Assembly (NCBI GenBank): GCA_965209055.1
Contig: OZ242374.1
Coordinates: forward strand, 3,872,001-3,936,000
Source: Acidobacteriota bacterium
GTDB lineage: Bacteria > Acidobacteriota > UBA6911 > RPQK01 > JAJDTT01
Length of the DNA: 64,000 nt
Reading direction: 5' to 3'
In this document: positions 1 through 64,000 of the stretch, piece by piece
Position numbering within the stretch: position 1 is the first letter of the stretch
How the letters are laid out: each line of letters begins with the position of its first letter
Translations under genes and position numbers: made by a program
The notes under the pieces: generated by a model
The model's database searches: none
What the model saw: the letters and a program-made list of their open reading frames with translations, nothing else
What the model was told of the DNA's origin: nothing

Positions 1-407
1 GTCCCGGCGATGGGACGGCACAGGAATTCGCCGTGTCCCTGGGGGCGGTCTGGGCCGGGGGTTCGCAACGGATGCCCCCTGAACCGCTGGACGCCGCCAT
101 CATCTTCGCCCCGGTGGGTCCGCTGGTGCCGCTGGCTCTCGAAGCCGTGGACAAGGGTGGAACCGTGGTCCTGGGCGGAATCCACATGAGCGACATCCCG
201 TCGTTTCCCTACCGCCTGTTGTGGGAGGAACGCCGGCTCTGTTCGGTGGCCAATTTGACCCGGAAGGACGCGGTGGAGTTCCTGGAGGTGGCCCCGCGGG
301 TGCCGGTGCGCACCGAGACCGAGACGTTTGCTCTCGCCGACGCCAACGAAGCCCTCCGCCGGTTGGCGCAGGGCGAGCTGGATGGAGCCGCGGTGCTGGT
401 CCCTTGA
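1..407 (+). CDS. Zinc-dependent alcohol dehydrogenase family protein, C-terminal part (starts before the window)
   Basis: The frame is open from the window edge. It carries LDAAIIFAPVG, GGTVVLGGIHMSDIPSFPY and SVANLTR, typical of the MDR/Zn-ADH C-terminus. Confidence 0.85.
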   Translation, partial: PGDGTAQEFAVSLGAVWAGGSQRMPPEPLDAAIIFAPVGPLVPLALEAVDKGGTVVLGGIHMSDIPSFPYRLLWEERRLCSVANLTRKDAVEFLEVAPRVPVRTETETFALADANEALRRLAQGELDGAAVLVP

Positions 408-535
408 TGCGGGAGGCGGCGCTCGCCGTGCGCGGGGACCGTTTTCACGGCAGGCTCGGACTCATAGTAGACTGACGCCGGGTCCGGGCCTCGGGGCCGG
501 TAAAAAGCCGCATCCTGTCCGTCAGGAGGATCGAC

Positions 536-2293
536 ATGTTATTTCAGGTGGGGGCCGATTCGATAGCTCGTTTCACGGGACCCGGTGCATTGGGAGGCGT
601 CCCGTATGCGTCGAGGCTCGGATCGTTTGGATGGTTGTTGACTCTGGTACTCTCCGCGGGATCGATGACAGCCGAGCCGCAGCCACAGCTCCTCCCTCAT
701 CATGCGGAACTGGGTCCGGGGGTTCACGCCGCCGGGTTCTCCCACCAATTCGCCAGCGCCAACTGCGGATGGGTGGAGATGGACGGGGAGACCCTGCTGG
801 TCGACCTGCCCAGAGGCCGATCCGTTGAGGCCTATCTGGACCGGGTCACGGCTCAAGGAAAGCGGCCCGCGCGGCTTCTGGTGTTGACCCACATCTGGGA
901 GGATTCGTCCTGGGCGGCCTATTCGGCCTACGAACCGGTGGAAAAGCGCTGGTACCGCTCTCCCGAACCCATGCGACCGGACGCGATCGCTCCTCTGGTC
1001 GGCGCGCTGATCAAGGGAGGCGTCAAGCAGATCGTCACCTCTCCCAAGATTCGCCAACGATTGTTGGGCAAGATGCCGGATCTGGATCCGTCCATGGTGA
1101 CGGCCCTGTCGAGTCCGGGCTTCGTGGGAGACTCCGCCCGGTCGATCCGGTTCCTGCCGCTGGACGGAGTCTGGGACGAGGGAGCCGGGGCTCTCTATCT
1201 GCGGAAGGAGAAAGTCCTTTTCGGTGGCCCCTTGGTCATGAACGGCATCCGGTTCCATCCGGATGGGAAGGACACCGCGGCCTGGATCGAGGTTCTGGAC
1301 CGCCTCCATGACCTGGGCGCGAGAGAGGTCGTACCGGGTTTCGGTTCCTGGACCGGGACCAACATGCTGGGGCGTCTCCGCGACCTGCTGGCGGAGCTCC
1401 GGGACGAGGTCGCCTACGGGATCGCCATTGGATACTCCCTGGCCGAGGTCCAGAAGTATGTCCGGATTCCCGACGGGCTCCAGTATTGGACCACCCATTC
1501 GCGCCCCAGAGACCCACAGATCGCCCATGTCTATCGGGAGCTCACGGTCCCCAATGCTCCCTTCCACGGTCGTCCGCCCCGGCCCGGCGACTCCGGTCCC
1601 CATGCGCTGGTCCTGATCGGGGACAGTCCCCATCCACCGGCGCCGATCCGGAAGGCGTTGGCAATGGTATTCCAGGCCACCGGCGTGACTCCCCACTTCA
1701 CGGTGGACGTGAACGCCCTGTCGGCGGAAAACCTGTCCCGGGTCCAGTTGCTGGTCATTCTGCGGGACGGCCGCCAGGTGGAGCGCAAAGGGGAGGGCCG
1801 GGAGCCGTTGCGGGTTCTGGTGGATCCCCTGCATGGGGAGATCAAGACCTGGGTGACCCTGGAACAGGAGCGGGCGGTGGTGGATTTCGTGGAGAAGGGC
1901 GGCTCCTTCCTGAATCTCCACAACTCGCTGGGGCTCTATCCTCCCGCCGGACCCTACTTGAAGCTGGTGGGAGGACGTTACATCGGGCACGGACCCTATG
2001 AGCGCTTCCGCGTCGAGGTGGTGGACCCGGATCATCCCATCACGGAGGGCGTCAGCGACTACACGACCGCCGACGAGCAGCACTCGCCGGTCATCTACGA
2101 CGAGAGCCAGGTCCACATGATCCTGGAGAGCCGGATGGACAACGGAATCGCGGTCCCCGCCGGCTGGGTCCGCGAGGCCGGGAAGGGCAGAGTCTGCCAC
2201 CTGGCCGGCGGCCATCCGGCCGAACCGCTGTTTCACCCCATGTACCAGCGCTTGATGAAGAACGCCGTCCGCTGGTGCCTTCGGGCCGAGTGA
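536..2293 (+). CDS. MBL-fold domain fused to a C-terminal ThuA-like (class I GATase-like) domain
   Basis: AGGAGG RBS. The N-terminal part has ANCGWV/LLVD/VVPGFG MBL-fold segments. The C-terminal part has GGSFLNLH, HPITEG, WVREAGKGRV and LMKNAVRW, typical of ThuA. Confidence 0.7.
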   Translation: MLFQVGADSIARFTGPGALGGVPYASRLGSFGWLLTLVLSAGSMTAEPQPQLLPHHAELGPGVHAAGFSHQFASANCGWVEMDGETLLVDLPRGRSVEAYLDRVTAQGKRPARLLVLTHIWEDSSWAAYSAYEPVEKRWYRSPEPMRPDAIAPLVGALIKGGVKQIVTSPKIRQRLLGKMPDLDPSMVTALSSPGFVGDSARSIRFLPLDGVWDEGAGALYLRKEKVLFGGPLVMNGIRFHPDGKDTAAWIEVLDRLHDLGAREVVPGFGSWTGTNMLGRLRDLLAELRDEVAYGIAIGYSLAEVQKYVRIPDGLQYWTTHSRPRDPQIAHVYRELTVPNAPFHGRPPRPGDSGPHALVLIGDSPHPPAPIRKALAMVFQATGVTPHFTVDVNALSAENLSRVQLLVILRDGRQVERKGEGREPLRVLVDPLHGEIKTWVTLEQERAVVDFVEKGGSFLNLHNSLGLYPPAGPYLKLVGGRYIGHGPYERFRVEVVDPDHPITEGVSDYTTADEQHSPVIYDESQVHMILESRMDNGIAVPAGWVREAGKGRVCHLAGGHPAEPLFHPMYQRLMKNAVRWCLRAE

Positions 2294-2361
2294 TAGGAGG
2301 GGGGACTTTCCTGTCCCCCCTGACCCCCCTGTCGGCGGTAGGAATACCGCCGCTCCTACGG
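2292..2361. repeat. REP-like hairpin doublet between convergent genes
   Basis: ATAGGAG-GGGGGAC-TTTCCT-GTCCCCC on the + strand, and GTAGGAGC-GGCGGTA-TTCC-TACCGCC on the - strand. Confidence 0.65.
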
Positions 2362-2379
2362 CGGCAGGGATGGCGTGGC

Positions 2380-4086
2380 TCATCGCAGGAAGTCGAAATC
2401 GCATCCCTGGTCCGCCTGCAGGACGCGTTCGAAGTAGAGTCGGCGGTAGCCTCTTGATGCGGGCCGGACCCGGCGACGGAAGCCCGCAAGCCGGCGCTGG
2501 ATCTCCCGCGGCTCGACCAGGAGGTCCAATCGCCGGGCCGGAACGTCGAGCCGGATGGGATCGCCCGTGCGGACCGCGGCCAGCGGTCCTCCCGCTTCGC
2601 TCTCGGGGCAGACGTGGACCACCACCGTTCCCCGAGCCGTGCCGCTGATGCGAGCGTCGCTGATCCGGACCATGTCCCGAACGCCCGAACGGAGCAGTTT
2701 TCGGGGGATCGGCAGCAGTCCCCATTCGGGCATGCCGGGACCGCCGAGGGGCCCGGCGCCTCGAAGCACCAGCACGTCCTCGGGACCGACTTCCAGATCC
2801 GGATCGTCGATGCCCTCCAGCAGTTCGTGGTGATCGTCGAAAACGATCGCCCGGCCCTCATGGCGCAGCAGTCCGGGCGCGGCGGCGCTGTGCTTGATGA
2901 TGCATCCGTCCGGAGCCAGCGACCCGTAGAGGACGGCCAGGCCGCCGGCAGGTTCCAGCGGGCGGTCCAGGGGACGGATCACTTCCGGATTGTCGTTGCG
3001 GGCTCCCTGAAGGTTCTCGCCCAGGCTCTTTCCGGTGACCGTGGGCTGGTCCAGGTCCAGCAGAGGCGCGATCTCATTCAAAAGCGCCGCCGCCCCTCCC
3101 GCGTAGGCGAAGTCCTCCATCAGGAAACGCCCCGCCGGCTTCAGATCCAGGAGCACCGGTGTCGTCTGAGACAGTTCGTCGAACCTCTTGAGCGACAGCG
3201 GGATGCCGGCGCGTCCGGCCACGGCCAGAAGATGCACGATGGCGTTCGTGGATCCGCCGATGGCGTGCAGCGTGTGGATGGCGTTGTCGAACGACGCGGC
3301 GCTCAGCAGCCGGGACGGTTTCAGATCCCGTTCCGCCAAGTCCACGATCCGGCGTCCGGCGCGGTGCGCCAGGCGGGTCCGGCGGGAATCGGCCGCCGGA
3401 TAGGCGGCGTTTCCGGGCAGCGCCAATCCCAGGGCTTCGGACAGTGTGGCCAGGGTGGAAGCCGTGCCCATGGTCATGCAGTGCCCCGGACTCCGGATCA
3501 TGGCGCCCTGGAGATCCAGCCAGTCTTCCTGCTTGATTCTCCCGGCTCTCAGTTCGGCCTCGAAGCGCCTGCAATCGGTGCACGATCCCAGCTCCTGGCC
3601 CCGCCAGTGGGCGGTGAGCTGTGGCCCGCCCGTCACCAGGATCGCCGGCAGGTCCGCGCTCACGGCTCCCATGAGCAGTCCCGGCGTGGTCTTGTCGCAT
3701 CCTCCCAGCAGGACCACGCCGTCCAGAGGATTGGCCCGGATGCATTCCTCCACGTCCATGCTTAGGAGGTTGCGGAAGAGCATGGCGGTGGGCCGCATGT
3801 TGAACTCGCCCAACGAGATGACCGGGAATTCGAAGGGCACTCCGCCCGCCTGCCAGACCCCCTCCTTGACCCGCTGGGCGAGGGTGCGCAGGTGGGCATT
3901 GCAATGGGTCAACTCGCTCCAGGTGTTGCAGATGCCGATGAGGGGACGGTCCCGGTACACGCCGGGGTCGAGACCCAGCCCCTGCAGGGCGGCCTGCCGG
4001 GTCCACCCGTACAGTTCGGGGGTGTCGAACCACTCGCGGCTGCGCAAGTTGCGCCTTTTTCTGTTCTTCAATCCCTTCGCCTCCAC
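2380..4086 (-). CDS. IlvD/Edd family dehydratase (sugar-acid dehydratase-like)
   Basis: Motifs CNAHL, GGCDKTTPG, CMTMGTAST, IGGSTNA, GGPGMPE and SDARISGT. Confidence 0.92.
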   Translation of the reverse strand: MEAKGLKNRKRRNLRSREWFDTPELYGWTRQAALQGLGLDPGVYRDRPLIGICNTWSELTHCNAHLRTLAQRVKEGVWQAGGVPFEFPVISLGEFNMRPTAMLFRNLLSMDVEECIRANPLDGVVLLGGCDKTTPGLLMGAVSADLPAILVTGGPQLTAHWRGQELGSCTDCRRFEAELRAGRIKQEDWLDLQGAMIRSPGHCMTMGTASTLATLSEALGLALPGNAAYPAADSRRTRLAHRAGRRIVDLAERDLKPSRLLSAASFDNAIHTLHAIGGSTNAIVHLLAVAGRAGIPLSLKRFDELSQTTPVLLDLKPAGRFLMEDFAYAGGAAALLNEIAPLLDLDQPTVTGKSLGENLQGARNDNPEVIRPLDRPLEPAGGLAVLYGSLAPDGCIIKHSAAAPGLLRHEGRAIVFDDHHELLEGIDDPDLEVGPEDVLVLRGAGPLGGPGMPEWGLLPIPRKLLRSGVRDMVRISDARISGTARGTVVVHVCPESEAGGPLAAVRTGDPIRLDVPARRLDLLVEPREIQRRLAGFRRRVRPASRGYRRLYFERVLQADQGCDFDFLR

Positions 4087-4245
4087 CCCGAAAAATTCCC
4101 GAGTCCTGTGTTATCATGCCCGCAACTCCGACACAATTCGGAGAGGGCTCGTTGGCCCGAACACCCCGGAGGGCGGTGGAGGGCCGTTCCTGCGGCGGAT
4201 TTTGTGACTGCTCGGTCCGCGTCCCGCAACTCAGAAAGGAGATCC

Positions 4246-5190
4246 ATGATGCTGAATTTTCGGGGATTCGTGACGTTGCTGGCCCCCTCTCTTCTTCTGC
4301 TCTGCAGTTGTGGCGGGAACATCAACGAGGAGCTGATCGATGCCGCGGGGAATGGGGATGACGCCGCCGTCAAGGAACTCCTGGCACAAGGGGCCGACGC
4401 CAATGCCGCCAGCGAGGAGGAGGGACAGGAAGGACAGCTCGCCCTCATCCTGGCCGCCGGTCACGGCCACGACGCCGTGGTCCAGTCGTTGATCGGTGGC
4501 GGCGCCGACATCGAAATCCGCGATTCCGAACAGCGGACACCCTTGATGGCGGCCGCGGCGAGCGGTCAGGCCGGGACGGTCCGGGTCCTGCTGGAGGCCG
4601 GCGCCGATGTGGAGGCGCAGGACAACCGGAAGCGGACGGCCGTGCTCTGGGCCGCGGCTCGGGGTCACGACGAGGTCATCGGCGCGCTGGCGGAAAAGGG
4701 AGCCAATCTGGACGTGGCGGATCAGAGCGGCGGAACCGCACTGATCATGTCCCTCGGGGCCGGACATGGCGAGACGGCGCGAGCGCTGCTGAGCCACGGC
4801 GCGGACGCCTATGCCATGACCAGCGACGGATCTCCTTCCATCCTGCTGGCGGCCAAACTGGGTGACACGGAGAGCGTCAACGCCCTGCTGCAAGAGGGAG
4901 TCGACGCCGAGGGAACGGATCCGGACGGAAAGACCTCCGTGGTGTGGGCCGCCGAGGGTGGACACACCGAAACCGTGAAGGCCCTGGCCGAGTCGGGAGC
5001 CGACGTCAACGTGCAGGACAAGCAGGGTTGGACCGGACTCATGTACGCGGCGGTCAATGGGCATGCCGATGCGGTCAAGTCGCTGTTGGAGGCCGGAGCC
5101 GACGCCAGGGCCAGGAACGAGGACGGGAAGACGGCCCGGACGCTGGCTCAAGAGGGGAACAAGGAGGAGGTCGCCGCCCTCTTGAAGTAG
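4246..5190 (+). CDS. Ankyrin-repeat lipoprotein
   Basis: AAGGAG RBS before the ATG at 4246, signal peptide ending in LCSC, and multiple TPLMAAA/GH...V..LL..GAD repeats. Confidence 0.9.
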   Translation: MMLNFRGFVTLLAPSLLLLCSCGGNINEELIDAAGNGDDAAVKELLAQGADANAASEEEGQEGQLALILAAGHGHDAVVQSLIGGGADIEIRDSEQRTPLMAAAASGQAGTVRVLLEAGADVEAQDNRKRTAVLWAAARGHDEVIGALAEKGANLDVADQSGGTALIMSLGAGHGETARALLSHGADAYAMTSDGSPSILLAAKLGDTESVNALLQEGVDAEGTDPDGKTSVVWAAEGGHTETVKALAESGADVNVQDKQGWTGLMYAAVNGHADAVKSLLEAGADARARNEDGKTARTLAQEGNKEEVAALLK

Positions 5191-5193
5191 CCC

Positions 5194-6420
5194 ATGTCCG
5201 AACCGTCCCCGTCCCATCTGAGCCGCCGCCGTTTCCTGGAGAGGAGCTTGGCCTACGGAGCCGCCGCCGCGGCTCCGTCCACGGCGGCGAAGGCGGTTTC
5301 GGCTTCGGCGGCGAAACGTTCGGGCGAACGCAGATTTTCACTCTGGTGCGCTCCGGGCGGACTGATCAGTCCAACTCAGCCTTCCGACGAGGCGGCCGTC
5401 ATCGACTTCGTCGAAAAGTGCGCCCGCCATGGCGTGACCCATCTGATTCCGACCCGCGGATCCCCGATCCTGGCCCAGGCGGCGGCGGAAAAGGGGATCG
5501 TGATGCATCCCTACATGGCGTTCAACAGCTATGGCGCGAGGCGGATGCGGGCCAACTGGTCTCTCAACTACATCGGTCTTCCTTACGGTTCCGCCAAGCT
5601 CAAGGAAAAGCTTGATCGCCATCGTCCCATCTGGAACAGCCCCCGGGCCGTCCTGAGCGTCAGCCCCTTTGCCGAGAAGCACCCCGACTGGTGGGCGCTG
5701 GACCGGGAAGGGGACCGGGAACTCAAGGTGGGGAGCCGGCTCTCCATGAGCTTGGCCGTGCCCGAGGTCCGGTCCGACATGGTCGACCGGTATATGAACA
5801 TCGTGGAGGAATCGGGCGGCCATGGCATCCAGGTGGAATTCGTGAGCGAGTTCCGGGACCGACACGGCGCGGCGATCCACGGCTACGAACCGCCCATGGT
5901 GGAGGAGTACCGCAAGCGGTACGGCAAGAGCCCCTCGGAACTCCCGAACCATGACCCGGACTGGCTCCGCTTCCGGGCCGGCTTCGTCACCGAAACCCTT
6001 CGGGCTCTGCGCCGCCGGTTGAAGGAGCGCCGCCCGGAAGCTCCCCTCTCCATAGCCGTCATTGCCCAGGACCTGGAGGGGCCGCACGGAGACCGCTACC
6101 TGGGCGCCTTCCAGGATCTCCGCGCCTGGCTCGACGAGTCGCTGATGGACGAACTCTACCTCTGGTTTCGGACCACTTCGGACGTGAACCGGGTGGAGCG
6201 CCATACGAGCCAGCTCGTGGAATTGATCCAGGGACGCTGTCCGCTGATCGTGGAGTTGTCCTGCTACCACGTCGGCAGTTTTCAGGATCCGAAACTGATG
6301 ATGGGGGCCGCCCGGACCGCCCTGGCCAACGGAGCCGAATCAGTGGGAATGTACCGCGGCCATGCGGTGGACCAGTTGAACTTCTGGCCCCTCATCGAGG
6401 AAATCCGGTCGCTGGGGTGA
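5194..6420 (+). CDS. Tat-exported glycoside hydrolase-like TIM-barrel protein (GHL10-like)
   Basis: SRRRFL Tat motif, plus HPDWW, PEVR, WLRFRA and QDLRAWL segments resembling GHL10. Confidence 0.6.
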   Translation: MSEPSPSHLSRRRFLERSLAYGAAAAAPSTAAKAVSASAAKRSGERRFSLWCAPGGLISPTQPSDEAAVIDFVEKCARHGVTHLIPTRGSPILAQAAAEKGIVMHPYMAFNSYGARRMRANWSLNYIGLPYGSAKLKEKLDRHRPIWNSPRAVLSVSPFAEKHPDWWALDREGDRELKVGSRLSMSLAVPEVRSDMVDRYMNIVEESGGHGIQVEFVSEFRDRHGAAIHGYEPPMVEEYRKRYGKSPSELPNHDPDWLRFRAGFVTETLRALRRRLKERRPEAPLSIAVIAQDLEGPHGDRYLGAFQDLRAWLDESLMDELYLWFRTTSDVNRVERHTSQLVELIQGRCPLIVELSCYHVGSFQDPKLMMGAARTALANGAESVGMYRGHAVDQLNFWPLIEEIRSLG

Positions 6421-6470
6421 TCAGGGCCGTTTCGAATTTCGTCTGCTCTTTCCCGGACAGTAAGACCGAA

Positions 6471-6568
6471 CGGCGGTTTCCTGACCGCCGAACTGGAGCG
6501 GCGATTTCCAATCGCCGAACTCCTGATTGACAAACTTGTCGACGAAGACCGGGCGATTGGAAATCGCC
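6471..6568. repeat. Cluster of three REP-like GC hairpins
   Basis: CGGCGGT-TTCCTG-ACCGCCG, CGGCGATT-TCC-AATCGCCG and the inverted copy GGCGATT-GGA-AATCGCC. Confidence 0.6.
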
Positions 6569-6603
6569 TGCTTGTTTCTAAGGAGACGGCGCGAAAAGGA
6601 GAA

Positions 6604-8487
6604 GTGATGGGACGCGGGCAAAGGATTGTATCGACCCTGTCCCTGGTGGGGCTTGGCCTTCCGGCGCTGGCAGGGCATCAGAAACCGGATTCGGGGCACT
6701 ATTCCGAGCCGGAGTACGAAACCAAGGTCGTGCTGGGGAACAAGGTGCCCATGAGAGACGGGGTCAGGATTTCCGTGGACCTCTACCGGCCCGACGCTCC
6801 GGGAAGATTTCCCGTGATCCTGACTCACACGGGTTACAGCAATCTCGGTGGAACACCCGGGTTCGGAACGGATCGAGCCAAGTGGTTCGCGCGGCGCGGT
6901 TACGTCTACGCCGTTTCCGACTTGCGCGGCCGATACGATTCGGAAGGGGAAACGGACATCTTCGACGAGAAACACAAGACGGACGGTTATGAGCTCGTCG
7001 AGTGGCTGGCGCGCCAATCCTGGTCCAACGGCAATGTCGGCATGACCGGGGGCTCCTATCTGGGTTGGACCCAGTGGTGGACCGCCAGCCAGGCGCCTCC
7101 TTCCTTGAAGGCGATCGCGCCCGAGGTGGCTCCCCCGGACCAGTTCTTCAATGCTCCGTACCAGAACGGCATCCTGGTGAGCTGGGCCATGGATTGGGGC
7201 GCGGGAATGATGGCCGGCCGCACCATACAGGTGATCGGCGAGGGGCCCTACGGAGGTTTTTCAAACAATCGGCACGAGGAATACATGCATCTGCCCTATA
7301 TCGACCTTCCGAAAGTGAAGGGAGCGCTGGATGCGCCCTGGTTCGGGACCTGGATCCGGCAGAACCTCTCGACGGGTGAATACTGGAGGAAGATCTCCTA
7401 CCAGGGCGAACACAACTATTCGAAGATGACGGTGCCGGCCCTGAACATCACGGGGTGGTTCGATGCGAATTATCCCGGCTCGCCCATGAACTACCAGGGG
7501 ATGAAGCAGTACGGAGCGACTCCGGAATCCCGGCGACCGTCCCTCGTCATCGGACCCTGGCAACACTCCATCAACCAGCGGGTGGTCGCGGGATTCGACT
7601 ACGGTCCCGATGCCGAGATCGACCTGAACGGAATGATCTGCCGGTGGTTCGACCATTTCCTGAAGGGGATCGACAACGGAGTGACCGATGGGCCTCCCGT
7701 CCATGTCTTCGTCATGGGTCCCAACCGCTGGTACGCGGAACCGGATTGGCCGCTGCCTCAAACGAAATGGACGAAGTACTACCTGCACAGTCAAGGGAAG
7801 GCAAATTCGCTGAAGGGTGACGGGGTGTTGAACACCACACCGCCGGGTGAGGAAGCATGGGACGCCTATGTCTACGATCCGTCCGATCCCACGCCCAGCG
7901 CCCCTTTTACGAATGGCCATATCGATGGAGCGGTGGATGCGCGTATCCCGGCGATCCGGGATGACGTGCTGGTCTATACGACATCGCCGCTGGGCGAAGA
8001 CATGGAAGTGACGGGGCCGGTCAAGGCGATACTCTATGCGGCCACCTCGGCGCGGGATACCGATTGGATGGTACGCCTGATCGACGTCCATCCCGATGGG
8101 TATGCCGCCCTCCTGTGTGACGGGGTGATCCGGGCGCGGCATCGGGACCCGCAACGGGGAGGGGCGTTCAATCCGGAGCGTCTGAGCGAGATCGAGCCCG
8201 GCAAGGTCTACGAATATACGATCGAGTTCTGGAGGTCGACCGGGAACGTGTTCAAGAAGGGGCACCGCATCCGCGTCGAGATCTCCAGCAGTTACTTCCC
8301 CTACTACCTGCGAAATTTGAACACGGGCGCCGACAATATCGGTCTGGAGACCCGTTCAGAAGTGGCCCGGCAGAAGGTCTTTCATGACGCCGAATCTCCC
8401 TCCCACGTCACTTTGCCGGTGATCCCGAGTCGGAAATCGGACCCGTCGCCTGCCGTCAGCACGGACGGAAACCAGCGGCAAGAATAG
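6604..8487 (+). CDS. CocE/NonD family serine hydrolase, exported
   Basis: VPMRDGV, DLRGRYDSEG, nucleophile motif GGSYLG, GWFD, GPWQH and a C-terminal PepX-like domain. Confidence 0.92.
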   Translation: MMGRGQRIVSTLSLVGLGLPALAGHQKPDSGHYSEPEYETKVVLGNKVPMRDGVRISVDLYRPDAPGRFPVILTHTGYSNLGGTPGFGTDRAKWFARRGYVYAVSDLRGRYDSEGETDIFDEKHKTDGYELVEWLARQSWSNGNVGMTGGSYLGWTQWWTASQAPPSLKAIAPEVAPPDQFFNAPYQNGILVSWAMDWGAGMMAGRTIQVIGEGPYGGFSNNRHEEYMHLPYIDLPKVKGALDAPWFGTWIRQNLSTGEYWRKISYQGEHNYSKMTVPALNITGWFDANYPGSPMNYQGMKQYGATPESRRPSLVIGPWQHSINQRVVAGFDYGPDAEIDLNGMICRWFDHFLKGIDNGVTDGPPVHVFVMGPNRWYAEPDWPLPQTKWTKYYLHSQGKANSLKGDGVLNTTPPGEEAWDAYVYDPSDPTPSAPFTNGHIDGAVDARIPAIRDDVLVYTTSPLGEDMEVTGPVKAILYAATSARDTDWMVRLIDVHPDGYAALLCDGVIRARHRDPQRGGAFNPERLSEIEPGKVYEYTIEFWRSTGNVFKKGHRIRVEISSSYFPYYLRNLNTGADNIGLETRSEVARQKVFHDAESPSHVTLPVIPSRKSDPSPAVSTDGNQRQE

Positions 8488-8497
8488 GCGGGACCGC

Positions 8498-10939
8498 TTA
8501 CCGGTTCCCCTTGCGAAGTTGAGCGACCATTTTCCGGGCCATCTGGTGGTCCGGGTCGAGCCGCAGCACCTGTTCCATGCTCTCCAGCGCTTCGGCATGA
8601 CGTCCCAGGAAGTAGAGCGTCACGCCGATGTTGGCATGGACGGTGGCGCTGCCCGGTTTCAGCGTCGCCTGGGTTCGATACAGGTCCAGGGCGGCCTCGT
8701 ACTGCTTCTGTCCGAACCTCAAATGGGCCAGGTAGTCCAGGGTTTTCGCGTGGTTCGGATCCCGTTTCAGAGCGCGTTCGAATTGCGCCGCCGCCTCGTC
8801 CTTCCGATCCAGTTCCAGCAGGGTCCGGGCGGACAGGTAGTGTGCCGTCCCCGCTGTTGCCGGATCCATTTCCTGCTGGATGGCGCGGGTCAAGGATTCC
8901 AGTGCTTCTTCGTAGCGTTCCAGGTTGAACAGCGCCGCACCCAGGCCAACTTGGGCGGGCACGAAGTCTGCATCGATCCGCAGCGCTTCGCGGTACAACG
9001 CGATCGCCTCCGTGCTCCGTTCCCCCTTCCTCAGCGCCTCACCCGCGTTGACGAGCGTCGCGGGATCGTTCGGCCGCAACTCCCGCGCCCGGCGAAGGTG
9101 ATCCAAGGCTTCGTCGGCCCGGCCCTGCGCGAACCTGACATTGGACAGTTCCACCAGGGCTTCCGCAGGATCCGGCATCGACGCCGCGGCACGCCGCAGA
9201 TGCGCGCTCGCGGCGTCGAGCCGATCCAACCGGAGCGCTGCACGCCCCGCGTACATGGCGAGTTCACCCGTGAAATGGGCGTCAGGCGCCAATTCAAGCG
9301 CTTTCTCGAGAGGCGCAATCGCTTCCGTGTAGCGTCCCGAATGGAACAGCGCAATGCCGAGTCCGCCGTTCCCGTAAACGAGTCTGTCGTCGATTTCCAG
9401 CACGCGGTGGTAGGTCTCGATGGCCTCGGCGTACCGGCCTTGTCTCCGCAGCACTTCCCCGAGGTTCTGGTTGGCGTTGAGATGCCGGGGTTCGATGCCC
9501 AGGGCCGTGCGAAGCGCCGATTCGGCCTCGTCGAGGCGATCCAGACGGGTGAGCACCCGGCCCAGATTGGAATGGATGTCCGCACTTCCGGGACGCTGTG
9601 CCGCGCCGATGCGGCCGGCGGCCAGCGCCTCCTCGTGACGGCCGGCGTCCGAAAGGGGACCCATCAGGTTGAGGTGGGCGTCCCGCGCCTCCGGATTGAG
9701 TGCGACGATGTGGCTGAAAAAGGCGACCGGGTCACGGTAGATGCCCGTCTGGCGCCAGGTGAGGGTGCCCAGCACCGCGAGCATGACGACGAGCACGCCG
9801 CCTGCGCCCGTTCTCAACGCAGACGGTAGCCGGCTGACGGCGAGTGTGGCGGCTCCGAGGAGCACCGCCAGGACGCCGAGGCCGGCCAAGTATTGGAACC
9901 GGTCCGCGACCAGAGAGAACTGCATGTAGCCGTAGTCGACGAAACCGAGCACCGGTGACAGCGTCACGGCATAGAAGAGGGCGCCGGCCAGGGGACCCCG
10001 CCCCAGCCGATCCCGGCCGATCCAGAGCAAAGCCGGCAGGGCGGCGGCAGCCAGGACATAGATCCAGGCAACCGGGTCCACGGAATCGATCTTCCAAAGC
10101 GGATAGATAATGGCCAGACCGGTGGGCCACAGCAGCTTGCCCACGTAGAACCACAGCGCCCGCGCCGCAATCAGGATCCGGTCGACGAACGAGTAGCCCA
10201 GCGCCAGGGGCTCCCGAGAGGTATAGAACGACAGGTCCAGGGCCGTTATGGCCGCCGCCAGCGCGAAAAGAGGCGCCACACGGAGCAAGTCGGTTCGCGT
10301 CACCCGGCCTGATCGCCACCAGTGCCAGATCAAGAGCGACACCGGCAGCGTGACCACGATGGACTTGGACAACAGACCGGCTGTGAACAGGCCGAGCACC
10401 AGCAGGTAGCGGGCCGGCTTGGGCGCCTCCACGTACCGGATCCAGGTCAGCGCCGCGGTCAGGTAGAACAACGCGGAGAGCAGATCCTTACGCTCGATGA
10501 CCCAGGCGACCGACTCGACATGCAGAGGGTGGACGGCAAACACGGCCGCGACGACCCAGGCGCCGGGCACGGCCATGCGCCCGAGGATCCGCCAGATCAG
10601 CAGGACGTTGGCGATGTGCAAAAGTAGATTGACGGCGTGATAGCCGAGCGGATTCACCCCCCACAGTTTGTGCTCCAGCCAGAAACTGGTGTAGACGACG
10701 GGCCAGTAGTGACCTTCCTTCTTGATGTCGGCCGGCGAGAACCAGATGTTCCACAGTCCGGACCAAGCGTGCACCACCGGCTCATCGGCGAAGATCGTGT
10801 CGTCCCAGACGAATCCGGCTTCAAGCGCCGGCAGATAGCTGGCGACGACCAGGAGGCCGAGCGCCAGGGCATGGGCGATCAACCAGCCGGCAGAGCGGCC
10901 GCCGTCGGCGGGGAGTGCCATTCGCTTCCTCTCGGGCAT
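8498..10939 (-). CDS. TMTC-like GT-C membrane protein with C-terminal TPR array (putative protein O-mannosyltransferase)
   Basis: FVWDD, HYWPV, YHAVNLLLH, FAVHPLHVESVAW and ADRFQY motifs, multiple TM helices, then many TPRs. Confidence 0.85.
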   Translation of the reverse strand: MPERKRMALPADGGRSAGWLIAHALALGLLVVASYLPALEAGFVWDDTIFADEPVVHAWSGLWNIWFSPADIKKEGHYWPVVYTSFWLEHKLWGVNPLGYHAVNLLLHIANVLLIWRILGRMAVPGAWVVAAVFAVHPLHVESVAWVIERKDLLSALFYLTAALTWIRYVEAPKPARYLLVLGLFTAGLLSKSIVVTLPVSLLIWHWWRSGRVTRTDLLRVAPLFALAAAITALDLSFYTSREPLALGYSFVDRILIAARALWFYVGKLLWPTGLAIIYPLWKIDSVDPVAWIYVLAAAALPALLWIGRDRLGRGPLAGALFYAVTLSPVLGFVDYGYMQFSLVADRFQYLAGLGVLAVLLGAATLAVSRLPSALRTGAGGVLVVMLAVLGTLTWRQTGIYRDPVAFFSHIVALNPEARDAHLNLMGPLSDAGRHEEALAAGRIGAAQRPGSADIHSNLGRVLTRLDRLDEAESALRTALGIEPRHLNANQNLGEVLRRQGRYAEAIETYHRVLEIDDRLVYGNGGLGIALFHSGRYTEAIAPLEKALELAPDAHFTGELAMYAGRAALRLDRLDAASAHLRRAAASMPDPAEALVELSNVRFAQGRADEALDHLRRARELRPNDPATLVNAGEALRKGERSTEAIALYREALRIDADFVPAQVGLGAALFNLERYEEALESLTRAIQQEMDPATAGTAHYLSARTLLELDRKDEAAAQFERALKRDPNHAKTLDYLAHLRFGQKQYEAALDLYRTQATLKPGSATVHANIGVTLYFLGRHAEALESMEQVLRLDPDHQMARKMVAQLRKGNR

Positions 10940-11004
10940 GTCTCAATTGCCGGCGATGACTGCGACGGCGCGTCGAGAGCCAGCGGCCACCATCTCCGCA
11001 GCGC

Positions 11005-11808
11005 TCACGGCGCAGAGCGCGGGGGGCTGTCCGAGAGTGTCCTCCGCACCCTGTCGTGGACACGGTAGCCGTAGAGCCGGGACAGGTGCCGCAGAAAGTT
11101 GAAGGGAGTCCGCCAGTTCAACTTGCTCTTTCCCCGGTGGCGGACGCCGAATCGGATCGGGACTTCCCGGACACGAAGCCGCCCCCGGGCCATCAGCTCA
11201 AGGGCAATCTTATAGCCGACGGGATGGAGATCCTCCAGATCGGGCAGGACCCGGCGATCGGTGGCGAAGAAGCCGGACAGGGGGTCGCGGCAATCGGCGA
11301 GCGGACACGCCATCAGTGTGCCGGCCCGGGACAGGAGCGCGCGGGCGCGGCTCCAGGCCGGGTCCATCCTCGCTTCAGGCGCGTAGCGGCTGCCGACGAC
11401 CATGTCGCAATCGGCGTCGAAGGCGGCCAGCAGGTCGATGATCTGTTCCGGCGGATGGGACAGGTCGGCGTCCATGACCACCAGCCGGTCGAAGCGCGCG
11501 AGCCGCATGCCTTCGAGCACCGAGAGGGACAAGTCCCGGGTCGCACCGCGGCGGGGCACCATCCGCACCGGCAAGCGGCCTCCCCACTCGGCGACGATCG
11601 CCTCGCTGCCGTCGTTCGAGTCGTCATCGACCAGGATCAACTCCCACTCGGCGGGCCAATGGGACAAAGCGGCGGATACGCGGCGGACCAGGGTCGGGAT
11701 ATTGGCGGCCTCCCGAAACGTCGGCACGACGATGGACACCGGGTTGTGCCCAGGAGGCGATGGGTCGCTCAAGGTCGACAAACTTTCTTGACCGGCGGAG
11801 GGCGGCAT
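11005..11808 (-). CDS. Polyprenol-monophosphomannose synthase (GT2, DPM1-like); start uncertain
   Basis: Motifs SIVVPTFRE, VDDDSNDG, VMDADLSHPP, GSRY, DPLSGFFA and GYKIALE. Confidence 0.85.
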   Translation of the reverse strand: MPPSAGQESLSTLSDPSPPGHNPVSIVVPTFREAANIPTLVRRVSAALSHWPAEWELILVDDDSNDGSEAIVAEWGGRLPVRMVPRRGATRDLSLSVLEGMRLARFDRLVVMDADLSHPPEQIIDLLAAFDADCDMVVGSRYAPEARMDPAWSRARALLSRAGTLMACPLADCRDPLSGFFATDRRVLPDLEDLHPVGYKIALELMARGRLRVREVPIRFGVRHRGKSKLNWRTPFNFLRHLSRLYGYRVHDRVRRTLSDSPPRSAP

Positions 11809-11984
11809 TCCGAAGTCTGGAGCTGGTTCCGACGTCAACTCGGGGTTCGTCCTCGGGCTTGCGCTGTGCCCGCACACGGCTTCCGAATGCGTGCGCATCA
11901 CCCGCGACTTCGGCACCGGCTTCTAACGGCTCGGTGCGCCCAACGGGAGGCTTGGGATTGTCGATGTACGAGACGCGAGCCAGT

Positions 11985-13739
11985 CTATCTGTCCACCGGC
12001 ACCACCGGCAGCGTGGTGAAGACGCCGTTCGTGACGTCCATCTCTACGGCCACGCCGGTGAAATCCTGCTGTCCTGCCGACGCCGTACAACGGACCGAAC
12101 CAGTGAAGTCCGACGTGTCGTGGTCGAACAATTCATCGATGAACATGGCGTCCTGACCATTGGCCGGCAGAGTTACCGGCTTCATTTCGATCATCTCGCC
12201 ACCCATCATCAACCGGCAGCTCAACTCCAGCTCAGACTCGCTCAGGTTTCGGAGAGCCGCTCCCGTGTTGACGCCGCCGGCTTGGCGGCGTACAGGGATG
12301 ATGGCGTCGCGGAGCGGCTGGCTGGATCCCACGCCGGCCACGCCGACGCCCGGAAAATCAAAGCGCAGGACCCCTCCAATGGGGCTGTCAAGACCTTCGG
12401 TGACGACTTTCACCGAACCGGTCACGAGGTCTCCCACGCCGTTGGTCGAAATGGTGACTTCTCCCAGGGACGGCAATTCGGACTGGAGGGTGAGAGCGCC
12501 GAAGTCCGTGGCTTGCAGGTGATCCATGACGTCCACCAGCGATTCCGGATCGATGAGTTCGCCTGACGTGTCATAGAAAAAGACGAGGGGTTGAATCGGC
12601 GTAGCGGCCAGGTTCACCAACACCACATCGGAACTGAAGGAGTCCCCGTTGCCGAAATGGGCGAAGTCCAGGGCCATCTGACGGTCCTTGTAGAAACCGG
12701 AGCCGACGATGAAGGATCGTCTTGTCGGCTCGGACCCAGGATGTTCGACGGTAAACGAAATCGCACGGGCGTAGGTCACCTTGGGTATTTCGGCGCTGTC
12801 GGTGTCGTCATTGGGATCGTCGAAATGGTACTCGACGTAGCCGCCCTCCGCGTTTTGGGTCGCCACCTCGATAATCTGGGGCAGGATCAGCTCTCCGGTG
12901 ACAGCGTCTCTGAGGACGTCGGTGGGGGCTTGAAGCTCGTATCTCTCCGGAAACGCTCCGTGAAAGAGCGTGAACCCGCTTCCATCCATGATGAACAGGT
13001 AGACGGGGCCTGCTCTCCAGGGTCCGTCCGGAATCCGGAGAATTCTCTTGATTTTTACGAAAGCGTCGCGGCCTTCTTCCCTGTAGAGTCCGACGATGTA
13101 GCGCAGCGTCCCGTTCACGAAGGCCTTCAGAGTTTCGCGTTCCAACACGTCATGGGCCGTAACTGCAAGAACGTCGCCGGGGTCTATGTCCTCCTCCACC
13201 AAGTGGGATTCCTGAAGATCGAAGCCGGCGACCAGGATGGCCGGGAGACCGTCAAAACCCATGTGACCCGAGGCGTAACCGTCGGCGCTTGCCGCTTCCG
13301 CCATAAATGGGCCGCCGAGTTCTGAGGACTTGGCCGCTTCGGTGATCTGCGCGAAAATATCGGAGTCGAGCAGCCCGCCCGACAGGAGCACGTCCTCGCC
13401 GTGTACCGCTACCCTGCCATTAGGGGTCAGGACAATCAGGTAGGTGGACCCGGACAGGAAAGGGCCCTCATGGGTCATAAGACATCCGAGATACCCCGTT
13501 GCGTTGGGCAATCGCAGGACACTCGCGCTGTATTCTCGAAACCCCTGCACGAGTGCCGACAGGGTCGCATCGCCGCTCTCCACCTAGGCAGCGGTGACCA
13601 GCCCCTCGGGCAGGGCCGGAAGTGCGGACGGTCTCGGACAGGCCTCCTGCGACTGCGCAAGTGCGAGGTGCGCGACGGGGAAAACTCCGGCCAGTCCCAT
13701 CACAAAACATAAGCCAACCGTCAATCTAATCGTCTTCAT
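11985..13739 (-). pseudogene. Exported Cache-domain-like protein interrupted by one in-frame TAG (13584-13586)
   Basis: AGGAG RBS and signal peptide MKTIRLTVGL...ALAQ at 13739. The frame continues ...VTAA*VESG... into the 532-aa ORF, which has YLFIMD, FHGA, GGYVEYHF and IVGSGFY Cache-like motifs. Confidence 0.65.
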
Positions 13740-13855
13740 ACCGGTTTCTCCTGCTTTAGCGAGTCCACACTGGAAGTTACGGGTCGTACTGTTATCCCAT
13801 GTTCGCTCCGGGGTTTCCACCGTAGGGGGGAGGCAACGCGGATCTTGCTTGGAAT

Positions 13856-15370
13856 TCACCGAAAATTCACCGAGAAGAGATCGGCGTCCTTCATCACCAG
13901 GCGCAGCCGCACCGGTTTGCCCGAGATTCGCTTCAAAGGCTCATCCGACATGGCGCCGGAGTGGGACCGTTTCCAACGGACCGTGTGCTCGATCTCGTCG
14001 CCCCAGACCAGCGGCGATTCCTCCAGAGCGAAGCCGGGAAGCGGCCGTCCGGCTTCGTCCTGAACCTCGATCCGGATGCTTCCCGCCGCGGAAGTGGCGA
14101 AGTTGAGCGTCAGGTTGCTCCCCTGGAAGGTCAGGGGCTTGGTCAACACTTCGCCTCCGCGGTAGCCGGCGTTGAGCGAGACGAACCCGTCGGTTCTCAG
14201 GACCATCCGCTCCATGTGAATGCTGGGGAACATGTAGTGGCGGATCACGTAGAGAGAGATTTCATCGTCTCCGGTAGAGACGACTCCGGTGGCCGTTGCG
14301 TTGGTGCGGTTGCCCCAATTCCTCTTCTCGCGTCCGGGCCGAATAAAGGATTGGGGAAACCGGCGGTCCCAGTTCAGGCCGTCTCGGCTGGTCATGAACA
14401 CGGTGTCGGAGGCTCCGTTTGCGGGCGCATCGGCAAACCGGGTCCGCCAGGGGACGAAGCGCTTGGGGAAGCCCAGGAAAATGTGGGGCGCCCGGAAGTA
14501 CGGCGTGATTCCGTTGGTGTAGAAATGGTCCCGGGGACCGTCTCCCAGGTCGATGTCTTCCAATTCGCTCCAGTTCAGGAAATCGGGGGAAGTGGCCCGG
14601 CCGATGGCCCGGATCGTGGGCATCCGCCGCTCTCCGGACCCGGTGTGACGGGGTGGATACCAGACTCGGAGATAGGCGACGTACTCGTTCCTGTACCCGT
14701 CCCAAAGGATCTCGTCGCCACCCCAATCCGTTGGAGGCTGGGTGAGGATCGGTTCCTCGCGGATCGGTTTCCAGTGGATGCCGTCGGGAGAAACCATTCC
14801 CACGATACGTTTCAAGGGGCGGTTCGGGTGTCCCGAGGCCAGCGCCTTGTACCGTTCCTCGGGGGGAGTTTTGGGATTGGTGTCGAGAAACACCATGAAA
14901 TTGTGGTTGCCGAAGCCGTCCCAGATGATGTTGTTCTCCTTCGACCCGCCAAACTCCACCAGCCCCAGTGACGGCTTGGTCCAGTTCCGGCCGTCCCGGC
15001 TCTCGGCGTAGCAGGTGACCTCGGGATGTTCCGGGATCATGGTCTCACCCGGTTCAAGGAGGGATGGAACCGCGTAGGAGGGATCGCTGTGGCCCCGGTA
15101 GTACAGGCGGTAGAGACCGTCTGCGTGGACGACCGAGACATAGGAACAGGTCGTGCCTTCCCATGGCTGGTCGAGGTCGAGCACCTTACCGCCGGAGGTG
15201 GGCGTTTGGAGTTCCAGCCGGACGTCCCCGGTCATGGTGTCGATCAAGTAGTCGTCCACCATGAGTTCCAGCCGGTCGCCGATGTCCAGAGCTTGGGGCT
15301 TGTGGTGACTGCCGGCAGCCGGCGCCGGTGTCGCGAACAGCAAAACCGCGAGCAGACTTGATCTCGTCAT
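13856..15370 (-). CDS. Exported beta-propeller glycosidase-like hypothetical protein (paralog A)
   Basis: GGAGG RBS, signal peptide, repeated S.DG..W / SPDF..W Asp-box-like motifs, and a C-terminal LRTDGFVSL...LNFATS domain. Confidence 0.7.
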   Translation of the reverse strand: MTRSSLLAVLLFATPAPAAGSHHKPQALDIGDRLELMVDDYLIDTMTGDVRLELQTPTSGGKVLDLDQPWEGTTCSYVSVVHADGLYRLYYRGHSDPSYAVPSLLEPGETMIPEHPEVTCYAESRDGRNWTKPSLGLVEFGGSKENNIIWDGFGNHNFMVFLDTNPKTPPEERYKALASGHPNRPLKRIVGMVSPDGIHWKPIREEPILTQPPTDWGGDEILWDGYRNEYVAYLRVWYPPRHTGSGERRMPTIRAIGRATSPDFLNWSELEDIDLGDGPRDHFYTNGITPYFRAPHIFLGFPKRFVPWRTRFADAPANGASDTVFMTSRDGLNWDRRFPQSFIRPGREKRNWGNRTNATATGVVSTGDDEISLYVIRHYMFPSIHMERMVLRTDGFVSLNAGYRGGEVLTKPLTFQGSNLTLNFATSAAGSIRIEVQDEAGRPLPGFALEESPLVWGDEIEHTVRWKRSHSGAMSDEPLKRISGKPVRLRLVMKDADLFSVNFR

Positions 15371-15634
15371 TCCGATCCTCCGTGCGCCCCGTGGCCGAAA
15401 ATGGACGGCGAGTCTATCCAGGCAGGAATCCCGGGTCAAAATAGGACCCCTTGGAGTCGGTTGGGGGACATCGTCGAAATTATATTCTCACTCCGCCGGG
15501 CAGAAGGGCGAAGAAGGGAGAGAGAGGCGAGAAGATAAAGGGACAGTCCCGTTCTCCGAGATCTCGGCTTACGCACAGAACGCCACACCCCCGGGAGGAC
15601 GCCTACCCTCGCGGCGACCCGGTCGTAGCGGGCT

Positions 15635-16465
15635 TCAACCGACACGCAGCACGAGGAACTCGTAGCCGTAGAACTCCGAGTAGGCATGCCAGATGTCTAT
15701 TTCGTGTTGGCACAGGTCCGCCAGCTCTTGTGCATCCGGCGCGTCGCGATGACGCTTGCGGAATGCAGTTACGTTGTCTTGCAGAGGCCGATAGTAGTCG
15801 TCCCACCACGCCGATGCGGGGAGCGGAAAGTGCCCCACGGCCTCGTAGCCGCATGCCTCGACGGCTTCCAGGAGTGCGGAGATTTCTCGGATCGCCGGGT
15901 ACTCCCGCTTCCAGAACGCGACGCATTCGGCGGGCGGTTGGGGCTTCCGCCAGCACACCTCGGTCAGCGCGACGTGCCCGTTGGGCCGCACCAGCCGGCG
16001 CCAGGCGCGCAGACCCGCTTCGACGCCCATGATGTTGATGGCGCCTTCGCACCAGATCAGGTCGAACGAACCGTCGGCAAAGTCGAGTCGGTACATGTCC
16101 GCCACGCGGGCATCCAGTCGATCCGCGATGCCCAGTTCATTGGCCTTTCTGTTCAATGCGTCGATGAACGGGGGGTGGTTGTCGACGGCGACGATGCGCA
16201 ACGGTGAACTCTCCGCCAGCACCAGAGTCTGGGCGCCGGTCCCGGAGCCGATGTCGAGCACGCGCGTCCGCGGCCCGACGCCTGGCACGAGCCCGAGGGC
16301 CCGACGCGTGCTCGCTGTGTTTCCCGGTCCCTGCCGGGGCAACCCACTGAACAACTCGAAGAACAGCGCGGTGGCTCGATCCGGCGGCGTGGCCGCTCCT
16401 GTCGATTGTGTTCGAGACGGGCGGACCGAGGCGGAAGCGGCGGCGGTTCTGGCTGCAACATCCAT
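15635..16465 (-). CDS. Class I SAM-dependent methyltransferase
   Basis: LPRQGPG, VLDIGSGTG and FDLIWCEGA. Confidence 0.9.
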   Translation of the reverse strand: MDVAARTAAASASVRPSRTQSTGAATPPDRATALFFELFSGLPRQGPGNTASTRRALGLVPGVGPRTRVLDIGSGTGAQTLVLAESSPLRIVAVDNHPPFIDALNRKANELGIADRLDARVADMYRLDFADGSFDLIWCEGAINIMGVEAGLRAWRRLVRPNGHVALTEVCWRKPQPPAECVAFWKREYPAIREISALLEAVEACGYEAVGHFPLPASAWWDDYYRPLQDNVTAFRKRHRDAPDAQELADLCQHEIDIWHAYSEFYGYEFLVLRVG

Positions 16466-16621
16466 TCCCTCATTATCGTGCAATGAAAAGAAAGGGACAG
16501 TTCCATTCTCCGCGGAGCTTGTGCTGCAGGTATAAGGCATCGATGAGCGAAGGGAGTGTGCGGTCCATGCGAATCCACTGCCGGATTCAAATTCGGGGGG
16601 CCCCTGGAGCCGGTGTATTAT

Positions 16622-16644
16622 GTGACTATGGTCGTGACTATGGT
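16622..16644 (+). promoter_or_regulatory. Putative TA operator: tandem GTGACTATGGT
   Basis: An 11-bp direct repeat (16622-16632, 16634-16644) about 35 bp upstream of the antitoxin ATG. Confidence 0.55.
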
Positions 16645-16679
16645 TATGTCCTGGACTGCACGAGGAAGGGTGTGAAGCC

Positions 16680-16964
16680 ATGACAGTTACCGAACGAGGC
16701 GGAGCGAGTGAATCCCGCACCATCAAGGCGTCCGAGTTCAAGGCAAAGTGCCTCAGGCTGATGGACGAAGTGGCAGAGAGCGGAGAAGAGATCGTGATCA
16801 CCAAAAACGGCCGCCCAACCGCGCGCCTCCTGCCCTACCGCAAGCGGTTCGGGGATTGGTTCGGGGCCGATCGAGACAGGATCGAAATCATCGGCGACAT
16901 CATCTCCCCGATCAACCTGGAGTGGGAAGCCGAGGTGAACCCCGACCGGATGGCCAATCCGTGA
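16680..16964 (+). CDS. Phd/YefM family antitoxin
   Basis: IKASEFKAKCLRLMDEV and IVITKNGRP. Confidence 0.92.
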   Translation: MTVTERGGASESRTIKASEFKAKCLRLMDEVAESGEEIVITKNGRPTARLLPYRKRFGDWFGADRDRIEIIGDIISPINLEWEAEVNPDRMANP

Positions 16965-17359
16965 TACTGGTGGACACGCACGTACTGTTGTGGTCGAGAC
17001 TTGGCGGACGGCAAATCGGGCCTCGTTCCAGACGGCTGATGGAACGGGGACTACGGGAAGCCGCGCTGGCGGCGTCGGCGTTTTCGTTCTGGGAGGTGGC
17101 TCTGTTGCACGCGAAGGGGCGCATCCGCCTGCTGGAGGACATCAGAAACTGGAGAACCCGGCTTCTCCAGGATGGTCTCGTCGAGATTCCGGTAGACGGC
17201 GACATTGCCATCCGCGCCAACAGCCTGGAGAACTTCCAGGGGGATCCAGCCGACCGCATCATCGTCGCGACTGCCCTGGGGGGGCACAGTCTGCTCACGG
17301 CCGATGAGCGCATCCTGAACTGGAGCGGCCACCTTCGCCGCGACGACGCGAGAGCGTAA
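16961..17359 (+). CDS. vapC: PIN-domain (VapC) toxin
   Basis: GTGA overlap with the antitoxin. Motifs ILVDTHVLLW, SFWEV, GDPADRIIVATA and LLTADE. Confidence 0.9.
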   Translation: MILVDTHVLLWSRLGGRQIGPRSRRLMERGLREAALAASAFSFWEVALLHAKGRIRLLEDIRNWRTRLLQDGLVEIPVDGDIAIRANSLENFQGDPADRIIVATALGGHSLLTADERILNWSGHLRRDDARA

Positions 17360-17440
17360 TAAGGGAAAGATCCATTTTCTGCCTGTATCTTGGGTATTGA
17401 AGTTTCAGCCTGAGATTCGATCGATCACGAAAGGGACGCC

Positions 17441-18676
17441 ATGACCTGGAAGAATTTCTCCCGTCGGCAATTCGCGAAACGCTTGACCGTTTTGGGAGCG
17501 CTGCCGCTGAGCGCCCGCCGCCTGTCGGCGGTTCCGGAAGTGGCTCCTTTGAAACCTCCTGCTCCTCCTGAAGTCAAGTCCTACCCGGGAATCCTCAGGC
17601 ACAGAGTGGTCTTTTGGGACCCTTACGGGTACTCGGCCTGGCCGACCATCCTGAAGTGCCGGGACGGGGAAATGCTGATCGCGTTCTGCGAAGCCATGCG
17701 CCGGAACGCCCGATTGACCCACGCGGATCCCTCGTTGTACGGCATGATCATCCGCTCCGGCGATCAGGGAGAAACTTGGTCTGAGCACCCCGAAGTCATC
17801 GGCGGCTACGAGCACTACGGAATGGATGATCCGGGCATCATGCAGTTGTCCGACGGAAGGATCCTGGTCAACGCCTTCCGCCGTTCCTTTGCCCCGGCGG
17901 CCTCGGTAGACAGCAGAACGGATGTTCGCTTGACTCGGGTGGAGCCATATCAGTGGGCGACCGGCTACAGCGACGAGATGACCTATGTCTTCCACTCGTT
18001 GGACAATGCCCGCACCTGGTTGGAGCCGGTCCACGTGGACGTCTCTCCCTTCAAATCAGGATGTCAGCTCCGGGCGATCGTCGAACTGCCGGACGGAATT
18101 CTGCTTCTGCCGTGCTACGAGGAGTTCGGTCACCCATCGACTTCGAAACTGGCGATGACCTGGACCGCCTATGTCCTGCGATCTCGTGATCGGGGGAGGA
18201 GTTGGGGCGAGCCGTCCGTGATTGGGGAACAGGGGGTTCACGGCATCGGCTACAACGAGCCGGCCCTGATTCACCTGCCCAGCGGCCGGATGATCGCTCT
18301 TCTCAGAACGGGGCCGGCCGGATGGCTCTACCAGAGCGATTCGGACGATCGGGGACGAACCTGGAGCACACCGGCCAAGACCCCGATGTGGGGGTATCCG
18401 GCCCATCTCCGGCAGCTCCGGGATGGGAGGCTTCTGGCCACCTACGGCCACCGGCGAAAGCCCTTCGGAATCCGGGCCTGTCTGAGTTCGGATGAGGGTA
18501 GAAGCTGGGACATCGAGAGAGAGATCGTGCTCCGGGATGATCTCAGGAACCGGGATCTGGGGTATCCGACCACCACAGAGTCGGATGACGGCACCCTGCT
18601 GACCGCCTACTACGGAAGGGACGAGAACAACGACGTGACCTGCATTCAGATCACGTCCTGGAAAGTAGCCTCTTGA
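17441..18676 (+). CDS. Tat-exported BNR/Asp-box sialidase-like protein
   Basis: SRRQF Tat motif and repeated S.D.G.TW Asp boxes. Confidence 0.8.
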   Translation: MTWKNFSRRQFAKRLTVLGALPLSARRLSAVPEVAPLKPPAPPEVKSYPGILRHRVVFWDPYGYSAWPTILKCRDGEMLIAFCEAMRRNARLTHADPSLYGMIIRSGDQGETWSEHPEVIGGYEHYGMDDPGIMQLSDGRILVNAFRRSFAPAASVDSRTDVRLTRVEPYQWATGYSDEMTYVFHSLDNARTWLEPVHVDVSPFKSGCQLRAIVELPDGILLLPCYEEFGHPSTSKLAMTWTAYVLRSRDRGRSWGEPSVIGEQGVHGIGYNEPALIHLPSGRMIALLRTGPAGWLYQSDSDDRGRTWSTPAKTPMWGYPAHLRQLRDGRLLATYGHRRKPFGIRACLSSDEGRSWDIEREIVLRDDLRNRDLGYPTTTESDDGTLLTAYYGRDENNDVTCIQITSWKVAS

Positions 18677-20019
18677 CGGAGATATTGCGGAGGGATCTGG
18701 GCGAAGGGCTGACCCTGAGGCAGGCCACCGCGGAGGATACTGACGCCGCTGCGGAGTTCCAGGCCCAGGTCCACCTTCCCCACACGTTTGCCGAGTCATT
18801 CAGAATCTGGACCCGGGACCTGATGAGCGGAGCCCTCCCGGGATTCCAGCCCGGCGACTTCACCGTGGTGGAAGACACGAGGTCCGGGGCCATCGTGTCG
18901 ATGCTGAACCTGATTCCGCAAACCTGGTCCTATGGCGGCATGGAAATAGGGGTTGGCCGTATCGAGCTAGTGTCCACGCATCCCGACTATCGAAGGCGCG
19001 GTCTGGTGCGGGCTCAGATGGACGCGGTCTATGAGATGAGTGCGGGGCGCGGCGAGAAGATGCAGGTGATCAGCGGCATCCCCTGGTTCTATCGCCAGTT
19101 CGGCTACGAGATGGCGCTGGAGTTCGGGATGGGGTACTCGTGCCCCGTCTCCAATTGGCCCGCACTCGGCGATGCCGTCCGGGAGCCTTGCACGGTACGC
19201 CCCGCGGCCGAAGGGGACCTGCCATTCATGGCCCGCTTGTACGACGCGGCCATGGGGCGCTACCTGGTCTCTTGCGTCCGCGGCGAGAGGCTGTGGAGGT
19301 ACGAGCTGAACGGGCGGAGCGGGAACACCTATTCCGAGTTGGAGATTTGCGTCGTGGAAGCCGCGACCGGTGAGCCGGTGGGACTCATTGTGCACATCCG
19401 GGGTCTTTGGGACGGTGAACCCTGCGTTATTCTCTACGAGTTGAAGGAAGGCGTCTCCTGGCGCGAGGTCACTCCCGGCGTCGTGAGGCATCTCTGGAGG
19501 ATGGGCGAGGCGTACAGCGCGCGGCAGGCTCGACGCGCGTTTCGAAACGTGGCGTTCGAGCTGGGTACGGAACACCCGGCGTATGAGGTGATGCACGACC
19601 GGTCGCCGCGTATGAAGCGGATACGCGCATGGTATGTCCGGGTGCCCGACATTGCCGGATTCCTGCGGCACGTCATGCCGGTCTTGGAACGGCGGTTGGC
19701 GGATTCGGCGGCGGCGGGTTACGGCGGCCGGCTCACGATCGGCTTCGTCGATCACGGAGTGGACCTGTTGTTCGACAACGGGCGTGTGGCAGAGGTCGAG
19801 AGATTGGCCCGGCCGCGGAAGGGCGGCAACTGGCTGAATTCCGGGACCTGCGACGCCTTCTTCCCCGGGCTGGTTTTCTTGCAGTTGCTCTTCGGGTTCC
19901 GCGCCGCGGATGAACTCCAGTACGCCATTCCCGACTGCGATATCGGGTCCCCGGAGACGCGCAGTTTGCTCAATGCCTTGTTTCCCAAACTGCCGTCGCA
20001 CGTCTGGGGTGTCTGGTGA
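18673..20019 (+). CDS. GNAT acetyltransferase, Eis-like
   Basis: VSTHPDYRRRGL acetyl-CoA motif, GIPWFYRQFGYE, a second GNAT-like domain and an SCP2-like C-terminus. Confidence 0.8.
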   Translation: MTEILRRDLGEGLTLRQATAEDTDAAAEFQAQVHLPHTFAESFRIWTRDLMSGALPGFQPGDFTVVEDTRSGAIVSMLNLIPQTWSYGGMEIGVGRIELVSTHPDYRRRGLVRAQMDAVYEMSAGRGEKMQVISGIPWFYRQFGYEMALEFGMGYSCPVSNWPALGDAVREPCTVRPAAEGDLPFMARLYDAAMGRYLVSCVRGERLWRYELNGRSGNTYSELEICVVEAATGEPVGLIVHIRGLWDGEPCVILYELKEGVSWREVTPGVVRHLWRMGEAYSARQARRAFRNVAFELGTEHPAYEVMHDRSPRMKRIRAWYVRVPDIAGFLRHVMPVLERRLADSAAAGYGGRLTIGFVDHGVDLLFDNGRVAEVERLARPRKGGNWLNSGTCDAFFPGLVFLQLLFGFRAADELQYAIPDCDIGSPETRSLLNALFPKLPSHVWGVW

Positions 20020-20198
20020 GTATGGACCCAATTGTCAGTTTTCCGCCTCGCCGCTGGAGCGGCGTATATTGGAGATCCGTCACCCGTGAAAACGTGCGAA
20101 ACTTTCGCCTTTTTCGGAGTACTTCCGTTAGTTTGAGTTAACGGGCATTACCCCGAGGGGGAGCTGGTCGAGCTTGGATTCCCCCGCCATGGAGTGTG

Positions 20199-20237
20199 AA
20201 TATCCACTTGCAACACTACATGTTGCAAGTGGATATT
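20199..20237. promoter_or_regulatory. Perfect 17-bp inverted repeat, likely higA operator
   Basis: AATATCCACTTGCAACA-CTACA-TGTTGCAAGTGGATATT, ending 10 nt before the higA ATG. Confidence 0.65.
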
Positions 20238-20246
20238 ATTTCAGTC

Positions 20247-20516
20247 ATGCCCATGTACGACCCGCCACACCCAGGCGAGATGATCCGAAACATTCTGGAA
20301 GACAGAGAGGTTGGCTGGACTGTAACGGAGTGTGCCCGGCGGCTCGACGTAGCGCGGAACACATTATCACGGTTGCTCAATGGCCGTATCGGAATCTCGC
20401 CAAGAATGGCGTTGGCATTGGAAAGAATCGGTTGGAGCAACGCGGATCACTGGATGCGGCTTCAAGCGGCCTACGACTTGGCGCAAGAGAGGCGCAAGAA
20501 TGCAGATCCCGCGTGA
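20247..20516 (+). CDS. higA: HigA family antitoxin (HTH), no adjacent toxin
   Basis: MYDPPHPGE, LSRLLNGRIGISPRMALAL and WMRLQAAYDL. Confidence 0.88.
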   Translation: MPMYDPPHPGEMIRNILEDREVGWTVTECARRLDVARNTLSRLLNGRIGISPRMALALERIGWSNADHWMRLQAAYDLAQERRKNADPA

Positions 20517-20702
20517 GATGGAGCCTACCGAAGGGGAATCAGGAGCTGGCTACAGGGTGCTGTTCTGGCTGGCCAATTTCTGGACGAGTTCCCCGACATC
20601 ATGCCCACCAACCAGGGCATCGCGGCACGGAGCCATTACTCCGCCGCACCGGTCCGCCGCCATGCTGTTGTCTTGAACCGTCCTTTTCCTCAAGGATCGT
20701 GA

Positions 20703-21707
20703 TCAGCCGCAGTAGGCGCTCCCGGCATCATGGTGTGCGGCGAGTGAAGCGCACATGCAGGCTAGCCGGCGGCGCAGGGTGGCCGGTTTCTCCACCGTGA
20801 CGCTGTCGCCCCAAGTGAAGAGATGCCAGCACATCTCGTCGAGGCCACCGGCCTCGAAACGCACCGTGAGCGAGCCGTCAGGGTTCTTGGTGAGGGACTG
20901 GCCGGGATGGAACAGGAACGTGCCTGCATCGCCGGCTACACCGGCCTCGAATCGCAGGACCGTCTCGACCCGTGGTTCCTGGAACACACCAAATGAACGC
21001 TCCGCGAAGCGCTGCAGATCGAACGCCGGGTCGCGCTCGAACGTTTCGTTGGAAGCGCAGGCCTCACTTATGTTCACGAGCCGCCAAAGCCGCATACCGT
21101 CCGCCCATTTTGTCCGCGCGACCAGGAATGCCCGGTTTCCGTAGAGTACGCCGTAGGGCTGGACGCGCTGCGAGCTGCGCCGCCCCGTTGACCGGGAGAT
21201 GTACTCAAAATCCACCGTGCGTCTCGTCGTGATGGCATCCCGCAGCAAAGAGAGCAGGCCTTTTTCGAGCTGCTGTCTGGGCCCCGGGCGCATGGCGAGC
21301 CCCTCAACCTGCATGAGAGCCCCCAGAATGGCATCGGACTCCCCCTCAGCGGCGGGACGCCGCAGGGCGCGGAGCTTGCCCGCCAGTTCCTGGAGCACGA
21401 TGGCCCGTTCGGCCGGACCGGTCCGGTCCAAACTCTTGGCGGCAGACTCAACTTCCGCCAACTCCTCGGGGTTGATTCGGATAAACGGACGGACGGCGGC
21501 AGATCGGAGCTGCCAGTGGTGCCGCCTGTCGTCACGGTCCACCCTCTGTAGCGGACCAAAAGCTGCCTCGACTGCATCGCGCATCCGTTCCGCCGTACGG
21601 CGGCTGACGCCGAACTCCTCGCAGATATCGTCCAGCGTCAATCCGCTCAACGTTCCCTGGAGCCGAATCGCCAAGCGCACGATGTCAGTAACCCGTTGGT
21701 AGCGCAT
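20703..21707 (-). CDS. WYL-domain transcriptional regulator, DriD-like
   Basis: wHTH GLTLD...GVSRRTAERMRDAV, WYL-region PYGVLYGNRAFL and WRL, and WCX WHLFTWGD. These match recalled Caulobacter DriD segments. Confidence 0.88.
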   Translation of the reverse strand: MRYQRVTDIVRLAIRLQGTLSGLTLDDICEEFGVSRRTAERMRDAVEAAFGPLQRVDRDDRRHHWQLRSAAVRPFIRINPEELAEVESAAKSLDRTGPAERAIVLQELAGKLRALRRPAAEGESDAILGALMQVEGLAMRPGPRQQLEKGLLSLLRDAITTRRTVDFEYISRSTGRRSSQRVQPYGVLYGNRAFLVARTKWADGMRLWRLVNISEACASNETFERDPAFDLQRFAERSFGVFQEPRVETVLRFEAGVAGDAGTFLFHPGQSLTKNPDGSLTVRFEAGGLDEMCWHLFTWGDSVTVEKPATLRRRLACMCASLAAHHDAGSAYCG

Positions 21708-21805
21708 TCCGTCATTTCCTCCCAGGTCGCTGCTTGATTATGGCACCTGCGCCGGAATGCCGGCTTGTATTCGGGAAGCGAATTTTTTTCAGTATTGCCT
21801 AATTG

Positions 21806-21824
21806 TACGTCCGGATCTGACGTA
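21806..21824. promoter_or_regulatory. DriD-box-like palindrome TACGTC-N7-GACGTA
   Basis: Lies in the divergent intergenic region, just upstream of a possible -10 (TAAGCT) for the AAA gene. Confidence 0.55.
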
Positions 21825-21857
21825 TTAGCCTGCTAAGCTCCCTTTACACGACATTTT

Positions 21858-23948
21858 ATGGGGGTGAAAACGATGCTGAACGCGTACGAACGGCGCCTGA
21901 TTCTGTCCTATCTCTCGAACTTGGCCTCGCGCCTGCATCACCATCGCCCGGAAGCGCGGGCAGTGGCCGAGTGGGTCGCCGAGGGAGGCGGCCATCTGAT
22001 GGTGGCGGATTGTTCTGCGGGACTCCTTGAGAAAAAAATTTCCGCCTACTCCCGCGGAGAATTGTCCGCAGCTCGATGGCAGCAACTACAGGTCATCTTC
22101 AAGAGTGAGCAGGCTGCGGCGAAACGCGTTCGCGCCGACCGGACGGCGCTCCGAATACGGCGTCTGGGGCGCGAGATGCAGCTTTCTCGAACGGACGTTG
22201 CGATCCTCGAGCTTCTGCTGCGCTACCACACGAAGCCGGCCATCGAGTCGATCCTCGACGATGTTTTCAGGGGGGGCTCCGGAAGGTTCGTGCGTGTCCT
22301 CGACGTCAAGAACCGCACGGTTCCGGACCTGCTCGGCTTGACGGTTGGCTCGTGTTTCTCCCGCTTTGCACCTCAAGCGCCGCTGGTGCGGTCGGGGCTT
22401 GTGTCCATCGACGACGATGGGGAAATCAAACCCATCGACCGATTGAAGAGGCTCGTACATACCCCGGGAAACCGCGTCATCGATGCGCGGAGCCTGCTGT
22501 TCGACGTGGCGCCCTCGGGAGAACTCGAATGGTCCGACTTCGAGCATGTCGCTGAAGACCGCGACCACGTCGAAAGCCTGATCAAGGGCGCGCTGCAGGC
22601 CCGGGAAAAAGGCGTCAACATCTTGATTTACGGTTCTCCCGGGACCGGAAAAACCGAGTTCTGCAGAACCCTGGCCCGTCGGCTGACGGTGAAGCTCTAC
22701 AGCATCGGCGAAGCGGACGAGTGGGGTCACGAGCCCACTCGTTCCGAAAGGCTTCAGGAACTCCGGCTCGCGCAGCGGATGCTGGGCAGCGGCCGGGATT
22801 CGATTCTGTTGTTCGACGAAATGGAAGATCTGCTTCGGGACCCGGCTGCCAGGAGCATGCCGTTTTTCGGACAGGCGGCCCGCAGTCGGTTTCGGGCAGG
22901 TGGTTCGAAGGTGTTCATGAACCGGCTGCTGGAAGAGAACGCGGTGCCTACATTGTGGACATCGAATTCCGCCCGGCAGACCTGTCCCGCGCTGTTGCGC
23001 CGCATGATGTTCGCCTTGGAACTGCGCCAACCCTCGGCTCAGGTCCGGACGCGTGTCTGGGCCCGGCAGCTCGCCGGCCACGGTATCGAAGCGAGCGTGG
23101 AGGAGGCAGGCTCGCTGGCCAGGGAGTACGACGTGACGCCCGGCGTGGCGGCCGGCGTGACTGCTGCCGCCCGACTCGTGGAGGGAGGGGATATTTCTAC
23201 GGTTCGGTGCGGTGTACGCAGCCTGTCGCGGCTATTGTCGGGCGAAACCCCTCCTCAACGGACGCCCTCCAGATTCGATCCCTCCCTGATTCGCGCCGAC
23301 ATCGATCCGGCGGTCCTTGGCGATCGCTTGGCCGCGCTCGGCCCGGGGCGTGTTTCGCTTTGTCTGAGTGGGCCGCCCGGCACCGGGAAAAGCGCCTGCG
23401 TCCGCTATTTGGCCGAGCAGATGGGATTTCCGGTCGTACAGAAACGCGCCTCCGACCTGATGTCCAAGTGGGTGGGAGAAACCGAGCAGCGCATCGCCGC
23501 CGCCTTCGCCGAGGCGCGAAACGCAAAACAAGTCCTCGTCTTCGACGAAGCCGACTCGTTGCTCGCCGACCGGAGGCGGGCCCAGCGGTCATGGGAGGTG
23601 AGTCAAGTCAACGAAATGCTGACCTGGATGGAAGGTCATCCCCTGCCATTCGCCTGCACCACCAACTTGAGCGAGCGCCTTGACCCTGCGACCTTGCGGC
23701 GTTTCGACTTCAAGATCACGCTTGGTTACCTTGCGCCCAGGCAGGTGATGGCGGCTTTCCGCACCTTCTTTGGCCTCACGCCCCCGCCGGGAATCACGGA
23801 TCTCGCCAACCTCACGCCGGGAGATTTTGTCGTGGTTCGCCGGAGGGCCGAGATCCTCGACAAGCTGAGAGATCCGGAGGCTCTCGCCGCCATGCTGCGG
23901 GAGGAATGCGAAGCCAAACCGGATCGTCCGACGGCGATTGGCTTCTGA
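21858..23948 (+). CDS. Tandem AAA+ ATPase
   Basis: Two Walker A motifs (GSPGTGKT, GPPGTGKS), two Walker B motifs (LLFDEME, LVFDEAD), LRR arginine fingers and a C-terminal IGF. Confidence 0.92.
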   Translation: MGVKTMLNAYERRLILSYLSNLASRLHHHRPEARAVAEWVAEGGGHLMVADCSAGLLEKKISAYSRGELSAARWQQLQVIFKSEQAAAKRVRADRTALRIRRLGREMQLSRTDVAILELLLRYHTKPAIESILDDVFRGGSGRFVRVLDVKNRTVPDLLGLTVGSCFSRFAPQAPLVRSGLVSIDDDGEIKPIDRLKRLVHTPGNRVIDARSLLFDVAPSGELEWSDFEHVAEDRDHVESLIKGALQAREKGVNILIYGSPGTGKTEFCRTLARRLTVKLYSIGEADEWGHEPTRSERLQELRLAQRMLGSGRDSILLFDEMEDLLRDPAARSMPFFGQAARSRFRAGGSKVFMNRLLEENAVPTLWTSNSARQTCPALLRRMMFALELRQPSAQVRTRVWARQLAGHGIEASVEEAGSLAREYDVTPGVAAGVTAAARLVEGGDISTVRCGVRSLSRLLSGETPPQRTPSRFDPSLIRADIDPAVLGDRLAALGPGRVSLCLSGPPGTGKSACVRYLAEQMGFPVVQKRASDLMSKWVGETEQRIAAAFAEARNAKQVLVFDEADSLLADRRRAQRSWEVSQVNEMLTWMEGHPLPFACTTNLSERLDPATLRRFDFKITLGYLAPRQVMAAFRTFFGLTPPPGITDLANLTPGDFVVVRRRAEILDKLRDPEALAAMLREECEAKPDRPTAIGF

Positions 23949-24333
23949 GGCCATGCGGTTGCGCCTCTGCACATGGGGCAAGGGGAAACAATGACGGTGG
24001 CGTGGTGGCAGACTGACTGGATGGTTTTCGGGAAGCACGGCAAACTGGACATGTCCGGAACCATCCGGAACCTGAAGCAGGTCGGGAAGGTCGTGAGAGA
24101 CGCTATGCCGTCAAGTTAATGAGGACATCCACTCTTCGGTGGTGCCTAGGCGACGTTCGCGGCGGCAGGATCCGCCCATTCACCGGCGGACCAAACCGAC
24201 GCTGAGAATACCGGGGGAAGGCAGAGCGGCCCGCGCCTTCGGCGAGCTTCAAAATATTGAAATCTCCTTGGTCCGTCGTTGATGCGCTTCCAGCGCGTTT
24301 CGCTGGCGCCTGGTAGACCACGCGCGTCCAAGC

Positions 24334-25848
24334 TCACCGAAAACGTAGCGAAAACAGGTCGGCGTCCTTCATCACCAGCCGCAGCCGGACCGGTTTGCCC
24401 GCGATCCGCTTCAGCGGCTCGTCCGTCGTTGCCCCGGAGTGGGAACGTTTCCAGCGCACCGTCTGCTCGATCTCGTCTCCCCAGACCAGCGGGGATTCCT
24501 CCAGAGCGAAGCCGGGAAGCGGCCGTCCCGCTTCGTCCTGGATCTCGATGTGGATGCTTCCCGCCGCCGACGTGGCGTAGTTGAGCACCAGGTTGCTCCC
24601 CTCAAAGGTCAGCGGCTTGGTCACCACCTCGCCTCCGCGATAGCCGGCGTTGAGCGAGACGAACCCGTCGGTTCTCAGGACCATCCGCTCCATGTGAATG
24701 GTGGGGAACTTGTAGTGGCGGAGCACGTAGAGGGAGATCTCGTCATTTCCGGTGGAAACCACTCCGGTGGCCGTCATGTTGGTGCGGTTGTACCAGTTCC
24801 TCTTCTCGCGTCCGGGCCGAATGAAGGCTTGAGGGAACCTGCGGTCCCAGTTCAGACCGTCGCGGCTGGTCATGAACACCGTCTCGGAAACCCCGTTCTC
24901 GGGCGCGTCGGGAATCCGGGTCCGCCAGGGAACGAAACGCTTGGGAAAGCCCAGGAAGATGTGGAGCGCCCGGAAGTAGGGCGTGATTCCGTTGGTGTAG
25001 AATTGGTCCCGCGGCCCCTCCCCCAGCTTGATGTCCTCCAGCTTGCTCCAGTTCAGGAAATCGGGCGAGGTGGCCCGGGCGACGGCCCGGATTGTGGGCA
25101 TCCGGCGCTCGCCGGAGCCGGTGTGGCGGGGTGGATACCAGACCCGGAGGTAAGCGACGTACTCATTCCGGAACCCGTCCCAGAAGATCTCGTCTCCTCC
25201 CCAGTCCGTGGGAGGCTGCGTCAGGATGGCCTCTTCACGGATGGGCTTCCAGTGGATCCCGTCGGGCGAAACCATCCCGACCATGCGTTTCAAAGGGGTG
25301 TTGGGTTGTCCTGACGCCAACGCCTTGTACCTTTCCTCGGGAGGAGTCTTGGGATTGGTGTCCAGGAAGACCATGAAGTTGTGATTGCCGAACCGGTCCC
25401 AGATGATGTTGTTCTGTTTCGACCCGTTGAATTCCACCAGGCCCAGCGCGGGCTTGGTCCAGGTCCGGCCGTCCCGGCTCTCGGCGTAGCAGGTGACTTC
25501 GGGATGTTCGGGGACCATGGTCTCCCCCGGTTCCAGAAGGGACGGGGCTGCGGATCTCGTGAGGCTGTGGCCCCGGTAATAGATGCGATAGAGGCCGTCG
25601 CCGTGAACGACCGAGGTGTAGAAGCAGGTCGTGCCCTCCCACGGCTTGTCGAAGTCGAGCACCTTTCCGCCGGAGGTGGGAGTCTGGAGCTCCAGCCGGA
25701 CGTCCCCCGTCATGGAGTCGATCAAGTAGTCGTCCACCATGAGTTCCAAGCGGTCTCCGACGTCCAGGGGTTTGGCCTTGTGATCGCCGCCGGCGGCCAA
25801 CGGTGGGGTCGTGAACAACAAAGCCGCGAGCAGAGTTGCTCTCATCAT
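24334..25848 (-). CDS. Exported beta-propeller glycosidase-like hypothetical protein (paralog B)
   Basis: Colinear with, and highly similar to, 13856-15370 at DNA and protein level. Confidence 0.7.
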   Translation of the reverse strand: MMRATLLAALLFTTPPLAAGGDHKAKPLDVGDRLELMVDDYLIDSMTGDVRLELQTPTSGGKVLDFDKPWEGTTCFYTSVVHGDGLYRIYYRGHSLTRSAAPSLLEPGETMVPEHPEVTCYAESRDGRTWTKPALGLVEFNGSKQNNIIWDRFGNHNFMVFLDTNPKTPPEERYKALASGQPNTPLKRMVGMVSPDGIHWKPIREEAILTQPPTDWGGDEIFWDGFRNEYVAYLRVWYPPRHTGSGERRMPTIRAVARATSPDFLNWSKLEDIKLGEGPRDQFYTNGITPYFRALHIFLGFPKRFVPWRTRIPDAPENGVSETVFMTSRDGLNWDRRFPQAFIRPGREKRNWYNRTNMTATGVVSTGNDEISLYVLRHYKFPTIHMERMVLRTDGFVSLNAGYRGGEVVTKPLTFEGSNLVLNYATSAAGSIHIEIQDEAGRPLPGFALEESPLVWGDEIEQTVRWKRSHSGATTDEPLKRIAGKPVRLRLVMKDADLFSLRFR

Positions 25849-26033
25849 CTGCATTCTCCTTGCGCCCCTGTCAGGAACGGAGAGCGAGTCTATCCATCCG
25901 GCCTCCACTGGTCAAAATGGGACGAACGGGCGTTCTTGAATTGGCGGAGTCGGCGAAGGAAACTGAACCAGTTCAGGCCGTACACTGGCGCATGATGCCG
26001 TGCAGCCAATCTTGGCCGCGGAGGTCGTTCGGG

Positions 26034-27950
26034 ATGAAGTGGAATCGGAAGAACCTGACCTGGATCGCCGCCCCGTTTCTGGCAGCGGCATGTGCCAGCG
26101 CCGGGTTCGCCCTCCAACCTCAATCCGAATCTGGAGCCGACGAAGGCAAGGCGTCGGAACCCTACCGGGTCGGGGGAAAACGGGACGGTCCCAGTTTCTT
26201 CCCCCGGGTCCACTACCCGGAAGTGAAGCCTCTGAAGGTAGGGGAACTGGACTTCCGGCACTATCCCACCTATGGCGAGATTCACGGGTTCCTCCGGAAG
26301 TGGTCTCGCGAGTATCCGCAGATATTGGAACTCTACTCGGTGGGCCGGAGCTTCGAGGGACGGGAGATCTGGCAGGTGACCGTCACCAACCGGGAGACGG
26401 GCAAGGATACGGACAAGCCGGCCATGTTCGCCGAGGGTGGGCGTCATTCGGGTGAGACCGCCAGCTCGGTCTCCATCGTCCAGCTCATTCACCAGTTGGT
26501 GACCGGGTATGGGAGAGATCCCGAGATCACGCACCTGGTGAATACCAAGGCCTTCTACCTGCGCCCGGTGAACAATCCCGATGGCACCGAGCTCTTCCTG
26601 AACACGGCCCAGACCAATCGCAGCTCGGTCCGTCCCCACGACACGGACGGGGACGGCCTCCTGGATGAGGATCCGGGCGAGGACCTGGACGGCGACGGCC
26701 TCCTGCTGCAGATGCGCCGTCACGTGGGAGAAGGGAAGGGAAACGCCATCCGGGACCCAAGAGATCCGGACCGGCTCATGAAGACGGTGCCCGAGGGGGA
26801 GGGGGACTGGCAGGTCGACCCGGAAGGCGTGGACAACGACGGGGACGGCAAGTTCAACGAGGACGGGATCGGCGGGCTCGACCTGCACCGAAACTACCCG
26901 GAGAACTGGCGGCCCGAACCGGGACGGGACGCCACGGAGCGGGGATTCACCCAGGTAGGAGCGGGCGAATACCCGCTGTCCGAGCCGGAGACGCGGGCGG
27001 TGGTCCTCTTCCTGCTGACCCATCCCAACGTGGCCATCGGCCAGTCCATGGACACGCCCATGGCCATGCACCTGCGCCCGCCCTCCACCAGCCGCAGCCA
27101 GGAGAGCATGGCCTCTGAGGACCTCAAGTGGTACGTCTACCTCGACAAGCAGGCGAAGGCGATTTCCGGGTACCCCTGGGCCGGCGACGTCTACGAGGAC
27201 TACAGGAACGTCCATCCCTTCCACGTCATCACCGGGGAACCGAGCCGGCCCATCCCCCTGTTCGGCCACGGGCCCGACTTTGGATATTCCTACTTCGGCT
27301 CCATCTGGTACAACGACGAGCTCTGGCACATCGGCCGGCAGGAGGACTACGACGGGGACGGCAGGCTGGACGACTATGACGCCCTGGTCTGGAATGACCG
27401 GGAGCGCGGCGGCAAGGAGTTCATCCCCTGGAAGAAGATCCCGCATCCCCAGTTGGAGGAGGTGGAGATCGGCGGGTTTACGCCCAAGTTCGCCTTTTGG
27501 AATCCACCCGTGGACCTGCTCGAGGAGTGGGCCAGCAAGAGCACCCGGTTCAATCTGTTCCTGGCCAAGCAGCTGCCGCAGGTCCGGATCTCACGGGTCC
27601 GGGTGAGGCCACTGGCTCCCGGGGACTATTCCATCGAGCTCACCTACCGCAACGTGGGCCATCTCCCCACGGCCCTGGTCCAGGCGCGGCTCGTCAAGAT
27701 CGTGAAACCGGACACGGCCCGGATCGAGTTCGACGACGAGCTTGTGGAGAGCGGCCGGGTGCAGGTCCTGGAGCCGTCGCTCCGCAGCAAGGACATCGAA
27801 GCGGGTTGGCTGGACCCGGCGGAGAACCGGACCGTGGCCTGGAGGGTCCGGCTGAAGGACGTCGAGTCGGTCGAGGCGAAGGTCTCCATTCACTCCACCC
27901 GGGGCGGCGTGGACCGGCGCCGGGTGAGGATTCCGGCGGGGGTTGAATGA
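26034..27950 (+). CDS. M14 family zinc carboxypeptidase, exported
   Basis: GGAGG RBS, GRSFEGR, HSGE (HxxE), NPDG, DLHRNY, LSEPET and DxDGDG calcium-binding repeats. Confidence 0.88.
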   Translation: MKWNRKNLTWIAAPFLAAACASAGFALQPQSESGADEGKASEPYRVGGKRDGPSFFPRVHYPEVKPLKVGELDFRHYPTYGEIHGFLRKWSREYPQILELYSVGRSFEGREIWQVTVTNRETGKDTDKPAMFAEGGRHSGETASSVSIVQLIHQLVTGYGRDPEITHLVNTKAFYLRPVNNPDGTELFLNTAQTNRSSVRPHDTDGDGLLDEDPGEDLDGDGLLLQMRRHVGEGKGNAIRDPRDPDRLMKTVPEGEGDWQVDPEGVDNDGDGKFNEDGIGGLDLHRNYPENWRPEPGRDATERGFTQVGAGEYPLSEPETRAVVLFLLTHPNVAIGQSMDTPMAMHLRPPSTSRSQESMASEDLKWYVYLDKQAKAISGYPWAGDVYEDYRNVHPFHVITGEPSRPIPLFGHGPDFGYSYFGSIWYNDELWHIGRQEDYDGDGRLDDYDALVWNDRERGGKEFIPWKKIPHPQLEEVEIGGFTPKFAFWNPPVDLLEEWASKSTRFNLFLAKQLPQVRISRVRVRPLAPGDYSIELTYRNVGHLPTALVQARLVKIVKPDTARIEFDDELVESGRVQVLEPSLRSKDIEAGWLDPAENRTVAWRVRLKDVESVEAKVSIHSTRGGVDRRRVRIPAGVE

Positions 27951-29317
27951 GGACGGGACGCGCCGTTGCAATGAGGGAGGGCGTTATGGCGGGACAGATC
28001 TCCAAATTGAAGGAGGTTGGCGGGATCGGAATCTTGGTTCTCATGTTCGTTCTGGCTTCGGTGGGAACGTTCGTTGGAGCGGGCTCCGGGGATTTTCGGG
28101 CCTCCTGTGTCAAGGTGGATATCACTCCGGAAACGCCTCAGTGGCTGTTGGGCTACGGTCCGAGACGGTCCGAGGGCGTCCACGACCGCCTCTATCATCG
28201 AATTGCCGCGATGGATGACGGGAAGATGCAGTTCTTCCTGGTCTCCTCGGATCTGGCCGCCATTTCTCCGGCGTTCTACGAGCAGTTTTGCAGGGAGTTG
28301 GAACAGGAGACGGGGATCAGGTCCGAGCAGGTGTGGTGGACCCTGACTCACACCCACTCGGCTCCGGAAGTGGGCTCTCCGGGAATCGTCAAGATCATGC
28401 TGCCCAACCGGTACTTGCACGAGCCCAACCCTGAGTATTCCGAGTGGGTGAAAGCCCGATTAATCGAGGGGGTTCGGGAAGCCCGCTCCAAACTGGAACC
28501 GGCGCGTCTGGCAGTGACGACCGGTTACTCGACGGCGAACATCAACCGGCGCGCCATCGACGTTGACGGGAGCGCCTCATTGGGAATGAACCCGGACGGA
28601 CCGGTGGACCGTCAGATCGGGCTGATCCGGCTGGACCGGCCGGACGGTTCGCCGCTGGGTCTGATTGCCGTCTACGCCATGCACGGGACCGTTCTCGGGT
28701 CCGAAAATCTCCTGATCAGCGGAGATGCCCAGGGGATCGTGGCCGAGTACGTGGAGGAAAAGCTGGGCGCCCCGATGCTGTACGTCAACGGCGCGGCCGG
28801 GAATATCGCTCCCATCTACAGCACGCGTCCGAATTTCAAGAGAGGTCACATCACCCAGTTCAACGTGTTGCTGGGGGACCGGATCCTGCAGGCCAACCGC
28901 TCGCTGAAGAGCGGCACTTCAAAGGTGGTCCTGTGGACTGGAGAGACTGTCATCGAGAGTCCCCGCAAGGAAGGATTCGGATGGGTCGAGGAGCTGGCCC
29001 ATTACCTTCGGGTGACGGAGACCGGAGCGAGCCTGGTTCGCGTGCCGGTGCGCTTCCTGAAGATCAACCGGGATCTCGTCATCTGGTCGGCACCGGTCGA
29101 GCTGTTCTGTGAGATCGCCATCAACGTCCGCAACCATTCGCCTTTTCCCTACACGTTTTTTGCCGGCTATACGAATGGTTTCTTGGGGTACCTGCCCACC
29201 CGGCAGGCATTCTCGGAAGGGGGTTATGAACCGGGCCACGTCACTCCCTTCACCGAGCAGGTCGAGGACGACTTCACGCAGGGGGTGAGCACCTTTATTC
29301 AGGGGATGCCCCGGTAG
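27947..29317 (+). CDS. Neutral/alkaline ceramidase N-terminal-like protein
   Basis: VDITP, GVHDRL, THTHSAP, NINRR, YAMHGT, GAAGNI and GYTNG. Confidence 0.8.
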   Translation: MRTGRAVAMREGVMAGQISKLKEVGGIGILVLMFVLASVGTFVGAGSGDFRASCVKVDITPETPQWLLGYGPRRSEGVHDRLYHRIAAMDDGKMQFFLVSSDLAAISPAFYEQFCRELEQETGIRSEQVWWTLTHTHSAPEVGSPGIVKIMLPNRYLHEPNPEYSEWVKARLIEGVREARSKLEPARLAVTTGYSTANINRRAIDVDGSASLGMNPDGPVDRQIGLIRLDRPDGSPLGLIAVYAMHGTVLGSENLLISGDAQGIVAEYVEEKLGAPMLYVNGAAGNIAPIYSTRPNFKRGHITQFNVLLGDRILQANRSLKSGTSKVVLWTGETVIESPRKEGFGWVEELAHYLRVTETGASLVRVPVRFLKINRDLVIWSAPVELFCEIAINVRNHSPFPYTFFAGYTNGFLGYLPTRQAFSEGGYEPGHVTPFTEQVEDDFTQGVSTFIQGMPR

Positions 29318-29436
29318 CCGCTCCCGGACGCCACCACGGCGATGGTTGGATTGCAGGACAGCCGTTTCGGTGTCCGCAGGTGTTGCAGGCGTGAGAAAGA
29401 CGAACCAAACGAGTACAATCCGCACTTGGAGGAGCG

Positions 29437-30423
29437 TTGATGTCAGGAAGAATCGTCTATTTCAACGGTGACTTCGTCTCCGAATCCGAGGCCCGGGTCT
29501 CCATATTCGACTCGTCCCTCATGTTCGGAGACATGGCCTTCGAGGTGGCGCGGACGTTCGGGGGGAAGCCTTTTCGCCTGGAGCATCACCTGGATCGCCT
29601 TTATGCGTCGCTTCGTCTGCTGGAGATCGATCCCGGCATGACCGCGCAGGAGATGTACGATCTCACCTTGGAGACTCTGGAGCGGAACGTTCCCACCGAG
29701 CCCCCCGGCATGGACTGGCAGATCATGCATGACGTGTCCCGGGGGCCGCTGTCGTTGTACCGGAGCGCATTTCCCGAGGGTGTGCAGCCCACCGTCTCCA
29801 TCAACTGCTGGCCCTTGGTCACCCACATGGGGCACTTTGCACCGAACTACGAATCCGGCGTGGACGTGGTCATCGCGTCCCAGCAGGCGTTGCCGGCGCA
29901 ACTGGTGGACGCCAAGGCCAAGACCCGCAGCCGCCTGCACTACCAGATGGCCGTGCTGCAGGGGGCTCGGATGGGGAAGAACAAGTGGCCGGTCCTCATG
30001 GACCCGGACGGGTTCCTGGCCGAAGGCCCCGGCTGGAACATTTTCCTGGTTCGGGACGGCGTGCTTCTGACGCCGGAGGGGCGGAACATTCTGTTGGGAG
30101 TCTCCCGGGCAACCATTATCGATCTGGCGAACGAGTTGGGGATTCCGGTGCAGGAGGCGAATCTGGGCCGTTACGAGGCCTTGCAGGCCGACGAGGTTTT
30201 TTGCACGGCGACCACCTACTCCCTGGTCCACGCGGCCAGTTTCGAGGGACAGACGGTGGGGAATGGGCGGCCGGGCCCCGTTTTTCGCCGGCTGACCGAG
30301 GCGTGGATGCGCTTGGCCGGGTTGGATTTTGTCGCGCAGGCGCATGAGTATGCCCGGCAGCTTCCGGCGTGGGAGGAGGCGGAGATCAGGGCAGTCCGGG
30401 GAGTGGAACCGGTTCACGCCTGA
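29437..30423 (+). CDS. Class IV aminotransferase (branched-chain/D-amino acid type)
   Basis: FGDMAFE, HLDRL, AKAK, AEGPGWNIF, ILLGVSR and ADEVF. Confidence 0.9.
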   Translation: MMSGRIVYFNGDFVSESEARVSIFDSSLMFGDMAFEVARTFGGKPFRLEHHLDRLYASLRLLEIDPGMTAQEMYDLTLETLERNVPTEPPGMDWQIMHDVSRGPLSLYRSAFPEGVQPTVSINCWPLVTHMGHFAPNYESGVDVVIASQQALPAQLVDAKAKTRSRLHYQMAVLQGARMGKNKWPVLMDPDGFLAEGPGWNIFLVRDGVLLTPEGRNILLGVSRATIIDLANELGIPVQEANLGRYEALQADEVFCTATTYSLVHAASFEGQTVGNGRPGPVFRRLTEAWMRLAGLDFVAQAHEYARQLPAWEEAEIRAVRGVEPVHA

Positions 30424-30444
30424 CAGGAGCGGGGGTTGTTAACC

Positions 30445-31803
30445 CATAAGCGCTAACTTGTTTAATGGTCCATAAAATATCTGCAGACTTGACTGAACCT
30501 TTTTCGGGGAGGTTCTGCCAAGGACGCCGAGATTTCGTGCCATTCGTCGACCATGCGGGTCAGGGAATACGCCGGCTCAATGGCTCGCGTGACCTGGTTC
30601 AAAGCGAATTTGAACTCACGCCACGGGCTGCGAGTCCGGTCGGATCGCGACATCGTATCCCCAGGGGGAAATGGTTCGCGCATGGCGGAGCACCTTTTCG
30701 ACCAGGAGCGCCACCAACAGCTTGCCGTACAACCAAGCCTGGGCACTTGCCTCATCGTGCTTCGGGAGGTGGCCGAGTTGGGCCAGGGACTTGAAGCGCT
30801 TGAAGACCAGCTCAACTTGCCAGCGCAGGCGGTACCACTCCAGCACCTCGGCGGCTGGGAACTCCTCGGCTGGGTAGGTGGTGAAAACGATGACGTAGCG
30901 CGCGAACCGCAGAGTTTCCGGCTGCACCCGTTTGCCCTTGCGCCGAGCCGTCCGGCGGATCTTTCGATGCGCGACTTCAATGGCCTCGTCGGTCTTGCGC
31001 ACCGCGCAGATGCGGCCCACTACGGGGGGGCCGGCCCGAGCGACGGTGCGGACCCTCCAACTGCCGACCGGCCCCGGTCGGAGTAGCGTTTCCACCGATG
31101 TGAGCAGGTCGAACCTCCGGCCAGCCTCGGTTTCCAGCAACAGCGATCGGGTGTTCACGCGCACCGTCACGTACCCTCCGCCTGCCGCGACGTGCTGAAT
31201 CCCGATCGCCGTCGAGTAACCGCGGTCGCCCAGCACGTAATCGCCCGGCCGAATCGGGAAATGGGTGAACGACTCGCCGGTGCCGCGCCCCTTGGTCGCG
31301 GTTAGCTTGAAGAAATCGCAGCCGAGCGACGGGAGGTTCACACTGTAGTGAAGGCGCCACAGCGACCCGGTCCGTCCCGGCTCGTGCACCGTCGTCCCAT
31401 CGAACGCCCGCACTTGCAAGCCGCCACTGTTCGAAACCACGAGACCATGCTCCCGGAACAGTTCCACGCACAGCGCGTAGAGCCAGTCGCGGGATTTCCT
31501 CAGCCGCTTGAGCAGCGCCACGTCGGATAAATCGGCCAAGTTCGCTTGCCGAGCCCGCACGACGGTTTCGCGCAAGGAATGCCCGCAGCCGAGATGGATC
31601 AGCAGGGTCCGCAACAGGTTTTCCGGTGACTTGTCCTTGCGCAGGCCCTTCAAGGCCCCGGTCGAAGCCGCCAACTCCCGCCAATTGTCGGGGAAAAACG
31701 ACATCAGCAAGTCCCAGTCCTCATTCGCAGCCGCCTTGACTACCGTTCTGCTCATGCCCACACTATACAAGATAGCGGTTAGGCAAACAAGTTAGCGCTT
31801 ATG
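30445..31803 (-). mobile_element. IS4-family insertion sequence, IS186/IS231-like
   Basis: 19-bp TIRs CATAAGCGCTAACTTGTTT / AAACAAGTTAGCGCTTATG. An 11-bp TSD GGTTGTTAACC lies at 30434-30444 and 31804-31814 (boundary ambiguous by 1-2 nt). Confidence 0.92.
30616..31755 (-). CDS. IS4-family DDE transposase
   Basis: AFDGT, GDRGY and the YREK motif YRLRWQVELVFK. Confidence 0.93.
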   Translation of the reverse strand: MSRTVVKAAANEDWDLLMSFFPDNWRELAASTGALKGLRKDKSPENLLRTLLIHLGCGHSLRETVVRARQANLADLSDVALLKRLRKSRDWLYALCVELFREHGLVVSNSGGLQVRAFDGTTVHEPGRTGSLWRLHYSVNLPSLGCDFFKLTATKGRGTGESFTHFPIRPGDYVLGDRGYSTAIGIQHVAAGGGYVTVRVNTRSLLLETEAGRRFDLLTSVETLLRPGPVGSWRVRTVARAGPPVVGRICAVRKTDEAIEVAHRKIRRTARRKGKRVQPETLRFARYVIVFTTYPAEEFPAAEVLEWYRLRWQVELVFKRFKSLAQLGHLPKHDEASAQAWLYGKLLVALLVEKVLRHARTISPWGYDVAIRPDSQPVA

Positions 31804-31832
31804 GGTTGTTAACCCCCGCGTCCGCGGAGCAG

Positions 31833-31923
31833 TGGGGGACTAACAGTCCCCTCCTACCCCTACAGCACGACGCGGATCTTTCGGGCGACTCGCACGAGGG
31901 GACAAGACTGTCCCCTCTCCTAC
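31833..31923 (-). repeat. Two GTAG-type REP palindromes
   Basis: On the minus strand: GTAGGAGGGGACTGTTAGTCCCC and GTAGGAGAGGGGACAGTCTTGTCCCCTC. Confidence 0.7.
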
Positions 31924-31958
31924 CGCGACCTGTGCAATTTTAAACGGCCATTGACACG

Positions 31959-32105
31959 CCCGTGTTTCGGCGCCTCACCGAGGCGTGGATGCGCTTGGCC
32001 GGGTTGGATTTTGTCGCGCAGGCGCATGAGTATGCCCGGCGGCTTCCGGCGTGGGAAGAGGCGGAGATCAGGGCGGTCCGGGGAGTGGAACCGGTTCACG
32101 CCTGA
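31959..32105 (+). repeat. 147-bp second copy of the aminotransferase 3' end (30277-30423)
   Basis: Ungapped match with 7 substitutions, 6 of them synonymous. Confidence 0.92.
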
Positions 32106-32369
32106 TGGGAGGGGGGGCCTACCTCCGCAGCAACGAGGAAGCGGGAAGACGGGGGGACTAACAGTCCCAACTGTCCCAAAGTCAAAGACTACCGAACATT
32201 AACGTTTACAGTGATTTACCGGGTTCTTCGCCGAATCGGTAAGGTGGTTGACTCCCTATGTTTGACATGCTGAACAGGCAACAGACAGGCAGCCGAATCG
32301 GCTCCTGAAAGCCGGCGCGCCCTTTTTCTCCCTTCCGTATCAACTGCCCCAAGTGCGGCTCCGTGAACG

Positions 32370-32639
32370 TCAACGCTGCTTCGCGTCGGCAATTGCACTC
32401 GATATGTGGTCCACCATCCTCTGCGCAAATTCCAGACCGACAACTGCTTCTTGGTGAATGGTTGGCCCGTTACCCGGAGGCGGTGGTCCGAGTCGTCGGA
32501 ACTGAAACCACAACCTCGGTTTGGGAACCAGTCCCCGACCCGGAACGTCCACGAGAACGACTTGGGAAGCTAATCCGTCCCACGCCGCAATTTGTTGAAG
32601 GCGTTCGGGCGGAATTGTTTCGCGGGCTGGGTTCATCAT
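32370..32639 (-). CDS. Small hypothetical protein
   Basis: 89-aa ORF with a strong TAAGGAG RBS; no recognised motif. Confidence 0.5.
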   Translation of the reverse strand: MMNPARETIPPERLQQIAAWDGLASQVVLVDVPGRGLVPKPRLWFQFRRLGPPPPGNGPTIHQEAVVGLEFAQRMVDHISSAIADAKQR

Positions 32640-33094
32640 TAGGGTTACTCCTTACTCGGTTGCACCACTGAGTTGAGTGGTCGTTACTGAGCACCTTCGA
32701 GACACCGTAGCACGTCGAGGGGGTCCACTCCACGCTCACGTAGCTCCCATCCGATGTCGTAGAGCATTCCGAGGGTGACGGCGGATGAACAAGTCCGTAG
32801 ACCCCTTCGGACGGGACGGCATTCCCGAGAATCAGCATCCCCGGCAAGTGCCCTATGGCGCAGTGGGGAGGACCCGGCGCTACTTGGCGTTCAAACTGCA
32901 GATTGCCGTCGAGGACGGCAGGGCCACCCTCGTCTGTGTCGCTCCGGAGCCGGTGGTCACCAAGGGTCTGCGCTCCTGGATGGCGGCGCACCGGCGGTGG
33001 AGGATCGCTCCGTGTCAGTTGTGATCGAGATGACCACTCTCGACCGCCGCAAAGGTTTTTGGTGACTCGTTTCGGGCGTGCGTCAAGAGGGTCT

Positions 33095-33370
33095 CGCGCC
33101 CGATCCGGGATGTGAATGGGACAAAGGGGGTGGATTCACAAAAAGCGGTCCCGGTGACTCACAAATGCACTCTCCCCGATCTTTTTTCCTTTCAGTCAGT
33201 TACGGCCCCATTCCCGGCCACCGGGTGGCCGCACGGGGAAAATGGAGGTGGACGGGAGCGACCCCCCCTTTTTGCTGCCCGGTGCGGGCGCGGGGGTGTG
33301 GCGCAATTCACATTTGCGCCACACCCCCTGGGGGGTCGCTCCCGTCGCATTATCCCTTGGCGGGAAGGCC
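33095..33370 (+). repeat. 276-bp structured repeat, copy 1 (inverted partner at 46463-46738)
   Basis: Aligns with the reverse complement of 46463-46738. Nested stems at 33251-33267/33330-33346 and 33292-33306/33314-33328. Confidence 0.85.
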
Positions 33371-33430
33371 TGAAATGTCACCTGTTGCCAGGAATGCCTG
33401 GTAACACTTGGGATAGACTCCATCGGAAAA

Positions 33431-33988
33431 GTGCCCGAGAGTCTGAACGTCCTGCACAACCCGGCTCTCAAGCCGGAAGTCACGGACTGCGCCCTCCTGG
33501 AGGGCAACCTGGAAGAGTGGATCGTCTGCTGTTCGCAGCGATTCTTCCCGTTGGCCCGGAGAATTGCCAGAGACGACAGTCTCGCCGAGGACGCGCTTCA
33601 GACCAGTTGGATCAAGATCCTCCAATCCATCAACCACGCTTATTTCAACGGTCCCAGGGCCTGCCCCTGGGTGACCCGGATTGTCGCCAACACGGCTAAG
33701 GATGTTCGCCGGCGACGGCGTCGCCGGAGAGAGGTTGCCTTCTTTGAAGCCGAAGCTCCGGGTCGGACCCCTGAGGAACTGGTCCAAGAGAAGCAGATGT
33801 TGGTCCTGCTGCGGGAAATGGTGGCGCTCCTCCCGGACACCTACCGCCAAGTGATCGAGTTGCGTGTGTATAAAGGATTCTCCACACGGCAGACAGCAGA
33901 CCTGCTCCATGTCTCCCGCTCGGATGTCTCGACCCGGTTGCATCGTGCCACCAAGCTGCTCCAGCAACGCATCGACGCCCGCCTTTAG
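33431..33988 (+). CDS. ECF sigma factor (orphan)
   Basis: Region 2 AEDALQ and WVTRIVANTAKD. Region 4 LPDTYRQVIEL...TRLHRA. Confidence 0.85.
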   Translation: MPESLNVLHNPALKPEVTDCALLEGNLEEWIVCCSQRFFPLARRIARDDSLAEDALQTSWIKILQSINHAYFNGPRACPWVTRIVANTAKDVRRRRRRRREVAFFEAEAPGRTPEELVQEKQMLVLLREMVALLPDTYRQVIELRVYKGFSTRQTADLLHVSRSDVSTRLHRATKLLQQRIDARL

Positions 33989-34542
33989 CCTGTCCTACCC
34001 AGAAGCTCCACGACCAACGGATAGCCTCAGTTAAGCGCCCCTTTCCTGTCCCTTCGACGATCCCGACCGGGGACCTTTTCTCCCGATGGGAAAAAAGACT
34101 GTGACCGATTCCGATTTCAGACGTTGTACTGAATAGAGGGGAAAATCCCAAGGCGTCAGGACACCGATGATGCGGGTGAATGACCACGGAGGCGAAAACA
34201 GAAGGGAAATCCCATGCAAGACATAAGTGTTTCTCTTACCGTTGAGGATGATTGTCAGGCGAACAAGCTAGGAGCAATGGCGGGGGCCGTGACTCTGCCC
34301 TATCTCCCTGACTCAGGCCTGTTCCGCACGATGCGGCACCCCCGCCAGACAGGCAAGAGTACCACCGCGTTGACAGCAATACGCCACGCTCCGAGGCTCT
34401 AGGATTGGACGGTGTTCGAAATCTACAATGATCCTGTTCGATATCCAGAACCCAGGTGGAAAAGCCCACGGATTAGGGTGCTGGGCGTCGTTCTTTGGGC
34501 GATCACCGCGGGCATCCAAGCGTTCCTCTACTGGTACTTCGG

Positions 34543-34956
34543 ATGAGCAAGCTGTCCAAGATCCTCTCCCCCGGCGTCGGATTCGTTGTGTGGATGGCCT
34601 TGCTTGTTTGCCTGTTCCTCTGGCACGATGTCGTGATCAACATTCCTGAGTCCTCTGTCTGGCACCAGCCGGTTCACCTTGTATCAAACCTCATCGTCGC
34701 GGCAATGGCGATACTCGTAAGCTTGGAAATCTCCAAGTTCAGGGAAAAGGCCAAGCCCCAGTCGGAGTGGGACACTTGGCATGGAGTGATTGCGATTTCT
34801 CTAGGAATCGCGTCTGCGGTGATCTACTGCGCGGCAGAGGTCGTTTTTGATTTCCGCGCTGGCCATTGGGCAGGAGCCGTGGCCTTTGGAGTGCCTGTGA
34901 TTCTGTACTGTATCTATATCGGTCGCAAGCAGAAGCAGCGATGCAGGCGAGTATGA
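34543..34956 (+). CDS. Small 4-TM membrane protein
   Basis: Four hydrophobic segments and a basic C-tail. ATGA overlap with an upstream gene remnant. Confidence 0.55.
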   Translation: MSKLSKILSPGVGFVVWMALLVCLFLWHDVVINIPESSVWHQPVHLVSNLIVAAMAILVSLEISKFREKAKPQSEWDTWHGVIAISLGIASAVIYCAAEVVFDFRAGHWAGAVAFGVPVILYCIYIGRKQKQRCRRV

Positions 34957-35395
34957 TGCAATGGCGGTCAGGTTACGATAACAATCTGTGCAACCCGCCG
35001 CTACCCTTCCGGCTTGCCATTGACCCTTCCCTCTTCATATCCCCTATTCCGTAGGGAATCCGACCTGTCCCCGTGGACGTTGGCAGATGCGCGGACAATT
35101 TTTCCGAGGTGTCGACACCGGGTCCGCAATCGTTTCGGTCGTCACCATGGCAGGGAGTATCACACAGGTGATGAGAGGTGGAAACCAAACGTAGACCATA
35201 AGTGACTGATTTTATGGGGATAGATATCTCCTGACCATTTAAGTTGCCCCCACAGATGCCCTCAGTCATTGAAATGTCCCGACTCGCCTCGGTACGTAAA
35301 GCAGCCCACTAGGCCGACTGGGTCTCAGCTTGCTTAAAAACAGTCCGTGTCGCCTCTTCTTGTCGATCCGGCGGAGAACCATGTTCCGGAAGGCT

Positions 35396-36313
35396 CGCTC
35401 AACGAAGGCCGGAGCGCAAACCTCGGCGACACTTCCATCGGCAATCAGATCCCCGAGCGCAATCTGCTGCGCTCAACGAAGGCCAAGGCCCAAACCCCGG
35501 CGACACGCCCGCGGTGGGTGGGGCAATGCTGCTACGGGCAAGTACCCGCTCAACGAAGGCCGGAGCGTAAACTCCGGCGACACGCGTAGAGAACGCCTGG
35601 CCGATGTCGGCCACGATGTCCGCTCAACCAAGGCCGGAGCGTAAACTCCGGCGACACGTCAATCGTGAGCGGCACGCCGCGCAGGGAGCGAAGGCGCTCA
35701 ACCAAGGCCGGAGCGTAAACTCCGGCGACACTCGCGCCGGCGTGAGTTTCAACGACCAGGCGGGGCCACGCTCAACCAAGGCCGGAGCGTAAACTCCGGC
35801 GACACCCGTTCAGTTCGCACCAGGTGCCCCAAATCTGGTCCGCTCAACCAAGGCCGGAGCGTAAACTCCGGCGACACCCGCAACTTCTGGAACTGTTGTC
35901 CTGTGGCTCCAGCGCTCAACCAAGGCCGGAGCGTAAACTCCGGCGACACATGGCGGTCTCACCGTTGCTTCCGGTGGTGCCGTCCGCTCAACCAAGGCCG
36001 GAGCGTAAACTCCGGCGACACCTGCGCGTCGGCTTCGCGTCGCGGACCATCAACGCCGCTCAACCAAGGCCGGAGCGTAAACTCCGGCGACACACGGGGA
36101 CCGATTCGCAGGCCAGACTCGCATTGAGGCGCTCAACCAAGGCCGGAGCGTAAACTCCGGCGACACCTCTCGGACGCTAGCGTTGGACCAGCACGCCTTG
36201 TCCGCTCAACCAAGGCCGGAGCGTAAACTCCGGCGACACCCCGCGCGAAAGGCGCGCCGTTCATAGGCTACTACCGCGCTCAACCAAGGCCGGAGCGTAA
36301 ACTCCGGCGACAC
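35396..36313 (-). CRISPR. CRISPR array, 13 repeats / 12 spacers, type I-G-like
   Basis: 37-bp repeat GTGTCGCCGGAGTTTACGCTCCGGCCTTGGTTGAGCG (minus strand), spacers of 35-40 bp, degenerate repeats at the 35396 end. Confidence 0.98.
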
Positions 36314-36517
36314 CCCTAATCTTACAATGGACAGGGCTGGAACCAAGAGAATCGACGAAGAGCGCGCTCAGATCGAAGGAATCGATTGGGATTTTGGCCC
36401 CGTGGGGCGTCTTGGAACTCGCTGGTGGCTAGAACCAAATCACAAACGCCCTCAGGATTAGACTCATTGCACTGCACAACTGTAGTTTTGGCGGATCACC
36501 GGGGGTTCGCAAACCGC
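36314..36517 (-). promoter_or_regulatory. CRISPR leader
   Basis: Lower-GC non-coding stretch between cas2 and the conserved end of the array. Confidence 0.75.
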
Positions 36518-36808
36518 TCAGAGGACCCAAGGGTCCCCGAGTCGGTGGGGTTGGGTGCGTCCGAAACAGATGCGGGCATCGTCGAACCCGCCATTAAGTC
36601 GGTATATAATCAGGGAATCGACCTTGGGGTCCATGACGTCCTGTATCTCCCCGATCATGCGAGCCAGCCGCGAGGGAGTTTGCCTGCACTCAAACACCGA
36701 GAACTGTACTCGTTCGCCATATTTCTCGCAGATCTGGGCAACACGCTTGAGTCGCAGTGAACCATCGCCCCGAGTGTCGGCGATATCGTATGTGATGAGA
36801 AAGTCCAT
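36518..36808 (-). CDS. cas2: CRISPR-associated endonuclease Cas2
   Basis: LITYDI and GERVQFSVFEC. Confidence 0.96.
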   Translation of the reverse strand: MDFLITYDIADTRGDGSLRLKRVAQICEKYGERVQFSVFECRQTPSRLARMIGEIQDVMDPKVDSLIIYRLNGGFDDARICFGRTQPHRLGDPWVL

Positions 36809-36811
36809 GAT

Positions 36812-37828
36812 TCACGGCAGCACGAACGGGGGATAGGCTGGTAGATCTCCCCGAAGATGACGCGCCAGAAGGGTCGATTGGATGTGCGGAAGCGCCCATC
36901 GACCCACACCCCGACGGAGCACGGGATGCCGTAGCTCCGTTGCCTTGTGTTTCTCCCACGCGTGAATCAGCAACTTTCGTCCCTCGTCGTTGAGGTAGAC
37001 CGCACCACCCGGCGTCCGCACGAAATGATCTTCCCGTAGCTGCTGACGTCGGACCAGCGACACGACGAAGCGGTCCGTAAGAGGCCGTAGCTCCTCGGCA
37101 AGGTCGAGTGCGAGCGACGGCCGGCCTGATCTCGGTCGGTGAAAGAAGCCCATTTGGTAATCGAGTCCAACGCTCTCAATGGCGCCGATGAGTTCCGTCA
37201 CCAAGAGTCCATAGCAGAAGCCGAGCGCCGAGTTTACGGGATCCCGGGGCGGCCGCCTGCTCCGGGCCAGGAATTCGCAATTTGAGTCCGCCAGGACTTC
37301 GCCCACTCCGCGAAAGTAAACGCGCGCCGCATCGCCCTCAATGCCCCGGACATGGTCCGGTGTCGGGGCGTCGCTGACGCGGGGCACCCGGACCAGAAGC
37401 TGGTCGGCACGCCGGGCAAGGCTGCCAGCCAGAACCGGATCCTTTGCGTCGCGACTCCATCGGCCGAGCACTTTTCTGCTGTTTTGTAGTTTCGCCGCCA
37501 CCACCGCCTTGGAGAGTGCCACCGCTTGAACCTCGTCGCTGACGGCGCGATAAAGAGCGGCCCGCAAGTGAACGTTTCCGCCCGTCTTGTGACCGACGAC
37601 GAATCGTATGGAGCCGCTCTGGCGGAGCGCCGCTACGCGCACACCCCTCTTGGCGCACGCCTCCAAGGCTTGGGACGTGATCTGGCCGCCACCAATTAGT
37701 ACGAGCCCATCGATCCCCTCGAGCGGAACACGCTGCTTCCCGTCCGGCGTGGATACGAGCAAGGATCCGCGGCGATGGCCAACACGCGCCCGGTGATTGC
37801 GCACATACAGCGTGCTCAGGTAGCGCAT
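36812..37828 (-). CDS. cas1: CRISPR-associated endonuclease Cas1
   Basis: RGIEGDAARVYF, RPPRDPVNSAL, GFFH and SLALDLAEELRP. Confidence 0.96.
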   Translation of the reverse strand: MRYLSTLYVRNHRARVGHRRGSLLVSTPDGKQRVPLEGIDGLVLIGGGQITSQALEACAKRGVRVAALRQSGSIRFVVGHKTGGNVHLRAALYRAVSDEVQAVALSKAVVAAKLQNSRKVLGRWSRDAKDPVLAGSLARRADQLLVRVPRVSDAPTPDHVRGIEGDAARVYFRGVGEVLADSNCEFLARSRRPPRDPVNSALGFCYGLLVTELIGAIESVGLDYQMGFFHRPRSGRPSLALDLAEELRPLTDRFVVSLVRRQQLREDHFVRTPGGAVYLNDEGRKLLIHAWEKHKATELRHPVLRRGVGRWALPHIQSTLLARHLRGDLPAYPPFVLP

Positions 37829-38433
37829 TTGAAGACTGTCCCAGTCATGTAGCGACTTATGCGGCGGGGTGCACTGGTCACCTCCGGCAAGCAATGAGCC
37901 CGGAGTTGACACTTCTGGCAGCGTTCGTCATTGGGAGCGTCCGGCAATTTTCCGGAAAGCACCTGACTCCGGATCGCCTCAACGATTTCCCGGACCTGCG
38001 CTCGGAGTTCTGGCGTGAAAGGAACCCGTAGGCGGCGCCTGGGTCCCCCGTACCAAATGTAGCCTGCCGGTATCTCCACGCCGAGCATTTCTTCCAGGCA
38101 CATGCCCTGCGCGCACACTTGCAGGTCGGCCGTATCGCCGTGTCGCACGCCTGACTTGTATTCGACCGGGCAAACCCGACCGCCATCGATCTCGACCGCG
38201 TCAGCGCGGCCCGAGAGGCCCAGCTCCTCCGACCACAGCGGTATCCCGCGTAGGACGAGCTTCCCACGTTCATGCCGGGAACGACCGGAGTCCACACGCC
38301 GGTGGGCCCGCGAGCCCCTTACGGTGTGTGCATTATCGCTCCATACGCCGTCGCAGTGAATCAGGGCGCACTGCCTCGCGCAATACGCGAAGTGCTCGAT
38401 CGCCGAAATCAGGACGACCGGATCGTCAGTCAA
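37816..38433 (-). CDS. cas4: CRISPR-associated exonuclease Cas4
   Basis: YCARQ, GRADAVE, PVEYK and C-terminal CxxC....C Fe-S ligands. Confidence 0.95.
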   Translation of the reverse strand: MTDDPVVLISAIEHFAYCARQCALIHCDGVWSDNAHTVRGSRAHRRVDSGRSRHERGKLVLRGIPLWSEELGLSGRADAVEIDGGRVCPVEYKSGVRHGDTADLQVCAQGMCLEEMLGVEIPAGYIWYGGPRRRLRVPFTPELRAQVREIVEAIRSQVLSGKLPDAPNDERCQKCQLRAHCLPEVTSAPRRISRYMTGTVFKCAT

Positions 38434-39319
38434 GTCTCTCTGCTCCGAAGCCGCGGGTCGTATCCGAGGTTCCCTTTGCCTCGTAGTTCACACTCCGCCA
38501 CGCCGCGTGGATTCCAAAGCGGGCCCAAGAACTCTTCCGATCGATCCGCCATAGATCGAGGAGCGCGTCAATCCCCGCACAGTTGAGAGGAATGCTCCAG
38601 ACGGGCCAAGCAAAACGAGACCGTGCCCGGCGATCATCTTCCCGCACCCACCCCCGTTGGATCGTGGAGGCGCGGACGCCCTTTCCCGTGCGCGCGTCCG
38701 TCCCGGTCCCCCGCACCGGAAAAAGAGCCAATCCAAAGAACGCTAGCGTCTCCACCACCGGATCAACCCACTTCGAAGCCGCGTCCGCTCCGGACCCCAT
38801 CCGCGCTATATCGAAACCGAGGCCGTTGTTTTCGATTCTCTCGCCCGTGCCCTCAAACGTTCGGCGAAGATCCTCCGTCCCCGGTGTGAAGTGCAGCTTT
38901 AGCAGGCGGTCATGCATGACGTACCCGCGTGGCACTGGCGGATCGAACGGAGAGTGTGCGACGTTACCCTTGTCATCGACGTGGAGGTCGGTGATCGTTG
39001 ACGAGAGCGTCCACGACAGGGGATCTGTGCGTACGGCGGAGGCGCGCGACGCGAATGCGTCCACCGGGACGTTTCTCGGCAGGTCTTCAATATTCGGCCA
39101 CGCCCTCCGAATCGGCATGCTTTCGAGCGTGGAGCGGCTCGGCCAGGAACTCGCCAGGACGGCTACTGGGTCCTCCTGCTGGCAGCATAGAACAGCTTGA
39201 GGCGTGCCCTCTTGTGTCCAACGCAGCCGTAACTTGGGACTGACAACCGTGGCTCCGACCGCTGCAAGCCACGCGTTGATCCACGACGCTGGCAACCCGG
39301 GGCATGTCACTTCCTTCAT
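38426..39319 (-). CDS. csb3: Type I-G large subunit, compact Csb3 (Cas8u2)-like
   Basis: Position directly after cas3, and WLAAVG, LGFD, PVVETLAFFGL and FAWPVWSIPL segments. Confidence 0.7.
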   Translation of the reverse strand: MKEVTCPGLPASWINAWLAAVGATVVSPKLRLRWTQEGTPQAVLCCQQEDPVAVLASSWPSRSTLESMPIRRAWPNIEDLPRNVPVDAFASRASAVRTDPLSWTLSSTITDLHVDDKGNVAHSPFDPPVPRGYVMHDRLLKLHFTPGTEDLRRTFEGTGERIENNGLGFDIARMGSGADAASKWVDPVVETLAFFGLALFPVRGTGTDARTGKGVRASTIQRGWVREDDRRARSRFAWPVWSIPLNCAGIDALLDLWRIDRKSSWARFGIHAAWRSVNYEAKGTSDTTRGFGAERLD

Positions 39320-42147
39320 GGTTTGGCCTCCACCGCGGGTATTGGCACACCGCTGGAGACCGCATGGTCGGCCGTCCGCAAAATAGATTCCATCAACGCC
39401 AGCCCCCAGGGCCCGAAGCTCTCGTTGAGCCGCCTGAATCGAGCTGGCTGTTCCCAGTCGACAACCGAAAGATCGGCGGAGGCTTCCAGCCGGACGCCGT
39501 CGATCTCCGATACCACTATCTCCGCTGCGCCGTCGATCACGGGCGGGATCAGTGGCCGTCCGCCCCCGTGATGGCTGATCACGAGATGGACGAGGAGGTC
39601 GGCTAGTCGAGGGTCAAAATCATTTTCCAATGTATCGATCCAAAGCCGAACCAGCCGTGCGGACAGCGTTTCATGTCGGCCGCCTCGGGGCCAACCGGCC
39701 GCGACTCGCGTTGCGTTCCAACGGTTCTTCGGCATACCCGACTTTGCGAGAAAGGGGGAGGCTCGCCCGTTCGGGGCTGTGGCGTTCGGATTGAGCCAGC
39801 GTTGGAAACGCGGATCAGCCTTGCCGGTGTCATGCCACCGGCCAGCGAGTATGATCACGTTAACGAGTTCCGAGGGAAGTCCAACCTGTTCCGCGATCGA
39901 ACGGGACATGATCCCCACCGCTTCTCCGTGAGTATCGAGGAGAACCGCCGTCGGGGCGAGTGAAGTCTCATCGAGTTCTTCGCTTGATTGTTCCGTCCTG
40001 CCGTCGGCAGGAAGACGAAAGCGCGGAACCTCGTTGGGCGAAAAAACCACCCTCGGTTCAAGGGCTTCCAGGAAGTCTCGCCATTCGGCCTCTTCCCACC
40101 CTGCGGGTGTGGTCTCGGACATAGCTTGGAGGAACTGTTCAGCGGCATCCTGCCGCTCGGCCTCGTCTATTTCCTCCTCGTCCGGGACATGCCCCAAAGC
40201 CTTCCGGAGCAGACTCCGCAAAGGTACGTTGCCAGACGCCGTTTCAAGGGGTTTGGTCAGAGAAACGCCGCCCATTCGTTGAATCGCCTCCTCATCAAGT
40301 GGCAATCCCCGAGCGGCGATCGACACGTCGAAGACAGGAGAAGTCGAATCGGGATTCCAGCCGAATTCGTCAAGCAGACCCCTGTCGGACGGAAGCAGGA
40401 CAACGTCTCCGGGACGGAGTTTCCTGATCGGGATGGACTCGATGGTGATCTGGTCGGTGCGGAGACGCTTGACTTCTTCATCCTCGCCGATGGCCCTTTT
40501 TATTGCGCCGATCGGGACGTTCACGACCTCACGGTCGAAGGGGCGCGGCCAGAGCCGTTGCTCGGCAACCGGGACGTGGCCCCGCCAGATGACCGACACT
40601 GTGTAGTCGATGCCTGAGATGCCGGAGAAATACGGCTCTACCGGGGCCTCTTCCAGAGGTGGCGTTGTAGTCTTAATCCATTCCCACAAGAGACCGTTGA
40701 GGATCTCTGGCGCACGTCCCGGATCGTCGCTCGGCTCTCGGAGTATTTCCGAGACCCTCCTTGGCGAAAGATCAACACTCGCCTTGGCCGGATCCAGGGA
40801 ATTCTTTAATCGTTCCAGCACCGTGTCTGGTTCAGTACCATAGACAGGCCACTCAGCCGGACCCGTCCTCTTGCGCGCTCCCCGTTTCTTGGGAGGCGTA
40901 TGGGCATACACGCCCCGTGCATGATCGAAGTGACCGAGGCGGTTGAGGCGACCCAACCGCTGGGTGAGCGCACGGACGCCGCAGGTTTCGGTGACCAGGT
41001 ACTCCGCGTCAATATCGGCACCCACCTCAAGTGTCTGAGTGGCGATGACAATCAGGTGCCGCGACCGTGCCGTGCCGGGGTTGCGGTCCGCAGCCATGCC
41101 CTCGACTCCGTCCAGGATCCGCGTTCGGATGAATTCCGCCTCCCGCTCCCGGGTTCGGCCTGTCAGGAGGAGCGTGTCGGCAGCCGATGCCGGGAATCGC
41201 TTCCGTAGAAGCGTGAGGACCCCTCGGGCCGTATCCGGCGTGTTGGCGAAGACCAGACATGACGAAGACGGCGACGCCTTCAGAAGATCCTCCACGGCCT
41301 CCGTCAAGTGCCGAACGGGGTCGCCCGATGAGCGGACTCGAATCGTCACCGGCTTGCTGGCGTCGAGCCTTTGCCCCACGGTAGCATTGCCTTCGTCGTC
41401 CGCGTTGAGATCAAATCGATCTCCCTCCGGCGCGTCTCCCGTTGCGGTCAGGGCCACAACTTGCGGCCGCGATCGTGGCGCTCCGAGGATCTCTTTCGCC
41501 CCCTTGGTGCATTCCGAGAGCGCGGAGACAAGGTTCGTGAGATGTCGGGCCAGGTGCGCTTCATCCACCAGGAGCAGACAGTCGCTTCCCGCAAACGCCG
41601 CGTCGACTGGGCGCATCATCCGGCTGGTTCCGTAGCCGCGAAACAGCAGACGAGACCCATACATGGGGATAGTCGACAGGAGTACCGCGGGACTGGACGG
41701 ATCGGTCGGACGCTTCGCTCCGACGCCGCCTCGGAGTCGGATTACTTCAAGGGGAGAAGCCGTTGGAGCGGCCGCCAGGGAACGCAAACGCTCTCCCACG
41801 ACGCGAAGGGGCCTCACGTCGCTGCCACGAAGAGTCTCACTGATCCACAGGGCATGTTCTGCGGTGGAATCGACAAGGAGCCGCCGGTTGACCAGCCACC
41901 AAATCCGGGTCGGGGCCGTGCGCTCGCTGGGTGGCCGTTCAGCTTGCGACGCCAGCCACCAAACGGCGATGTCCAGGCAGGCCGTCTTTCCCAGCCCAGT
42001 GGGAACCCCGATTTCAGTCGGCCAACGGTCTGATTCCGCGACCTTCTCCGCGAGTCGTGCCTGCCACGGGAAGGGCGGGCGCTCGTTGAGTGCCTGGTAG
42101 AACTCCGGGAACGTCGGCATCGGGTCCAGTCGTGGCGCATCAAACAT
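39316..42147 (-). CDS. cas3: Type I-G Cas3 helicase with C-terminal HD nuclease
   Basis: PTGLGKT, DEAH, LTAT and QRLGRLNR. C-terminal H...HDTGK...RHE...SHHG...ADH. Confidence 0.95.
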   Translation of the reverse strand: MFDAPRLDPMPTFPEFYQALNERPPFPWQARLAEKVAESDRWPTEIGVPTGLGKTACLDIAVWWLASQAERPPSERTAPTRIWWLVNRRLLVDSTAEHALWISETLRGSDVRPLRVVGERLRSLAAAPTASPLEVIRLRGGVGAKRPTDPSSPAVLLSTIPMYGSRLLFRGYGTSRMMRPVDAAFAGSDCLLLVDEAHLARHLTNLVSALSECTKGAKEILGAPRSRPQVVALTATGDAPEGDRFDLNADDEGNATVGQRLDASKPVTIRVRSSGDPVRHLTEAVEDLLKASPSSSCLVFANTPDTARGVLTLLRKRFPASAADTLLLTGRTREREAEFIRTRILDGVEGMAADRNPGTARSRHLIVIATQTLEVGADIDAEYLVTETCGVRALTQRLGRLNRLGHFDHARGVYAHTPPKKRGARKRTGPAEWPVYGTEPDTVLERLKNSLDPAKASVDLSPRRVSEILREPSDDPGRAPEILNGLLWEWIKTTTPPLEEAPVEPYFSGISGIDYTVSVIWRGHVPVAEQRLWPRPFDREVVNVPIGAIKRAIGEDEEVKRLRTDQITIESIPIRKLRPGDVVLLPSDRGLLDEFGWNPDSTSPVFDVSIAARGLPLDEEAIQRMGGVSLTKPLETASGNVPLRSLLRKALGHVPDEEEIDEAERQDAAEQFLQAMSETTPAGWEEAEWRDFLEALEPRVVFSPNEVPRFRLPADGRTEQSSEELDETSLAPTAVLLDTHGEAVGIMSRSIAEQVGLPSELVNVIILAGRWHDTGKADPRFQRWLNPNATAPNGRASPFLAKSGMPKNRWNATRVAAGWPRGGRHETLSARLVRLWIDTLENDFDPRLADLLVHLVISHHGGGRPLIPPVIDGAAEIVVSEIDGVRLEASADLSVVDWEQPARFRRLNESFGPWGLALMESILRTADHAVSSGVPIPAVEAKP

Positions 42148-43573
42148 CGAGAGCCTTGCCCCAGGAGCAATTGACGCATAGGCCGAGCCCCCGCTGGCGA
42201 GCGGAGCCGACCACGACCGGTCCCTCTACGGGGTTCGCGAACCAGAGTTGGATGTGCGAATAGGGAAGTCCGGGCCTTCCGGGTCGGTTTACCTCGACAG
42301 GTGCGAGATCAACCCCGCCGGCGATGAGCGGTGAACGCGCCGACCGGAAAGCTACCGGCGCGGGAAGTCCCGCGTGTTCGCACCACCTCGACACTTCCGC
42401 GAGGTCGAGGGGCACGCGGCGTTCGTGGACCGCCGGAAACACCGAAACCCAAGAGCGCGCGGTGCGAATCCAACGCGCTGGAGTGGCAGCGACGGGCCGC
42501 CTCTCACCAGTGTATGGGGCGACGGACACGTCTACGCCACCGCCTCGCAACCGACTAACGGCTCCGGCAGCCTGCCGAACTCGATGCTGCAGCACTGCCT
42601 CGCAGCCCGGTGGCAACCAGAGGGCCAAGCCGTGGATTCGGCCGCGGGATCGCGGGAATCCTGCGTCCGGCAGCGCGAGGAAGCGGGCCAGATCATAGCC
42701 CCGCCGCTCGAATCCGTGACCATGCAAGACGGCGGGTGGTTCGCCATAGAGTCGTTGATAGGTGGCGAGTACGGCCTTCTTAAAGAGCGAAGTGACGACA
42801 GACACACGGCGTCCGGAGACCGAAGTCTCCATACGGAGCCATGCGACTACGCTGCCTCGATCAACACTCTCATCCGGTGTTGGAGAGTGGTACTTGGCTT
42901 CGTGTCTGAGCGCGGGGAACTGAGTGCGGGCTACCGTGGCACCACGCACCACCCAGGCATCGTAGACGCTATCCAGCAAGCGCAAATCGCCCTTTCTGGA
43001 AACCCGGATATGCACATTCCCCTCCGCGTGCGGCCGAAATACGTCGTCCGGCACCTGTCGCTCAGGCATTCTCGTTTGAACACGAATTCGAACCGGGGAA
43101 TCGGCTGTTCCGAGGTATCCGATGCGGGCCGCCCGCAGCCGCAGGCCGTTCACGACATCGGCTGGACAGGAGGTTTTCCAGATGTACACGATGCTGCGGT
43201 AGCGCGGTGAAACACGTACACCGGGTCGGACCTGCACGCCTTGGCGGCCGATGTATTCGAGATGAGCAAGGATTTGCTTCCTTGCGGTGGCAAACCTCGG
43301 GTCGGCGCGCGCGACGTAACGGGGGTGTAGCCGTTGGTGGCAAGGCGTCCCATGCGCGTGGATCACCGGTGGCGGAAGCTTCTCGAGCCACTCCAACTCG
43401 GCTCCGGTAGTGACACGGAGCCGGTCTCTCGTCCCGTCCGCAGCCACGAACGCGGCAAACAGGCGTGAGGGGGCTGGCGGCCATTCGCCCCTACCCAGAT
43501 GACCGGTGGTCGAGGAGCCATCGGGGTCCGCGCGGAACGTGCCATGGAGGAGCTCAACGGAGATCGCCAGCAT
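42140..43573 (-). CDS. csb2: Csb2 (Cas5-Cas6 fusion)
   Basis: EWPPAPSRLFAA, IGYLG and a C-terminal Gly-rich loop GPVVVGSARQRGLGL. TAATG coupling to csb1. Confidence 0.92.
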   Translation of the reverse strand: MLAISVELLHGTFRADPDGSSTTGHLGRGEWPPAPSRLFAAFVAADGTRDRLRVTTGAELEWLEKLPPPVIHAHGTPCHQRLHPRYVARADPRFATARKQILAHLEYIGRQGVQVRPGVRVSPRYRSIVYIWKTSCPADVVNGLRLRAARIGYLGTADSPVRIRVQTRMPERQVPDDVFRPHAEGNVHIRVSRKGDLRLLDSVYDAWVVRGATVARTQFPALRHEAKYHSPTPDESVDRGSVVAWLRMETSVSGRRVSVVTSLFKKAVLATYQRLYGEPPAVLHGHGFERRGYDLARFLALPDAGFPRSRGRIHGLALWLPPGCEAVLQHRVRQAAGAVSRLRGGGVDVSVAPYTGERRPVAATPARWIRTARSWVSVFPAVHERRVPLDLAEVSRWCEHAGLPAPVAFRSARSPLIAGGVDLAPVEVNRPGRPGLPYSHIQLWFANPVEGPVVVGSARQRGLGLCVNCSWGKALDV

Positions 43574-44778
43574 TAGTCGTCCAAGTCGGGCCAAGTAGCG
43601 AGAATCGCCTTGCGCAGGTTGTCCTTGGGAGTCAGGGGAAGCGGGGGCGAGTCCCAACCTTCGAGCGGTACTCCCACGGACTTCGCGTACTCCAAGGCGC
43701 CGTGGAGTAACTTGCCGGTTCGCGCGGCGCCGCCGAGGTCGATCTCCACATCTCCGCTCTCTCCGAGCCAAGTCGCAGTGCGTTTCGTGGGTCGCAATTC
43801 CGCCCCGGATCGCAGCGCGAACCCACGTCCGAATGCAAGCATGTGGGCGTGCAGCCCTAGCAAGACCAGCAGGGCTCGAGCCGCTGAGTCGGCCTTTGCG
43901 GAATGATCAGGTCCGAGAGCGACTCGTCGCAGCTGGGCAAGCGAGAGGGTCGCGCGCTGCGTGACCTTCGCGAACGAAACCGCCGCGGCGGCCGCCTCGT
44001 CGCCCATAAAGGGCACCTGGCCGTGGCCGATCTCGGAGAGTTTGTCTTTTCTGCCACCCTCGATTTCCTTCAGCTTCGCGGTTCCAATTTCCCAGTGCAG
44101 GCGATCGTCCGGGTTCGAGGCCAACACCTCGTCGGTGTTGAGGTTCAGCGGGTCCCCCTTGAGGCCGAGGACGCGCGTGTTGTTGGCCGCCGGTTTCCAT
44201 CCGATGATTTCCGAGACCCATGCTCGTGCATGTTTCGTGTTGTGGCGCTTCTTCCCCAGATGCGACTGCCAGAACCCGTAGAGGAGCGCTTGGGGAAACC
44301 ACGCCATGAGTGGCCCGCAGGCTTCCGGGGTGGCGGCCAGGATGGCTTGCCCGAGGTCGGTTCGAACGAAGTCGACGCCGTCAAGCTGCGCGTCGCGGAG
44401 GTAGGCGTCTGCGTTCCGATGCGGGAACTGGAGACTCGATATTTTTGATGGCAGGTGCGCTGGTAGGTTGGTCAACTCGGAGAGGTCGAGGACCAACTCC
44501 GGGACGAGGACGGACGCCCGATGCCGACGGAGCGCATCCTCAAGCCGGTTGGCCTGCGCAGGCACATTGTCGATCACGATGACCGGCGTGGCTTCCTCGT
44601 CGTAAGAGGATGCCCACCTGCGATCTTCCTGGTATCTCCCACCCTCGTAGACCGCAGGCTTCACAGGTCCGCCCGGTCCGGCAAGAGACTCGAGTTCCGT
44701 GTCGATCCGCAGCCCGTCCTCGAACGACGTATCCGCGCACGCTGCCACGAGCGAATCAAGCCTTATCTGTTTCTTCAC
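43573..44778 (-). CDS. csb1: Csb1 (Cas7g) backbone subunit
   Basis: VKPAVY, IDNVPAQANRLE, PHRNADA, LLYGFWQS, LSEIGHGQVP and LRSGAEL. Confidence 0.92.
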   Translation of the reverse strand: MKKQIRLDSLVAACADTSFEDGLRIDTELESLAGPGGPVKPAVYEGGRYQEDRRWASSYDEEATPVIVIDNVPAQANRLEDALRRHRASVLVPELVLDLSELTNLPAHLPSKISSLQFPHRNADAYLRDAQLDGVDFVRTDLGQAILAATPEACGPLMAWFPQALLYGFWQSHLGKKRHNTKHARAWVSEIIGWKPAANNTRVLGLKGDPLNLNTDEVLASNPDDRLHWEIGTAKLKEIEGGRKDKLSEIGHGQVPFMGDEAAAAAVSFAKVTQRATLSLAQLRRVALGPDHSAKADSAARALLVLLGLHAHMLAFGRGFALRSGAELRPTKRTATWLGESGDVEIDLGGAARTGKLLHGALEYAKSVGVPLEGWDSPPLPLTPKDNLRKAILATWPDLDD

Positions 44779-45307
44779 ATTGTCCTCCGGATGCCGGTGG
44801 CCTTTAAAACGGTTTCAATTTGATCAAAAAAGGGAGATTTCATACGAGATTTCCTGGGGCCGGTGCGAACTCGAACACGCATAGCAACAGCAACTGTTGA
44901 TTTTCGTCCCCTGTGGGGCTGGCACCGACCCAAGCGGGTGATCATCACGGGGGCGGCCGATGAAGGAAACCGTCCCCCGATATCGCTCCGAGAGAGTGAA
45001 GACGGATCGAAAGTGTCTTCCATGTGGGAACGATTACCGTCCAGAATGAATGAAGGGTTCTCTGCGAAAGACCCCTTACCATGAATGACCTTAACAGCAA
45101 TGGATGACTGTAAACAGGAAGGATATCAATAGGAAGTGATCCTAGTCTGACGATGTGGTCCATTTATCTGATTGTTCTATGAATTTTTCCCGAAGTCGCT
45201 ATCATTGCCCCGCAGAGTCCGATGCGTCTCCAACCCGGCTCCGGGATCGTGACGCTGTATGGGACGCTGAACCGGGTTTAGTAGTGGGCTCCGACAAGGA
45301 GGGGCGA

Positions 45308-45442
45308 ATGCAGAGTCCCGGCGAACTGAGGCGAGAGATCGAGGCGCTGTGGGATCTCATCTACAAGCTCAGCGCCGCCCAACTGCGGATCAGCGTGAGC
45401 ATCGACGTCCGCACCGTCCTGCAGGAGGTCATCGAGAGCGCT
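45308..45442 (+). pseudogene. 5' fragment of a GAF-type sensor/kinase gene
   Basis: AAGGAGG RBS. MQSPGELRREIEAL...LRISVSIDVRTVLQEVIESA resembles a coiled coil entering a GAF domain, then the similarity stops. Confidence 0.45.
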
Positions 45443-45460
45443 TGGAGTCCATCCCAAACC

Positions 45461-45709
45461 GTGAGCCAGGAGAATCGCCAGGACGCTGATCGCATAGGGG
45501 ATTCCGAGAATGAAGTTCGGCCACACGAGGAAACCCGCCGTGTCGGATGCGGATTGACCGTTGCCCATCATGTCGCTGGTATACCAGAGCGACCCGGTCC
45601 ACAGGGTTGTGGCGAGGGTGACGAGGAGCAGCAGAAGGGCCAGCTTGAAACGGGGCTTCTCCGGCACCGGCGCCGGCCAGTTCTTGTCTTGGGGAGGACG
45701 TTCCGTCAC
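45461..45709 (-). pseudogene. Truncated site-2 (M50) protease
   Basis: LLLLVTLATT...GIPYAISVLAILLAH breaks exactly at the expected HExxH motif. Confidence 0.65.
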
Positions 45710-45739
45710 CGACGGAGGACTCGTCCGGAGGCAGGGAGA

Positions 45740-46006
45740 TCAGCCGGAGCGGATTTCTTTCCCGGGTTTGAAGCGAACGGTCTTGCCGGGAGGAATGGGG
45801 ACCACGGCTCCCGTCCTGGGGTTGCGGCCGATGCCACGCTTGCGCGGTTTGACGAGAAAGACTCCAAAGCCCCGCAATTCAATGCGTTCCCCATGCTTCA
45901 GGGCACGCTTCAACACCTCCAGCACGGTGTCGACGGCCTCTTCGGACCTCACTTTGGTCAATCCCACCTTTTCGGAGACGCGTGACACAATCTCTTGTTT
46001 GATCAC
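45740..46006 (-). CDS. HU/IHF family DNA-binding protein
   Basis: IELRGFGVF, GRNPRTG and VRFKPGKE. Confidence 0.95.
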   Translation of the reverse strand: MIKQEIVSRVSEKVGLTKVRSEEAVDTVLEVLKRALKHGERIELRGFGVFLVKPRKRGIGRNPRTGAVVPIPPGKTVRFKPGKEIRSG

Positions 46007-46100
46007 AGCTTGGAAGTGCCCCCTGAGGTGCTAGCGGGTGTCTTATAGTGGGCATAGGTTCGGGATGTCAAGGTTCGGTTCAGGCTCCTCAAGTGAGAAG

Positions 46101-46427
46101 TTAATCTGGAGTCGGAAATGGACTTTTCCGGGAGGACCGGTCGGAGACGAGGAAGGAGCGGCGGATCACCCGTCGCCCCTCCTCGATCACTACCATGAGT
46201 GATTTCCCGCCGGGAACCAATCCCGACATCCGGCACTGGTTTGCCCGAAGTCCATGAGGGTGGTCGAGACGCAGTCTCGCAGGTTTCACCGCAGCGGGAA
46301 CAGTCTTTCCGGAAGCTCCGATAGCCGCAGTCCGGACAGCGGTAACGCGGCGGGCGCGGAGCCTCTCCACCGCCTGCCTCCTGAGAGTCTCCAGCCGTTC
46401 CTTGTTGTGGATCTCAGGGATGCTCAT
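46101..46427 (-). CDS. Hypothetical basic protein
   Basis: ORF directly after the structured repeat copy 2; no motif recognised. Confidence 0.35.
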   Translation of the reverse strand: MSIPEIHNKERLETLRRQAVERLRARRVTAVRTAAIGASGKTVPAAVKPARLRLDHPHGLRANQCRMSGLVPGGKSLMVVIEEGRRVIRRSFLVSDRSSRKSPFPTPD

Positions 46428-46462
46428 ACATCCCATATTGCCGGTCACGGGTGTCTTTTATT

Positions 46463-46738
46463 GGCCTTCCCGCCAGGGATATTTTGGAAGGGAGCGACCC
46501 CCCAGGGGGTGTGGCAAAGATGTATATTGCGCCACACCCCCGCGCCCGCACCGGGCAGGAAAAAGGGGGGGTCGCTCCCTTCCACCTCCGCTTTCCCCGT
46601 GCGGGCGCGGCGAAGCCGGGAATGTGGCCGTAACTGCATTAACGACAAAGAGTTCGGGGAAATCGGAGGTGTAAGTCAAAAGGCTTCCGGGATGGAACTC
46701 GCGTCCATTGTCTCACTTACACTCCCGGATCGGGCGCG
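46463..46738 (-). repeat. 276-bp structured repeat, copy 2
   Basis: Reverse-complement homolog of 33095-33370. Outer stem at 46485-46503/46566-46584. Confidence 0.85.
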
Positions 46739-46829
46739 GAACCCCACTTTTCAGCGGTCAAGATCGACCTCCCGGAAGCCGGCTCAAACGCCAGATCGCG
46801 AAACCTGCCGGGGGGACGACCACGGCGGA

Positions 46830-48053
46830 TCAACGGAGCCGATCAGATGCCGGTTGCCGACTCTCGCCAGCCAGATAGCCCGCCCAGTCGTCCATCAGAC
46901 GCCTCCGCCGCTCGAACAGGTCCGTGCGCCGGTAGGCGGCCTCGACCGGGTTGCGGACCTTGTGCGCCAAAGCCGCCTCCGCCACCTCGCGCGGATGATC
47001 CGTCTCCTCCGCTGCCCAGTCGCGAAAGCTCGACCGGAACCCGTGCGGCACCGCCGCGATCGTCAACCCCCGGAGCAGTTCCGACATGGCCGTATTACCG
47101 ATGGGCTTTCCACCCACCCTCGGAAAAACGAGTGGGCTGCCGCCACCGAGCGCCTGCGCCTCCTCCAGGATCTCCAATGCTCGTCGGGCCAAGGGGACCC
47201 GGTGCTCCCGATTCCCCTTCGTCCGTGCGGCCGGGATGGTCCACACTCCTTCCTCCCGGTCGATCTCCTTCCACGCGGCCCCACGGACCTCGCCGGAGCG
47301 TGTCGCCGTCAGGACCAGGAACTCGAACATCAGCTTCAACAACGGCCGCTTGTTAGATGCCCGCACCGTCTGGAGTGCGGACGCCACTTCACCGTGAGGC
47401 AACGCCCGCATGTGACGCACGGCGTTCCCCTGCGAGCCGAGCACCGGCCCAATCCGGTCGCACGGGTTGTCGGGCCGAAGATCCATCGCCACGGCCCACT
47501 CCAGGACCGCGCGGATGCGCTGGCGCAGCTTCCGTGCCGTGGGGGCCTTCTCGTGCCAGATCGGAGCGAGGATTCCGATCACGTCGGCGCTCGTCACCTC
47601 CGCAATCGGCATCTTTCCGATATGAGGCAGGACGTGGCGCTCCAGGCTTCCCAGCCAGAGCTGCGCATGCAGGGGGGAGCGCCAGCCCGGACGCAACTGC
47701 TTCCAGACCGTCCGGGCGGCGTCCGCGAAGGTGGGCATCGACTCGGCCCGCCGCCTCTCGGCCCGGGGGTCGCCCCCGTCGCGGGCCAGCTTCCGGTTGG
47801 CGAACGCCTTCTCGCGCGCTTCCTTGAGCGAGACGAGGGGGAATCCGCCGAGGCCGAGCTCGGTTCGGCGGCCCCGGATCGTGATGCGCTGGATCCAGCC
47901 CCGGCTGCCCGTGGGCCGGACGTCGAGATAGAGGCCTTGGCCGTCGCAATAGCGTCCGGCCTGGTTCACGTTGCGGACAAAGGCCGGTGTCAGAGCATTG
48001 AGGGGATGCCGACCGCGCGGCTTGCGTTTCGGAGGTCGTTTTGTAAGTCTCAT
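46830..48053 (-). CDS. P4-like tyrosine integrase
   Basis: Arm-binding N-terminus (DGQGLYL, LGGFPLVSLKEAR). Catalytic residues in TATRSGE, RTK, HGFR, LAH and AAY are intact. Confidence 0.93.
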   Translation of the reverse strand: MRLTKRPPKRKPRGRHPLNALTPAFVRNVNQAGRYCDGQGLYLDVRPTGSRGWIQRITIRGRRTELGLGGFPLVSLKEAREKAFANRKLARDGGDPRAERRRAESMPTFADAARTVWKQLRPGWRSPLHAQLWLGSLERHVLPHIGKMPIAEVTSADVIGILAPIWHEKAPTARKLRQRIRAVLEWAVAMDLRPDNPCDRIGPVLGSQGNAVRHMRALPHGEVASALQTVRASNKRPLLKLMFEFLVLTATRSGEVRGAAWKEIDREEGVWTIPAARTKGNREHRVPLARRALEILEEAQALGGGSPLVFPRVGGKPIGNTAMSELLRGLTIAAVPHGFRSSFRDWAAEETDHPREVAEAALAHKVRNPVEAAYRRTDLFERRRRLMDDWAGYLAGESRQPASDRLR

Positions 48054-48866
48054 GCCTACCACTATACCTACCACCATATGGTGGATGCAAGGGGATGGAG
48101 TGGATCGGTATGGGACAAGTTCGGATGTCCGAACTAGTGTTAAATCAACTAAATATAGACACTTATGGACAATTCTGGACTTACCTGGACAATGTATCCG
48201 ATTCAATCAAGGATTCCTTGCGGGAAGGATTCGAGGAGGCTTGACCGACTATCCCGAGTGCCAGGACTGTGTGGCCATTTATTCGGAGTTCACCATGTGG
48301 CGAACCAGCGAAACCGAGATTTTGGACAAAGACAATAGGTTTACGACAAGCGGATCTGTACCGGGAACTCCAGAAACCGGAGATTCAGGCCCTGTTCAAG
48401 GAGAATCCGCACTGCTCCGAGTCGGTCCCCGGACCGGGCCTCGGTTCAGCGTCCCCAGGCTTCGACTCGATCCCCGAGCCGGGTTGGAGACGCATCGGAC
48501 TCTTGCGTCGCCACCGATAGCGTTTTCGGGCAAGATTTCATAATACTGTCAGCAAATTGCGAGCATTGTCATATTAGGGTCACTTCTTCCATATACACCC
48601 GCACCTTCTGTACGATATCCTTTGAATCTCATGTGAAGCGGCGGCGGCGGGTAGATCCTACTGCTATACGCTGTCGGGTCCAGCGGAGGTTGTGTGTCTC
48701 GCGTTAGTGGAGGTCGCGCGGAAGAAGTGCTTGGATCGTTGCTAGCCGAACAGTAATCGCACCCACACGGGGAAGGGTATGACCTCAGCCTTTCGACCCG
48801 GCCCCGGTGCGATGTCCGGGAGGCGGTATCGAACCTCGCCGCCCCCTTGGATTTGAAGGAGAAGAA

Positions 48867-49370
48867 ATGAAGTTACATCTGGAGCGAGCGTTGTTCATGA
48901 TCGGAAGGCAGTACACAGGGAAGAACACGCAATTGCTTAGCCTGAAGGAATTGATCGCAGGAAGGACAACTAGGCGGCGGCGATTTGACCTTGGAAACAA
49001 TCGATGGCTCTACGTCCGTTCTGGTTCGCCACAAGAAGAAGGACAGGACTTGGACGATTTTCTTCTAGCATGCGCCCGTCATATGCAACCCAGAAGCTAC
49101 CAGTGGAATTATGCCTGCGCCATGCAATCGAATCCTGGTACGAATATCGGCGGTGCGGTCAGTACGATCAAGGCTTTCAAAAACGAGTTTTCTCCAGGCC
49201 GTGTCTGTGCGGTGATCTTGTGTCCCGACTGGCGAGGCAACCGATTTCCCGAAGAGAGAAAATCGTTGATTACGCGCCTATCGGACATAGGTGTATCCGA
49301 AATCCTAACAGTGGATGCCAGAAAGCGACATTCGAACGGACCACAATACGCCGGGTTCTTCGGCATTTGA
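48867..49370 (+). CDS. Hypothetical protein with P-loop-like motif
   Basis: AAGGAG RBS and an N-terminal hydrophobic strand followed by GRQYTGKNT. Confidence 0.55.
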   Translation: MKLHLERALFMIGRQYTGKNTQLLSLKELIAGRTTRRRRFDLGNNRWLYVRSGSPQEEGQDLDDFLLACARHMQPRSYQWNYACAMQSNPGTNIGGAVSTIKAFKNEFSPGRVCAVILCPDWRGNRFPEERKSLITRLSDIGVSEILTVDARKRHSNGPQYAGFFGI

Positions 49371-49548
49371 ATGTCTGTTGACGATTAGTGAGAATCTCCT
49401 TGATGAACACTTTCCTGATCTCCCTAGCGGTTCCAAATCAGGAGGTTTCCTCCCGGATCAAATCCAAATTCCCAAAGTCCTTCGAGTACACGTCGTGGAC
49501 ACTGGCACCCGCTGAGAGGGAGCACCGACAAGGCAAGTTGGGCGCGGG

Positions 49549-49899
49549 ATGAGATCTGAATTCGTTGTCCTCGCCATTTTCGTTTGGTCTACACTCGCTG
49601 GCTGCGGTACCTCGACGCCTGGCTGCGGCGATGAAGAGACTCTCAATCTCGTTAAGGAAATTGCCTCACGGGAACTCAGCGCCCCTGGCAGGTTGATGCG
49701 TGGCAGGAAGATTGAAGTTTCCGCCTCTGAGATTGAGCTTAGCTACGTCAGCATAGTTGCTCATGACAAGGAATTGGACATCTACTCCTGTTCCGCCAGT
49801 TTGGACTGGAAGGAGCTATCGTTGCCAATTCAGTTTGATGTTCGACCATCGGCGACTGACCCGACCCAATTCGTTGTCCAAGTCTATGGGCTGCGGTGA
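49549..49899 (+). CDS. Small lipoprotein
   Basis: Signal peptide with LAGC lipobox and a further Cys pair. Confidence 0.7.
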   Translation: MRSEFVVLAIFVWSTLAGCGTSTPGCGDEETLNLVKEIASRELSAPGRLMRGRKIEVSASEIELSYVSIVAHDKELDIYSCSASLDWKELSLPIQFDVRPSATDPTQFVVQVYGLR

Positions 49900-50110
49900 T
49901 TTCCCGGCGGCATTCGAGAATTAGGAACTAGCTTAGGAGAGACCATGGCGAATTGCTGGGTCGTAGGAGCATTTGTGGATGGCGACCCTGAGCCGGTTCC
50001 AGAGAGTTGCCTGCTTCCTCCCGCCGCCGATCCGACGGCGTAACTGGGAGTCTGAAGGACTGGTCCCTCAGTCCTTGCGGGAAAAAGAGGGAGCCCGAGG
50101 GGGAAAACCC

Positions 50111-50355
50111 ATGACTGACCTGATTGACGTTGCATTTGTTGTGGGCATTCTGATTTTTTAGTCGGACCCGCATGGATAGCCGTACGAGCCTTTGAGTTTT
50201 CCGCTCGCTCGCTCATACGTTCCGATCATGCCAATGATGATGACTCGCCCCGGACATGGCTCCAGCGCCTCGGGACGGCTATTGGTGTCGTCCTTGCCGT
50301 GATTTTGGTCATTGCCAGTTCGGTCATCGGTGCTCATAAGCGGGGCGAGAGTTGA
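50111..50355 (+). pseudogene. Frameshifted small 2-TM protein
   Basis: MTDLIDVAFVVGILIF* continues as VGPAWIAV...AIGVVLAVILVIASSVIG if one T is added to the T6 run at about 50154-50159. Confidence 0.45.
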
Positions 50356-50594
50356 TGACGCAATCCCGTGATTGGCGCACCGAATATGAGGCGCAAGCTT
50401 CGGCAATCCGCGGCGCCATGGGAAACGGCGAATGGGCGAAGGCGTACGATCTGTGCGACTCATTCGTGCACTGGCATAAGCTACGGGCCAGTGAGACTAA
50501 TGAACACCCGCTAACCTTGCGCGGTCGTTTGATCTGGGTTTACCGACTTCGCAATCAGATTCGGAAAAAGATGTCTCCTGCCCAGAGACAATAG
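50355..50594 (+). CDS. Small hypothetical protein
   Basis: TGATG coupling to the upstream remnant. Confidence 0.4.
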   Translation: MTQSRDWRTEYEAQASAIRGAMGNGEWAKAYDLCDSFVHWHKLRASETNEHPLTLRGRLIWVYRLRNQIRKKMSPAQRQ

Positions 50595-50725
50595 CGAGCC
50601 AGGGGCCCATCACTGCGAACGTTGCGAGGACCTCACCGAGACCGTCTGGCGCTGGATGGAGACGTGCCCCTGCCGGAGGCGCACTGTCGGGAACAGGCCG
50701 AGAAAAGGGACGGATAAATCAGACT

Positions 50726-50938
50726 ATGGTGAGCGACAGACAACGTCCTCCCCAGCGTGGTAGGAATGTCAGTATTGGTGGGGTTATCGGTACAGCTATT
50801 GGTGGGGTCATCGGCGGGGTCATCGGCTGGGCAATGGGCTACTCGCTCGGCAGAGTCGTCGGTACCGCGTTAGGTTTCGGGTTGGGGGCTGGGCTGGCGG
50901 CGCTGGTGCATCTTTGGGTTCGGGGTCGTTGCAACTGA
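50726..50938 (+). CDS. Small glycine-zipper membrane protein
   Basis: IGGVIGTAIGGVIGGVIG GxxxG repeats. Confidence 0.55.
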   Translation: MVSDRQRPPQRGRNVSIGGVIGTAIGGVIGGVIGWAMGYSLGRVVGTALGFGLGAGLAALVHLWVRGRCN

Positions 50939-51026
50939 GGATTCTCCCCCGGTCTCCGGCGGCTTGATCCACTCTCCCGGACAGATACACATATTTTCAG
51001 TTGTCGTGCTCAAGGACGGTCCCGAT

Positions 51027-51494
51027 ATGAATTTTCTCGAGCAGATCACGGCAGAATATTTTGGGCTAAGGGGCTTCTGGGTTAGGGTTCGTGAACCGTG
51101 GCCGGATGGTCGGCGCGGCGACCTGGACGTGCTGGCCTATGATGCCAAAACGGATCGACTATTCCATATCGAGTGCGGAGGCAATGGCGACGCCGAAAAC
51201 CTGAAAAAGCTCAAGGACTCGAAGTTCGAGTGTGGCGCATTTTACCGGCGGCATTTCCAGTGCGAGCGAGTAGTGCGCCTTGCGGTTTCCGGGTGGGGCC
51301 GTGAGAAATCTGAAGCCCGCGCCAAGGAATATCAACAGCACGAAATTTGTCTTATGAGCGTCGGTGAGCTCATGACTGAAATTCGCTCCTACATTGAGTC
51401 CGATTGGTGGCCGCCCCGCGACCGGGCGATCCGGCAGTATCCGATTCTGCGCGGGATCCAGGAGACGTTGCGATACACGGGGAACCGACGGTGA
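51027..51494 (+). CDS. PD-(D/E)xK nuclease-fold protein
   Basis: LEQITAEYF..RGF, GDLDVLA and FHIEC (usual ExK lysine absent). Confidence 0.6.
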   Translation: MNFLEQITAEYFGLRGFWVRVREPWPDGRRGDLDVLAYDAKTDRLFHIECGGNGDAENLKKLKDSKFECGAFYRRHFQCERVVRLAVSGWGREKSEARAKEYQQHEICLMSVGELMTEIRSYIESDWWPPRDRAIRQYPILRGIQETLRYTGNRR

Positions 51495-51765
51495 TCTGCT
51501 TTATCGTTCCCTCATCCGATCCCAGAGGGCCGGCCGCTTTCTCCCGCCGCCGATCCGCCGCCTCCGGACTCGCGAACCGCGCATGTAGGCAACCTGACCC
51601 AACTGGGCTTTGTCCCCTGGAGGCAGCGCCGGTAGAAGTCCTCGACCCTAACTAGCTGTTATTTCCCCTCTTCATGCTCCCACAAGTCTATGGAGACTAC
51701 CCCACTACCGTCTAGTTCGCCTTGGTGAGAGATAAGCCGCTGCTGCCCTGCAAGGACCGCGCTGC

Positions 51766-51955
51766 CTATTGGGGGAGGAAGGGAACCGAAGGCACAGATG
51801 GCTCGACAATGAGGACGCCCCGCGCCAGCCCGTAGTTGAGACGCGGCCACGCCTCCTCGATCTTCTTCAACTCGCTCAGCGACTTCTTGCGAAAGTCATA
51901 GACGGCCGCTTTGTCACCCGCCGTGGAGGGGTTCATCCCAAACTGGCGGTAGATT
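51766..51955 (-). pseudogene. C-terminal relic of a plasmid-type RepA replication protein
   Basis: YRQFG...FRKKSLSELKKIEEAWP.LNY....GVLIVEPS resembles the recalled RepA_C C-terminus. No matching 5' part is present. Confidence 0.55.
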
Positions 51956-52065
51956 CCTCCGCCCGGTCTTCGCCCTGGAGGACTTGAACGCCTACGCCGA
52001 TTCTCTGGAGCCGTGGTACGATTCGCACCACGGCGAAGAACCCGGATCCAGAAAGGAGGAGATGC

Positions 52066-53172
52066 ATGGGCATCTATAAGGTGAAGGATCGCCGGGGGAG
52101 ACGACGTTTCGTCGTCAGCAAGTACTGGCCGCATGGATCCGGTCGGCTCCGAATGTACGCCCCCAATTACCGGAGCGCGCAGGCGCTTCAAACACGAATC
52201 GAGTCCAGCATCCTGGACGGCACATGGAAGCAGCTCAAGCGGGAACTGGCCGGTGGGAACCGCACCGTCTGGACGGTCCGGAGCTTCTACGAGCGTTTCT
52301 TCGAGGAGTACTGCAAACCTCGCATGCGCTCCCGGCGTCGCTATGCGCTCTCGTTCAAGAGCCTCAACGCCGTGCTGGGGCACATTCCCCTGAAGGAGTT
52401 CCAACGCAAAGACCTGTACCGCTACGTCGCCAAGAGGAAGAAGCAAGTGCAGCCGGCCACGGTGAACCGGGACATTGCCGCCATCAGCAAACTGTTTTCC
52501 TTTGCGCTGGAGTGCGGAGAGGTGGACACGCACCCGCTGGTGAGATTCCCCAAACTCAAAGAACCCAAGAAGGTCTTCCGGCCATTGACGGTTCAACAGT
52601 TCCGCGACCTGGTCGAGGCGATGGACAACCCTTACCTGCAAGCCATGGTTTCGGTGATCGGCGAGACGGGGATACGGAAAGGCGAAGCGTTGTCGCTCAC
52701 CTGGAAACGGGTGGACCTATCCCGGAGGCTGCTATGGGTGGAATTCACCAAGAACGACGAGCCGAGGGAGATCCCGCTGTCGAAGTACGCCGCAGGATAC
52801 CTGACCGGGCTGGTTCGCTACCTGAGCACCCCATACGTCTTCGTCAACACCCGGACGGGGACGAAATGGGTGAATCCGGACAAGCCCTTGCGCCGGGCCG
52901 CCGATCGGTTGGGGTTGAAGGTCGGCTTTCACGACCTGAGACGATTCCGGTGCAGCCACTGGCTGATGCAGGGGGTGGACGTGAGGACGGTGCAGAAGCT
53001 GATGGGCCACTCCTCGATCAGCACGACGATGCGCTACGCAGGTTACGTCAGTTCTCATGCGCTTGCCAGCATACGGGAGGCACAGGCTACCGAAGACTCA
53101 CAAATGCTATCGGCAACAAACAGGCAACGGGCAGGAAATGGGAGGAACGATTTGAGAGGAGCATCGGGATAA
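52066..53172 (+). CDS. Tyrosine integrase (phage-like)
   Basis: AGGAGG RBS. PATVNRD, TGIRKGE, TKN, FHDLR, MGH and TMRY are intact. Confidence 0.93.
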   Translation: MGIYKVKDRRGRRRFVVSKYWPHGSGRLRMYAPNYRSAQALQTRIESSILDGTWKQLKRELAGGNRTVWTVRSFYERFFEEYCKPRMRSRRRYALSFKSLNAVLGHIPLKEFQRKDLYRYVAKRKKQVQPATVNRDIAAISKLFSFALECGEVDTHPLVRFPKLKEPKKVFRPLTVQQFRDLVEAMDNPYLQAMVSVIGETGIRKGEALSLTWKRVDLSRRLLWVEFTKNDEPREIPLSKYAAGYLTGLVRYLSTPYVFVNTRTGTKWVNPDKPLRRAADRLGLKVGFHDLRRFRCSHWLMQGVDVRTVQKLMGHSSISTTMRYAGYVSSHALASIREAQATEDSQMLSATNRQRAGNGRNDLRGASG

Positions 53173-53192
53173 CCTGTTGAAAGGAAAGGATC

Positions 53193-53226
53193 AGTCCCGT
53201 AGCTTAGCAGGACAGAGCGGCGGACT
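53193..53226 (+). other. 5' half of a tRNA (Arg-like), att-site remnant
   Basis: AGTCCCG-TA-GCTT-AGCAGGACA-GAGC-G-GCGGA-CT gives the acceptor strand, D-arm and 5' anticodon stem. There is no anticodon or 3' half. Confidence 0.7.
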
Positions 53227-53240
53227 AACAGTCCCCCCTC

Positions 53241-54452
53241 CTATGGACCCAGGTTCCGCCACCAGCGCAGCTCCAGACCCCTCTCGTTCACCGCGACGAC
53301 GTCGGACCACCCGTTGCCGTCCATGTCGGCCACGATCACGGTGGCGCCCAGGATCCAGTGCTCCTTCAGCGGGTGCTTTTTCCAGGGATCTTTGGGATCT
53401 CCGGAATTCTCGAACCAGGCAATCTGCCCCTTCTGGCCGAAGCTGGTGGCCACCACGTCCAGATCGCCGTCCTTGTCCAGATCGTGGGGGACACCCTCGA
53501 AGCCGGACCAGAAACCTTCCTGGATGTTGTGCATGCGCCAGCGGTGACCCCGGCCCGGTTTGCCGGTGTTCTCGTACCAGACCAGGTAGTGGCGCTCCGG
53601 AGCATCTCTCCCCAGCAGCCCGCCCGCCATGATCAGATCCAGGTCGCCGTCCCGGTCGAGGTCGACAGGCGTGCCATGCATGGGCAGATGGCGGAGGCTG
53701 ATGACGTGCCGCCGCCAGGGACCGGCGGCCGGATGACCGCTGTTCTCGTACCAGAGGACCATGCCGGCCACGCGGGCCGAACCCACCAGGTCGATCAGGC
53801 CGTCTCCGTTGAAGTCGCCCGCGCGGATCATCCGGGTCTCGAACCGCCCTTCGTCCACGACGTGGGCGGGCCACTCTTCGTGCTGCCACGGACCGGGATT
53901 CCGATACCAGGTAAACTTGTTCCCGAGCCGCCAACTGGAAGCCGCTACGTCCGGGCGGCCGTCCCCGTCCAGATCGGCCACGTCCACGTCGTAGGCCCCC
54001 ATGAGGCCGCCGCTGGTGATGGAGTGTCTTTTCCACGATTCGGTCTGTGCCGGGTTGCCCGGATTCTCGAACCAGAAGACGTCGCCGTAAAAATTGTCGA
54101 TCCCGACCAGATCGATATGCCCGTCCTGGTTGATGTCCGCCAGCCGGTGCCGTTCGTAACGGCCTTGCCAGTCCTCGTTGGCGATGTAATGGCGCCGGAA
54201 CTTGCCGGACCCGTCGTTCTCGTACCAATAGAAGGCGTTGTGGATGCGGGATCCCTTGGTCCCGCAATCGGAGCTGGAAAGATCCAGGTCGCCGTCGCCG
54301 TCCAGGTCGGCCGCGGCCACGGCATAGGCGTAGGTGTAGTCGTTGGAGATGAGGTGTTCCTCGAACTTCAGGTCCTTCGCCTGGAGGGCCAGGCTCGCGG
54401 TGGCGAGTCCGAGAAAAATTCCATAGGAACTCCGATATCCGGTCCAGTTCAT
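53241..54452 (-). CDS. Exported FG-GAP/VCBS repeat protein
   Basis: GGAGG RBS, signal peptide and about 7 D.DGDG..D / WYEN repeats. Confidence 0.88.
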   Translation of the reverse strand: MNWTGYRSSYGIFLGLATASLALQAKDLKFEEHLISNDYTYAYAVAAADLDGDGDLDLSSSDCGTKGSRIHNAFYWYENDGSGKFRRHYIANEDWQGRYERHRLADINQDGHIDLVGIDNFYGDVFWFENPGNPAQTESWKRHSITSGGLMGAYDVDVADLDGDGRPDVAASSWRLGNKFTWYRNPGPWQHEEWPAHVVDEGRFETRMIRAGDFNGDGLIDLVGSARVAGMVLWYENSGHPAAGPWRRHVISLRHLPMHGTPVDLDRDGDLDLIMAGGLLGRDAPERHYLVWYENTGKPGRGHRWRMHNIQEGFWSGFEGVPHDLDKDGDLDVVATSFGQKGQIAWFENSGDPKDPWKKHPLKEHWILGATVIVADMDGNGWSDVVAVNERGLELRWWRNLGP

Positions 54453-54627
54453 GGCGCCTCCCGTTGTCTTGCAGCTAACCCGGATTATCGTCCGGATCGC
54501 TGAGCACATGATGCAAGAGATCATCTCAAGTCTGAAGTTTGAATCAAGTATTTCGACGAACGAATGCAACTTTCGCCGGCCTTCGGGGTTTCCTATATGA
54601 CGATGATTCCGCAGACGCCGGAGCAAT

Positions 54628-55170
54628 ATGGTCGACAACAGCGCGTTTGAGACGTTCGTCTACGAGCACCAGGATCGGGTCTTCGGCATCGCCGTGCGGT
54701 TGCTGGGGAACGAGACCGAAGCCGAAGACGTGTCCCAGACGGTGTTTCTGAGGGCGTTCGAACACTTCGACCGGCTGGGCGACAACCCCGCTGCGGGAGG
54801 TTGGCTGCGAACCGTGACCACGAACCTGTGCCTGAACCATCTCTCCCGGTATCGGGCTCGCTGGCGATTGTTCAGTCAGCGTTCGACCGCCGGAGCGGCG
54901 GCCGGACGGAGTTACGAAGAGAGGATGGTGGCGCCGGGATCGCAGGCCGAAGACTTGGAACGTGCCGGCGAGCAGGCGCGGTTGGAGCAGGGAATTCGTG
55001 GGTTGCCGCCTCACCAGCGGGTGCCTCTGGTGCTGTTTCATTTCGAGGATCGAAGCTATAAGGAAATCGCCGGAATCCTGGACGTTACCCTGGCCAAGGT
55101 CAAGACCGACATTCACCGGGGCCGCCAGGCTCTCCGCCGCTTGATGGAGACGGATGATGAAGCACGATGA
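54628..55170 (+). CDS. ECF sigma factor
   Basis: AEDVSQ, WLRTVTTNL, SYKEIA and VKTDIHRGR. Confidence 0.92.
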   Translation: MVDNSAFETFVYEHQDRVFGIAVRLLGNETEAEDVSQTVFLRAFEHFDRLGDNPAAGGWLRTVTTNLCLNHLSRYRARWRLFSQRSTAGAAAGRSYEERMVAPGSQAEDLERAGEQARLEQGIRGLPPHQRVPLVLFHFEDRSYKEIAGILDVTLAKVKTDIHRGRQALRRLMETDDEAR

Positions 55171-55609
55171 TTTGGAGTCCCTGACCCATCGAAGGCTGGC
55201 CGAACTCCAGCCGCCGCGGGCGCCGCGAACGCTCGCTCCGCGGGTGATGGCTCAGATTCGGAGACGGCAGCAGAGCCCTTGGTATGGCCAACCCTGGATC
55301 GCATGGCCGTGGGTGTGCCAAGTGGTGTCGGTTACCTTTCTCTTGGGACTCTCCGGTTTGGCTTGGTACTTGCTGAATTGGAGGGCTGGCGTTTCCGATG
55401 TTTTGGGGGCCGGAGGAGTGGAGACCAGCATAGTGGCCGTCACCGATGCGGTTGTCACGCTGGCGGAGAGTGCGCGCGTCCTGCAGCGTGTGATTCTGGA
55501 ACCGGTTGCCGGACATCTCATGTTCGTGATGGCATTTTTGGGTATGGCGAGCGCGTTGCTCTGTGCGGCGCTGGCTCGTTTGCTCCAGGAAAGGGAGGCT
55601 GGACGATGA
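55154..55609 (+). CDS. Putative membrane anti-sigma factor
   Basis: Overlaps the sigma gene. APRTLAPRVM followed by two TM helices. Confidence 0.65.
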   Translation: MMKHDDLESLTHRRLAELQPPRAPRTLAPRVMAQIRRRQQSPWYGQPWIAWPWVCQVVSVTFLLGLSGLAWYLLNWRAGVSDVLGAGGVETSIVAVTDAVVTLAESARVLQRVILEPVAGHLMFVMAFLGMASALLCAALARLLQEREAGR

Positions 55610-57084
55610 AGATCGCTTGGGGAGTTTCGGGACTTATGGTGGTGGCGCTGGTGGGTTTTTCTGCTGGCTGTGGCGACGATTCCGGCGGCCCTGATTCGCC
55701 GCCGATTCCAGGGGTGCTCGAGATCGGCGGTGATGACGGTGAGGTCGTCAAGATCGGAGGGAACTACGTTCTCCGAAGCGACCAGGAGGTCGGAGAGCTC
55801 GTCGTGATCTCAGGTATGGCGCGGATCGAAGGGACGGTCAGAGATGAAATGGTGGTCATTGCCGGCGGAGCGACGCTCGCCGGCAGCGCCCGCGTCCAAG
55901 GCGACGCCGTGGTCTTGGGAGGAACGGTCAGGGTGGAGGAAGGAGCCACCGTAGAAGGAGATTTGGTGGTTCTCGGCGGCGGTGTGGATGTGCCCCCGAA
56001 CTTCGAACCGGGTGGGGAGCAGGTCTCTGTCGGGACGATCCCAGCGGGCGGGATATTGGCAGAATTGATTCCCTGGTTCACCCACGGACTGTTGATTGGC
56101 CGCCCGATCGTGCCGAGTCTTCTCTGGATCTGGGTTGTGGTCGGGGTTCTGGCAGTCTTGTACCTGCTGATCAATTTTATTTTCCCGGGTCCGGTCCACG
56201 CCTGCGCACAGGCTCTGGAGGACAAACCGCTGAGTGTGGGTCTGGTGGGAATGTTGGTGGTGCTGCTGATCGCGCCGGTCTCGCTGATGCTGACAGTGAC
56301 CGTCATCGGGCTGGTGCTGATCCCATTCCTTTGGGTCTTGCTTCTGGTCGCCGGCCTCGTCGGTAGCGTAGCCGTTGCCCGCTGGATCGGAGCCCGAATT
56401 CTGGCCGAGGAATCTCCGGAGAACCGGGTCGAGGCGGCGCGGTCGCTGCTTATCGGATTTGCCTTGATCACTCTGGTCTACATGGTTCCGGTTCTCGGCT
56501 TCGTGGCATGGTCCGTGTTGGGCGTGTTGGCGTTGGGCGCTGCGGCAACCGAATCCTTTGCAGGGTTGCGGAAAGAGCATCCGGCTGCTCCGTCTCCGCC
56601 CGCGCCGCCCCCGGCTCCTACCGACATTGAACCGGCGGGTGCCGGAGCCTTGGAATCCCCGGAAATTACGCCACTCCCAGACGAACCCGCGCCGGCGGTA
56701 GACCTCTCGGCGTTTCCCCGTGCGAGATTTCTTGCCCGGGTCGGAGCGCTCCTGATCGATCTCGCCATGGTGGCCTTCGTCACGTACCTACTGGAGATAC
56801 ATGGTGGGAAGACGATTCTGCTTTTGCTGATCTACCGCATCGCTCACTGGAGTTTGAGGGGAACGACTGTCGGCGGCATCATCTGCCGGTTGCGCGTCGT
56901 GCGCACCGATGGAGCACCGATCCGCTTCGCCGAGGCGGCGGTGCGCGGACTCGCCACCATTCTTTCGACGTTGGTCGTGGGACTGGGTTGGCTCTGGATT
57001 CTCTGGGATGCGGAGCGTCAGGCATGGCACGACAAAATTGCGGGAACCGTCGTGGTCCGGGTCCCGTCCGATTGGCCCAGTTAG
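55606..57084 (+). CDS. Membrane protein with beta-solenoid repeats, TM bundle and C-terminal RDD domain
   Basis: ATGA overlap. V.GD.VV.GG repeats, and RDD motifs RVGALLID, LRVVRTDG and QAWHDKIAGT. Confidence 0.8.
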   Translation: MKIAWGVSGLMVVALVGFSAGCGDDSGGPDSPPIPGVLEIGGDDGEVVKIGGNYVLRSDQEVGELVVISGMARIEGTVRDEMVVIAGGATLAGSARVQGDAVVLGGTVRVEEGATVEGDLVVLGGGVDVPPNFEPGGEQVSVGTIPAGGILAELIPWFTHGLLIGRPIVPSLLWIWVVVGVLAVLYLLINFIFPGPVHACAQALEDKPLSVGLVGMLVVLLIAPVSLMLTVTVIGLVLIPFLWVLLLVAGLVGSVAVARWIGARILAEESPENRVEAARSLLIGFALITLVYMVPVLGFVAWSVLGVLALGAAATESFAGLRKEHPAAPSPPAPPPAPTDIEPAGAGALESPEITPLPDEPAPAVDLSAFPRARFLARVGALLIDLAMVAFVTYLLEIHGGKTILLLLIYRIAHWSLRGTTVGGIICRLRVVRTDGAPIRFAEAAVRGLATILSTLVVGLGWLWILWDAERQAWHDKIAGTVVVRVPSDWPS

Positions 57085-57109
57085 AAACTGAAGTGATACC
57101 AACCAACTC

Positions 57110-57140
57110 TCCGGAATCGGACAACCTGTCCGATTCCGGA
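57110..57140. terminator. Strong hairpin downstream of the sigma operon
   Basis: TCCGGAATCGGACA-ACC-TGTCCGATTCCGGA, a 14-bp perfect stem with no U-tract. Confidence 0.4.
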
Positions 57141-57262
57141 CACCTGAGACCGACTGAATATTGGGTCAGGCATTCCGGCGCTCATCGTCTTCTTGTTCCC
57201 GAACAGCTGACGTGAATTCATGAACGGTATGTCATGGTAGAGTTAATGGTAGAATATATGCC

Positions 57263-57535
57263 ATGAATTCAACCATAGATAAAGCTGGTCGCATCGTGAT
57301 TCCCAAGGCGATTCGAGACGCGGCCCGGCTGAAGCCGGGTACGAGGGTCGGCTTTCGGGTCATTTCCGGACGTGTGGAGATTGAGCCGGTTCCGCTTGAA
57401 GTTACGCTTGAGCAACGCGGCCCACTAGTTGTCGCCGTTCCAAGTCAGCAGCAGCCAGTCTTGAAGGCGTCCACGGTCGAGCGCACGATAGATGTGGTCC
57501 GTGATCGCGGAACCGCGAAGGGGGCTCCTGATTGA
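57263..57535 (+). CDS. AbrB/MazE family antitoxin
   Basis: IDKAGRIVIPKAIR. Confidence 0.9.
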   Translation: MNSTIDKAGRIVIPKAIRDAARLKPGTRVGFRVISGRVEIEPVPLEVTLEQRGPLVVAVPSQQQPVLKASTVERTIDVVRDRGTAKGAPD

Positions 57536-57963
57536 GCCGGTATCTATGCGACACCAGTTGTCTCGTCGCAGCGGTCTGCACCTGGCACGAACACCATGCC
57601 CGCACCCGTGCCGAGATACAGAGCCGCAGCCGCGATCATGAAGACATGGTTCTTGCATCCCATTCTCTCGCGGAAACTTATGCTGTCCTCACCCGGCTCC
57701 CTCCTCCCTATCGATTAAGAGCCGACGACGCACTTTCCTTGATTGAGATGAATTGGGGTGGCGCACCCGTCGTGCACCTGACGGCCTCTGACACATGGCG
57801 GGCGTTGCGAGAAGCGCCGCGACTCGGAATCTTTGGCGGACAGACGTACGACGCGCTCATTGCGGCTGCTGCGATCAAGGCCGAGGCGTCGGTGTTACTT
57901 ACCTGGAACCTGCGTAACTTCTCCCAGTTTTCGGGGAGAATCAGCATCCGTGCGCCCGTTTGA
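57532..57963 (+). CDS. vapC: PIN-domain toxin
   Basis: CDTSCL, LAETY, YDALIAA and LTWN. Overlaps the antitoxin. Confidence 0.88.
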   Translation: MSRYLCDTSCLVAAVCTWHEHHARTRAEIQSRSRDHEDMVLASHSLAETYAVLTRLPPPYRLRADDALSLIEMNWGGAPVVHLTASDTWRALREAPRLGIFGGQTYDALIAAAAIKAEASVLLTWNLRNFSQFSGRISIRAPV

Positions 57964-58047
57964 AATGTCTCCCCATAGCCCAACCGAACTACTTGCCTGA
58001 AACTGCCGATTGGCGGCTGCTTGAGCGGCGGGTCGGCCGGCTCGTTC

Positions 58048-59418
58048 TCACGACTGCGAAGTCCCGGGTGATTCCGGAGGTCCGGAACCTGTCCTGTACC
58101 AGTCCACGCGCCGGGTGGCATACATGATGGCCGCCAGGATGCCGAAGAGGCCGAGGGAACCGATAAGCAGGGCGAAGTCCTCGTTCGTGAGGAGGACGTA
58201 CAGGTAGACGTAAAGGGAGGCGACGCCGGCGGCGAGAAGCAATGCGAGCCGCAAGCGGCGCAGCAACGCCGCCGAGTACGCGGCTACCAACGCGATGATC
58301 GAAATGCTGGCCAGGGAGTAGGCAAGTGGGAAGCCGATGTGCTCGGACAGCGAGAGCTCCAGAAGGTAGAAGAGGCAGAGAGCTCCTCCCAGCATGAGGT
58401 ATTGGATCGGATGGACGCGAACGCCTACCAGGACTTCGATCAGCCAGACGAAGGCGAAAGGGAGGAGGGCAAAGAGGAAGGCGTACTTTAGGCTGCGTTC
58501 CGCCATACGGTAGTGATCGACCGGATGGACCAGCTCCACACCGAAACGTGAGCCGTCGACGGATTCATTCATCCTGTCCTCAGCCCTCCACGCCTGCGGA
58601 TAGTTTCGGCCCAGAGACGGGATCGACCACTTGGCCTGAAAGTCCGAGGCCGACACGGAGCGCTCGGCTGGGAGCCAATTTCCCTGAAAGCTGGGATGGC
58701 CGTAATCCGACCGGAGTTCGACGACAGTCTGCTGTCCGAAGGGAGTGAGGTAGAGACCGAGGCTGCCATTCAGGGAGAGCGGAAAAGAGAATCTGAACCG
58801 CTCAGTTGCGTCCGCTGCTCCGACCACCGCGTGGATCCCCGCGACCCCGCCCAGGAAGGCTCCGGTTCCCGGAAGGAAAGACGCGGGCCGGCCATTCCAC
58901 GATACGGAGGTCTCTTCCTGGATTGCGCGCGCGTCCGATATTCCGACGGCCAGATAGGCTCGATCCCAGTGGACCGCCTCGGGCTCGACATCGAACTCGG
59001 CGAAGCCGGGACGTGCAAACTCGCCCTCGACCGTCAGGCTGACGCGGTAGACCGGGATTGAGAAGATCCCCCGAAAGCGGGTCTCGGTGTCGATGGAGCC
59101 GCGAGAGTGGAGGCGCTCGGGGAGGAATACGGCGTGTCGGACCTCGGCTCGGGTGACTTCCTGGCCGCCGGTTGCGACCTCGGTCCAACGATGAGTGTAG
59201 GGCACGACCAGCGCCGGACCGGTGATGATCTGGTCGTTTCCCCACTTTGACGAAACCTCGGCCACCGCCTCCCGGCGCCTCTCCTGGCGCTCCGAGACCA
59301 GCTCCGCGATCATCTCGATGGGAATCTGAAGCAGTAAGGCCAGGAACCCGACCAGGAGGAGGCGCAGCATCTGCGAGCTTCGAAGCGAAGATGTCAACCG
59401 CTCGAGAGAATCTTGCAT
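58048..59418 (-). CDS. creD: Inner membrane protein CreD
   Basis: ITGP.L.VPY, RGIFSIPVY, HPSFQG, ERSLKY, VHPIQY and LSLSEHIGF. Confidence 0.92.
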   Translation of the reverse strand: MQDSLERLTSSLRSSQMLRLLLVGFLALLLQIPIEMIAELVSERQERRREAVAEVSSKWGNDQIITGPALVVPYTHRWTEVATGGQEVTRAEVRHAVFLPERLHSRGSIDTETRFRGIFSIPVYRVSLTVEGEFARPGFAEFDVEPEAVHWDRAYLAVGISDARAIQEETSVSWNGRPASFLPGTGAFLGGVAGIHAVVGAADATERFRFSFPLSLNGSLGLYLTPFGQQTVVELRSDYGHPSFQGNWLPAERSVSASDFQAKWSIPSLGRNYPQAWRAEDRMNESVDGSRFGVELVHPVDHYRMAERSLKYAFLFALLPFAFVWLIEVLVGVRVHPIQYLMLGGALCLFYLLELSLSEHIGFPLAYSLASISIIALVAAYSAALLRRLRLALLLAAGVASLYVYLYVLLTNEDFALLIGSLGLFGILAAIMYATRRVDWYRTGSGPPESPGTSQS

Positions 59419-59536
59419 CGAGTGCGCTCCATCGATTGGGAGATTCCCGAAACATAGCAGGAACACGGGTTCCTTGTAACCGATCCGGTTTTCATCGGAC
59501 AATCTGTTCGAAATCGAAAACTGGAGATGGATCCCC

Positions 59537-61159
59537 ATGAGACGATTCACGATTCTGCTGGTTCCGGCGTCCCTTGCGGTTCTCTTCGGCACCGCCGATG
59601 ACACCTGTGCGGAGGGAGGCGAGAACTCCCTCAAGCCGTCTCCGGACGCCGCCCTCTACGCCTACGGCTACCATCAGCGCCCCTACCCGCTGGAACCGGG
59701 ACCCCATCTCTTCGTGGATTGGCGCTACGTCAATCCGGGCCATGTGACCTACAGGTACCGGGGGCAGCGGATCCAGCGGGATCGGCCCGAAGAATACGGC
59801 CCGGAGATCAACTCCAAGGTCGAGGGCCTTCCCCGGGATGTTCCCACCGGAATCCGGATCGAGGTGCAGACGGCGGGCAAGCTGGGACCCGTGATCAGCA
59901 ACGACCGGCCCTGGGAGTACTTCACGCCCTACGTCAACCTGATCCACCATGACGGGAAGTACATTCTCTTTTACAACACCACCACCTACCGGCTCGGCCG
60001 GAGCTCGGAAGGCTACATGGTCTGCTATGCCGAGTCCGAAGACGGCCTGAACTACCGCAAGCCGCCGCTGGGGCAGGTGGAGTTCCAGGGAAGCCGCCAG
60101 AACAACATCGTCCTGGGGCCGGGGGTCTGCAGGTACGGGATTCACGGTCCGGCCATCTTCGTGGATCCCACCGCCGAGCCCGACGAGCGATTCAAGGCCG
60201 TCTACCAGGCCGCCGTCGACCAGGCGACCGTCGAGCGGATGCAGGCCGCCCATCCCGAATCGGTGACTCCCGCCTCGAAAGACGGGACGGCTCTCATGGG
60301 GGCGGTCTCTCCGGACGGCATCCGGTGGCGGGAACTGGAGGAGCCGTTGATGGGCCACGTCAGCGACACCGGAACCACGGCCTACTGGGACGAACGTCTG
60401 GGCCGCTACGTGGGTTACTTCCGGATGGGGGTCTGGGGACGGCGCATGATCGGCCGCGCCGAAACCGCCGATTTCCGGCGCTGGCCCCGCCCGGAGATGG
60501 TTCTGGCCCCCGACCCTTCAGAGTCGGCGTGGGTCGACTACTACACCAACGGCAGGGCGTTCTACCCGGGCACGAGCACCATGCACCTCATGTTTCCCAT
60601 GATCTACCATCGCAACCTGGACACCAGTACGGTGCGGGTCGCCGCCAGCCTGGCTGGACGGATCTGGAACTTCCTGCCGGGAGGACCGGTCCTGAAGCCC
60701 GGGCCGGAGGGAGCGTTCGACGCCGGATGCCTCTTCCCCGGCGCCGGTCTGGCCGAAATCTCCGGAAACCGGGTCATCCTGCCCTACGTCGGATTCGCCG
60801 TCCCTCACAAGTTTCCCCGGCTGAGCCCCCTGGGAGAGATTGCTTTCGCCGTCTGGCCCAAGCAGCGGCTCAGCGCCCTGGTGGCGGACGAGGAGGGGAG
60901 GTTCGTCACGAACCCCCTCTCCAGCCGTGGAAAGTCCCTCTGGCTTAATTTCGACACGGGCCGGAACGGATCCGTGCAAGTGGAGGTGGTTGGCGTGGAG
61001 GGCAGAAGCCTGGCCGAGTGCGATATCCTGTCTGGTGACCGGCTCTCGAAGCAGGTGACCTGGAAGGGGCGTCCGGATCTGGGAGTCGATCCGGGTCAAG
61101 CCTTTCGCCTGCGGTTCCAACTGCGAGGCGCCAAGCTCTTCGCCTTCGAGATGCGTTGA
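59537..61159 (+). CDS. Exported beta-propeller glycosidase-like protein, distant relative of paralogs A/B
   Basis: CYAESEDG, NNIV, ERFKA, SPDGIRW, YYTNG and a LWLNF C-terminal domain. Confidence 0.65.
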   Translation: MRRFTILLVPASLAVLFGTADDTCAEGGENSLKPSPDAALYAYGYHQRPYPLEPGPHLFVDWRYVNPGHVTYRYRGQRIQRDRPEEYGPEINSKVEGLPRDVPTGIRIEVQTAGKLGPVISNDRPWEYFTPYVNLIHHDGKYILFYNTTTYRLGRSSEGYMVCYAESEDGLNYRKPPLGQVEFQGSRQNNIVLGPGVCRYGIHGPAIFVDPTAEPDERFKAVYQAAVDQATVERMQAAHPESVTPASKDGTALMGAVSPDGIRWRELEEPLMGHVSDTGTTAYWDERLGRYVGYFRMGVWGRRMIGRAETADFRRWPRPEMVLAPDPSESAWVDYYTNGRAFYPGTSTMHLMFPMIYHRNLDTSTVRVAASLAGRIWNFLPGGPVLKPGPEGAFDAGCLFPGAGLAEISGNRVILPYVGFAVPHKFPRLSPLGEIAFAVWPKQRLSALVADEEGRFVTNPLSSRGKSLWLNFDTGRNGSVQVEVVGVEGRSLAECDILSGDRLSKQVTWKGRPDLGVDPGQAFRLRFQLRGAKLFAFEMR

Positions 61160-61197
61160 GCCCGGCGGTTGTTCGGAAACCCTGGAGGTTGAATTCC

Positions 61198-63960
61198 ATG
61201 AAGACACTGGCCCTCATGATCTCTCTGGCCCTGGTCTGGCCCGGCGTCGCCTTCCCTGCGAAGAGCGCCGACGGCTCCATGGCGTCTCAGATCGACATCC
61301 CTTTCGAGAAGTTCGTCCTGCCCAACGGCCTCACCCTCATCGTCCACGAGGACCACAAGGCGCCCATCGTGGGCGTGAACGTCTGGTACCACGTGGGGTC
61401 CAAGAACGAGAAGCCGGGACGGACGGGCTTTGCCCACCTCTTCGAGCACCTCATGTTCAACGGGACGGAACACTGGCCCGGCGAGTTCTTCGAGCCCTTG
61501 GAGGAGGTGGGCGCCACCGGCATGAACGGCACCACCAACGCCGATCGCACCAACTATTTCGAAAACGTTCCCAAGAACGCGCTGGACCTGGCCCTGTGGC
61601 TGGAGTCGGACCGCATGGGCCATATGCTGGGCGCCATCTCCCAGGAGAAGCTGGACGAGCAGCGCGGCGTGGTCCAGAACGAAAAACGCCAAGGGGAGAA
61701 TCAACCGTACGGCCGGGCCTGGACCCTCCTGACCGAAAATACGTATCCGGCGGGCCATCCCTATTCCTGGACCACCATCGGTTCCATGGAGGATCTGGAC
61801 GCCGCCGAGCTGGACGACGTCAAGGAATGGTTCAAGACCTATTACGGCGCCGCCAACGCGGTGCTGTCCATTGCCGGCGACGTCGACGCTCAGGAGGTGA
61901 AGAAGAAGGTCGAGCACTACTTCGGAGACATCCCCTCCGGTCCTCCGGTGGACAAACAGGAAGCCTGGATCGCCAAGATGACGGGGACCCACCGGCAGCA
62001 GATGCAGGACCGCGTCCCCCAGGCCCGGATCTACCGGGCCTGGAACGTTCCCCAGTGGGGCACCCGGGAAGCGGCACTCCTGGACCTGGTGGCCGATATT
62101 CTGGGCGGAGGCAAGACCTCACGGTTCTACAAACGGCTGGTCTACCAGGACCAGATCGCCACGGACGCGTCCAGTTTCCTCTACGCCCGGGAATTGAGCG
62201 GCCGATTCCAGGTGATGTCCACGGCTCACCCGTCGAAGACACTGGGTGAAGTGGAGCGGGCCCTGGCCGAAGAGTTGGAGAAACTCATTCAGGAGGGGCC
62301 CACCCAAGCCGAATTGGATCTGGCCAGAACGCAGACGTTTGCCAGTTTCGTAAGGGGCCTGGAACGGGTCGGCGGGTTCGGCGGCAAGTCCGACATCCTG
62401 GCGTCCAACGAGGTCTACGGCGGTTCTCCCGATACCTACAAGAAATATTTCCGGTACCTGGAGGAAGCGACTCCGGAGGCCCTCCGCGACGTGGCTCGCG
62501 ACTGGCTGTCCGACGGCGACTTCATCCTGGAAGTTCACCCGTTCCCCAAATACTCGACGGCTGATTCGGGAGCCGATCGGGACCGGTTGCCCGACGTGGG
62601 CGAGCCGCCGCCCGCCGAGTTTCCCCGCCTCCGGAAGGCGACCCTCTCCAACGGTCTGAAGGTAATTCTGGCCGAGCGTCACGCGGTGCCCGTCATCAAC
62701 TTCAGGTTGCTCATGGATGCCGGCTATGCCGCCGATCTGGGCGGACTGGCGGGGACAGCCAACCTGGCGGCGGACATGATGGACGAAGGGACTTCGACCC
62801 GGAGCGCGCTTGAGATCAGCGAGGAAGCGGCCCGTCTTGGGGCCAACATCGGCAGCACCGCTTCCCTCGACGACTCGACGGTCTCACTGTCGGCGCTCAA
62901 ATCGAATCTCGCCGAGTCGCTGGATCTCTATGCCGACGTGGTCTTGAATCCCTCCTTCCCGGAGAAAGAGCTGGAGCGGCTCCGGAGCCAGCTCCTGGCC
63001 CGAATCCAACGGGAGAAGGTCAGTCCCGTTCCCATGGCTCTGCGGGTGATGCCCAAGCTGATTTACGGACCCGATCACGCCTACGGGAACCCGCTGACCG
63101 GATCCGGAACCGAAGAGTCGGCGAAGGCCATCACCCGGGACCAGCTCAAGGATTTCCACGCCACCTGGTACCGGCCCAACAACGCCACCCTGATCGTGGT
63201 GGGGGACACGACCTTGGCCGAGATCCAGCCTCATTTGGAGCGGGTCTTCAAGGCTTGGAAAAGCGGACCGGTTCCGGAAAAGAAGGTCGGGCGAGTGGAC
63301 CACCACACCCGGTCCCAGGTCTACCTCATGGACCGGCCCGGATCTCAACAGTCGCTGATCTTCGCCGGGCACGTGGCGCCGCCCACCAACAATCCCGACG
63401 AGATCTCCCACATCACCATGAACCGCATCATCGGCGGCAGCTTCACCTCCCGCATCAACATGAACCTGCGGGAAGAAAAGCACTGGTCGTACGGGGCACG
63501 GACTCTCCTTTACGGCGCCCGGGGCCAGCGGCCCTTCATCGTCTACGCGCCGGTTCAGACGGACAAGACCAAGGAATCCGCAGCGGAGATTGATCGGGAG
63601 CTACGGGAGTACCGGGGAGAGCGGCCCGCCACGGCGGAGGAGCTGGACCGGGCCAAGAAGGCCCAGACGCTCAGCCTTCCCGGACGGTGGGAGACCTCGG
63701 GTGCGGTGGGAAGGACCATCGCCGAGATCGTCCGCTACGGGCTGGCCGACGACTACTACCGGACCTACTCCGGCAAGGTCCGGGCGCTTGACATCCCGGC
63801 CATCCAGGCGTCCGCCAACCAGGTGATTCGGCCGGGCCAGTTGGTGTGGGTCATCGTCGGCGACCTTTCGAAGATCGAGGAGGGGGTCCGGGAGCTCAAT
63901 CTCGGGGAAGTGAAACGGCTCGACCAGGACGGTAATTTGATCGACCCTGCCGGGTCGTAG
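61198..63960 (+). CDS. M16 (pitrilysin/PqqL-like) zinc protease
   Basis: GGAGG RBS, signal peptide, AHLFEH (HxxEH), and a second half with LREEKHWSYG. Confidence 0.95.
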   Translation: MKTLALMISLALVWPGVAFPAKSADGSMASQIDIPFEKFVLPNGLTLIVHEDHKAPIVGVNVWYHVGSKNEKPGRTGFAHLFEHLMFNGTEHWPGEFFEPLEEVGATGMNGTTNADRTNYFENVPKNALDLALWLESDRMGHMLGAISQEKLDEQRGVVQNEKRQGENQPYGRAWTLLTENTYPAGHPYSWTTIGSMEDLDAAELDDVKEWFKTYYGAANAVLSIAGDVDAQEVKKKVEHYFGDIPSGPPVDKQEAWIAKMTGTHRQQMQDRVPQARIYRAWNVPQWGTREAALLDLVADILGGGKTSRFYKRLVYQDQIATDASSFLYARELSGRFQVMSTAHPSKTLGEVERALAEELEKLIQEGPTQAELDLARTQTFASFVRGLERVGGFGGKSDILASNEVYGGSPDTYKKYFRYLEEATPEALRDVARDWLSDGDFILEVHPFPKYSTADSGADRDRLPDVGEPPPAEFPRLRKATLSNGLKVILAERHAVPVINFRLLMDAGYAADLGGLAGTANLAADMMDEGTSTRSALEISEEAARLGANIGSTASLDDSTVSLSALKSNLAESLDLYADVVLNPSFPEKELERLRSQLLARIQREKVSPVPMALRVMPKLIYGPDHAYGNPLTGSGTEESAKAITRDQLKDFHATWYRPNNATLIVVGDTTLAEIQPHLERVFKAWKSGPVPEKKVGRVDHHTRSQVYLMDRPGSQQSLIFAGHVAPPTNNPDEISHITMNRIIGGSFTSRINMNLREEKHWSYGARTLLYGARGQRPFIVYAPVQTDKTKESAAEIDRELREYRGERPATAEELDRAKKAQTLSLPGRWETSGAVGRTIAEIVRYGLADDYYRTYSGKVRALDIPAIQASANQVIRPGQLVWVIVGDLSKIEEGVRELNLGEVKRLDQDGNLIDPAGS

Positions 63961-64000
63961 CCACGGTTTTCGGGAGGGAGTATGAAATTCGGATGTCCGG

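Follow-up and report, generated by a model that had tools for sequence, protein, structure and literature searches.

A CRISPR-carrying island in a REP hairpin and its multicopy family of tyrosine-integrase elements with a probable tRNA-Arg ancestry

The locus described here, part of a window of 64,000 nucleotides (the whole stretch of DNA analysed), raises the question of how a CRISPR-carrying island came to lie within a REP palindrome, and which enzyme placed it there. The initial annotation had read it as an integrative element whose tyrosine integrase uses multicopy REPs as targets. The explanation preferred here, with a probability of about 0.8, is that a tRNA-derived integrase family was retargeted to REP loops and that the flanks of this copy were joined by an inversion. 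The genome carrying the window, a 6.08-Mb one-contig assembly, is referred to as G000, and its relatives as G001 to G010. Coordinates of the features are given in Table 1.

Table 1. Features of the island and its surroundings (window positions, except for E2).
Feature	Position	Strand	Description
Uninterrupted REP copy	31837-31850	+	bystander; ortholog of a REP that follows the aminotransferase gene in G001
Left flank A, duplicated 3' fragment of aminotransferase gene	31959-32117	+	94% identity with 30277-30436
attL	32151-32168	+	outer REP half GGGGGGA, 7-nt overlap CTAACAG (32158-32164), element half TCCC
Island, whole	32155-53235		about 21 kb, CRISPR-carrying
Left module	32165-33370	+	conserved left arm, AACAGGCA arm-type repeats (32273-32291), small conserved ORF (32785-33024), one structured repeat (about 285-400 bp; this copy 32975-33370)
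ECF sigma factor (cargo)	33431-33988	+	profile search
CRISPR array	35546-36315		11 repeats, 10 spacers
Type I-G cas operon	36518-44778	-	profile matches
cas2	36518-36808	-	
cas1	36812-37912	-	
cas4	37816-38433	-	
Cas3-extension	38426-39319	-	
cas3g	39316-42147	-	
csb2	42140-43771	-	
csb1/cas7	43573-44778	-	
Structured repeat, second inverted copy	46463-46745	-	abuts P4-type integrase
Second tyrosine integrase, P4 type	46830-48206	-	Arm-DNA-bind_3 domain; profile match
Lower-GC cargo	48229-51750		ORFs of no known family
Family integrase	52066-53172	+	368 aa; motifs GIRKGE (202), HDLRR (289), GH (314), MRYAG (322)
Right arm-type repeats AACAGGCA	53112-53128	+	inside 3' end of integrase gene
Right arm, pseudo 5' half of tRNA-Arg(UCU)	53196-53234	+	against positions 4-42 of G000 tRNA-Arg(TCT), 31/39 bases
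attR	53222-53245	+	element half GGA, overlap CTAACAG (53225-53231), outer REP half TCCCCCC-TCCTAT
E2, 2.77-kb sibling	G000 4495143-4497909		about 0.57 Mb from the island

The 14-bp direct repeat reported at 32155 and 53222 was confirmed; the 14-mer GGACTAACAGTCCC was observed at both positions and a third time at 31837, always on the + strand; shuffles allowing up to 2 mismatches gave a mean of 0.26 matches. At the left junction, GGGGGGAC-TAACA-GTCCC continues into AACTGTCCC, and the sequence of the right junction is GCGGAC-TAACA-GTCCCCCC-TCCTAT. As had been described, one stem is shortened at each junction, and joining the outer halves yields a perfect GGGGGGAC/GTCCCCCC hairpin. The REP had further been placed between two convergent gene ends; the hairpin stands, but the left gene end is not that of an intact gene, being the duplicated aminotransferase fragment. 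This duplication is also present in G002 and G008. On the right, attR overlaps the stop codon of an FG-GAP gene (53241-54638, - strand).

Across G000, 44 copies of the 14-mer were counted. Element junctions account for 32 of them (15 pairs, one unpaired left end and the left end of a contig-end element), while the other 12, including that at 31837, are uninterrupted REPs. The hairpins are multicopy extragenic GC-rich palindromes following gene ends, with 111 to 453 copies per stem family; 79 intact copies were found of the hairpin GGCGA-TTTCCAA-TCGCC.

Full-length paralogs of the integrase number 26 in G000 (84-95% identity), whereas among the other genomes of the genus G004 has 9, G001 none and the rest 1-2 each. 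Complete elements were delimited in 25 cases, with sizes of 2.7-25 kb and cargo of up to about 22 kb, and all of them share the conserved left arm and the right arm formed by a pseudo-tRNA-Arg(UCU) 5' half. The 7-nt loop was identical at both junctions in all 25 left/right pairs (CTAACAG in 7, CTGTTAG in 8, TTTCCAA in 5, TTTCCTA in 4, TTTCTAA in 1), and in each pair the outer flanks regenerate the hairpin, which bears out a multicopy REP-like target. At least 5 overlap sequences occur in G000, with further ones in the genus. For the TTTCCTA class, attP and target have only 7 nt in common, and the crossover was therefore placed there. CTAACAG and CTGTTAG differ in their three central bases, so that recombination between these two classes would not be the canonical homologous-overlap reaction.

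Clean empty sites were found for three siblings among 11 elements tested; a further five had flanks from different loci and three were uninformative. The sites of the siblings at 5216594-5224139 and 4644892-4652885 of G000 are empty in 5/5 relatives, and that of the sibling at 2828067-2832194 in 3/5, with an intact orthologous REP precisely at this site in G002 and G003. The small sibling E2 is 100% identical over 2767 bp to the element at 6054138-6056904, which points to recent activity of the family and suggests that it may be active at present. Judged from these sequences, the island is truly mobile and belongs to a set of about 26 copies.

An integrase abutting the right end had been noted, and its gene was indeed found intact, with no internal stop and a match to the tyrosine recombinase/phage integrase profile PF00589 at 97.8 bits (cut-off 27.1). 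The catalytic domain aligns with integrases and Xer recombinases of solved structure (5c6k_A, E 1.5e-17). About 90 residues precede the SAM-like domain; PF02899 was matched, PF24624 fell below its cut-off, and no arm-binding domain family was matched in this N-terminus among the profile families searched. The arm-like repeats noted about 100 bp inside the ends proved to be real and stronger than first described. With up to 1 mismatch allowed (background 0.063 per 220 bp), AACAGGCA was located at +109 and +120 from the left junction and at -113/-114 from the right junction in 25/25 family elements, with at least two right-hand copies in 21/25. The left module of the island is 98.4% identical to that of the sibling at G000 835569-839097. 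Among the small ORFs of the left module, none gave a Pfam or PHROGs match, and no excisionase was recognised. The element is probably driven by a heterobivalent-type tyrosine integrase, and catalysis by this enzyme over a 7-bp overlap is predicted.

A homolog in G003 indicates where the family may come from. There, an integrase of 82% identity is followed by a complete tRNA-Arg(TCT), and at a distance of about 47 kb the tRNA 5' half that was displaced, together with CTTCTAA-TCC, runs into the left arm and arm repeats that also mark the island; the element thus interrupts a genuine tRNA-Arg(TCT) gene at the anticodon loop. The homolog in G010, which likewise carries AACAGGCA repeats as does that of G003, neighbours tRNA-Arg(TCG), and more distant integrase homologs adjoin tRNA-Arg or tRNA-Leu, as emerged from the proposed survey of homolog flanks. 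From the G003 homolog we infer that an integrase specific for the anticodon loop was redirected to REP loops in this family, and a tRNA origin can be regarded as established as far as sequence comparison allows. Insertion of the island itself into a functional tRNA gene restored by the element was rejected, as ARAGORN detected no tRNA gene in the window and the right arm is only a pseudo half. Together with the 25 paired elements and the empty sites of three siblings, the tRNA-Arg homolog supports the earlier reading of an integrative element that has a tyrosine integrase, repeats of arm type and a short repeat at its core.

Relatives had been expected to contain an empty site in which 32168 is joined to 53236. 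It was not found in the 7 relatives examined, in which the two flanks come from two loci, and no empty island allele, attP junction or excised circle was seen. Flank adjacency was compared in 7 relatives for the left flank of the island (A) and in 6 for the right flank (F), with B and D denoting the flanks of E2. In 6/7 relatives (G001, G002, G003, G005, G007 and G008), A continues into B (G000 4495141 to 4493663), and in 5/6 (G001-G005), F continues into D (G000 4497955 to 4499400). The outer REP halves of the island therefore derive from two ancestral REP loci about 0.57-0.6 Mb apart, and the island and E2 are linked by an inversion whose crossovers lie at the att cores. Both elements retain the arms typical of their own class, which places the exchange at the cores. 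The flank exchange thus appears well established from gene order. As for the relative order of insertion and inversion, we infer that att-site recombination, most likely by the integrase, followed both insertions; this sequence of events is favoured at somewhat better than even odds.

A serious though unlikely alternative is that the inversion came first, between two empty REPs, by homologous or other recombination over about 30 bp, and that the island subsequently entered the hybrid A/F REP and E2 its reciprocal. Both junction pairs look like the product of one simple insertion (A-left arm...right arm-F and rc(B)-left arm...right arm-D), E2 is a very recent copy, and since junctions make up 32/44 core copies, more than half of the sites are occupied and double occupancy is not very unlikely. 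However, this order requires that two 30-bp repeats separated by 0.57 Mb recombined, a rare event, and that both products then received an insertion. Synteny breakpoints were observed at 5/8 elements with informative flanks, which points to the elements or the integrase as the cause of rearrangement, and the hybrid empty REP was present in none of 7 relatives examined.

It is improbable that the A-F adjacency is an assembly artefact or a minor path, with most cells carrying the island in one ancestral REP locus. Since the records of its relatives are MAGs, G000 is probably a metagenome assembly too, and a wrong path through a polymorphic inversion would therefore be possible. In two same-sample short-read contigs (X20 record 7, X21 record 14), the match to the right flank starts exactly at 53222, and the 112 letters upstream of it do not match the right arm of the island; no contig bridging attR as assembled was present among the short-read matches listed. 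On the other hand, the two junctions have only about 30 bp of repeat in common, next to arms that are copy-specific, and an assembly consisting of one contig is unlikely to contain reciprocal mis-joins at the two ends of a 0.57-Mb segment. The short-read contigs are otherwise identical to the unique parts of the island, with 0 other letters over 9479, 3618 and 1479 nt.

A different mover, namely the internal P4-type integrase, a REP-associated Y1 transposase, or a DDE or IS110-type transposase, is highly improbable. The island does contain a second integrase, and two weak matches to the RAYT profile PF01797 occur in G000 (30.8 and 23.6 bits, cut-off 23). REPs are also known targets of insertion sequences, PMC1525189 naming ISPsy8 of the IS3 family and ISPa11, ISPpu9 and ISPpu10 of the IS110 family, the latter family being bridge-RNA elements according to PMC11208160. 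Against this, the family integrase is the only recognisable gene in the minimal 2.7-kb elements, and the P4-type integrase, a separate family with about 15-18 copies in G000, does not occur in them and carries an end repeat of its own. The arrangement seen here, in which a duplicated 7-nt core separates inverted half-sites and arm repeats lie to either side, is a tyrosine-integrase signature. An insertion sequence of DDE or IS110 type was rejected on these minimal elements and their asymmetric arm ends. REP-targeting insertion sequences likewise land in REP hairpins, which offer them multicopy and mostly neutral sites, and multiply within the genome, but they do so with transposases of DDE or DEDD type (guided by RNA in IS110) and without cargo, whereas the island family has a phage-type tyrosine integrase, arm sites and long cargo. 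That the two 14-mers are independent REP copies around non-mobile DNA with an unrelated integrase, as their multicopy nature and the third copy 318 bp to the left might suggest, is hardly credible, being contradicted by the inner side of each 14-mer, which continues into arms that 25 elements have in common and that keep a constant distance to an integrase gene, and by the same architecture in the tRNA-Arg gene of G003.

According to the preferred explanation of a retargeted tRNA-derived family, the ancestor would have been an island integrating in the anticodon loop of tRNA-Arg(UCU). The attP of the family is still tRNA-like, consisting of a pseudo acceptor/D-arm, NCGGA, a 7-nt 'anticodon loop', TCCC and the left arm, with AACAGGCA arm-type repeats about 110 bp either side of the core. 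A genus-level change of the 7-nt overlap would have allowed attP to pair with the loops of REP hairpins, whose stems would substitute for the anticodon stem. Integration would then be ordinary site-specific recombination with strand exchange within the 7-nt loop, leaving the loop duplicated and the hairpin divided into two halves. The elements multiply in the genome like an insertion sequence and bear mostly defence cargo, in this copy a type I-G CRISPR-Cas module, and the inversion of about 0.57 Mb, whose crossover points lie at the att cores of the island and E2, swapped the outer halves of two REP loci.

More tentatively, the integrase may read an anticodon-arm-like stem-loop geometry and not a fixed sequence, with the 7 nt of attP setting the target almost entirely, in a self-retargeting, defence-loaded and inversion-switching platform. 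Changes of a few bases could then reprogramme the family to new REP families, with CTTCTAA (tRNA), TTTCTAA, TTTCCAA, TTTCCTA, CTTTTAG and CTGTTAG/CTAACAG as a natural series. An internal landing pad, used by the second integrase family, would load defence cargo, and inversions spanning hundreds of kilobases would be switched at the att sites. If this is true, hundreds of neutral sites are open to the family, which would represent a naturally retargetable tyrosine-integrase platform.

Tyrosine integrases of genomic islands and prophages that target the anticodon loop of tRNA genes reportedly form a sublocation class (Williams, 2002, is said to have described it). The G003 island is a direct relative, with an integrase of the same clade and the same left arm and arm repeats, and shares with the present family the crossover in a 7-nt loop between inverted stem halves and the tRNA half beside the integrase gene. 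In the present family, however, the target is a multicopy extragenic hairpin, the carried tRNA half is a pseudo-sequence, and several overlaps coexist in one genome. Islands in tRNA genes are usually present in one or few copies per genome, far below the 26 observed here. The integron integrase is also a tyrosine recombinase acting on a palindrome or hairpin of variable sequence, the imperfect attC; the island integrase scored only 58.3 bits against the integron-integrase model (cut-off 265), and its elements bring their own integrase and arms. Tycheposons and other integrase-bearing defence islands resemble the present family as small integrase modules with exchangeable defence cargo, as do pipolins, which are described as defence platforms in PMC11551731. 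These elements differ by the use of tRNA or other single sites; no description of REP targeting or of an overlap series was found for them in the texts consulted.

The claim that the island moves a full type I-G system was upheld in part. Cas3g, Csb1/Cas7g and Csb2/Cas5-6g were detected (TIGR02621 at 617 bits, cut-off 400; TIGR02165 at 180, cut-off 45; TIGR02570 at 50.8, cut-off 38), along with Cas4, Cas1, Cas2 and the array, but no match to the large subunit Cas8g/Csx17 was obtained among the scanned ORFs. Cas4 and Cas1 are separate, overlapping ORFs, scoring 137 and 267 bits with the fusion model (cut-off 560). None of the 10 spacers matched the genome itself. The cas module is 82% identical at the nucleotide level to a locus in G002 that occupies an ordinary chromosomal site, without the element there. 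Among the larger siblings, 11/17 carry restriction or abortive-infection genes.

At both ends of the island, and a third time to the left of it, the 14-mer GGACTAACAGTCCC was found by reading and by searching the window, as the initial annotation had reported. The left junction reads GGGGGGAC-TAACA-GTCCC, followed by AACTGTCCC, and the right junction reads GCGGAC-TAACA-GTCCCCCC-TCCTAT. Each junction contains one short stem, and a perfect REP (a GC-rich extragenic hairpin) is formed when the two outer halves are joined, as had been proposed. The arm-like repeats were also present at both ends, and the integrase at the right end is intact (368 aa, PF00589 at 97.8 bits), with its end 50 bp short of the right core, the 7-nt loop region. 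The REP had been placed between two gene ends; this is correct on the right, where an FG-GAP protein gene ends, while the presumed gene end on the left is a duplicated 3' fragment of an aminotransferase gene. This 3' end and its REPs are tandemly duplicated, with two copies in the genome of the island (G000) and in the relative G008, and three in G002; segmental duplication bounded by REPs is recurrent at this locus.

Features of the island, its genome and its relatives. Plain coordinates refer to the window, those marked G000 to the whole genome of the island; labels beginning with L denote extracted loci.
Feature	Position	Remark
14-mer GGACTAACAGTCCC	31837; 32155; 53222	
Arm-like repeats	32273-32291; 53112-53128	
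Island integrase	52066-53172	
Aminotransferase 3' end, duplicated	30277-30436; 31959-32117	in relatives: G002 L015; G008 L058
IS transposase	30616-31770	between aminotransferase gene and its duplicated 3' fragment
FG-GAP protein gene	right flank	stop codon within TCCTA tail of REP
Island left module	32155-33370	
Left-module ORFs	32785-33024; 32363-32671; 32370-32639; L028 1795-2022	
Island right module	begins near 51750	
Island cargo between modules		ECF sigma factor; 11-repeat CRISPR array; type I-G operon; P4-type integrase
Island cargo, lower-GC stretch		3.5 kb; ORFs of no known family
Cargo between inverted ~285-bp repeats	33371-46462	
cas module	35396-44788	counterpart G002 2110145-2120882 (L056/L057)
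cas4 and cas1	36812-38433	
P4-type integrase with repeat (examples)	46463-48228; G000 3143463-3145220, 3382666-3384073, 1609320-1610677	
Element with recombinase trio	G000 3374144-3394733	20.6 kb; trio at L069 5067-7769
Reverse transcriptase	L029 2723-4222; L071 9709-11208; L074 1214-2713	
Minimal elements	G000 4495143-4497909 (E2); G000 6054138-6056904	both located at synteny breakpoints
Flank B of E2	G000 4495141->4493663	
Flank D of E2	G000 4497955->4499400	
Element with clean empty site	G000 5216594-5224139	empty in 5/5 relatives; flanks collinear, 89-153 bp apart
Element with clean empty site	G000 4644892-4652885	empty in 5/5 relatives; flanks 106-374 bp apart
Element with clean empty site	G000 2828067-2832194	empty in G002, G003, G005; flanks 38-171 bp apart
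Solitary left arms	G001 3834956, 532301 (L054, L055)	
Sibling defence cargo		type I R-M in 4; GmrSD in 3
Sibling defence cargo, others		type III-like system; MmeI-like enzyme; type ISP enzyme; NotI with D12 methylase; AbiTii/Abi_alpha/FRG

In the whole genome, a single contig of 6,077,182 bp, the 14-mer occurs 44 times. All copies were printed with their flanks, and most were not free REPs: one side was fused to either of two conserved arms, the left AACTGTCCCAAAGTCAAAGACTACCGAAC... or the right CCCGTAGCTCAGTTGGACAGAGCNNC. Searching by tblastn revealed 26 full-length integrase paralogs (84–95% identity), each 50–100 bp upstream of a right arm, and 29 left arms were counted. When every right end was matched with the closest left end of its strand, 25 elements of 2,683 to 25,065 bp resulted, the 26th being truncated by the contig end. 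In all 25 pairs, identical 7 nt were present at both junctions, namely CTAACAG (7, including the island), CTGTTAG (8), TTTCCAA (5), TTTCCTA (4) and TTTCTAA (1). In every case a palindrome was rebuilt by the outer flanks, for example GGGGGGA-loop-TCCCCCC, GGGGCGA-TTTCCAA-TCGCCC or GTGGGGGT-TTTCCTA-CCCCCAC. Strand exchange was placed inside the loop, because the TTTCCTA-class element and its target have only these 7 nt in common.

The hairpins are true multicopy repeats, with 111 GGGGAC..GTCCCC, 453 GGCGA..TCGCC and 371 CGGCGG..CCGCCG copies in the genome, and GGCGA-TTTCCAA-TCGCC occurs uninterrupted 79 times. The motif AACAGGCA was located at +109 and +120 of the left junction and at -113/-114 of the right junction in 25/25 elements, against a background of 0.063 per 220 bp; this is how arm-type integrase sites are arranged. 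A pair of minimal elements of 2,767 bp each is 100% identical, so the family moved very recently, and one of the pair was copied from the other only a short time ago.

Several searches yielded no assignment. For an excisionase, four left-module ORFs were without a match in PHROGs, and the two that were compared with Pfam as well had no match in that database either. ESM Atlas placed the integrase in generic integrase clusters only, Rfam returned nothing credible for the minimal element including its structured repeat (best E 0.031, far below the gathering score), and a RAYT origin of the REP hairpins was looked for and not established.

Genomic-island tyrosine integrases are generally considered bound to a single conserved site or a small number of them, in most cases tRNA genes. 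The island's right arm looks like a tRNA 5' half: 31/39 bases agree with positions 4–42 of tRNA-Arg(TCT) of the same genome. In the relative G003, a complete tRNA-Arg(TCT) comes after the integrase (82% identity) on the same strand; about 47 kb away, the same left arm with the arm repeats is joined to the displaced 5' half of that tRNA, its loop CTTCTAA and TCC. This arrangement is that of a textbook island inserted in the anticodon loop. A homolog of 70% identity in G010 neighbours tRNA-Arg(TCG), homologs with 44–53% identity have tRNA-Arg(TCT) or its 3' half next to them, and tRNA-Leu is the neighbour of others with 39–44%. Copies elsewhere in the genus display further loops beside REP stems (TTTCTAG, CTTCCAG, CTTTTAG, TTTCCTG, CTTTCAG, CTTTCCT), and TTTCTAA is one base from the tRNA loop. 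By the tRNA-flanked homologs and the loop series beside REP stems, the family is an anticodon-loop integrase retargeted to hairpins shaped like the anticodon arm. The clade shows in successive steps how this integrase departed from its tRNA: a fossil tRNA half stayed behind in attP, and repeated hairpins of similar structure became the target, with many different overlap sequences.

Close integrase homologs were found at 28 loci, all in this Acidobacteriota genus, with 28 matches in G000, 9 in G004, none in G001 and 1–2 in each other same-genus genome; none of the claims draws on the unpublished genome G016. G001 contains two solitary left arms without the family integrase, one of them fused to a GGGGGGACTGTCAGTCCC hairpin half; they look like remnants of lost elements.

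The mechanism is the same as that of tRNA-targeting island integrases, whereas novelty lies in the REP hairpin target class, the overlap series, a copy number like that of IS elements and the part played in inversions. In the literature searched, with subscription journals and supplements outside the search, REP targeting was found for IS elements only, and no tyrosine-integrase island using REPs was encountered. Among IS elements, members of the IS3 and IS110 families are documented to target REPs (PMC1525189). The clade offers a natural series for studying how tyrosine-integrase specificity is reset, and is of interest for the design of retargetable integrases.

Empty sites were sought for 11 elements in same-genus relatives, and three of these yielded clean empty sites (Table). 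At the site of the element beginning at G000 2828067, G002 and G003 carry a single intact orthologous REP precisely in place. For the elements at G000 2974091, 3004466 and 783010, the test gave no information, as one of the flanks either was a repeat or could not be located, and for five elements, including the island, the flanks were far apart in the relatives.

The left flank of the island (A) is followed by segment B in G001, G002, G003, G005, G007 and G008; G004 instead has another element of the family, inserted in a hairpin nearby. The right flank (F) is followed by segment D in G001–G005, and a repeated element lies beside F in G007. These two segments, B and D, border the 2.77-kb sibling E2 on either side. 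The empty site predicted by joining positions 32168 and 53236 was present in no relative examined, which by the initial annotation's own reasoning refutes a simple insertion model.

The island and E2 share the same orientation, with inverted loops (CTAACAG and CTGTTAG). Each retains the arms typical of its own class, so the exchange was placed at the cores and not inside the elements; about 0.57 Mb was inverted by it. Exchange after insertion is favoured, with a probability of about 0.55: the island would have entered the REP between A and B and E2 that between F and D, followed by att x att exchange, or the mirror case would apply. This order is preferred because 5/8 informative elements lie at synteny breakpoints. 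An inversion between empty REPs, followed by two insertions, fits the data as well and is considered less likely. Homologous recombination inside the elements was rejected as the cause of this inversion, given their direct orientation and the own-class arms that both have kept. In these Acidobacteriota genomes, elements of the family were identified as the sites at which large inversions have their breakpoints.

The left modules of the island and of a 3.5-kb sibling share 98.4% identity. The initial annotation had described a full type I-G system among the cargo; Csb1, Csb2, Cas3g, the Cas3-extension protein, Cas4, Cas1 and Cas2 were present, Cas8g/Csx17 was not found, and Cas4 and Cas1 were unfused. 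Type I-G usually has a Cas4-Cas1 fusion. Here, cas4 and cas1 are separate ORFs with an overlap of about 97 nt, which could reflect a frameshift or a true split. The cas module has a counterpart of 82% identity in G002, where cas genes and CRISPR occupy an ordinary chromosomal site between two ~175-bp copies (G000 5742728-5742902), without an island-type element and with no integrase in the 37 kb examined. The module therefore also moves independently, by a mobility route of its own. Comparison of the CRISPR spacers with their own genome yielded chance matches only (14–18 nt).

Restriction or abortive-infection domains were detected in 11/17 sibling elements larger than 6 kb. The family is a carrier of defence genes, and explains how CRISPR-Cas, restriction-modification and Abi genes can come to occupy dozens of sites in a single genome.

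Contigs from four sequencing runs of one sample (X20–X23) were compared with window 33401-53400, a range that does not hold both junctions together. In the unique parts of the island, the contigs of all four runs were identical to it. No joint indicative of excision or of a circle appeared among the contigs, from which rare forms are dropped. A 33-nt spacer absent from the assembly and without a match in G000 was observed as repeat-spacer-repeat in all four (window 35546-35585), at depths of 6.7/21.5, 21.1/41.4, 10.6/18.5 and 11/16 relative to the unique region (~30–70%). Since this spacer is present at partial depth, the array differs between members of the sampled population, as would fit spacer uptake still in progress. 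In two contigs (X20 record 7, 2166 nt; X21 record 14, 7566 nt), the right-flank match begins exactly at 53222, the first core base, and the first 112 letters do not fit the right arm of the island; these may represent an alternative junction or population variation at attR. A run search found island sequence in other metagenomes of sponge or marine origin, at shares of 0.06–0.13.

G000 also contains about 15–18 copies of another integrase family, of the P4 type (458 aa, Arm-DNA-bind_3). Behind every copy comes a ~285-bp repeat whose long outer stem is conserved (GGACGGGAGCGACCCCCCC ... GGGGGGGTCGCTCCCGTC) and which stops abruptly at ...GGGAAGGCC. This repeat yielded 71 BLAST pieces in G000 and is frequent also in G001, a genome without the integrase of the island's family. 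Every element of that family contains one copy, 450–850 bp from its left end, and in the island the sigma factor, the CRISPR array and the cas genes lie between two copies in inverted orientation. The repeat may serve as a landing pad for cargo loading. One family element harbors three tandem tyrosine recombinase genes in a trio arrangement, with a type I R-M system and a P4-type integrase next to them. Three family elements share an identical 499-aa reverse transcriptase (RVT_1); its unit of about 1.9 kb occurs in 11 copies in G002 and is probably a group II intron-like retroelement invading the islands.

Follow-up and report, generated by a model that had tools for sequence, protein, structure and literature searches.

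The locus analysed here raises the question of why, just past the stop codon of an integrase gene, the first half of a tRNA should run directly into a repeated palindrome. The window, that is, the whole 64,000-nucleotide stretch of DNA that was analysed, belongs to a 6.08-Mb Acidobacteriota genome (here G000), and a first-pass annotation had explained the arrangement as the footprint of an integrase that switched its target from a tRNA gene to REP sequence. In our view it is very probable that a site-specific integrative element occupies 32169-53235, with 53194-53243 as its attR junction, and that this element, whose ancestor targeted tRNA-Arg(TCT), now targets palindromes. The right side of the element and its surroundings comprise the following features:

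52066-53172, plus strand: tyrosine integrase gene, an intact ORF of 368 aa with its TAA at 53170-53172 (from the ORF list)
53173-53193, plus strand: conserved spacer ending CCTGTTGAAAGGAAAGGATCA, from the integrase stop to the tRNA-derived part, kept across 39 distinct family copies
53194-53224, plus strand: tRNA-Arg(TCT)-derived 5' part (P arm of attP), with acceptor strand, D arm and the 5' strand of the anticodon stem as far as GGA
53222-53235, plus strand: attR copy of the 14-nt block GGACTAACAGTCCC, common to attL
53225-53231, plus strand: CTAACAG, the 7-nt segment at the place of the anticodon loop, inferred to be the strand-exchange (overlap) region
53232-53243, plus strand: right arm of the host palindrome, TCCCCCCTCCTA, whose final bases are the stop codon of the minus-strand FG-GAP gene
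53241-54638, minus strand: FG-GAP ORF (Pfam FG-GAP_3, E=9.7e-40)

Residues 174-325 of the integrase match PF00589 in Pfam with 97.8 bits against a cut-off of 27.1 (E=8e-28), the protein also matches the integrase family phrog_1 (E=1.3e-58), and its relatives in the PDB are integrases and Xer proteins (best E=1.5e-17). The catalytic set of tyrosine recombinases (R, H-x-x-R, H/W, Y) was looked for by eye in the translation, without a residue-level structure alignment, and TGIRKGE, HDLRR and GHSSISTTMRY were found in the expected order. The scores for integron integrases (58, with 265 needed), XerC (95, with 335 needed) and XerD (87, with 330 needed) are all far under the NCBIfam cut-offs. A scan of 52900-53400 for promoters and terminators returned no sites; a metagenome scan with the integrase returned seven loci, none with a tRNA and none above 30% at full length, three pieces of 54 aa excepted.

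The stretch GTCCCGTAGCTTAGCAGGACAGAGCGGCGGACT (53194-53226) begins about 21 nt past the integrase stop, exactly where a tRNA(Arg)-like 5' half had been claimed: 27 of the 31 positions of 53196-53226 are identical to nt 4-34 of the host tRNA-Arg(TCT), whose gene lies on the minus strand of G000 at 307704-307778. After GGACT, in the anticodon loop, the match to the tRNA breaks off and the sequence goes on as AACAGTCCCCCCTCCTA, the right half of the palindromic repeat. The transition into REP sequence through a common GGACT, equally part of the first-pass annotation, is real, the 13-mer GGACTAACAGTCC occurring 44 times in the genome. No tRNA was called in the whole window by ARAGORN or by Rfam at the gathering threshold, as expected because only half of the molecule is there; a permissive E-value search of 53100-53231 against Rfam gave no tRNA either and is uninformative, since half a tRNA scores too low. 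Nor does the attB of this copy lie inside a tRNA gene: the host side of attR is made up of one arm of the palindrome and the terminus of a protein-coding gene. The attP of the window element carries a fragment of the target tRNA that ends at the crossover, and this is a 5' fragment, the rarer kind.

Apart from the resemblance itself, nothing would suggest that a host tRNA-Arg once stood at this locus and had its 3' half destroyed or replaced, or that the likeness to a tRNA is fortuitous, and both ideas can be set aside with near certainty. There is no tRNA at the orthologous site in seven congeners, and the distance from the fragment to the integrase stop is fixed in 25 copies at 25 different sites. 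Moreover, when random genomic 150-mers were scored against the ARAGORN tRNA set (mean 12.6, s.d. 2.8), 6 of 1500 reached the score of the window, 23, and all six lie at tRNA-related or repeat loci: judged by coordinates, one is another copy of the element and the others are a true tRNA gene, tRNA 3' fragments and a repeat family miscalled by ARAGORN, so that none looks like a chance match.

Four public sequencing runs were compared with 52000-54500. A contig of 7566 nt (X15) and one of 3519 nt (X1) match the FG-GAP side from exactly 53222, with 2 and 26 other letters, while 112 and 2427 further letters on their left are not aligned to the integrase side; a third contig of 999 nt (X3) spans the junction (53113-54108, 46 other letters). 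Populations may differ in whether the site is empty or occupied, but contigs assembled from short reads break or jump where a repeat is present in 26 copies, and these data are given no weight.

The counterpart of attR lies to the left, and the element as a whole can be described by these features:

31831-31851, plus strand: unoccupied copy of the same palindrome, GGGGGACTAACAGTCCCC, adjoining the end of an IS
32140-32168, plus strand: attL, with the left arm of the host palindrome, GAAGACGGGGGG, and the core GGACTAACAGTCCC (32155-32168)
32169-32338, plus strand: conserved left end (P' arm), beginning AACTGTCCCAAAGTCAAAGACTACCG
32169-53235, plus strand: whole integrated element, about 21.05 kb, from the attL/attR pairing, both ends being homologous to a 2.7-kb minimal element
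35395-44778, no strand given: cargo with a CRISPR array (35395-36333) and cas genes (Cas1, Cas4, Cas3, GSU0054 and GSU0053 families)

At the left end, AACAGTCCC (32160-32168) is followed immediately by AACTGTCCC (32169-32177), the near copy already noted at first pass, and 30 homologous left ends exist in G000. The DNA of the CRISPR-cas cargo was not found in five congeners (DNA level, E<=1e-50), and its 11 spacers have no match in the genome beyond the array (E<=0.01). In the 2.7-kb minimal element, the tyrosine integrase is the only conserved protein matched to a family.

Whether these 21 kb constitute one mobile unit may be questioned. Two copies, or parts of copies, could have recombined so as to enclose chromosomal or foreign DNA between the attL of one and the attR of the other; the junction at 53222 would then remain an attR of the family, but the 21 kb would never have moved together. 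A second, inverted copy of an internal segment of the element at 46304-46744 is compatible with such an origin, as is the mosaic left flank, made of an IS, a 159-nt duplicate of an aminotransferase 3' end and a 56-nt copy of the flank of another element; synteny with congeners is lost on this side, and the FG-GAP gene of the congeners adjoins DNA which in G000 sits beside another copy of the element, 574 kb away. A later rearrangement between copies may have joined the attL and attR now seen in the window. A composite nature is nevertheless judged unlikely, since both sites have the same 14-nt core, both ends fit the minimal element in order and orientation, and the same layout recurs in other copies with 3.5-25 kb of cargo.

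A single integrated element thus remains the preferred reading, and the footprint described at first pass proved to be not an isolated one: it belongs to a 26-copy family with several loop variants. G000 holds 26 full-length integrase paralogs (85-100% identity), of which 25 carry the same tRNA-derived half, the 26th being truncated by the end of a contig. The 25 scorable copies match tRNA-Arg(TCT) at 23-29 of 31 positions, this being the top or joint-top host tRNA for 22 of the 26. By manual count, the consensus of the 39 distinct family copies agrees with it at 32 of 33 positions, so that the alignment to the host tRNAs upholds the proposed kinship beyond the 27 of 31 found in this copy. Element sizes span 2.7 to 25 kb, and the family has been mobile recently, near-identical copies (2796/2796 nt in one pair and 2718/2719 nt in another) being found at different sites with unrelated flanks.

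In every one of the 25 element pairs, attL and attR have the same 7-nt "anticodon-loop" sequence. Five loop variants were found, each fitting a different palindrome or orientation; CTAACAG is the reverse complement of CTGTTAG, and the two are intermixed across the integrase tree. Depending on the subfamily, the block common to attL and attR measures 14, 11 or only 7 nt, with the 7-nt segment always inside it. In the TTTCCTA subfamily the segment is the sole common block and the loop-adjacent palindrome arms are GT/CC, not GA/TC; arm recognition is therefore loose or subfamily-specific.

The origin of the palindromes themselves must also be considered, since the elements might have made and spread them, as scars or solo att sites, instead of adopting a host repeat family. 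The AAC/GTT palindrome, more often occupied in G000 (16 attL/attR pairs) than intact (8 exact copies), would be in keeping with this, but the TTTCCAA type (GGCGATTTCCAATCGCC) has 79 intact palindromes against 5 elements using it. Furthermore, the closest congener, G001, has 18 copies of the core palindrome without any copy of the family integrase at E<=1e-120, and in the congeners the same intergenic site contains tandemly arrayed palindromes that are related but have other centres. An origin in the elements is thus very improbable. As for the adoption of a host repeat, which we prefer, the orthologous site after the FG-GAP gene holds uninterrupted palindromes and no integrase in 7 of the 7 congeners examined, the right arm TCCCCCCTCCTA trailing the uninterrupted hairpins there as well. 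The palindrome beside the orthologous FG-GAP gene of G001 has the centre AAA and not AAC, so the exact pre-insertion site is inferred, not seen.

It had been proposed at first pass to look for homologous integrases at intact tRNA-Arg genes, and such cases exist. The decisive comparison is with the congener G003, where a 47-kb family member with homologous ends and an integrase 82% identical lies inside an intact tRNA-Arg(TCT) gene. Its attR reads integrase, spacer and then the intact tRNA; its attL, 47,023 bp off, comprises host flank, displaced tRNA nt 1-42 (100% identical) and a left end 82% identical to that of the window element. Nothing was found at first within 40 kb for this far end, which was located via the displaced flank, and in G001 and G004 the flank matching that of G003 directly adjoins the tRNA. 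A short contig (L017) has an integrase 84% identical over 165 aa at a tRNA-Arg, with the same spacer after the integrase as in G003, and G010 has one 70% identical at tRNA-Arg(TCG).

The attP sites of the tRNA-type and repeat-type elements are collinear (integrase, spacer, tRNA 5' part, 7-nt loop, TCC, homologous left end), the loop being the main difference between them. In a tree with integrases at 39% identity as outgroup, all 33 integrases of the repeat type cluster together (support 93/89; the cluster recurs in 90% of 200 bootstrap trees), and the three tRNA-associated integrases fall outside the cluster; the support is below the 'starred' level of the tool, and the L017 sequence covers no more than 45% of the columns in the alignment. 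The switch of target from tRNA to REP is thus supported by the tRNA-type relatives, the collinear attP and the palindromes at the orthologous sites of the seven congeners. Directly observed are the derivation of the half from a tRNA, the layout of the element, the pairing of its ends, the empty sites, the tRNA-type relative and the occurrence of near-identical copies at separate sites; the evidence for retargeting is all comparative, and no recombination was directly observed.

The present role of the tRNA-derived half is less clear, and it remains possible, although we incline against it, that it is a neutral fossil which persists only through the youth of the family. Its resemblance to the tRNA (74-94% identity) is comparable to the divergence among the integrase genes, the D-stem has undergone non-compensatory changes (e.g. 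GATC/GAGC and TCTC/GAGC) and most copies show drift in the first three bases of the acceptor, whereas the GGACAGAGC block and the pre-loop GGA are among the best-conserved columns of the 39 distinct copies. The half also sits where P-arm and core binding sites are expected, and it is still recognisable (24-25 of 31 positions) beside integrases only 71-74% identical (L011 and L013).

For the tRNA-to-palindrome switch itself, the following course is considered very probable. The attP consists of the integrase stop, the spacer, the tRNA-Arg(TCT) 5' part to the anticodon-stem GGA, a 7-nt segment, TCC and the conserved left end. The ancestor would have inserted into tRNA-Arg(TCT) in the 'reversed' orientation, a rare one in which the tRNA 5' part comes from the element, and would have crossed over within the 7-nt loop, with one of the two symmetric stem strands on either side. 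The attP loop would then have changed in this lineage: it is CTAACAG here and not CTTCTAA, and it fits the centre of the host repeat GGGGGGA-CTAACAG-TCCCCCC, whose G-rich and C-rich arms would replace the anticodon stem. The tyrosine integrase would now recombine attP with palindromic repeats, the target passing from one copy per genome to many, and the element would have multiplied like an insertion sequence, up to about 26 copies. Three points of this course are inferences: the role of the 7 nt as overlap region, that of the palindrome arms as core binding sites, and a change of the loop via integration at imperfect secondary sites followed by excision.

Several known systems offer points of comparison. 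Zhao and Williams, in 2002, reportedly used the term 'reversed target orientation' for the rare tRNA islands that displace a 5' fragment. In the Islander collection, a 5' fragment is recorded for 159 islands and a 3' fragment for 3760, and anticodon-centred sites number 2083 (PMC4383910). Like the islands and prophages of the anticodon-loop class, of which the G003 relative is a plain member, the present family has a tyrosine integrase beside attP, a tRNA fragment ending in the anticodon arm and, by inference, a 7-nt loop crossover between symmetric stems. Unlike them, the window copy and 24 others use a repeated palindrome as attB, the tRNA part rebuilds nothing, and there are 26 copies instead of one. 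As has been noted, a 7-bp anticodon loop with its palindromic stem fits the overlap-plus-core layout of att sites, and the archaeal pTN3-like integrases have the 5' half of a tRNA gene as attB (PMC8371274); related work ties such integrases to chromosomal inversions (PMC5495485). Those elements are archaeal plasmids, single-copy and still tRNA-targeting, and no repeat targeting is described in the accessible parts of these papers.

As regards specificity, lambda site-affinity (saf) mutants and secondary sites are said to have revealed, in work by Weisberg et al. of 1983, that an altered attP overlap redirects integration. For the phage mv4 integrase, a preprint gives a specificity dependent on the 7-bp overlap, in a site where a 7-bp exchange region lies between two 7-bp inverted repeats with tolerant arms (bioRxiv 10.1101/2023.11.06.565760). 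Specificity via identity in a 7-bp overlap is common to both and, by inference, to the present family; those were laboratory mutants or assays, whereas here a natural radiation is found, in which one genome alone has at least five overlaps and its relatives add further ones. REP palindromes are also targeted by insertion sequences (IS1397/ISKpn1 and IS110-family elements such as IS621), and RAYT/REPIN systems are a further case; all these use DDE, DEDD or HUH transposases. The landing site of the present family is likewise a repeated extragenic palindrome, hence the many copies, but the family has a tyrosine recombinase, attL and attR, and cargo up to about 22 kb. Finally, integron integrases and XerCD-exploiting elements (IMEX) are also tyrosine recombinases acting on hairpin-forming or palindromic sites, from which the family differs in its NCBIfam scores and in showing no sign of single-strand substrates.

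A literature search found no published precedent for a tRNA-to-repeat switch. The finding touches the old questions of why integrases prefer tRNA genes and how they reach new targets: both target states are found within one genus, with collinear att sites mainly seven bases apart, and the switch is therefore directly testable. Were the address indeed held largely in the 7-nt overlap, it could be rewritten at will through editing 7 attP bases, and such an integrase would be a possible programmable insertion tool.

In a wider sense, we propose tentatively, and with slightly more doubt than conviction, that the recombinase reads little beyond short G-rich and C-rich inverted arms, the 7-nt overlap of attP serving as the address; small changes in this overlap would have redirected the element, once confined to a single-copy tRNA gene, towards palindromes present in many copies, and the resulting IS-like, cargo-carrying element would track the variants of the host repeat, flip its overlap and rearrange the chromosome. 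The family illustrates a route by which a conservative site-specific element may reach an IS-like copy number, 26 in 6 Mb, and by which cargo such as a complete CRISPR-Cas system may be carried around the genome.

The element occupying positions 32169-53235 of the window (about 21 kb) ends with the gene of a tyrosine recombinase (Pfam PF00589, 97.8 bits vs a cut-off of 27.1), which also matches phrog_1 'integrase' (E=1.3e-58) and falls far under the curated cut-offs of the Xer and integron families. The gene is followed by a spacer and a segment resembling the 5' half of a tRNA, arranged as follows:

52066-53172, plus strand: integrase ORF, TAA stop at 53170-53172
21 nt, between the integrase stop and the tRNA-like half: spacer
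53194-53226, directly 3' of the spacer: tRNA-like half, GTCCCGTAGCTTAGCAGGACAGAGCGGCGGACT
53241-54638, minus strand: FG-GAP repeat gene, convergent to the integrase

The host tRNA-Arg(TCT) gene was located by ARAGORN, in a search of the whole 6.08-Mb genome, at 307704-307778 (minus strand); window 53196-53226 agrees with its nt 4-34 at 27 of 31 positions. The match stops two bases inside the anticodon loop and is directly followed by AACAGTCCCCCCTCCTA, the final three bases of which are the stop codon of the FG-GAP gene. No tRNA was reported in the window by ARAGORN or Rfam. As a control for chance, 1500 random 150-mers from the host genome were scored against the tRNA set, giving best scores with a mean of 12.6 (sd 2.8). 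The window score of 23 was attained by six of them, none of which looks like a chance match when judged by coordinates: one is another copy of the window element, and the others overlap a genuine tRNA gene, 3' fragments of tRNAs or one repeat family miscalled tRNA by ARAGORN. Among such repeats, an 85-nt family called tRNA-Val(cac/tac) is present at window 33272-33349 and about 51 places in the host genome, within many element copies and also elsewhere; further families are miscalled as tRNA-Ser(aga) (60 extra matches) and tRNA-Gly(tcc) (37 extra matches).

The host genome contains 26 full-length copies of the integrase, 85-100% identical (tblastn), and the tRNA-Arg(TCT)-like half lies at a constant distance from 25 of them, with 23-29 of 31 bases identical; for the 26th, a contig end truncates it after its first 15 bases. 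The host tRNA-Arg(TCT) is the top or joint-top tRNA match for 22 of the 26 copies. Over 39 distinct copies, taken from the host and its relatives, the consensus is CCCGTAGCTCAGTTGGACAGAGCAACGGACTTC, and 32 of its 33 bases, counted by hand, equal tRNA-Arg(TCT). Homologs of the 170 nt after the left core (32169-32338) number 30 in the host genome, and each of the 25 integrase ends has a partner left end 2.7-25 kb upstream. Moreover, two pairs of 2.7-kb elements are identical at 2796/2796 and 2718/2719 nt and have unrelated flanks, which indicates recent movement. As to the truncated copy (6076041-6077182), the single-contig assembly stops 15 nt into its tRNA-like half and the contig start does not carry it on; the point at which the assembly would close into a circle probably lies within a repeat.

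In all 25 pairs, an identical 7-nt segment occupies the position of the anticodon loop at attL and attR. Five such segments have been found in the host genome:

CTAACAG, 7 copies: type of the window element
CTGTTAG, 8 copies: reverse complement of CTAACAG, the same palindrome in opposite orientation
TTTCCAA, 5 copies
TTTCTAA, 1 copy: one base off the CTTCTAA of the tRNA
TTTCCTA, 4 copies

The block common to attL and attR measures 14 nt for the window copy (GGACTAACAGTCCC, 32155-32168 and 53222-53235) and 11 nt for the TTTCCAA type; for the TTTCCTA type it is confined to the 7 nt. Seen from the element, each attP has GGA 5' and TCC 3' of the seven nucleotides, like the tRNA anticodon stem; on the host side, the outer halves, once joined, form palindromes such as GGGGGGA-CTAACAG-TCCCCCC.

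Sequence comparison assigns these palindromes to the host. The 13-nt palindrome core occurs 44 times in its genome, and intact palindromes number 8 of the window's type and 79 of the TTTCCAA type. The orthologous FG-GAP gene is present in seven congeners (85-93% identity), all of which have uninterrupted palindromes of the same kind beyond it, some as tandem arrays, and lack the integrase junction after it. In G001, the closest congener, GGGACTAACAGTCCC occurs 18 times and family integrases are absent at E<=1e-120, with the caveat that the G001 hairpin beside the FG-GAP gene has the centre AAA, not AAC, an AAC hairpin lying 50 nt beyond. With regard to occurrence, the label sponge metagenome is attached to 13 of the 21 public sequencing runs listed, from eight studies, and most of the runs X1-X14 contain only modest fractions (0.2-0.5) of the words drawn from the FG-GAP flank. 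Another, unrelated element may also land at the palindromes: an IS with a DDE_Tnp_1 transposase (window 30436-31815, terminal repeats GGTTGTTAACCC..) lies about 10-20 nt from an unoccupied one, and since the same IS end adjoins 6 of about 12 unoccupied copies in the host genome (elsewhere at 706682, 781240, 3256111, 3713536 and 6022747), the IS may use them as landing sites.

The window copy matches the 2.7-kb minimal element at its two ends (32153-33382 and 51956-53238). Its cargo comprises:

inside the element: ECF sigma factor gene
35395-44778: CRISPR array with cas genes (Cas1, Cas4, Cas3 with a C-terminal HD domain, GSU0054 and GSU0053 families)
inside the element: several ORFs without Pfam match

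The array has 12-13 repeats of about 36 nt with a period of 72-77, and none of its 11 spacers matches the rest of the host genome; from the family names, we take the system to be type I-U/I-G-like. Comparison with five congeners at the DNA level (E<=1e-50) did not recover the cas region. A 627-aa ORF without Pfam match (46254-48137) belongs to a DNA family that is multi-copy in congeners; one copy lies inside the tRNA-Arg element (1980221-1981135) of G003, a complete genome from the genus of the host, and part of the ORF is present, inverted, in the 2.7-kb minimal element.

The left flank of the window element is mosaic, with synteny lost on that side, so that later rearrangement between element copies cannot be excluded. 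In this region (30277-30435 and 31816-32148), the last 159 nt of a class IV aminotransferase gene are duplicated (94% identical), and the stretch from the IS to attL is a patchwork, explained by no single event, that also has a 56-nt copy (93%) of another element's flank (host genome 4495089-4495146) and another palindrome variant. Besides, in G001, G004 and G005 the palindromes of the FG-GAP gene adjoin DNA sited 574 kb away in the host genome, where it abuts a different element copy at the integrase end (4498041-4499390 vs window 53219-56200); this suggests a large rearrangement whose endpoints lay in element copies.

The tRNA-Arg(TCT) gene is unoccupied in the host; in eight congeners it is 100% identical, except for G005 (99%). 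The only family integrase of G003 (82% identical) lies directly upstream of an intact tRNA-Arg(TCT), on the same strand and behind the same spacer. The flank adjoining this tRNA in the host, G001 and G004 sits 47,023 bp away in G003, where it continues into tRNA nt 1-42 (100% identical), followed by a left end that shares 82% identity with window 32169-32338. The G003 element is a complete 'reversed'-orientation integration, in which the gene's own 5' fragment has been displaced and the element provides the functional gene with its 5' part. Two more loci fit the tRNA-targeting case: the 1.9-kb contig L017, whose integrase (84% identical over 165 aa) precedes an intact tRNA-Arg(TCT), and genome G010, with a 70% identical integrase upstream of tRNA-Arg(TCG). 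More remote integrases (37-39% identical) show the usual 3' orientation, convergent with tRNA-Arg genes.

At one G010 locus (contig 21, 319781-322855), homologs 70% and 54% identical flank a single tRNA-Arg(TCG), one upstream on the same strand and the other convergent; tandem or double occupancy from both sides is possible. The host also holds ordinary tRNA islands, as indicated by classical 49-nt 3' fragments of tRNA-Ala(GGC) (4876016-4876064, 100%) and tRNA-Pro(GGG) (1247749-1247797, 96%), both beginning in the anticodon region and adjoining integrases only 27% identical to the window's. ARAGORN finds seven tRNA-Leu(TAA) genes in the host; in an archaeal MAG (L022:4055-4141), a distant integrase (28% identical) precedes an intact tRNA-Leu(TAA) of the same strand. 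Placement of an integrase ahead of a tRNA may extend beyond this family.

The direction of the target switch was addressed by a maximum-likelihood tree of 38 integrases, with those 39% identical as root. All 33 repeat-type rows fall into a single group (support 93/89, recovered in 90% of 200 bootstrap trees), and the three tRNA-associated rows lie outside, in a base that is unresolved. CTAACAG and CTGTTAG copies are mixed within the group, one such pair being sisters (100/92), which implies that modules were exchanged or the overlap flipped more than once. The 26 copies of the host compare with 8 in G004, one each in G003, G005, G006, G007 and G008, and none in G001 and G002. G014, a genome marked as unpublished, supports none of the statements made here.

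Of the islands in Islander, 3760 carry a 3' fragment and 159 a 5' fragment, and 2083 have anticodon-centred sites (PMC4383910); recombination with the 5' region has been termed 'considerably less frequent' (PMC6563490). A literature search that left subscription journals largely uncovered found no paper on a tyrosine integrase targeting REP-like palindromes or retaining a vestigial tRNA half.

Most likely, the integrase binds inverted arms flanking a 7-bp overlap and exchanges strands there, a layout described for att sites and anticodon stem-loops (PMC8371274) and measured in phage mv4 (bioRxiv 10.1101/2023.11.06.565760). The tRNA-derived arm may still be a binding site or may be a fossil: the GGACAGAGC block and GGA are among the best-conserved columns of the 39-copy consensus, but the D-stem changes are not compensatory. 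A plausible route, which comes from work on lambda secondary sites, would be integration at an imperfect site followed by an excision bringing the new overlap into attP; the change of address itself would reside in the seven nucleotides.
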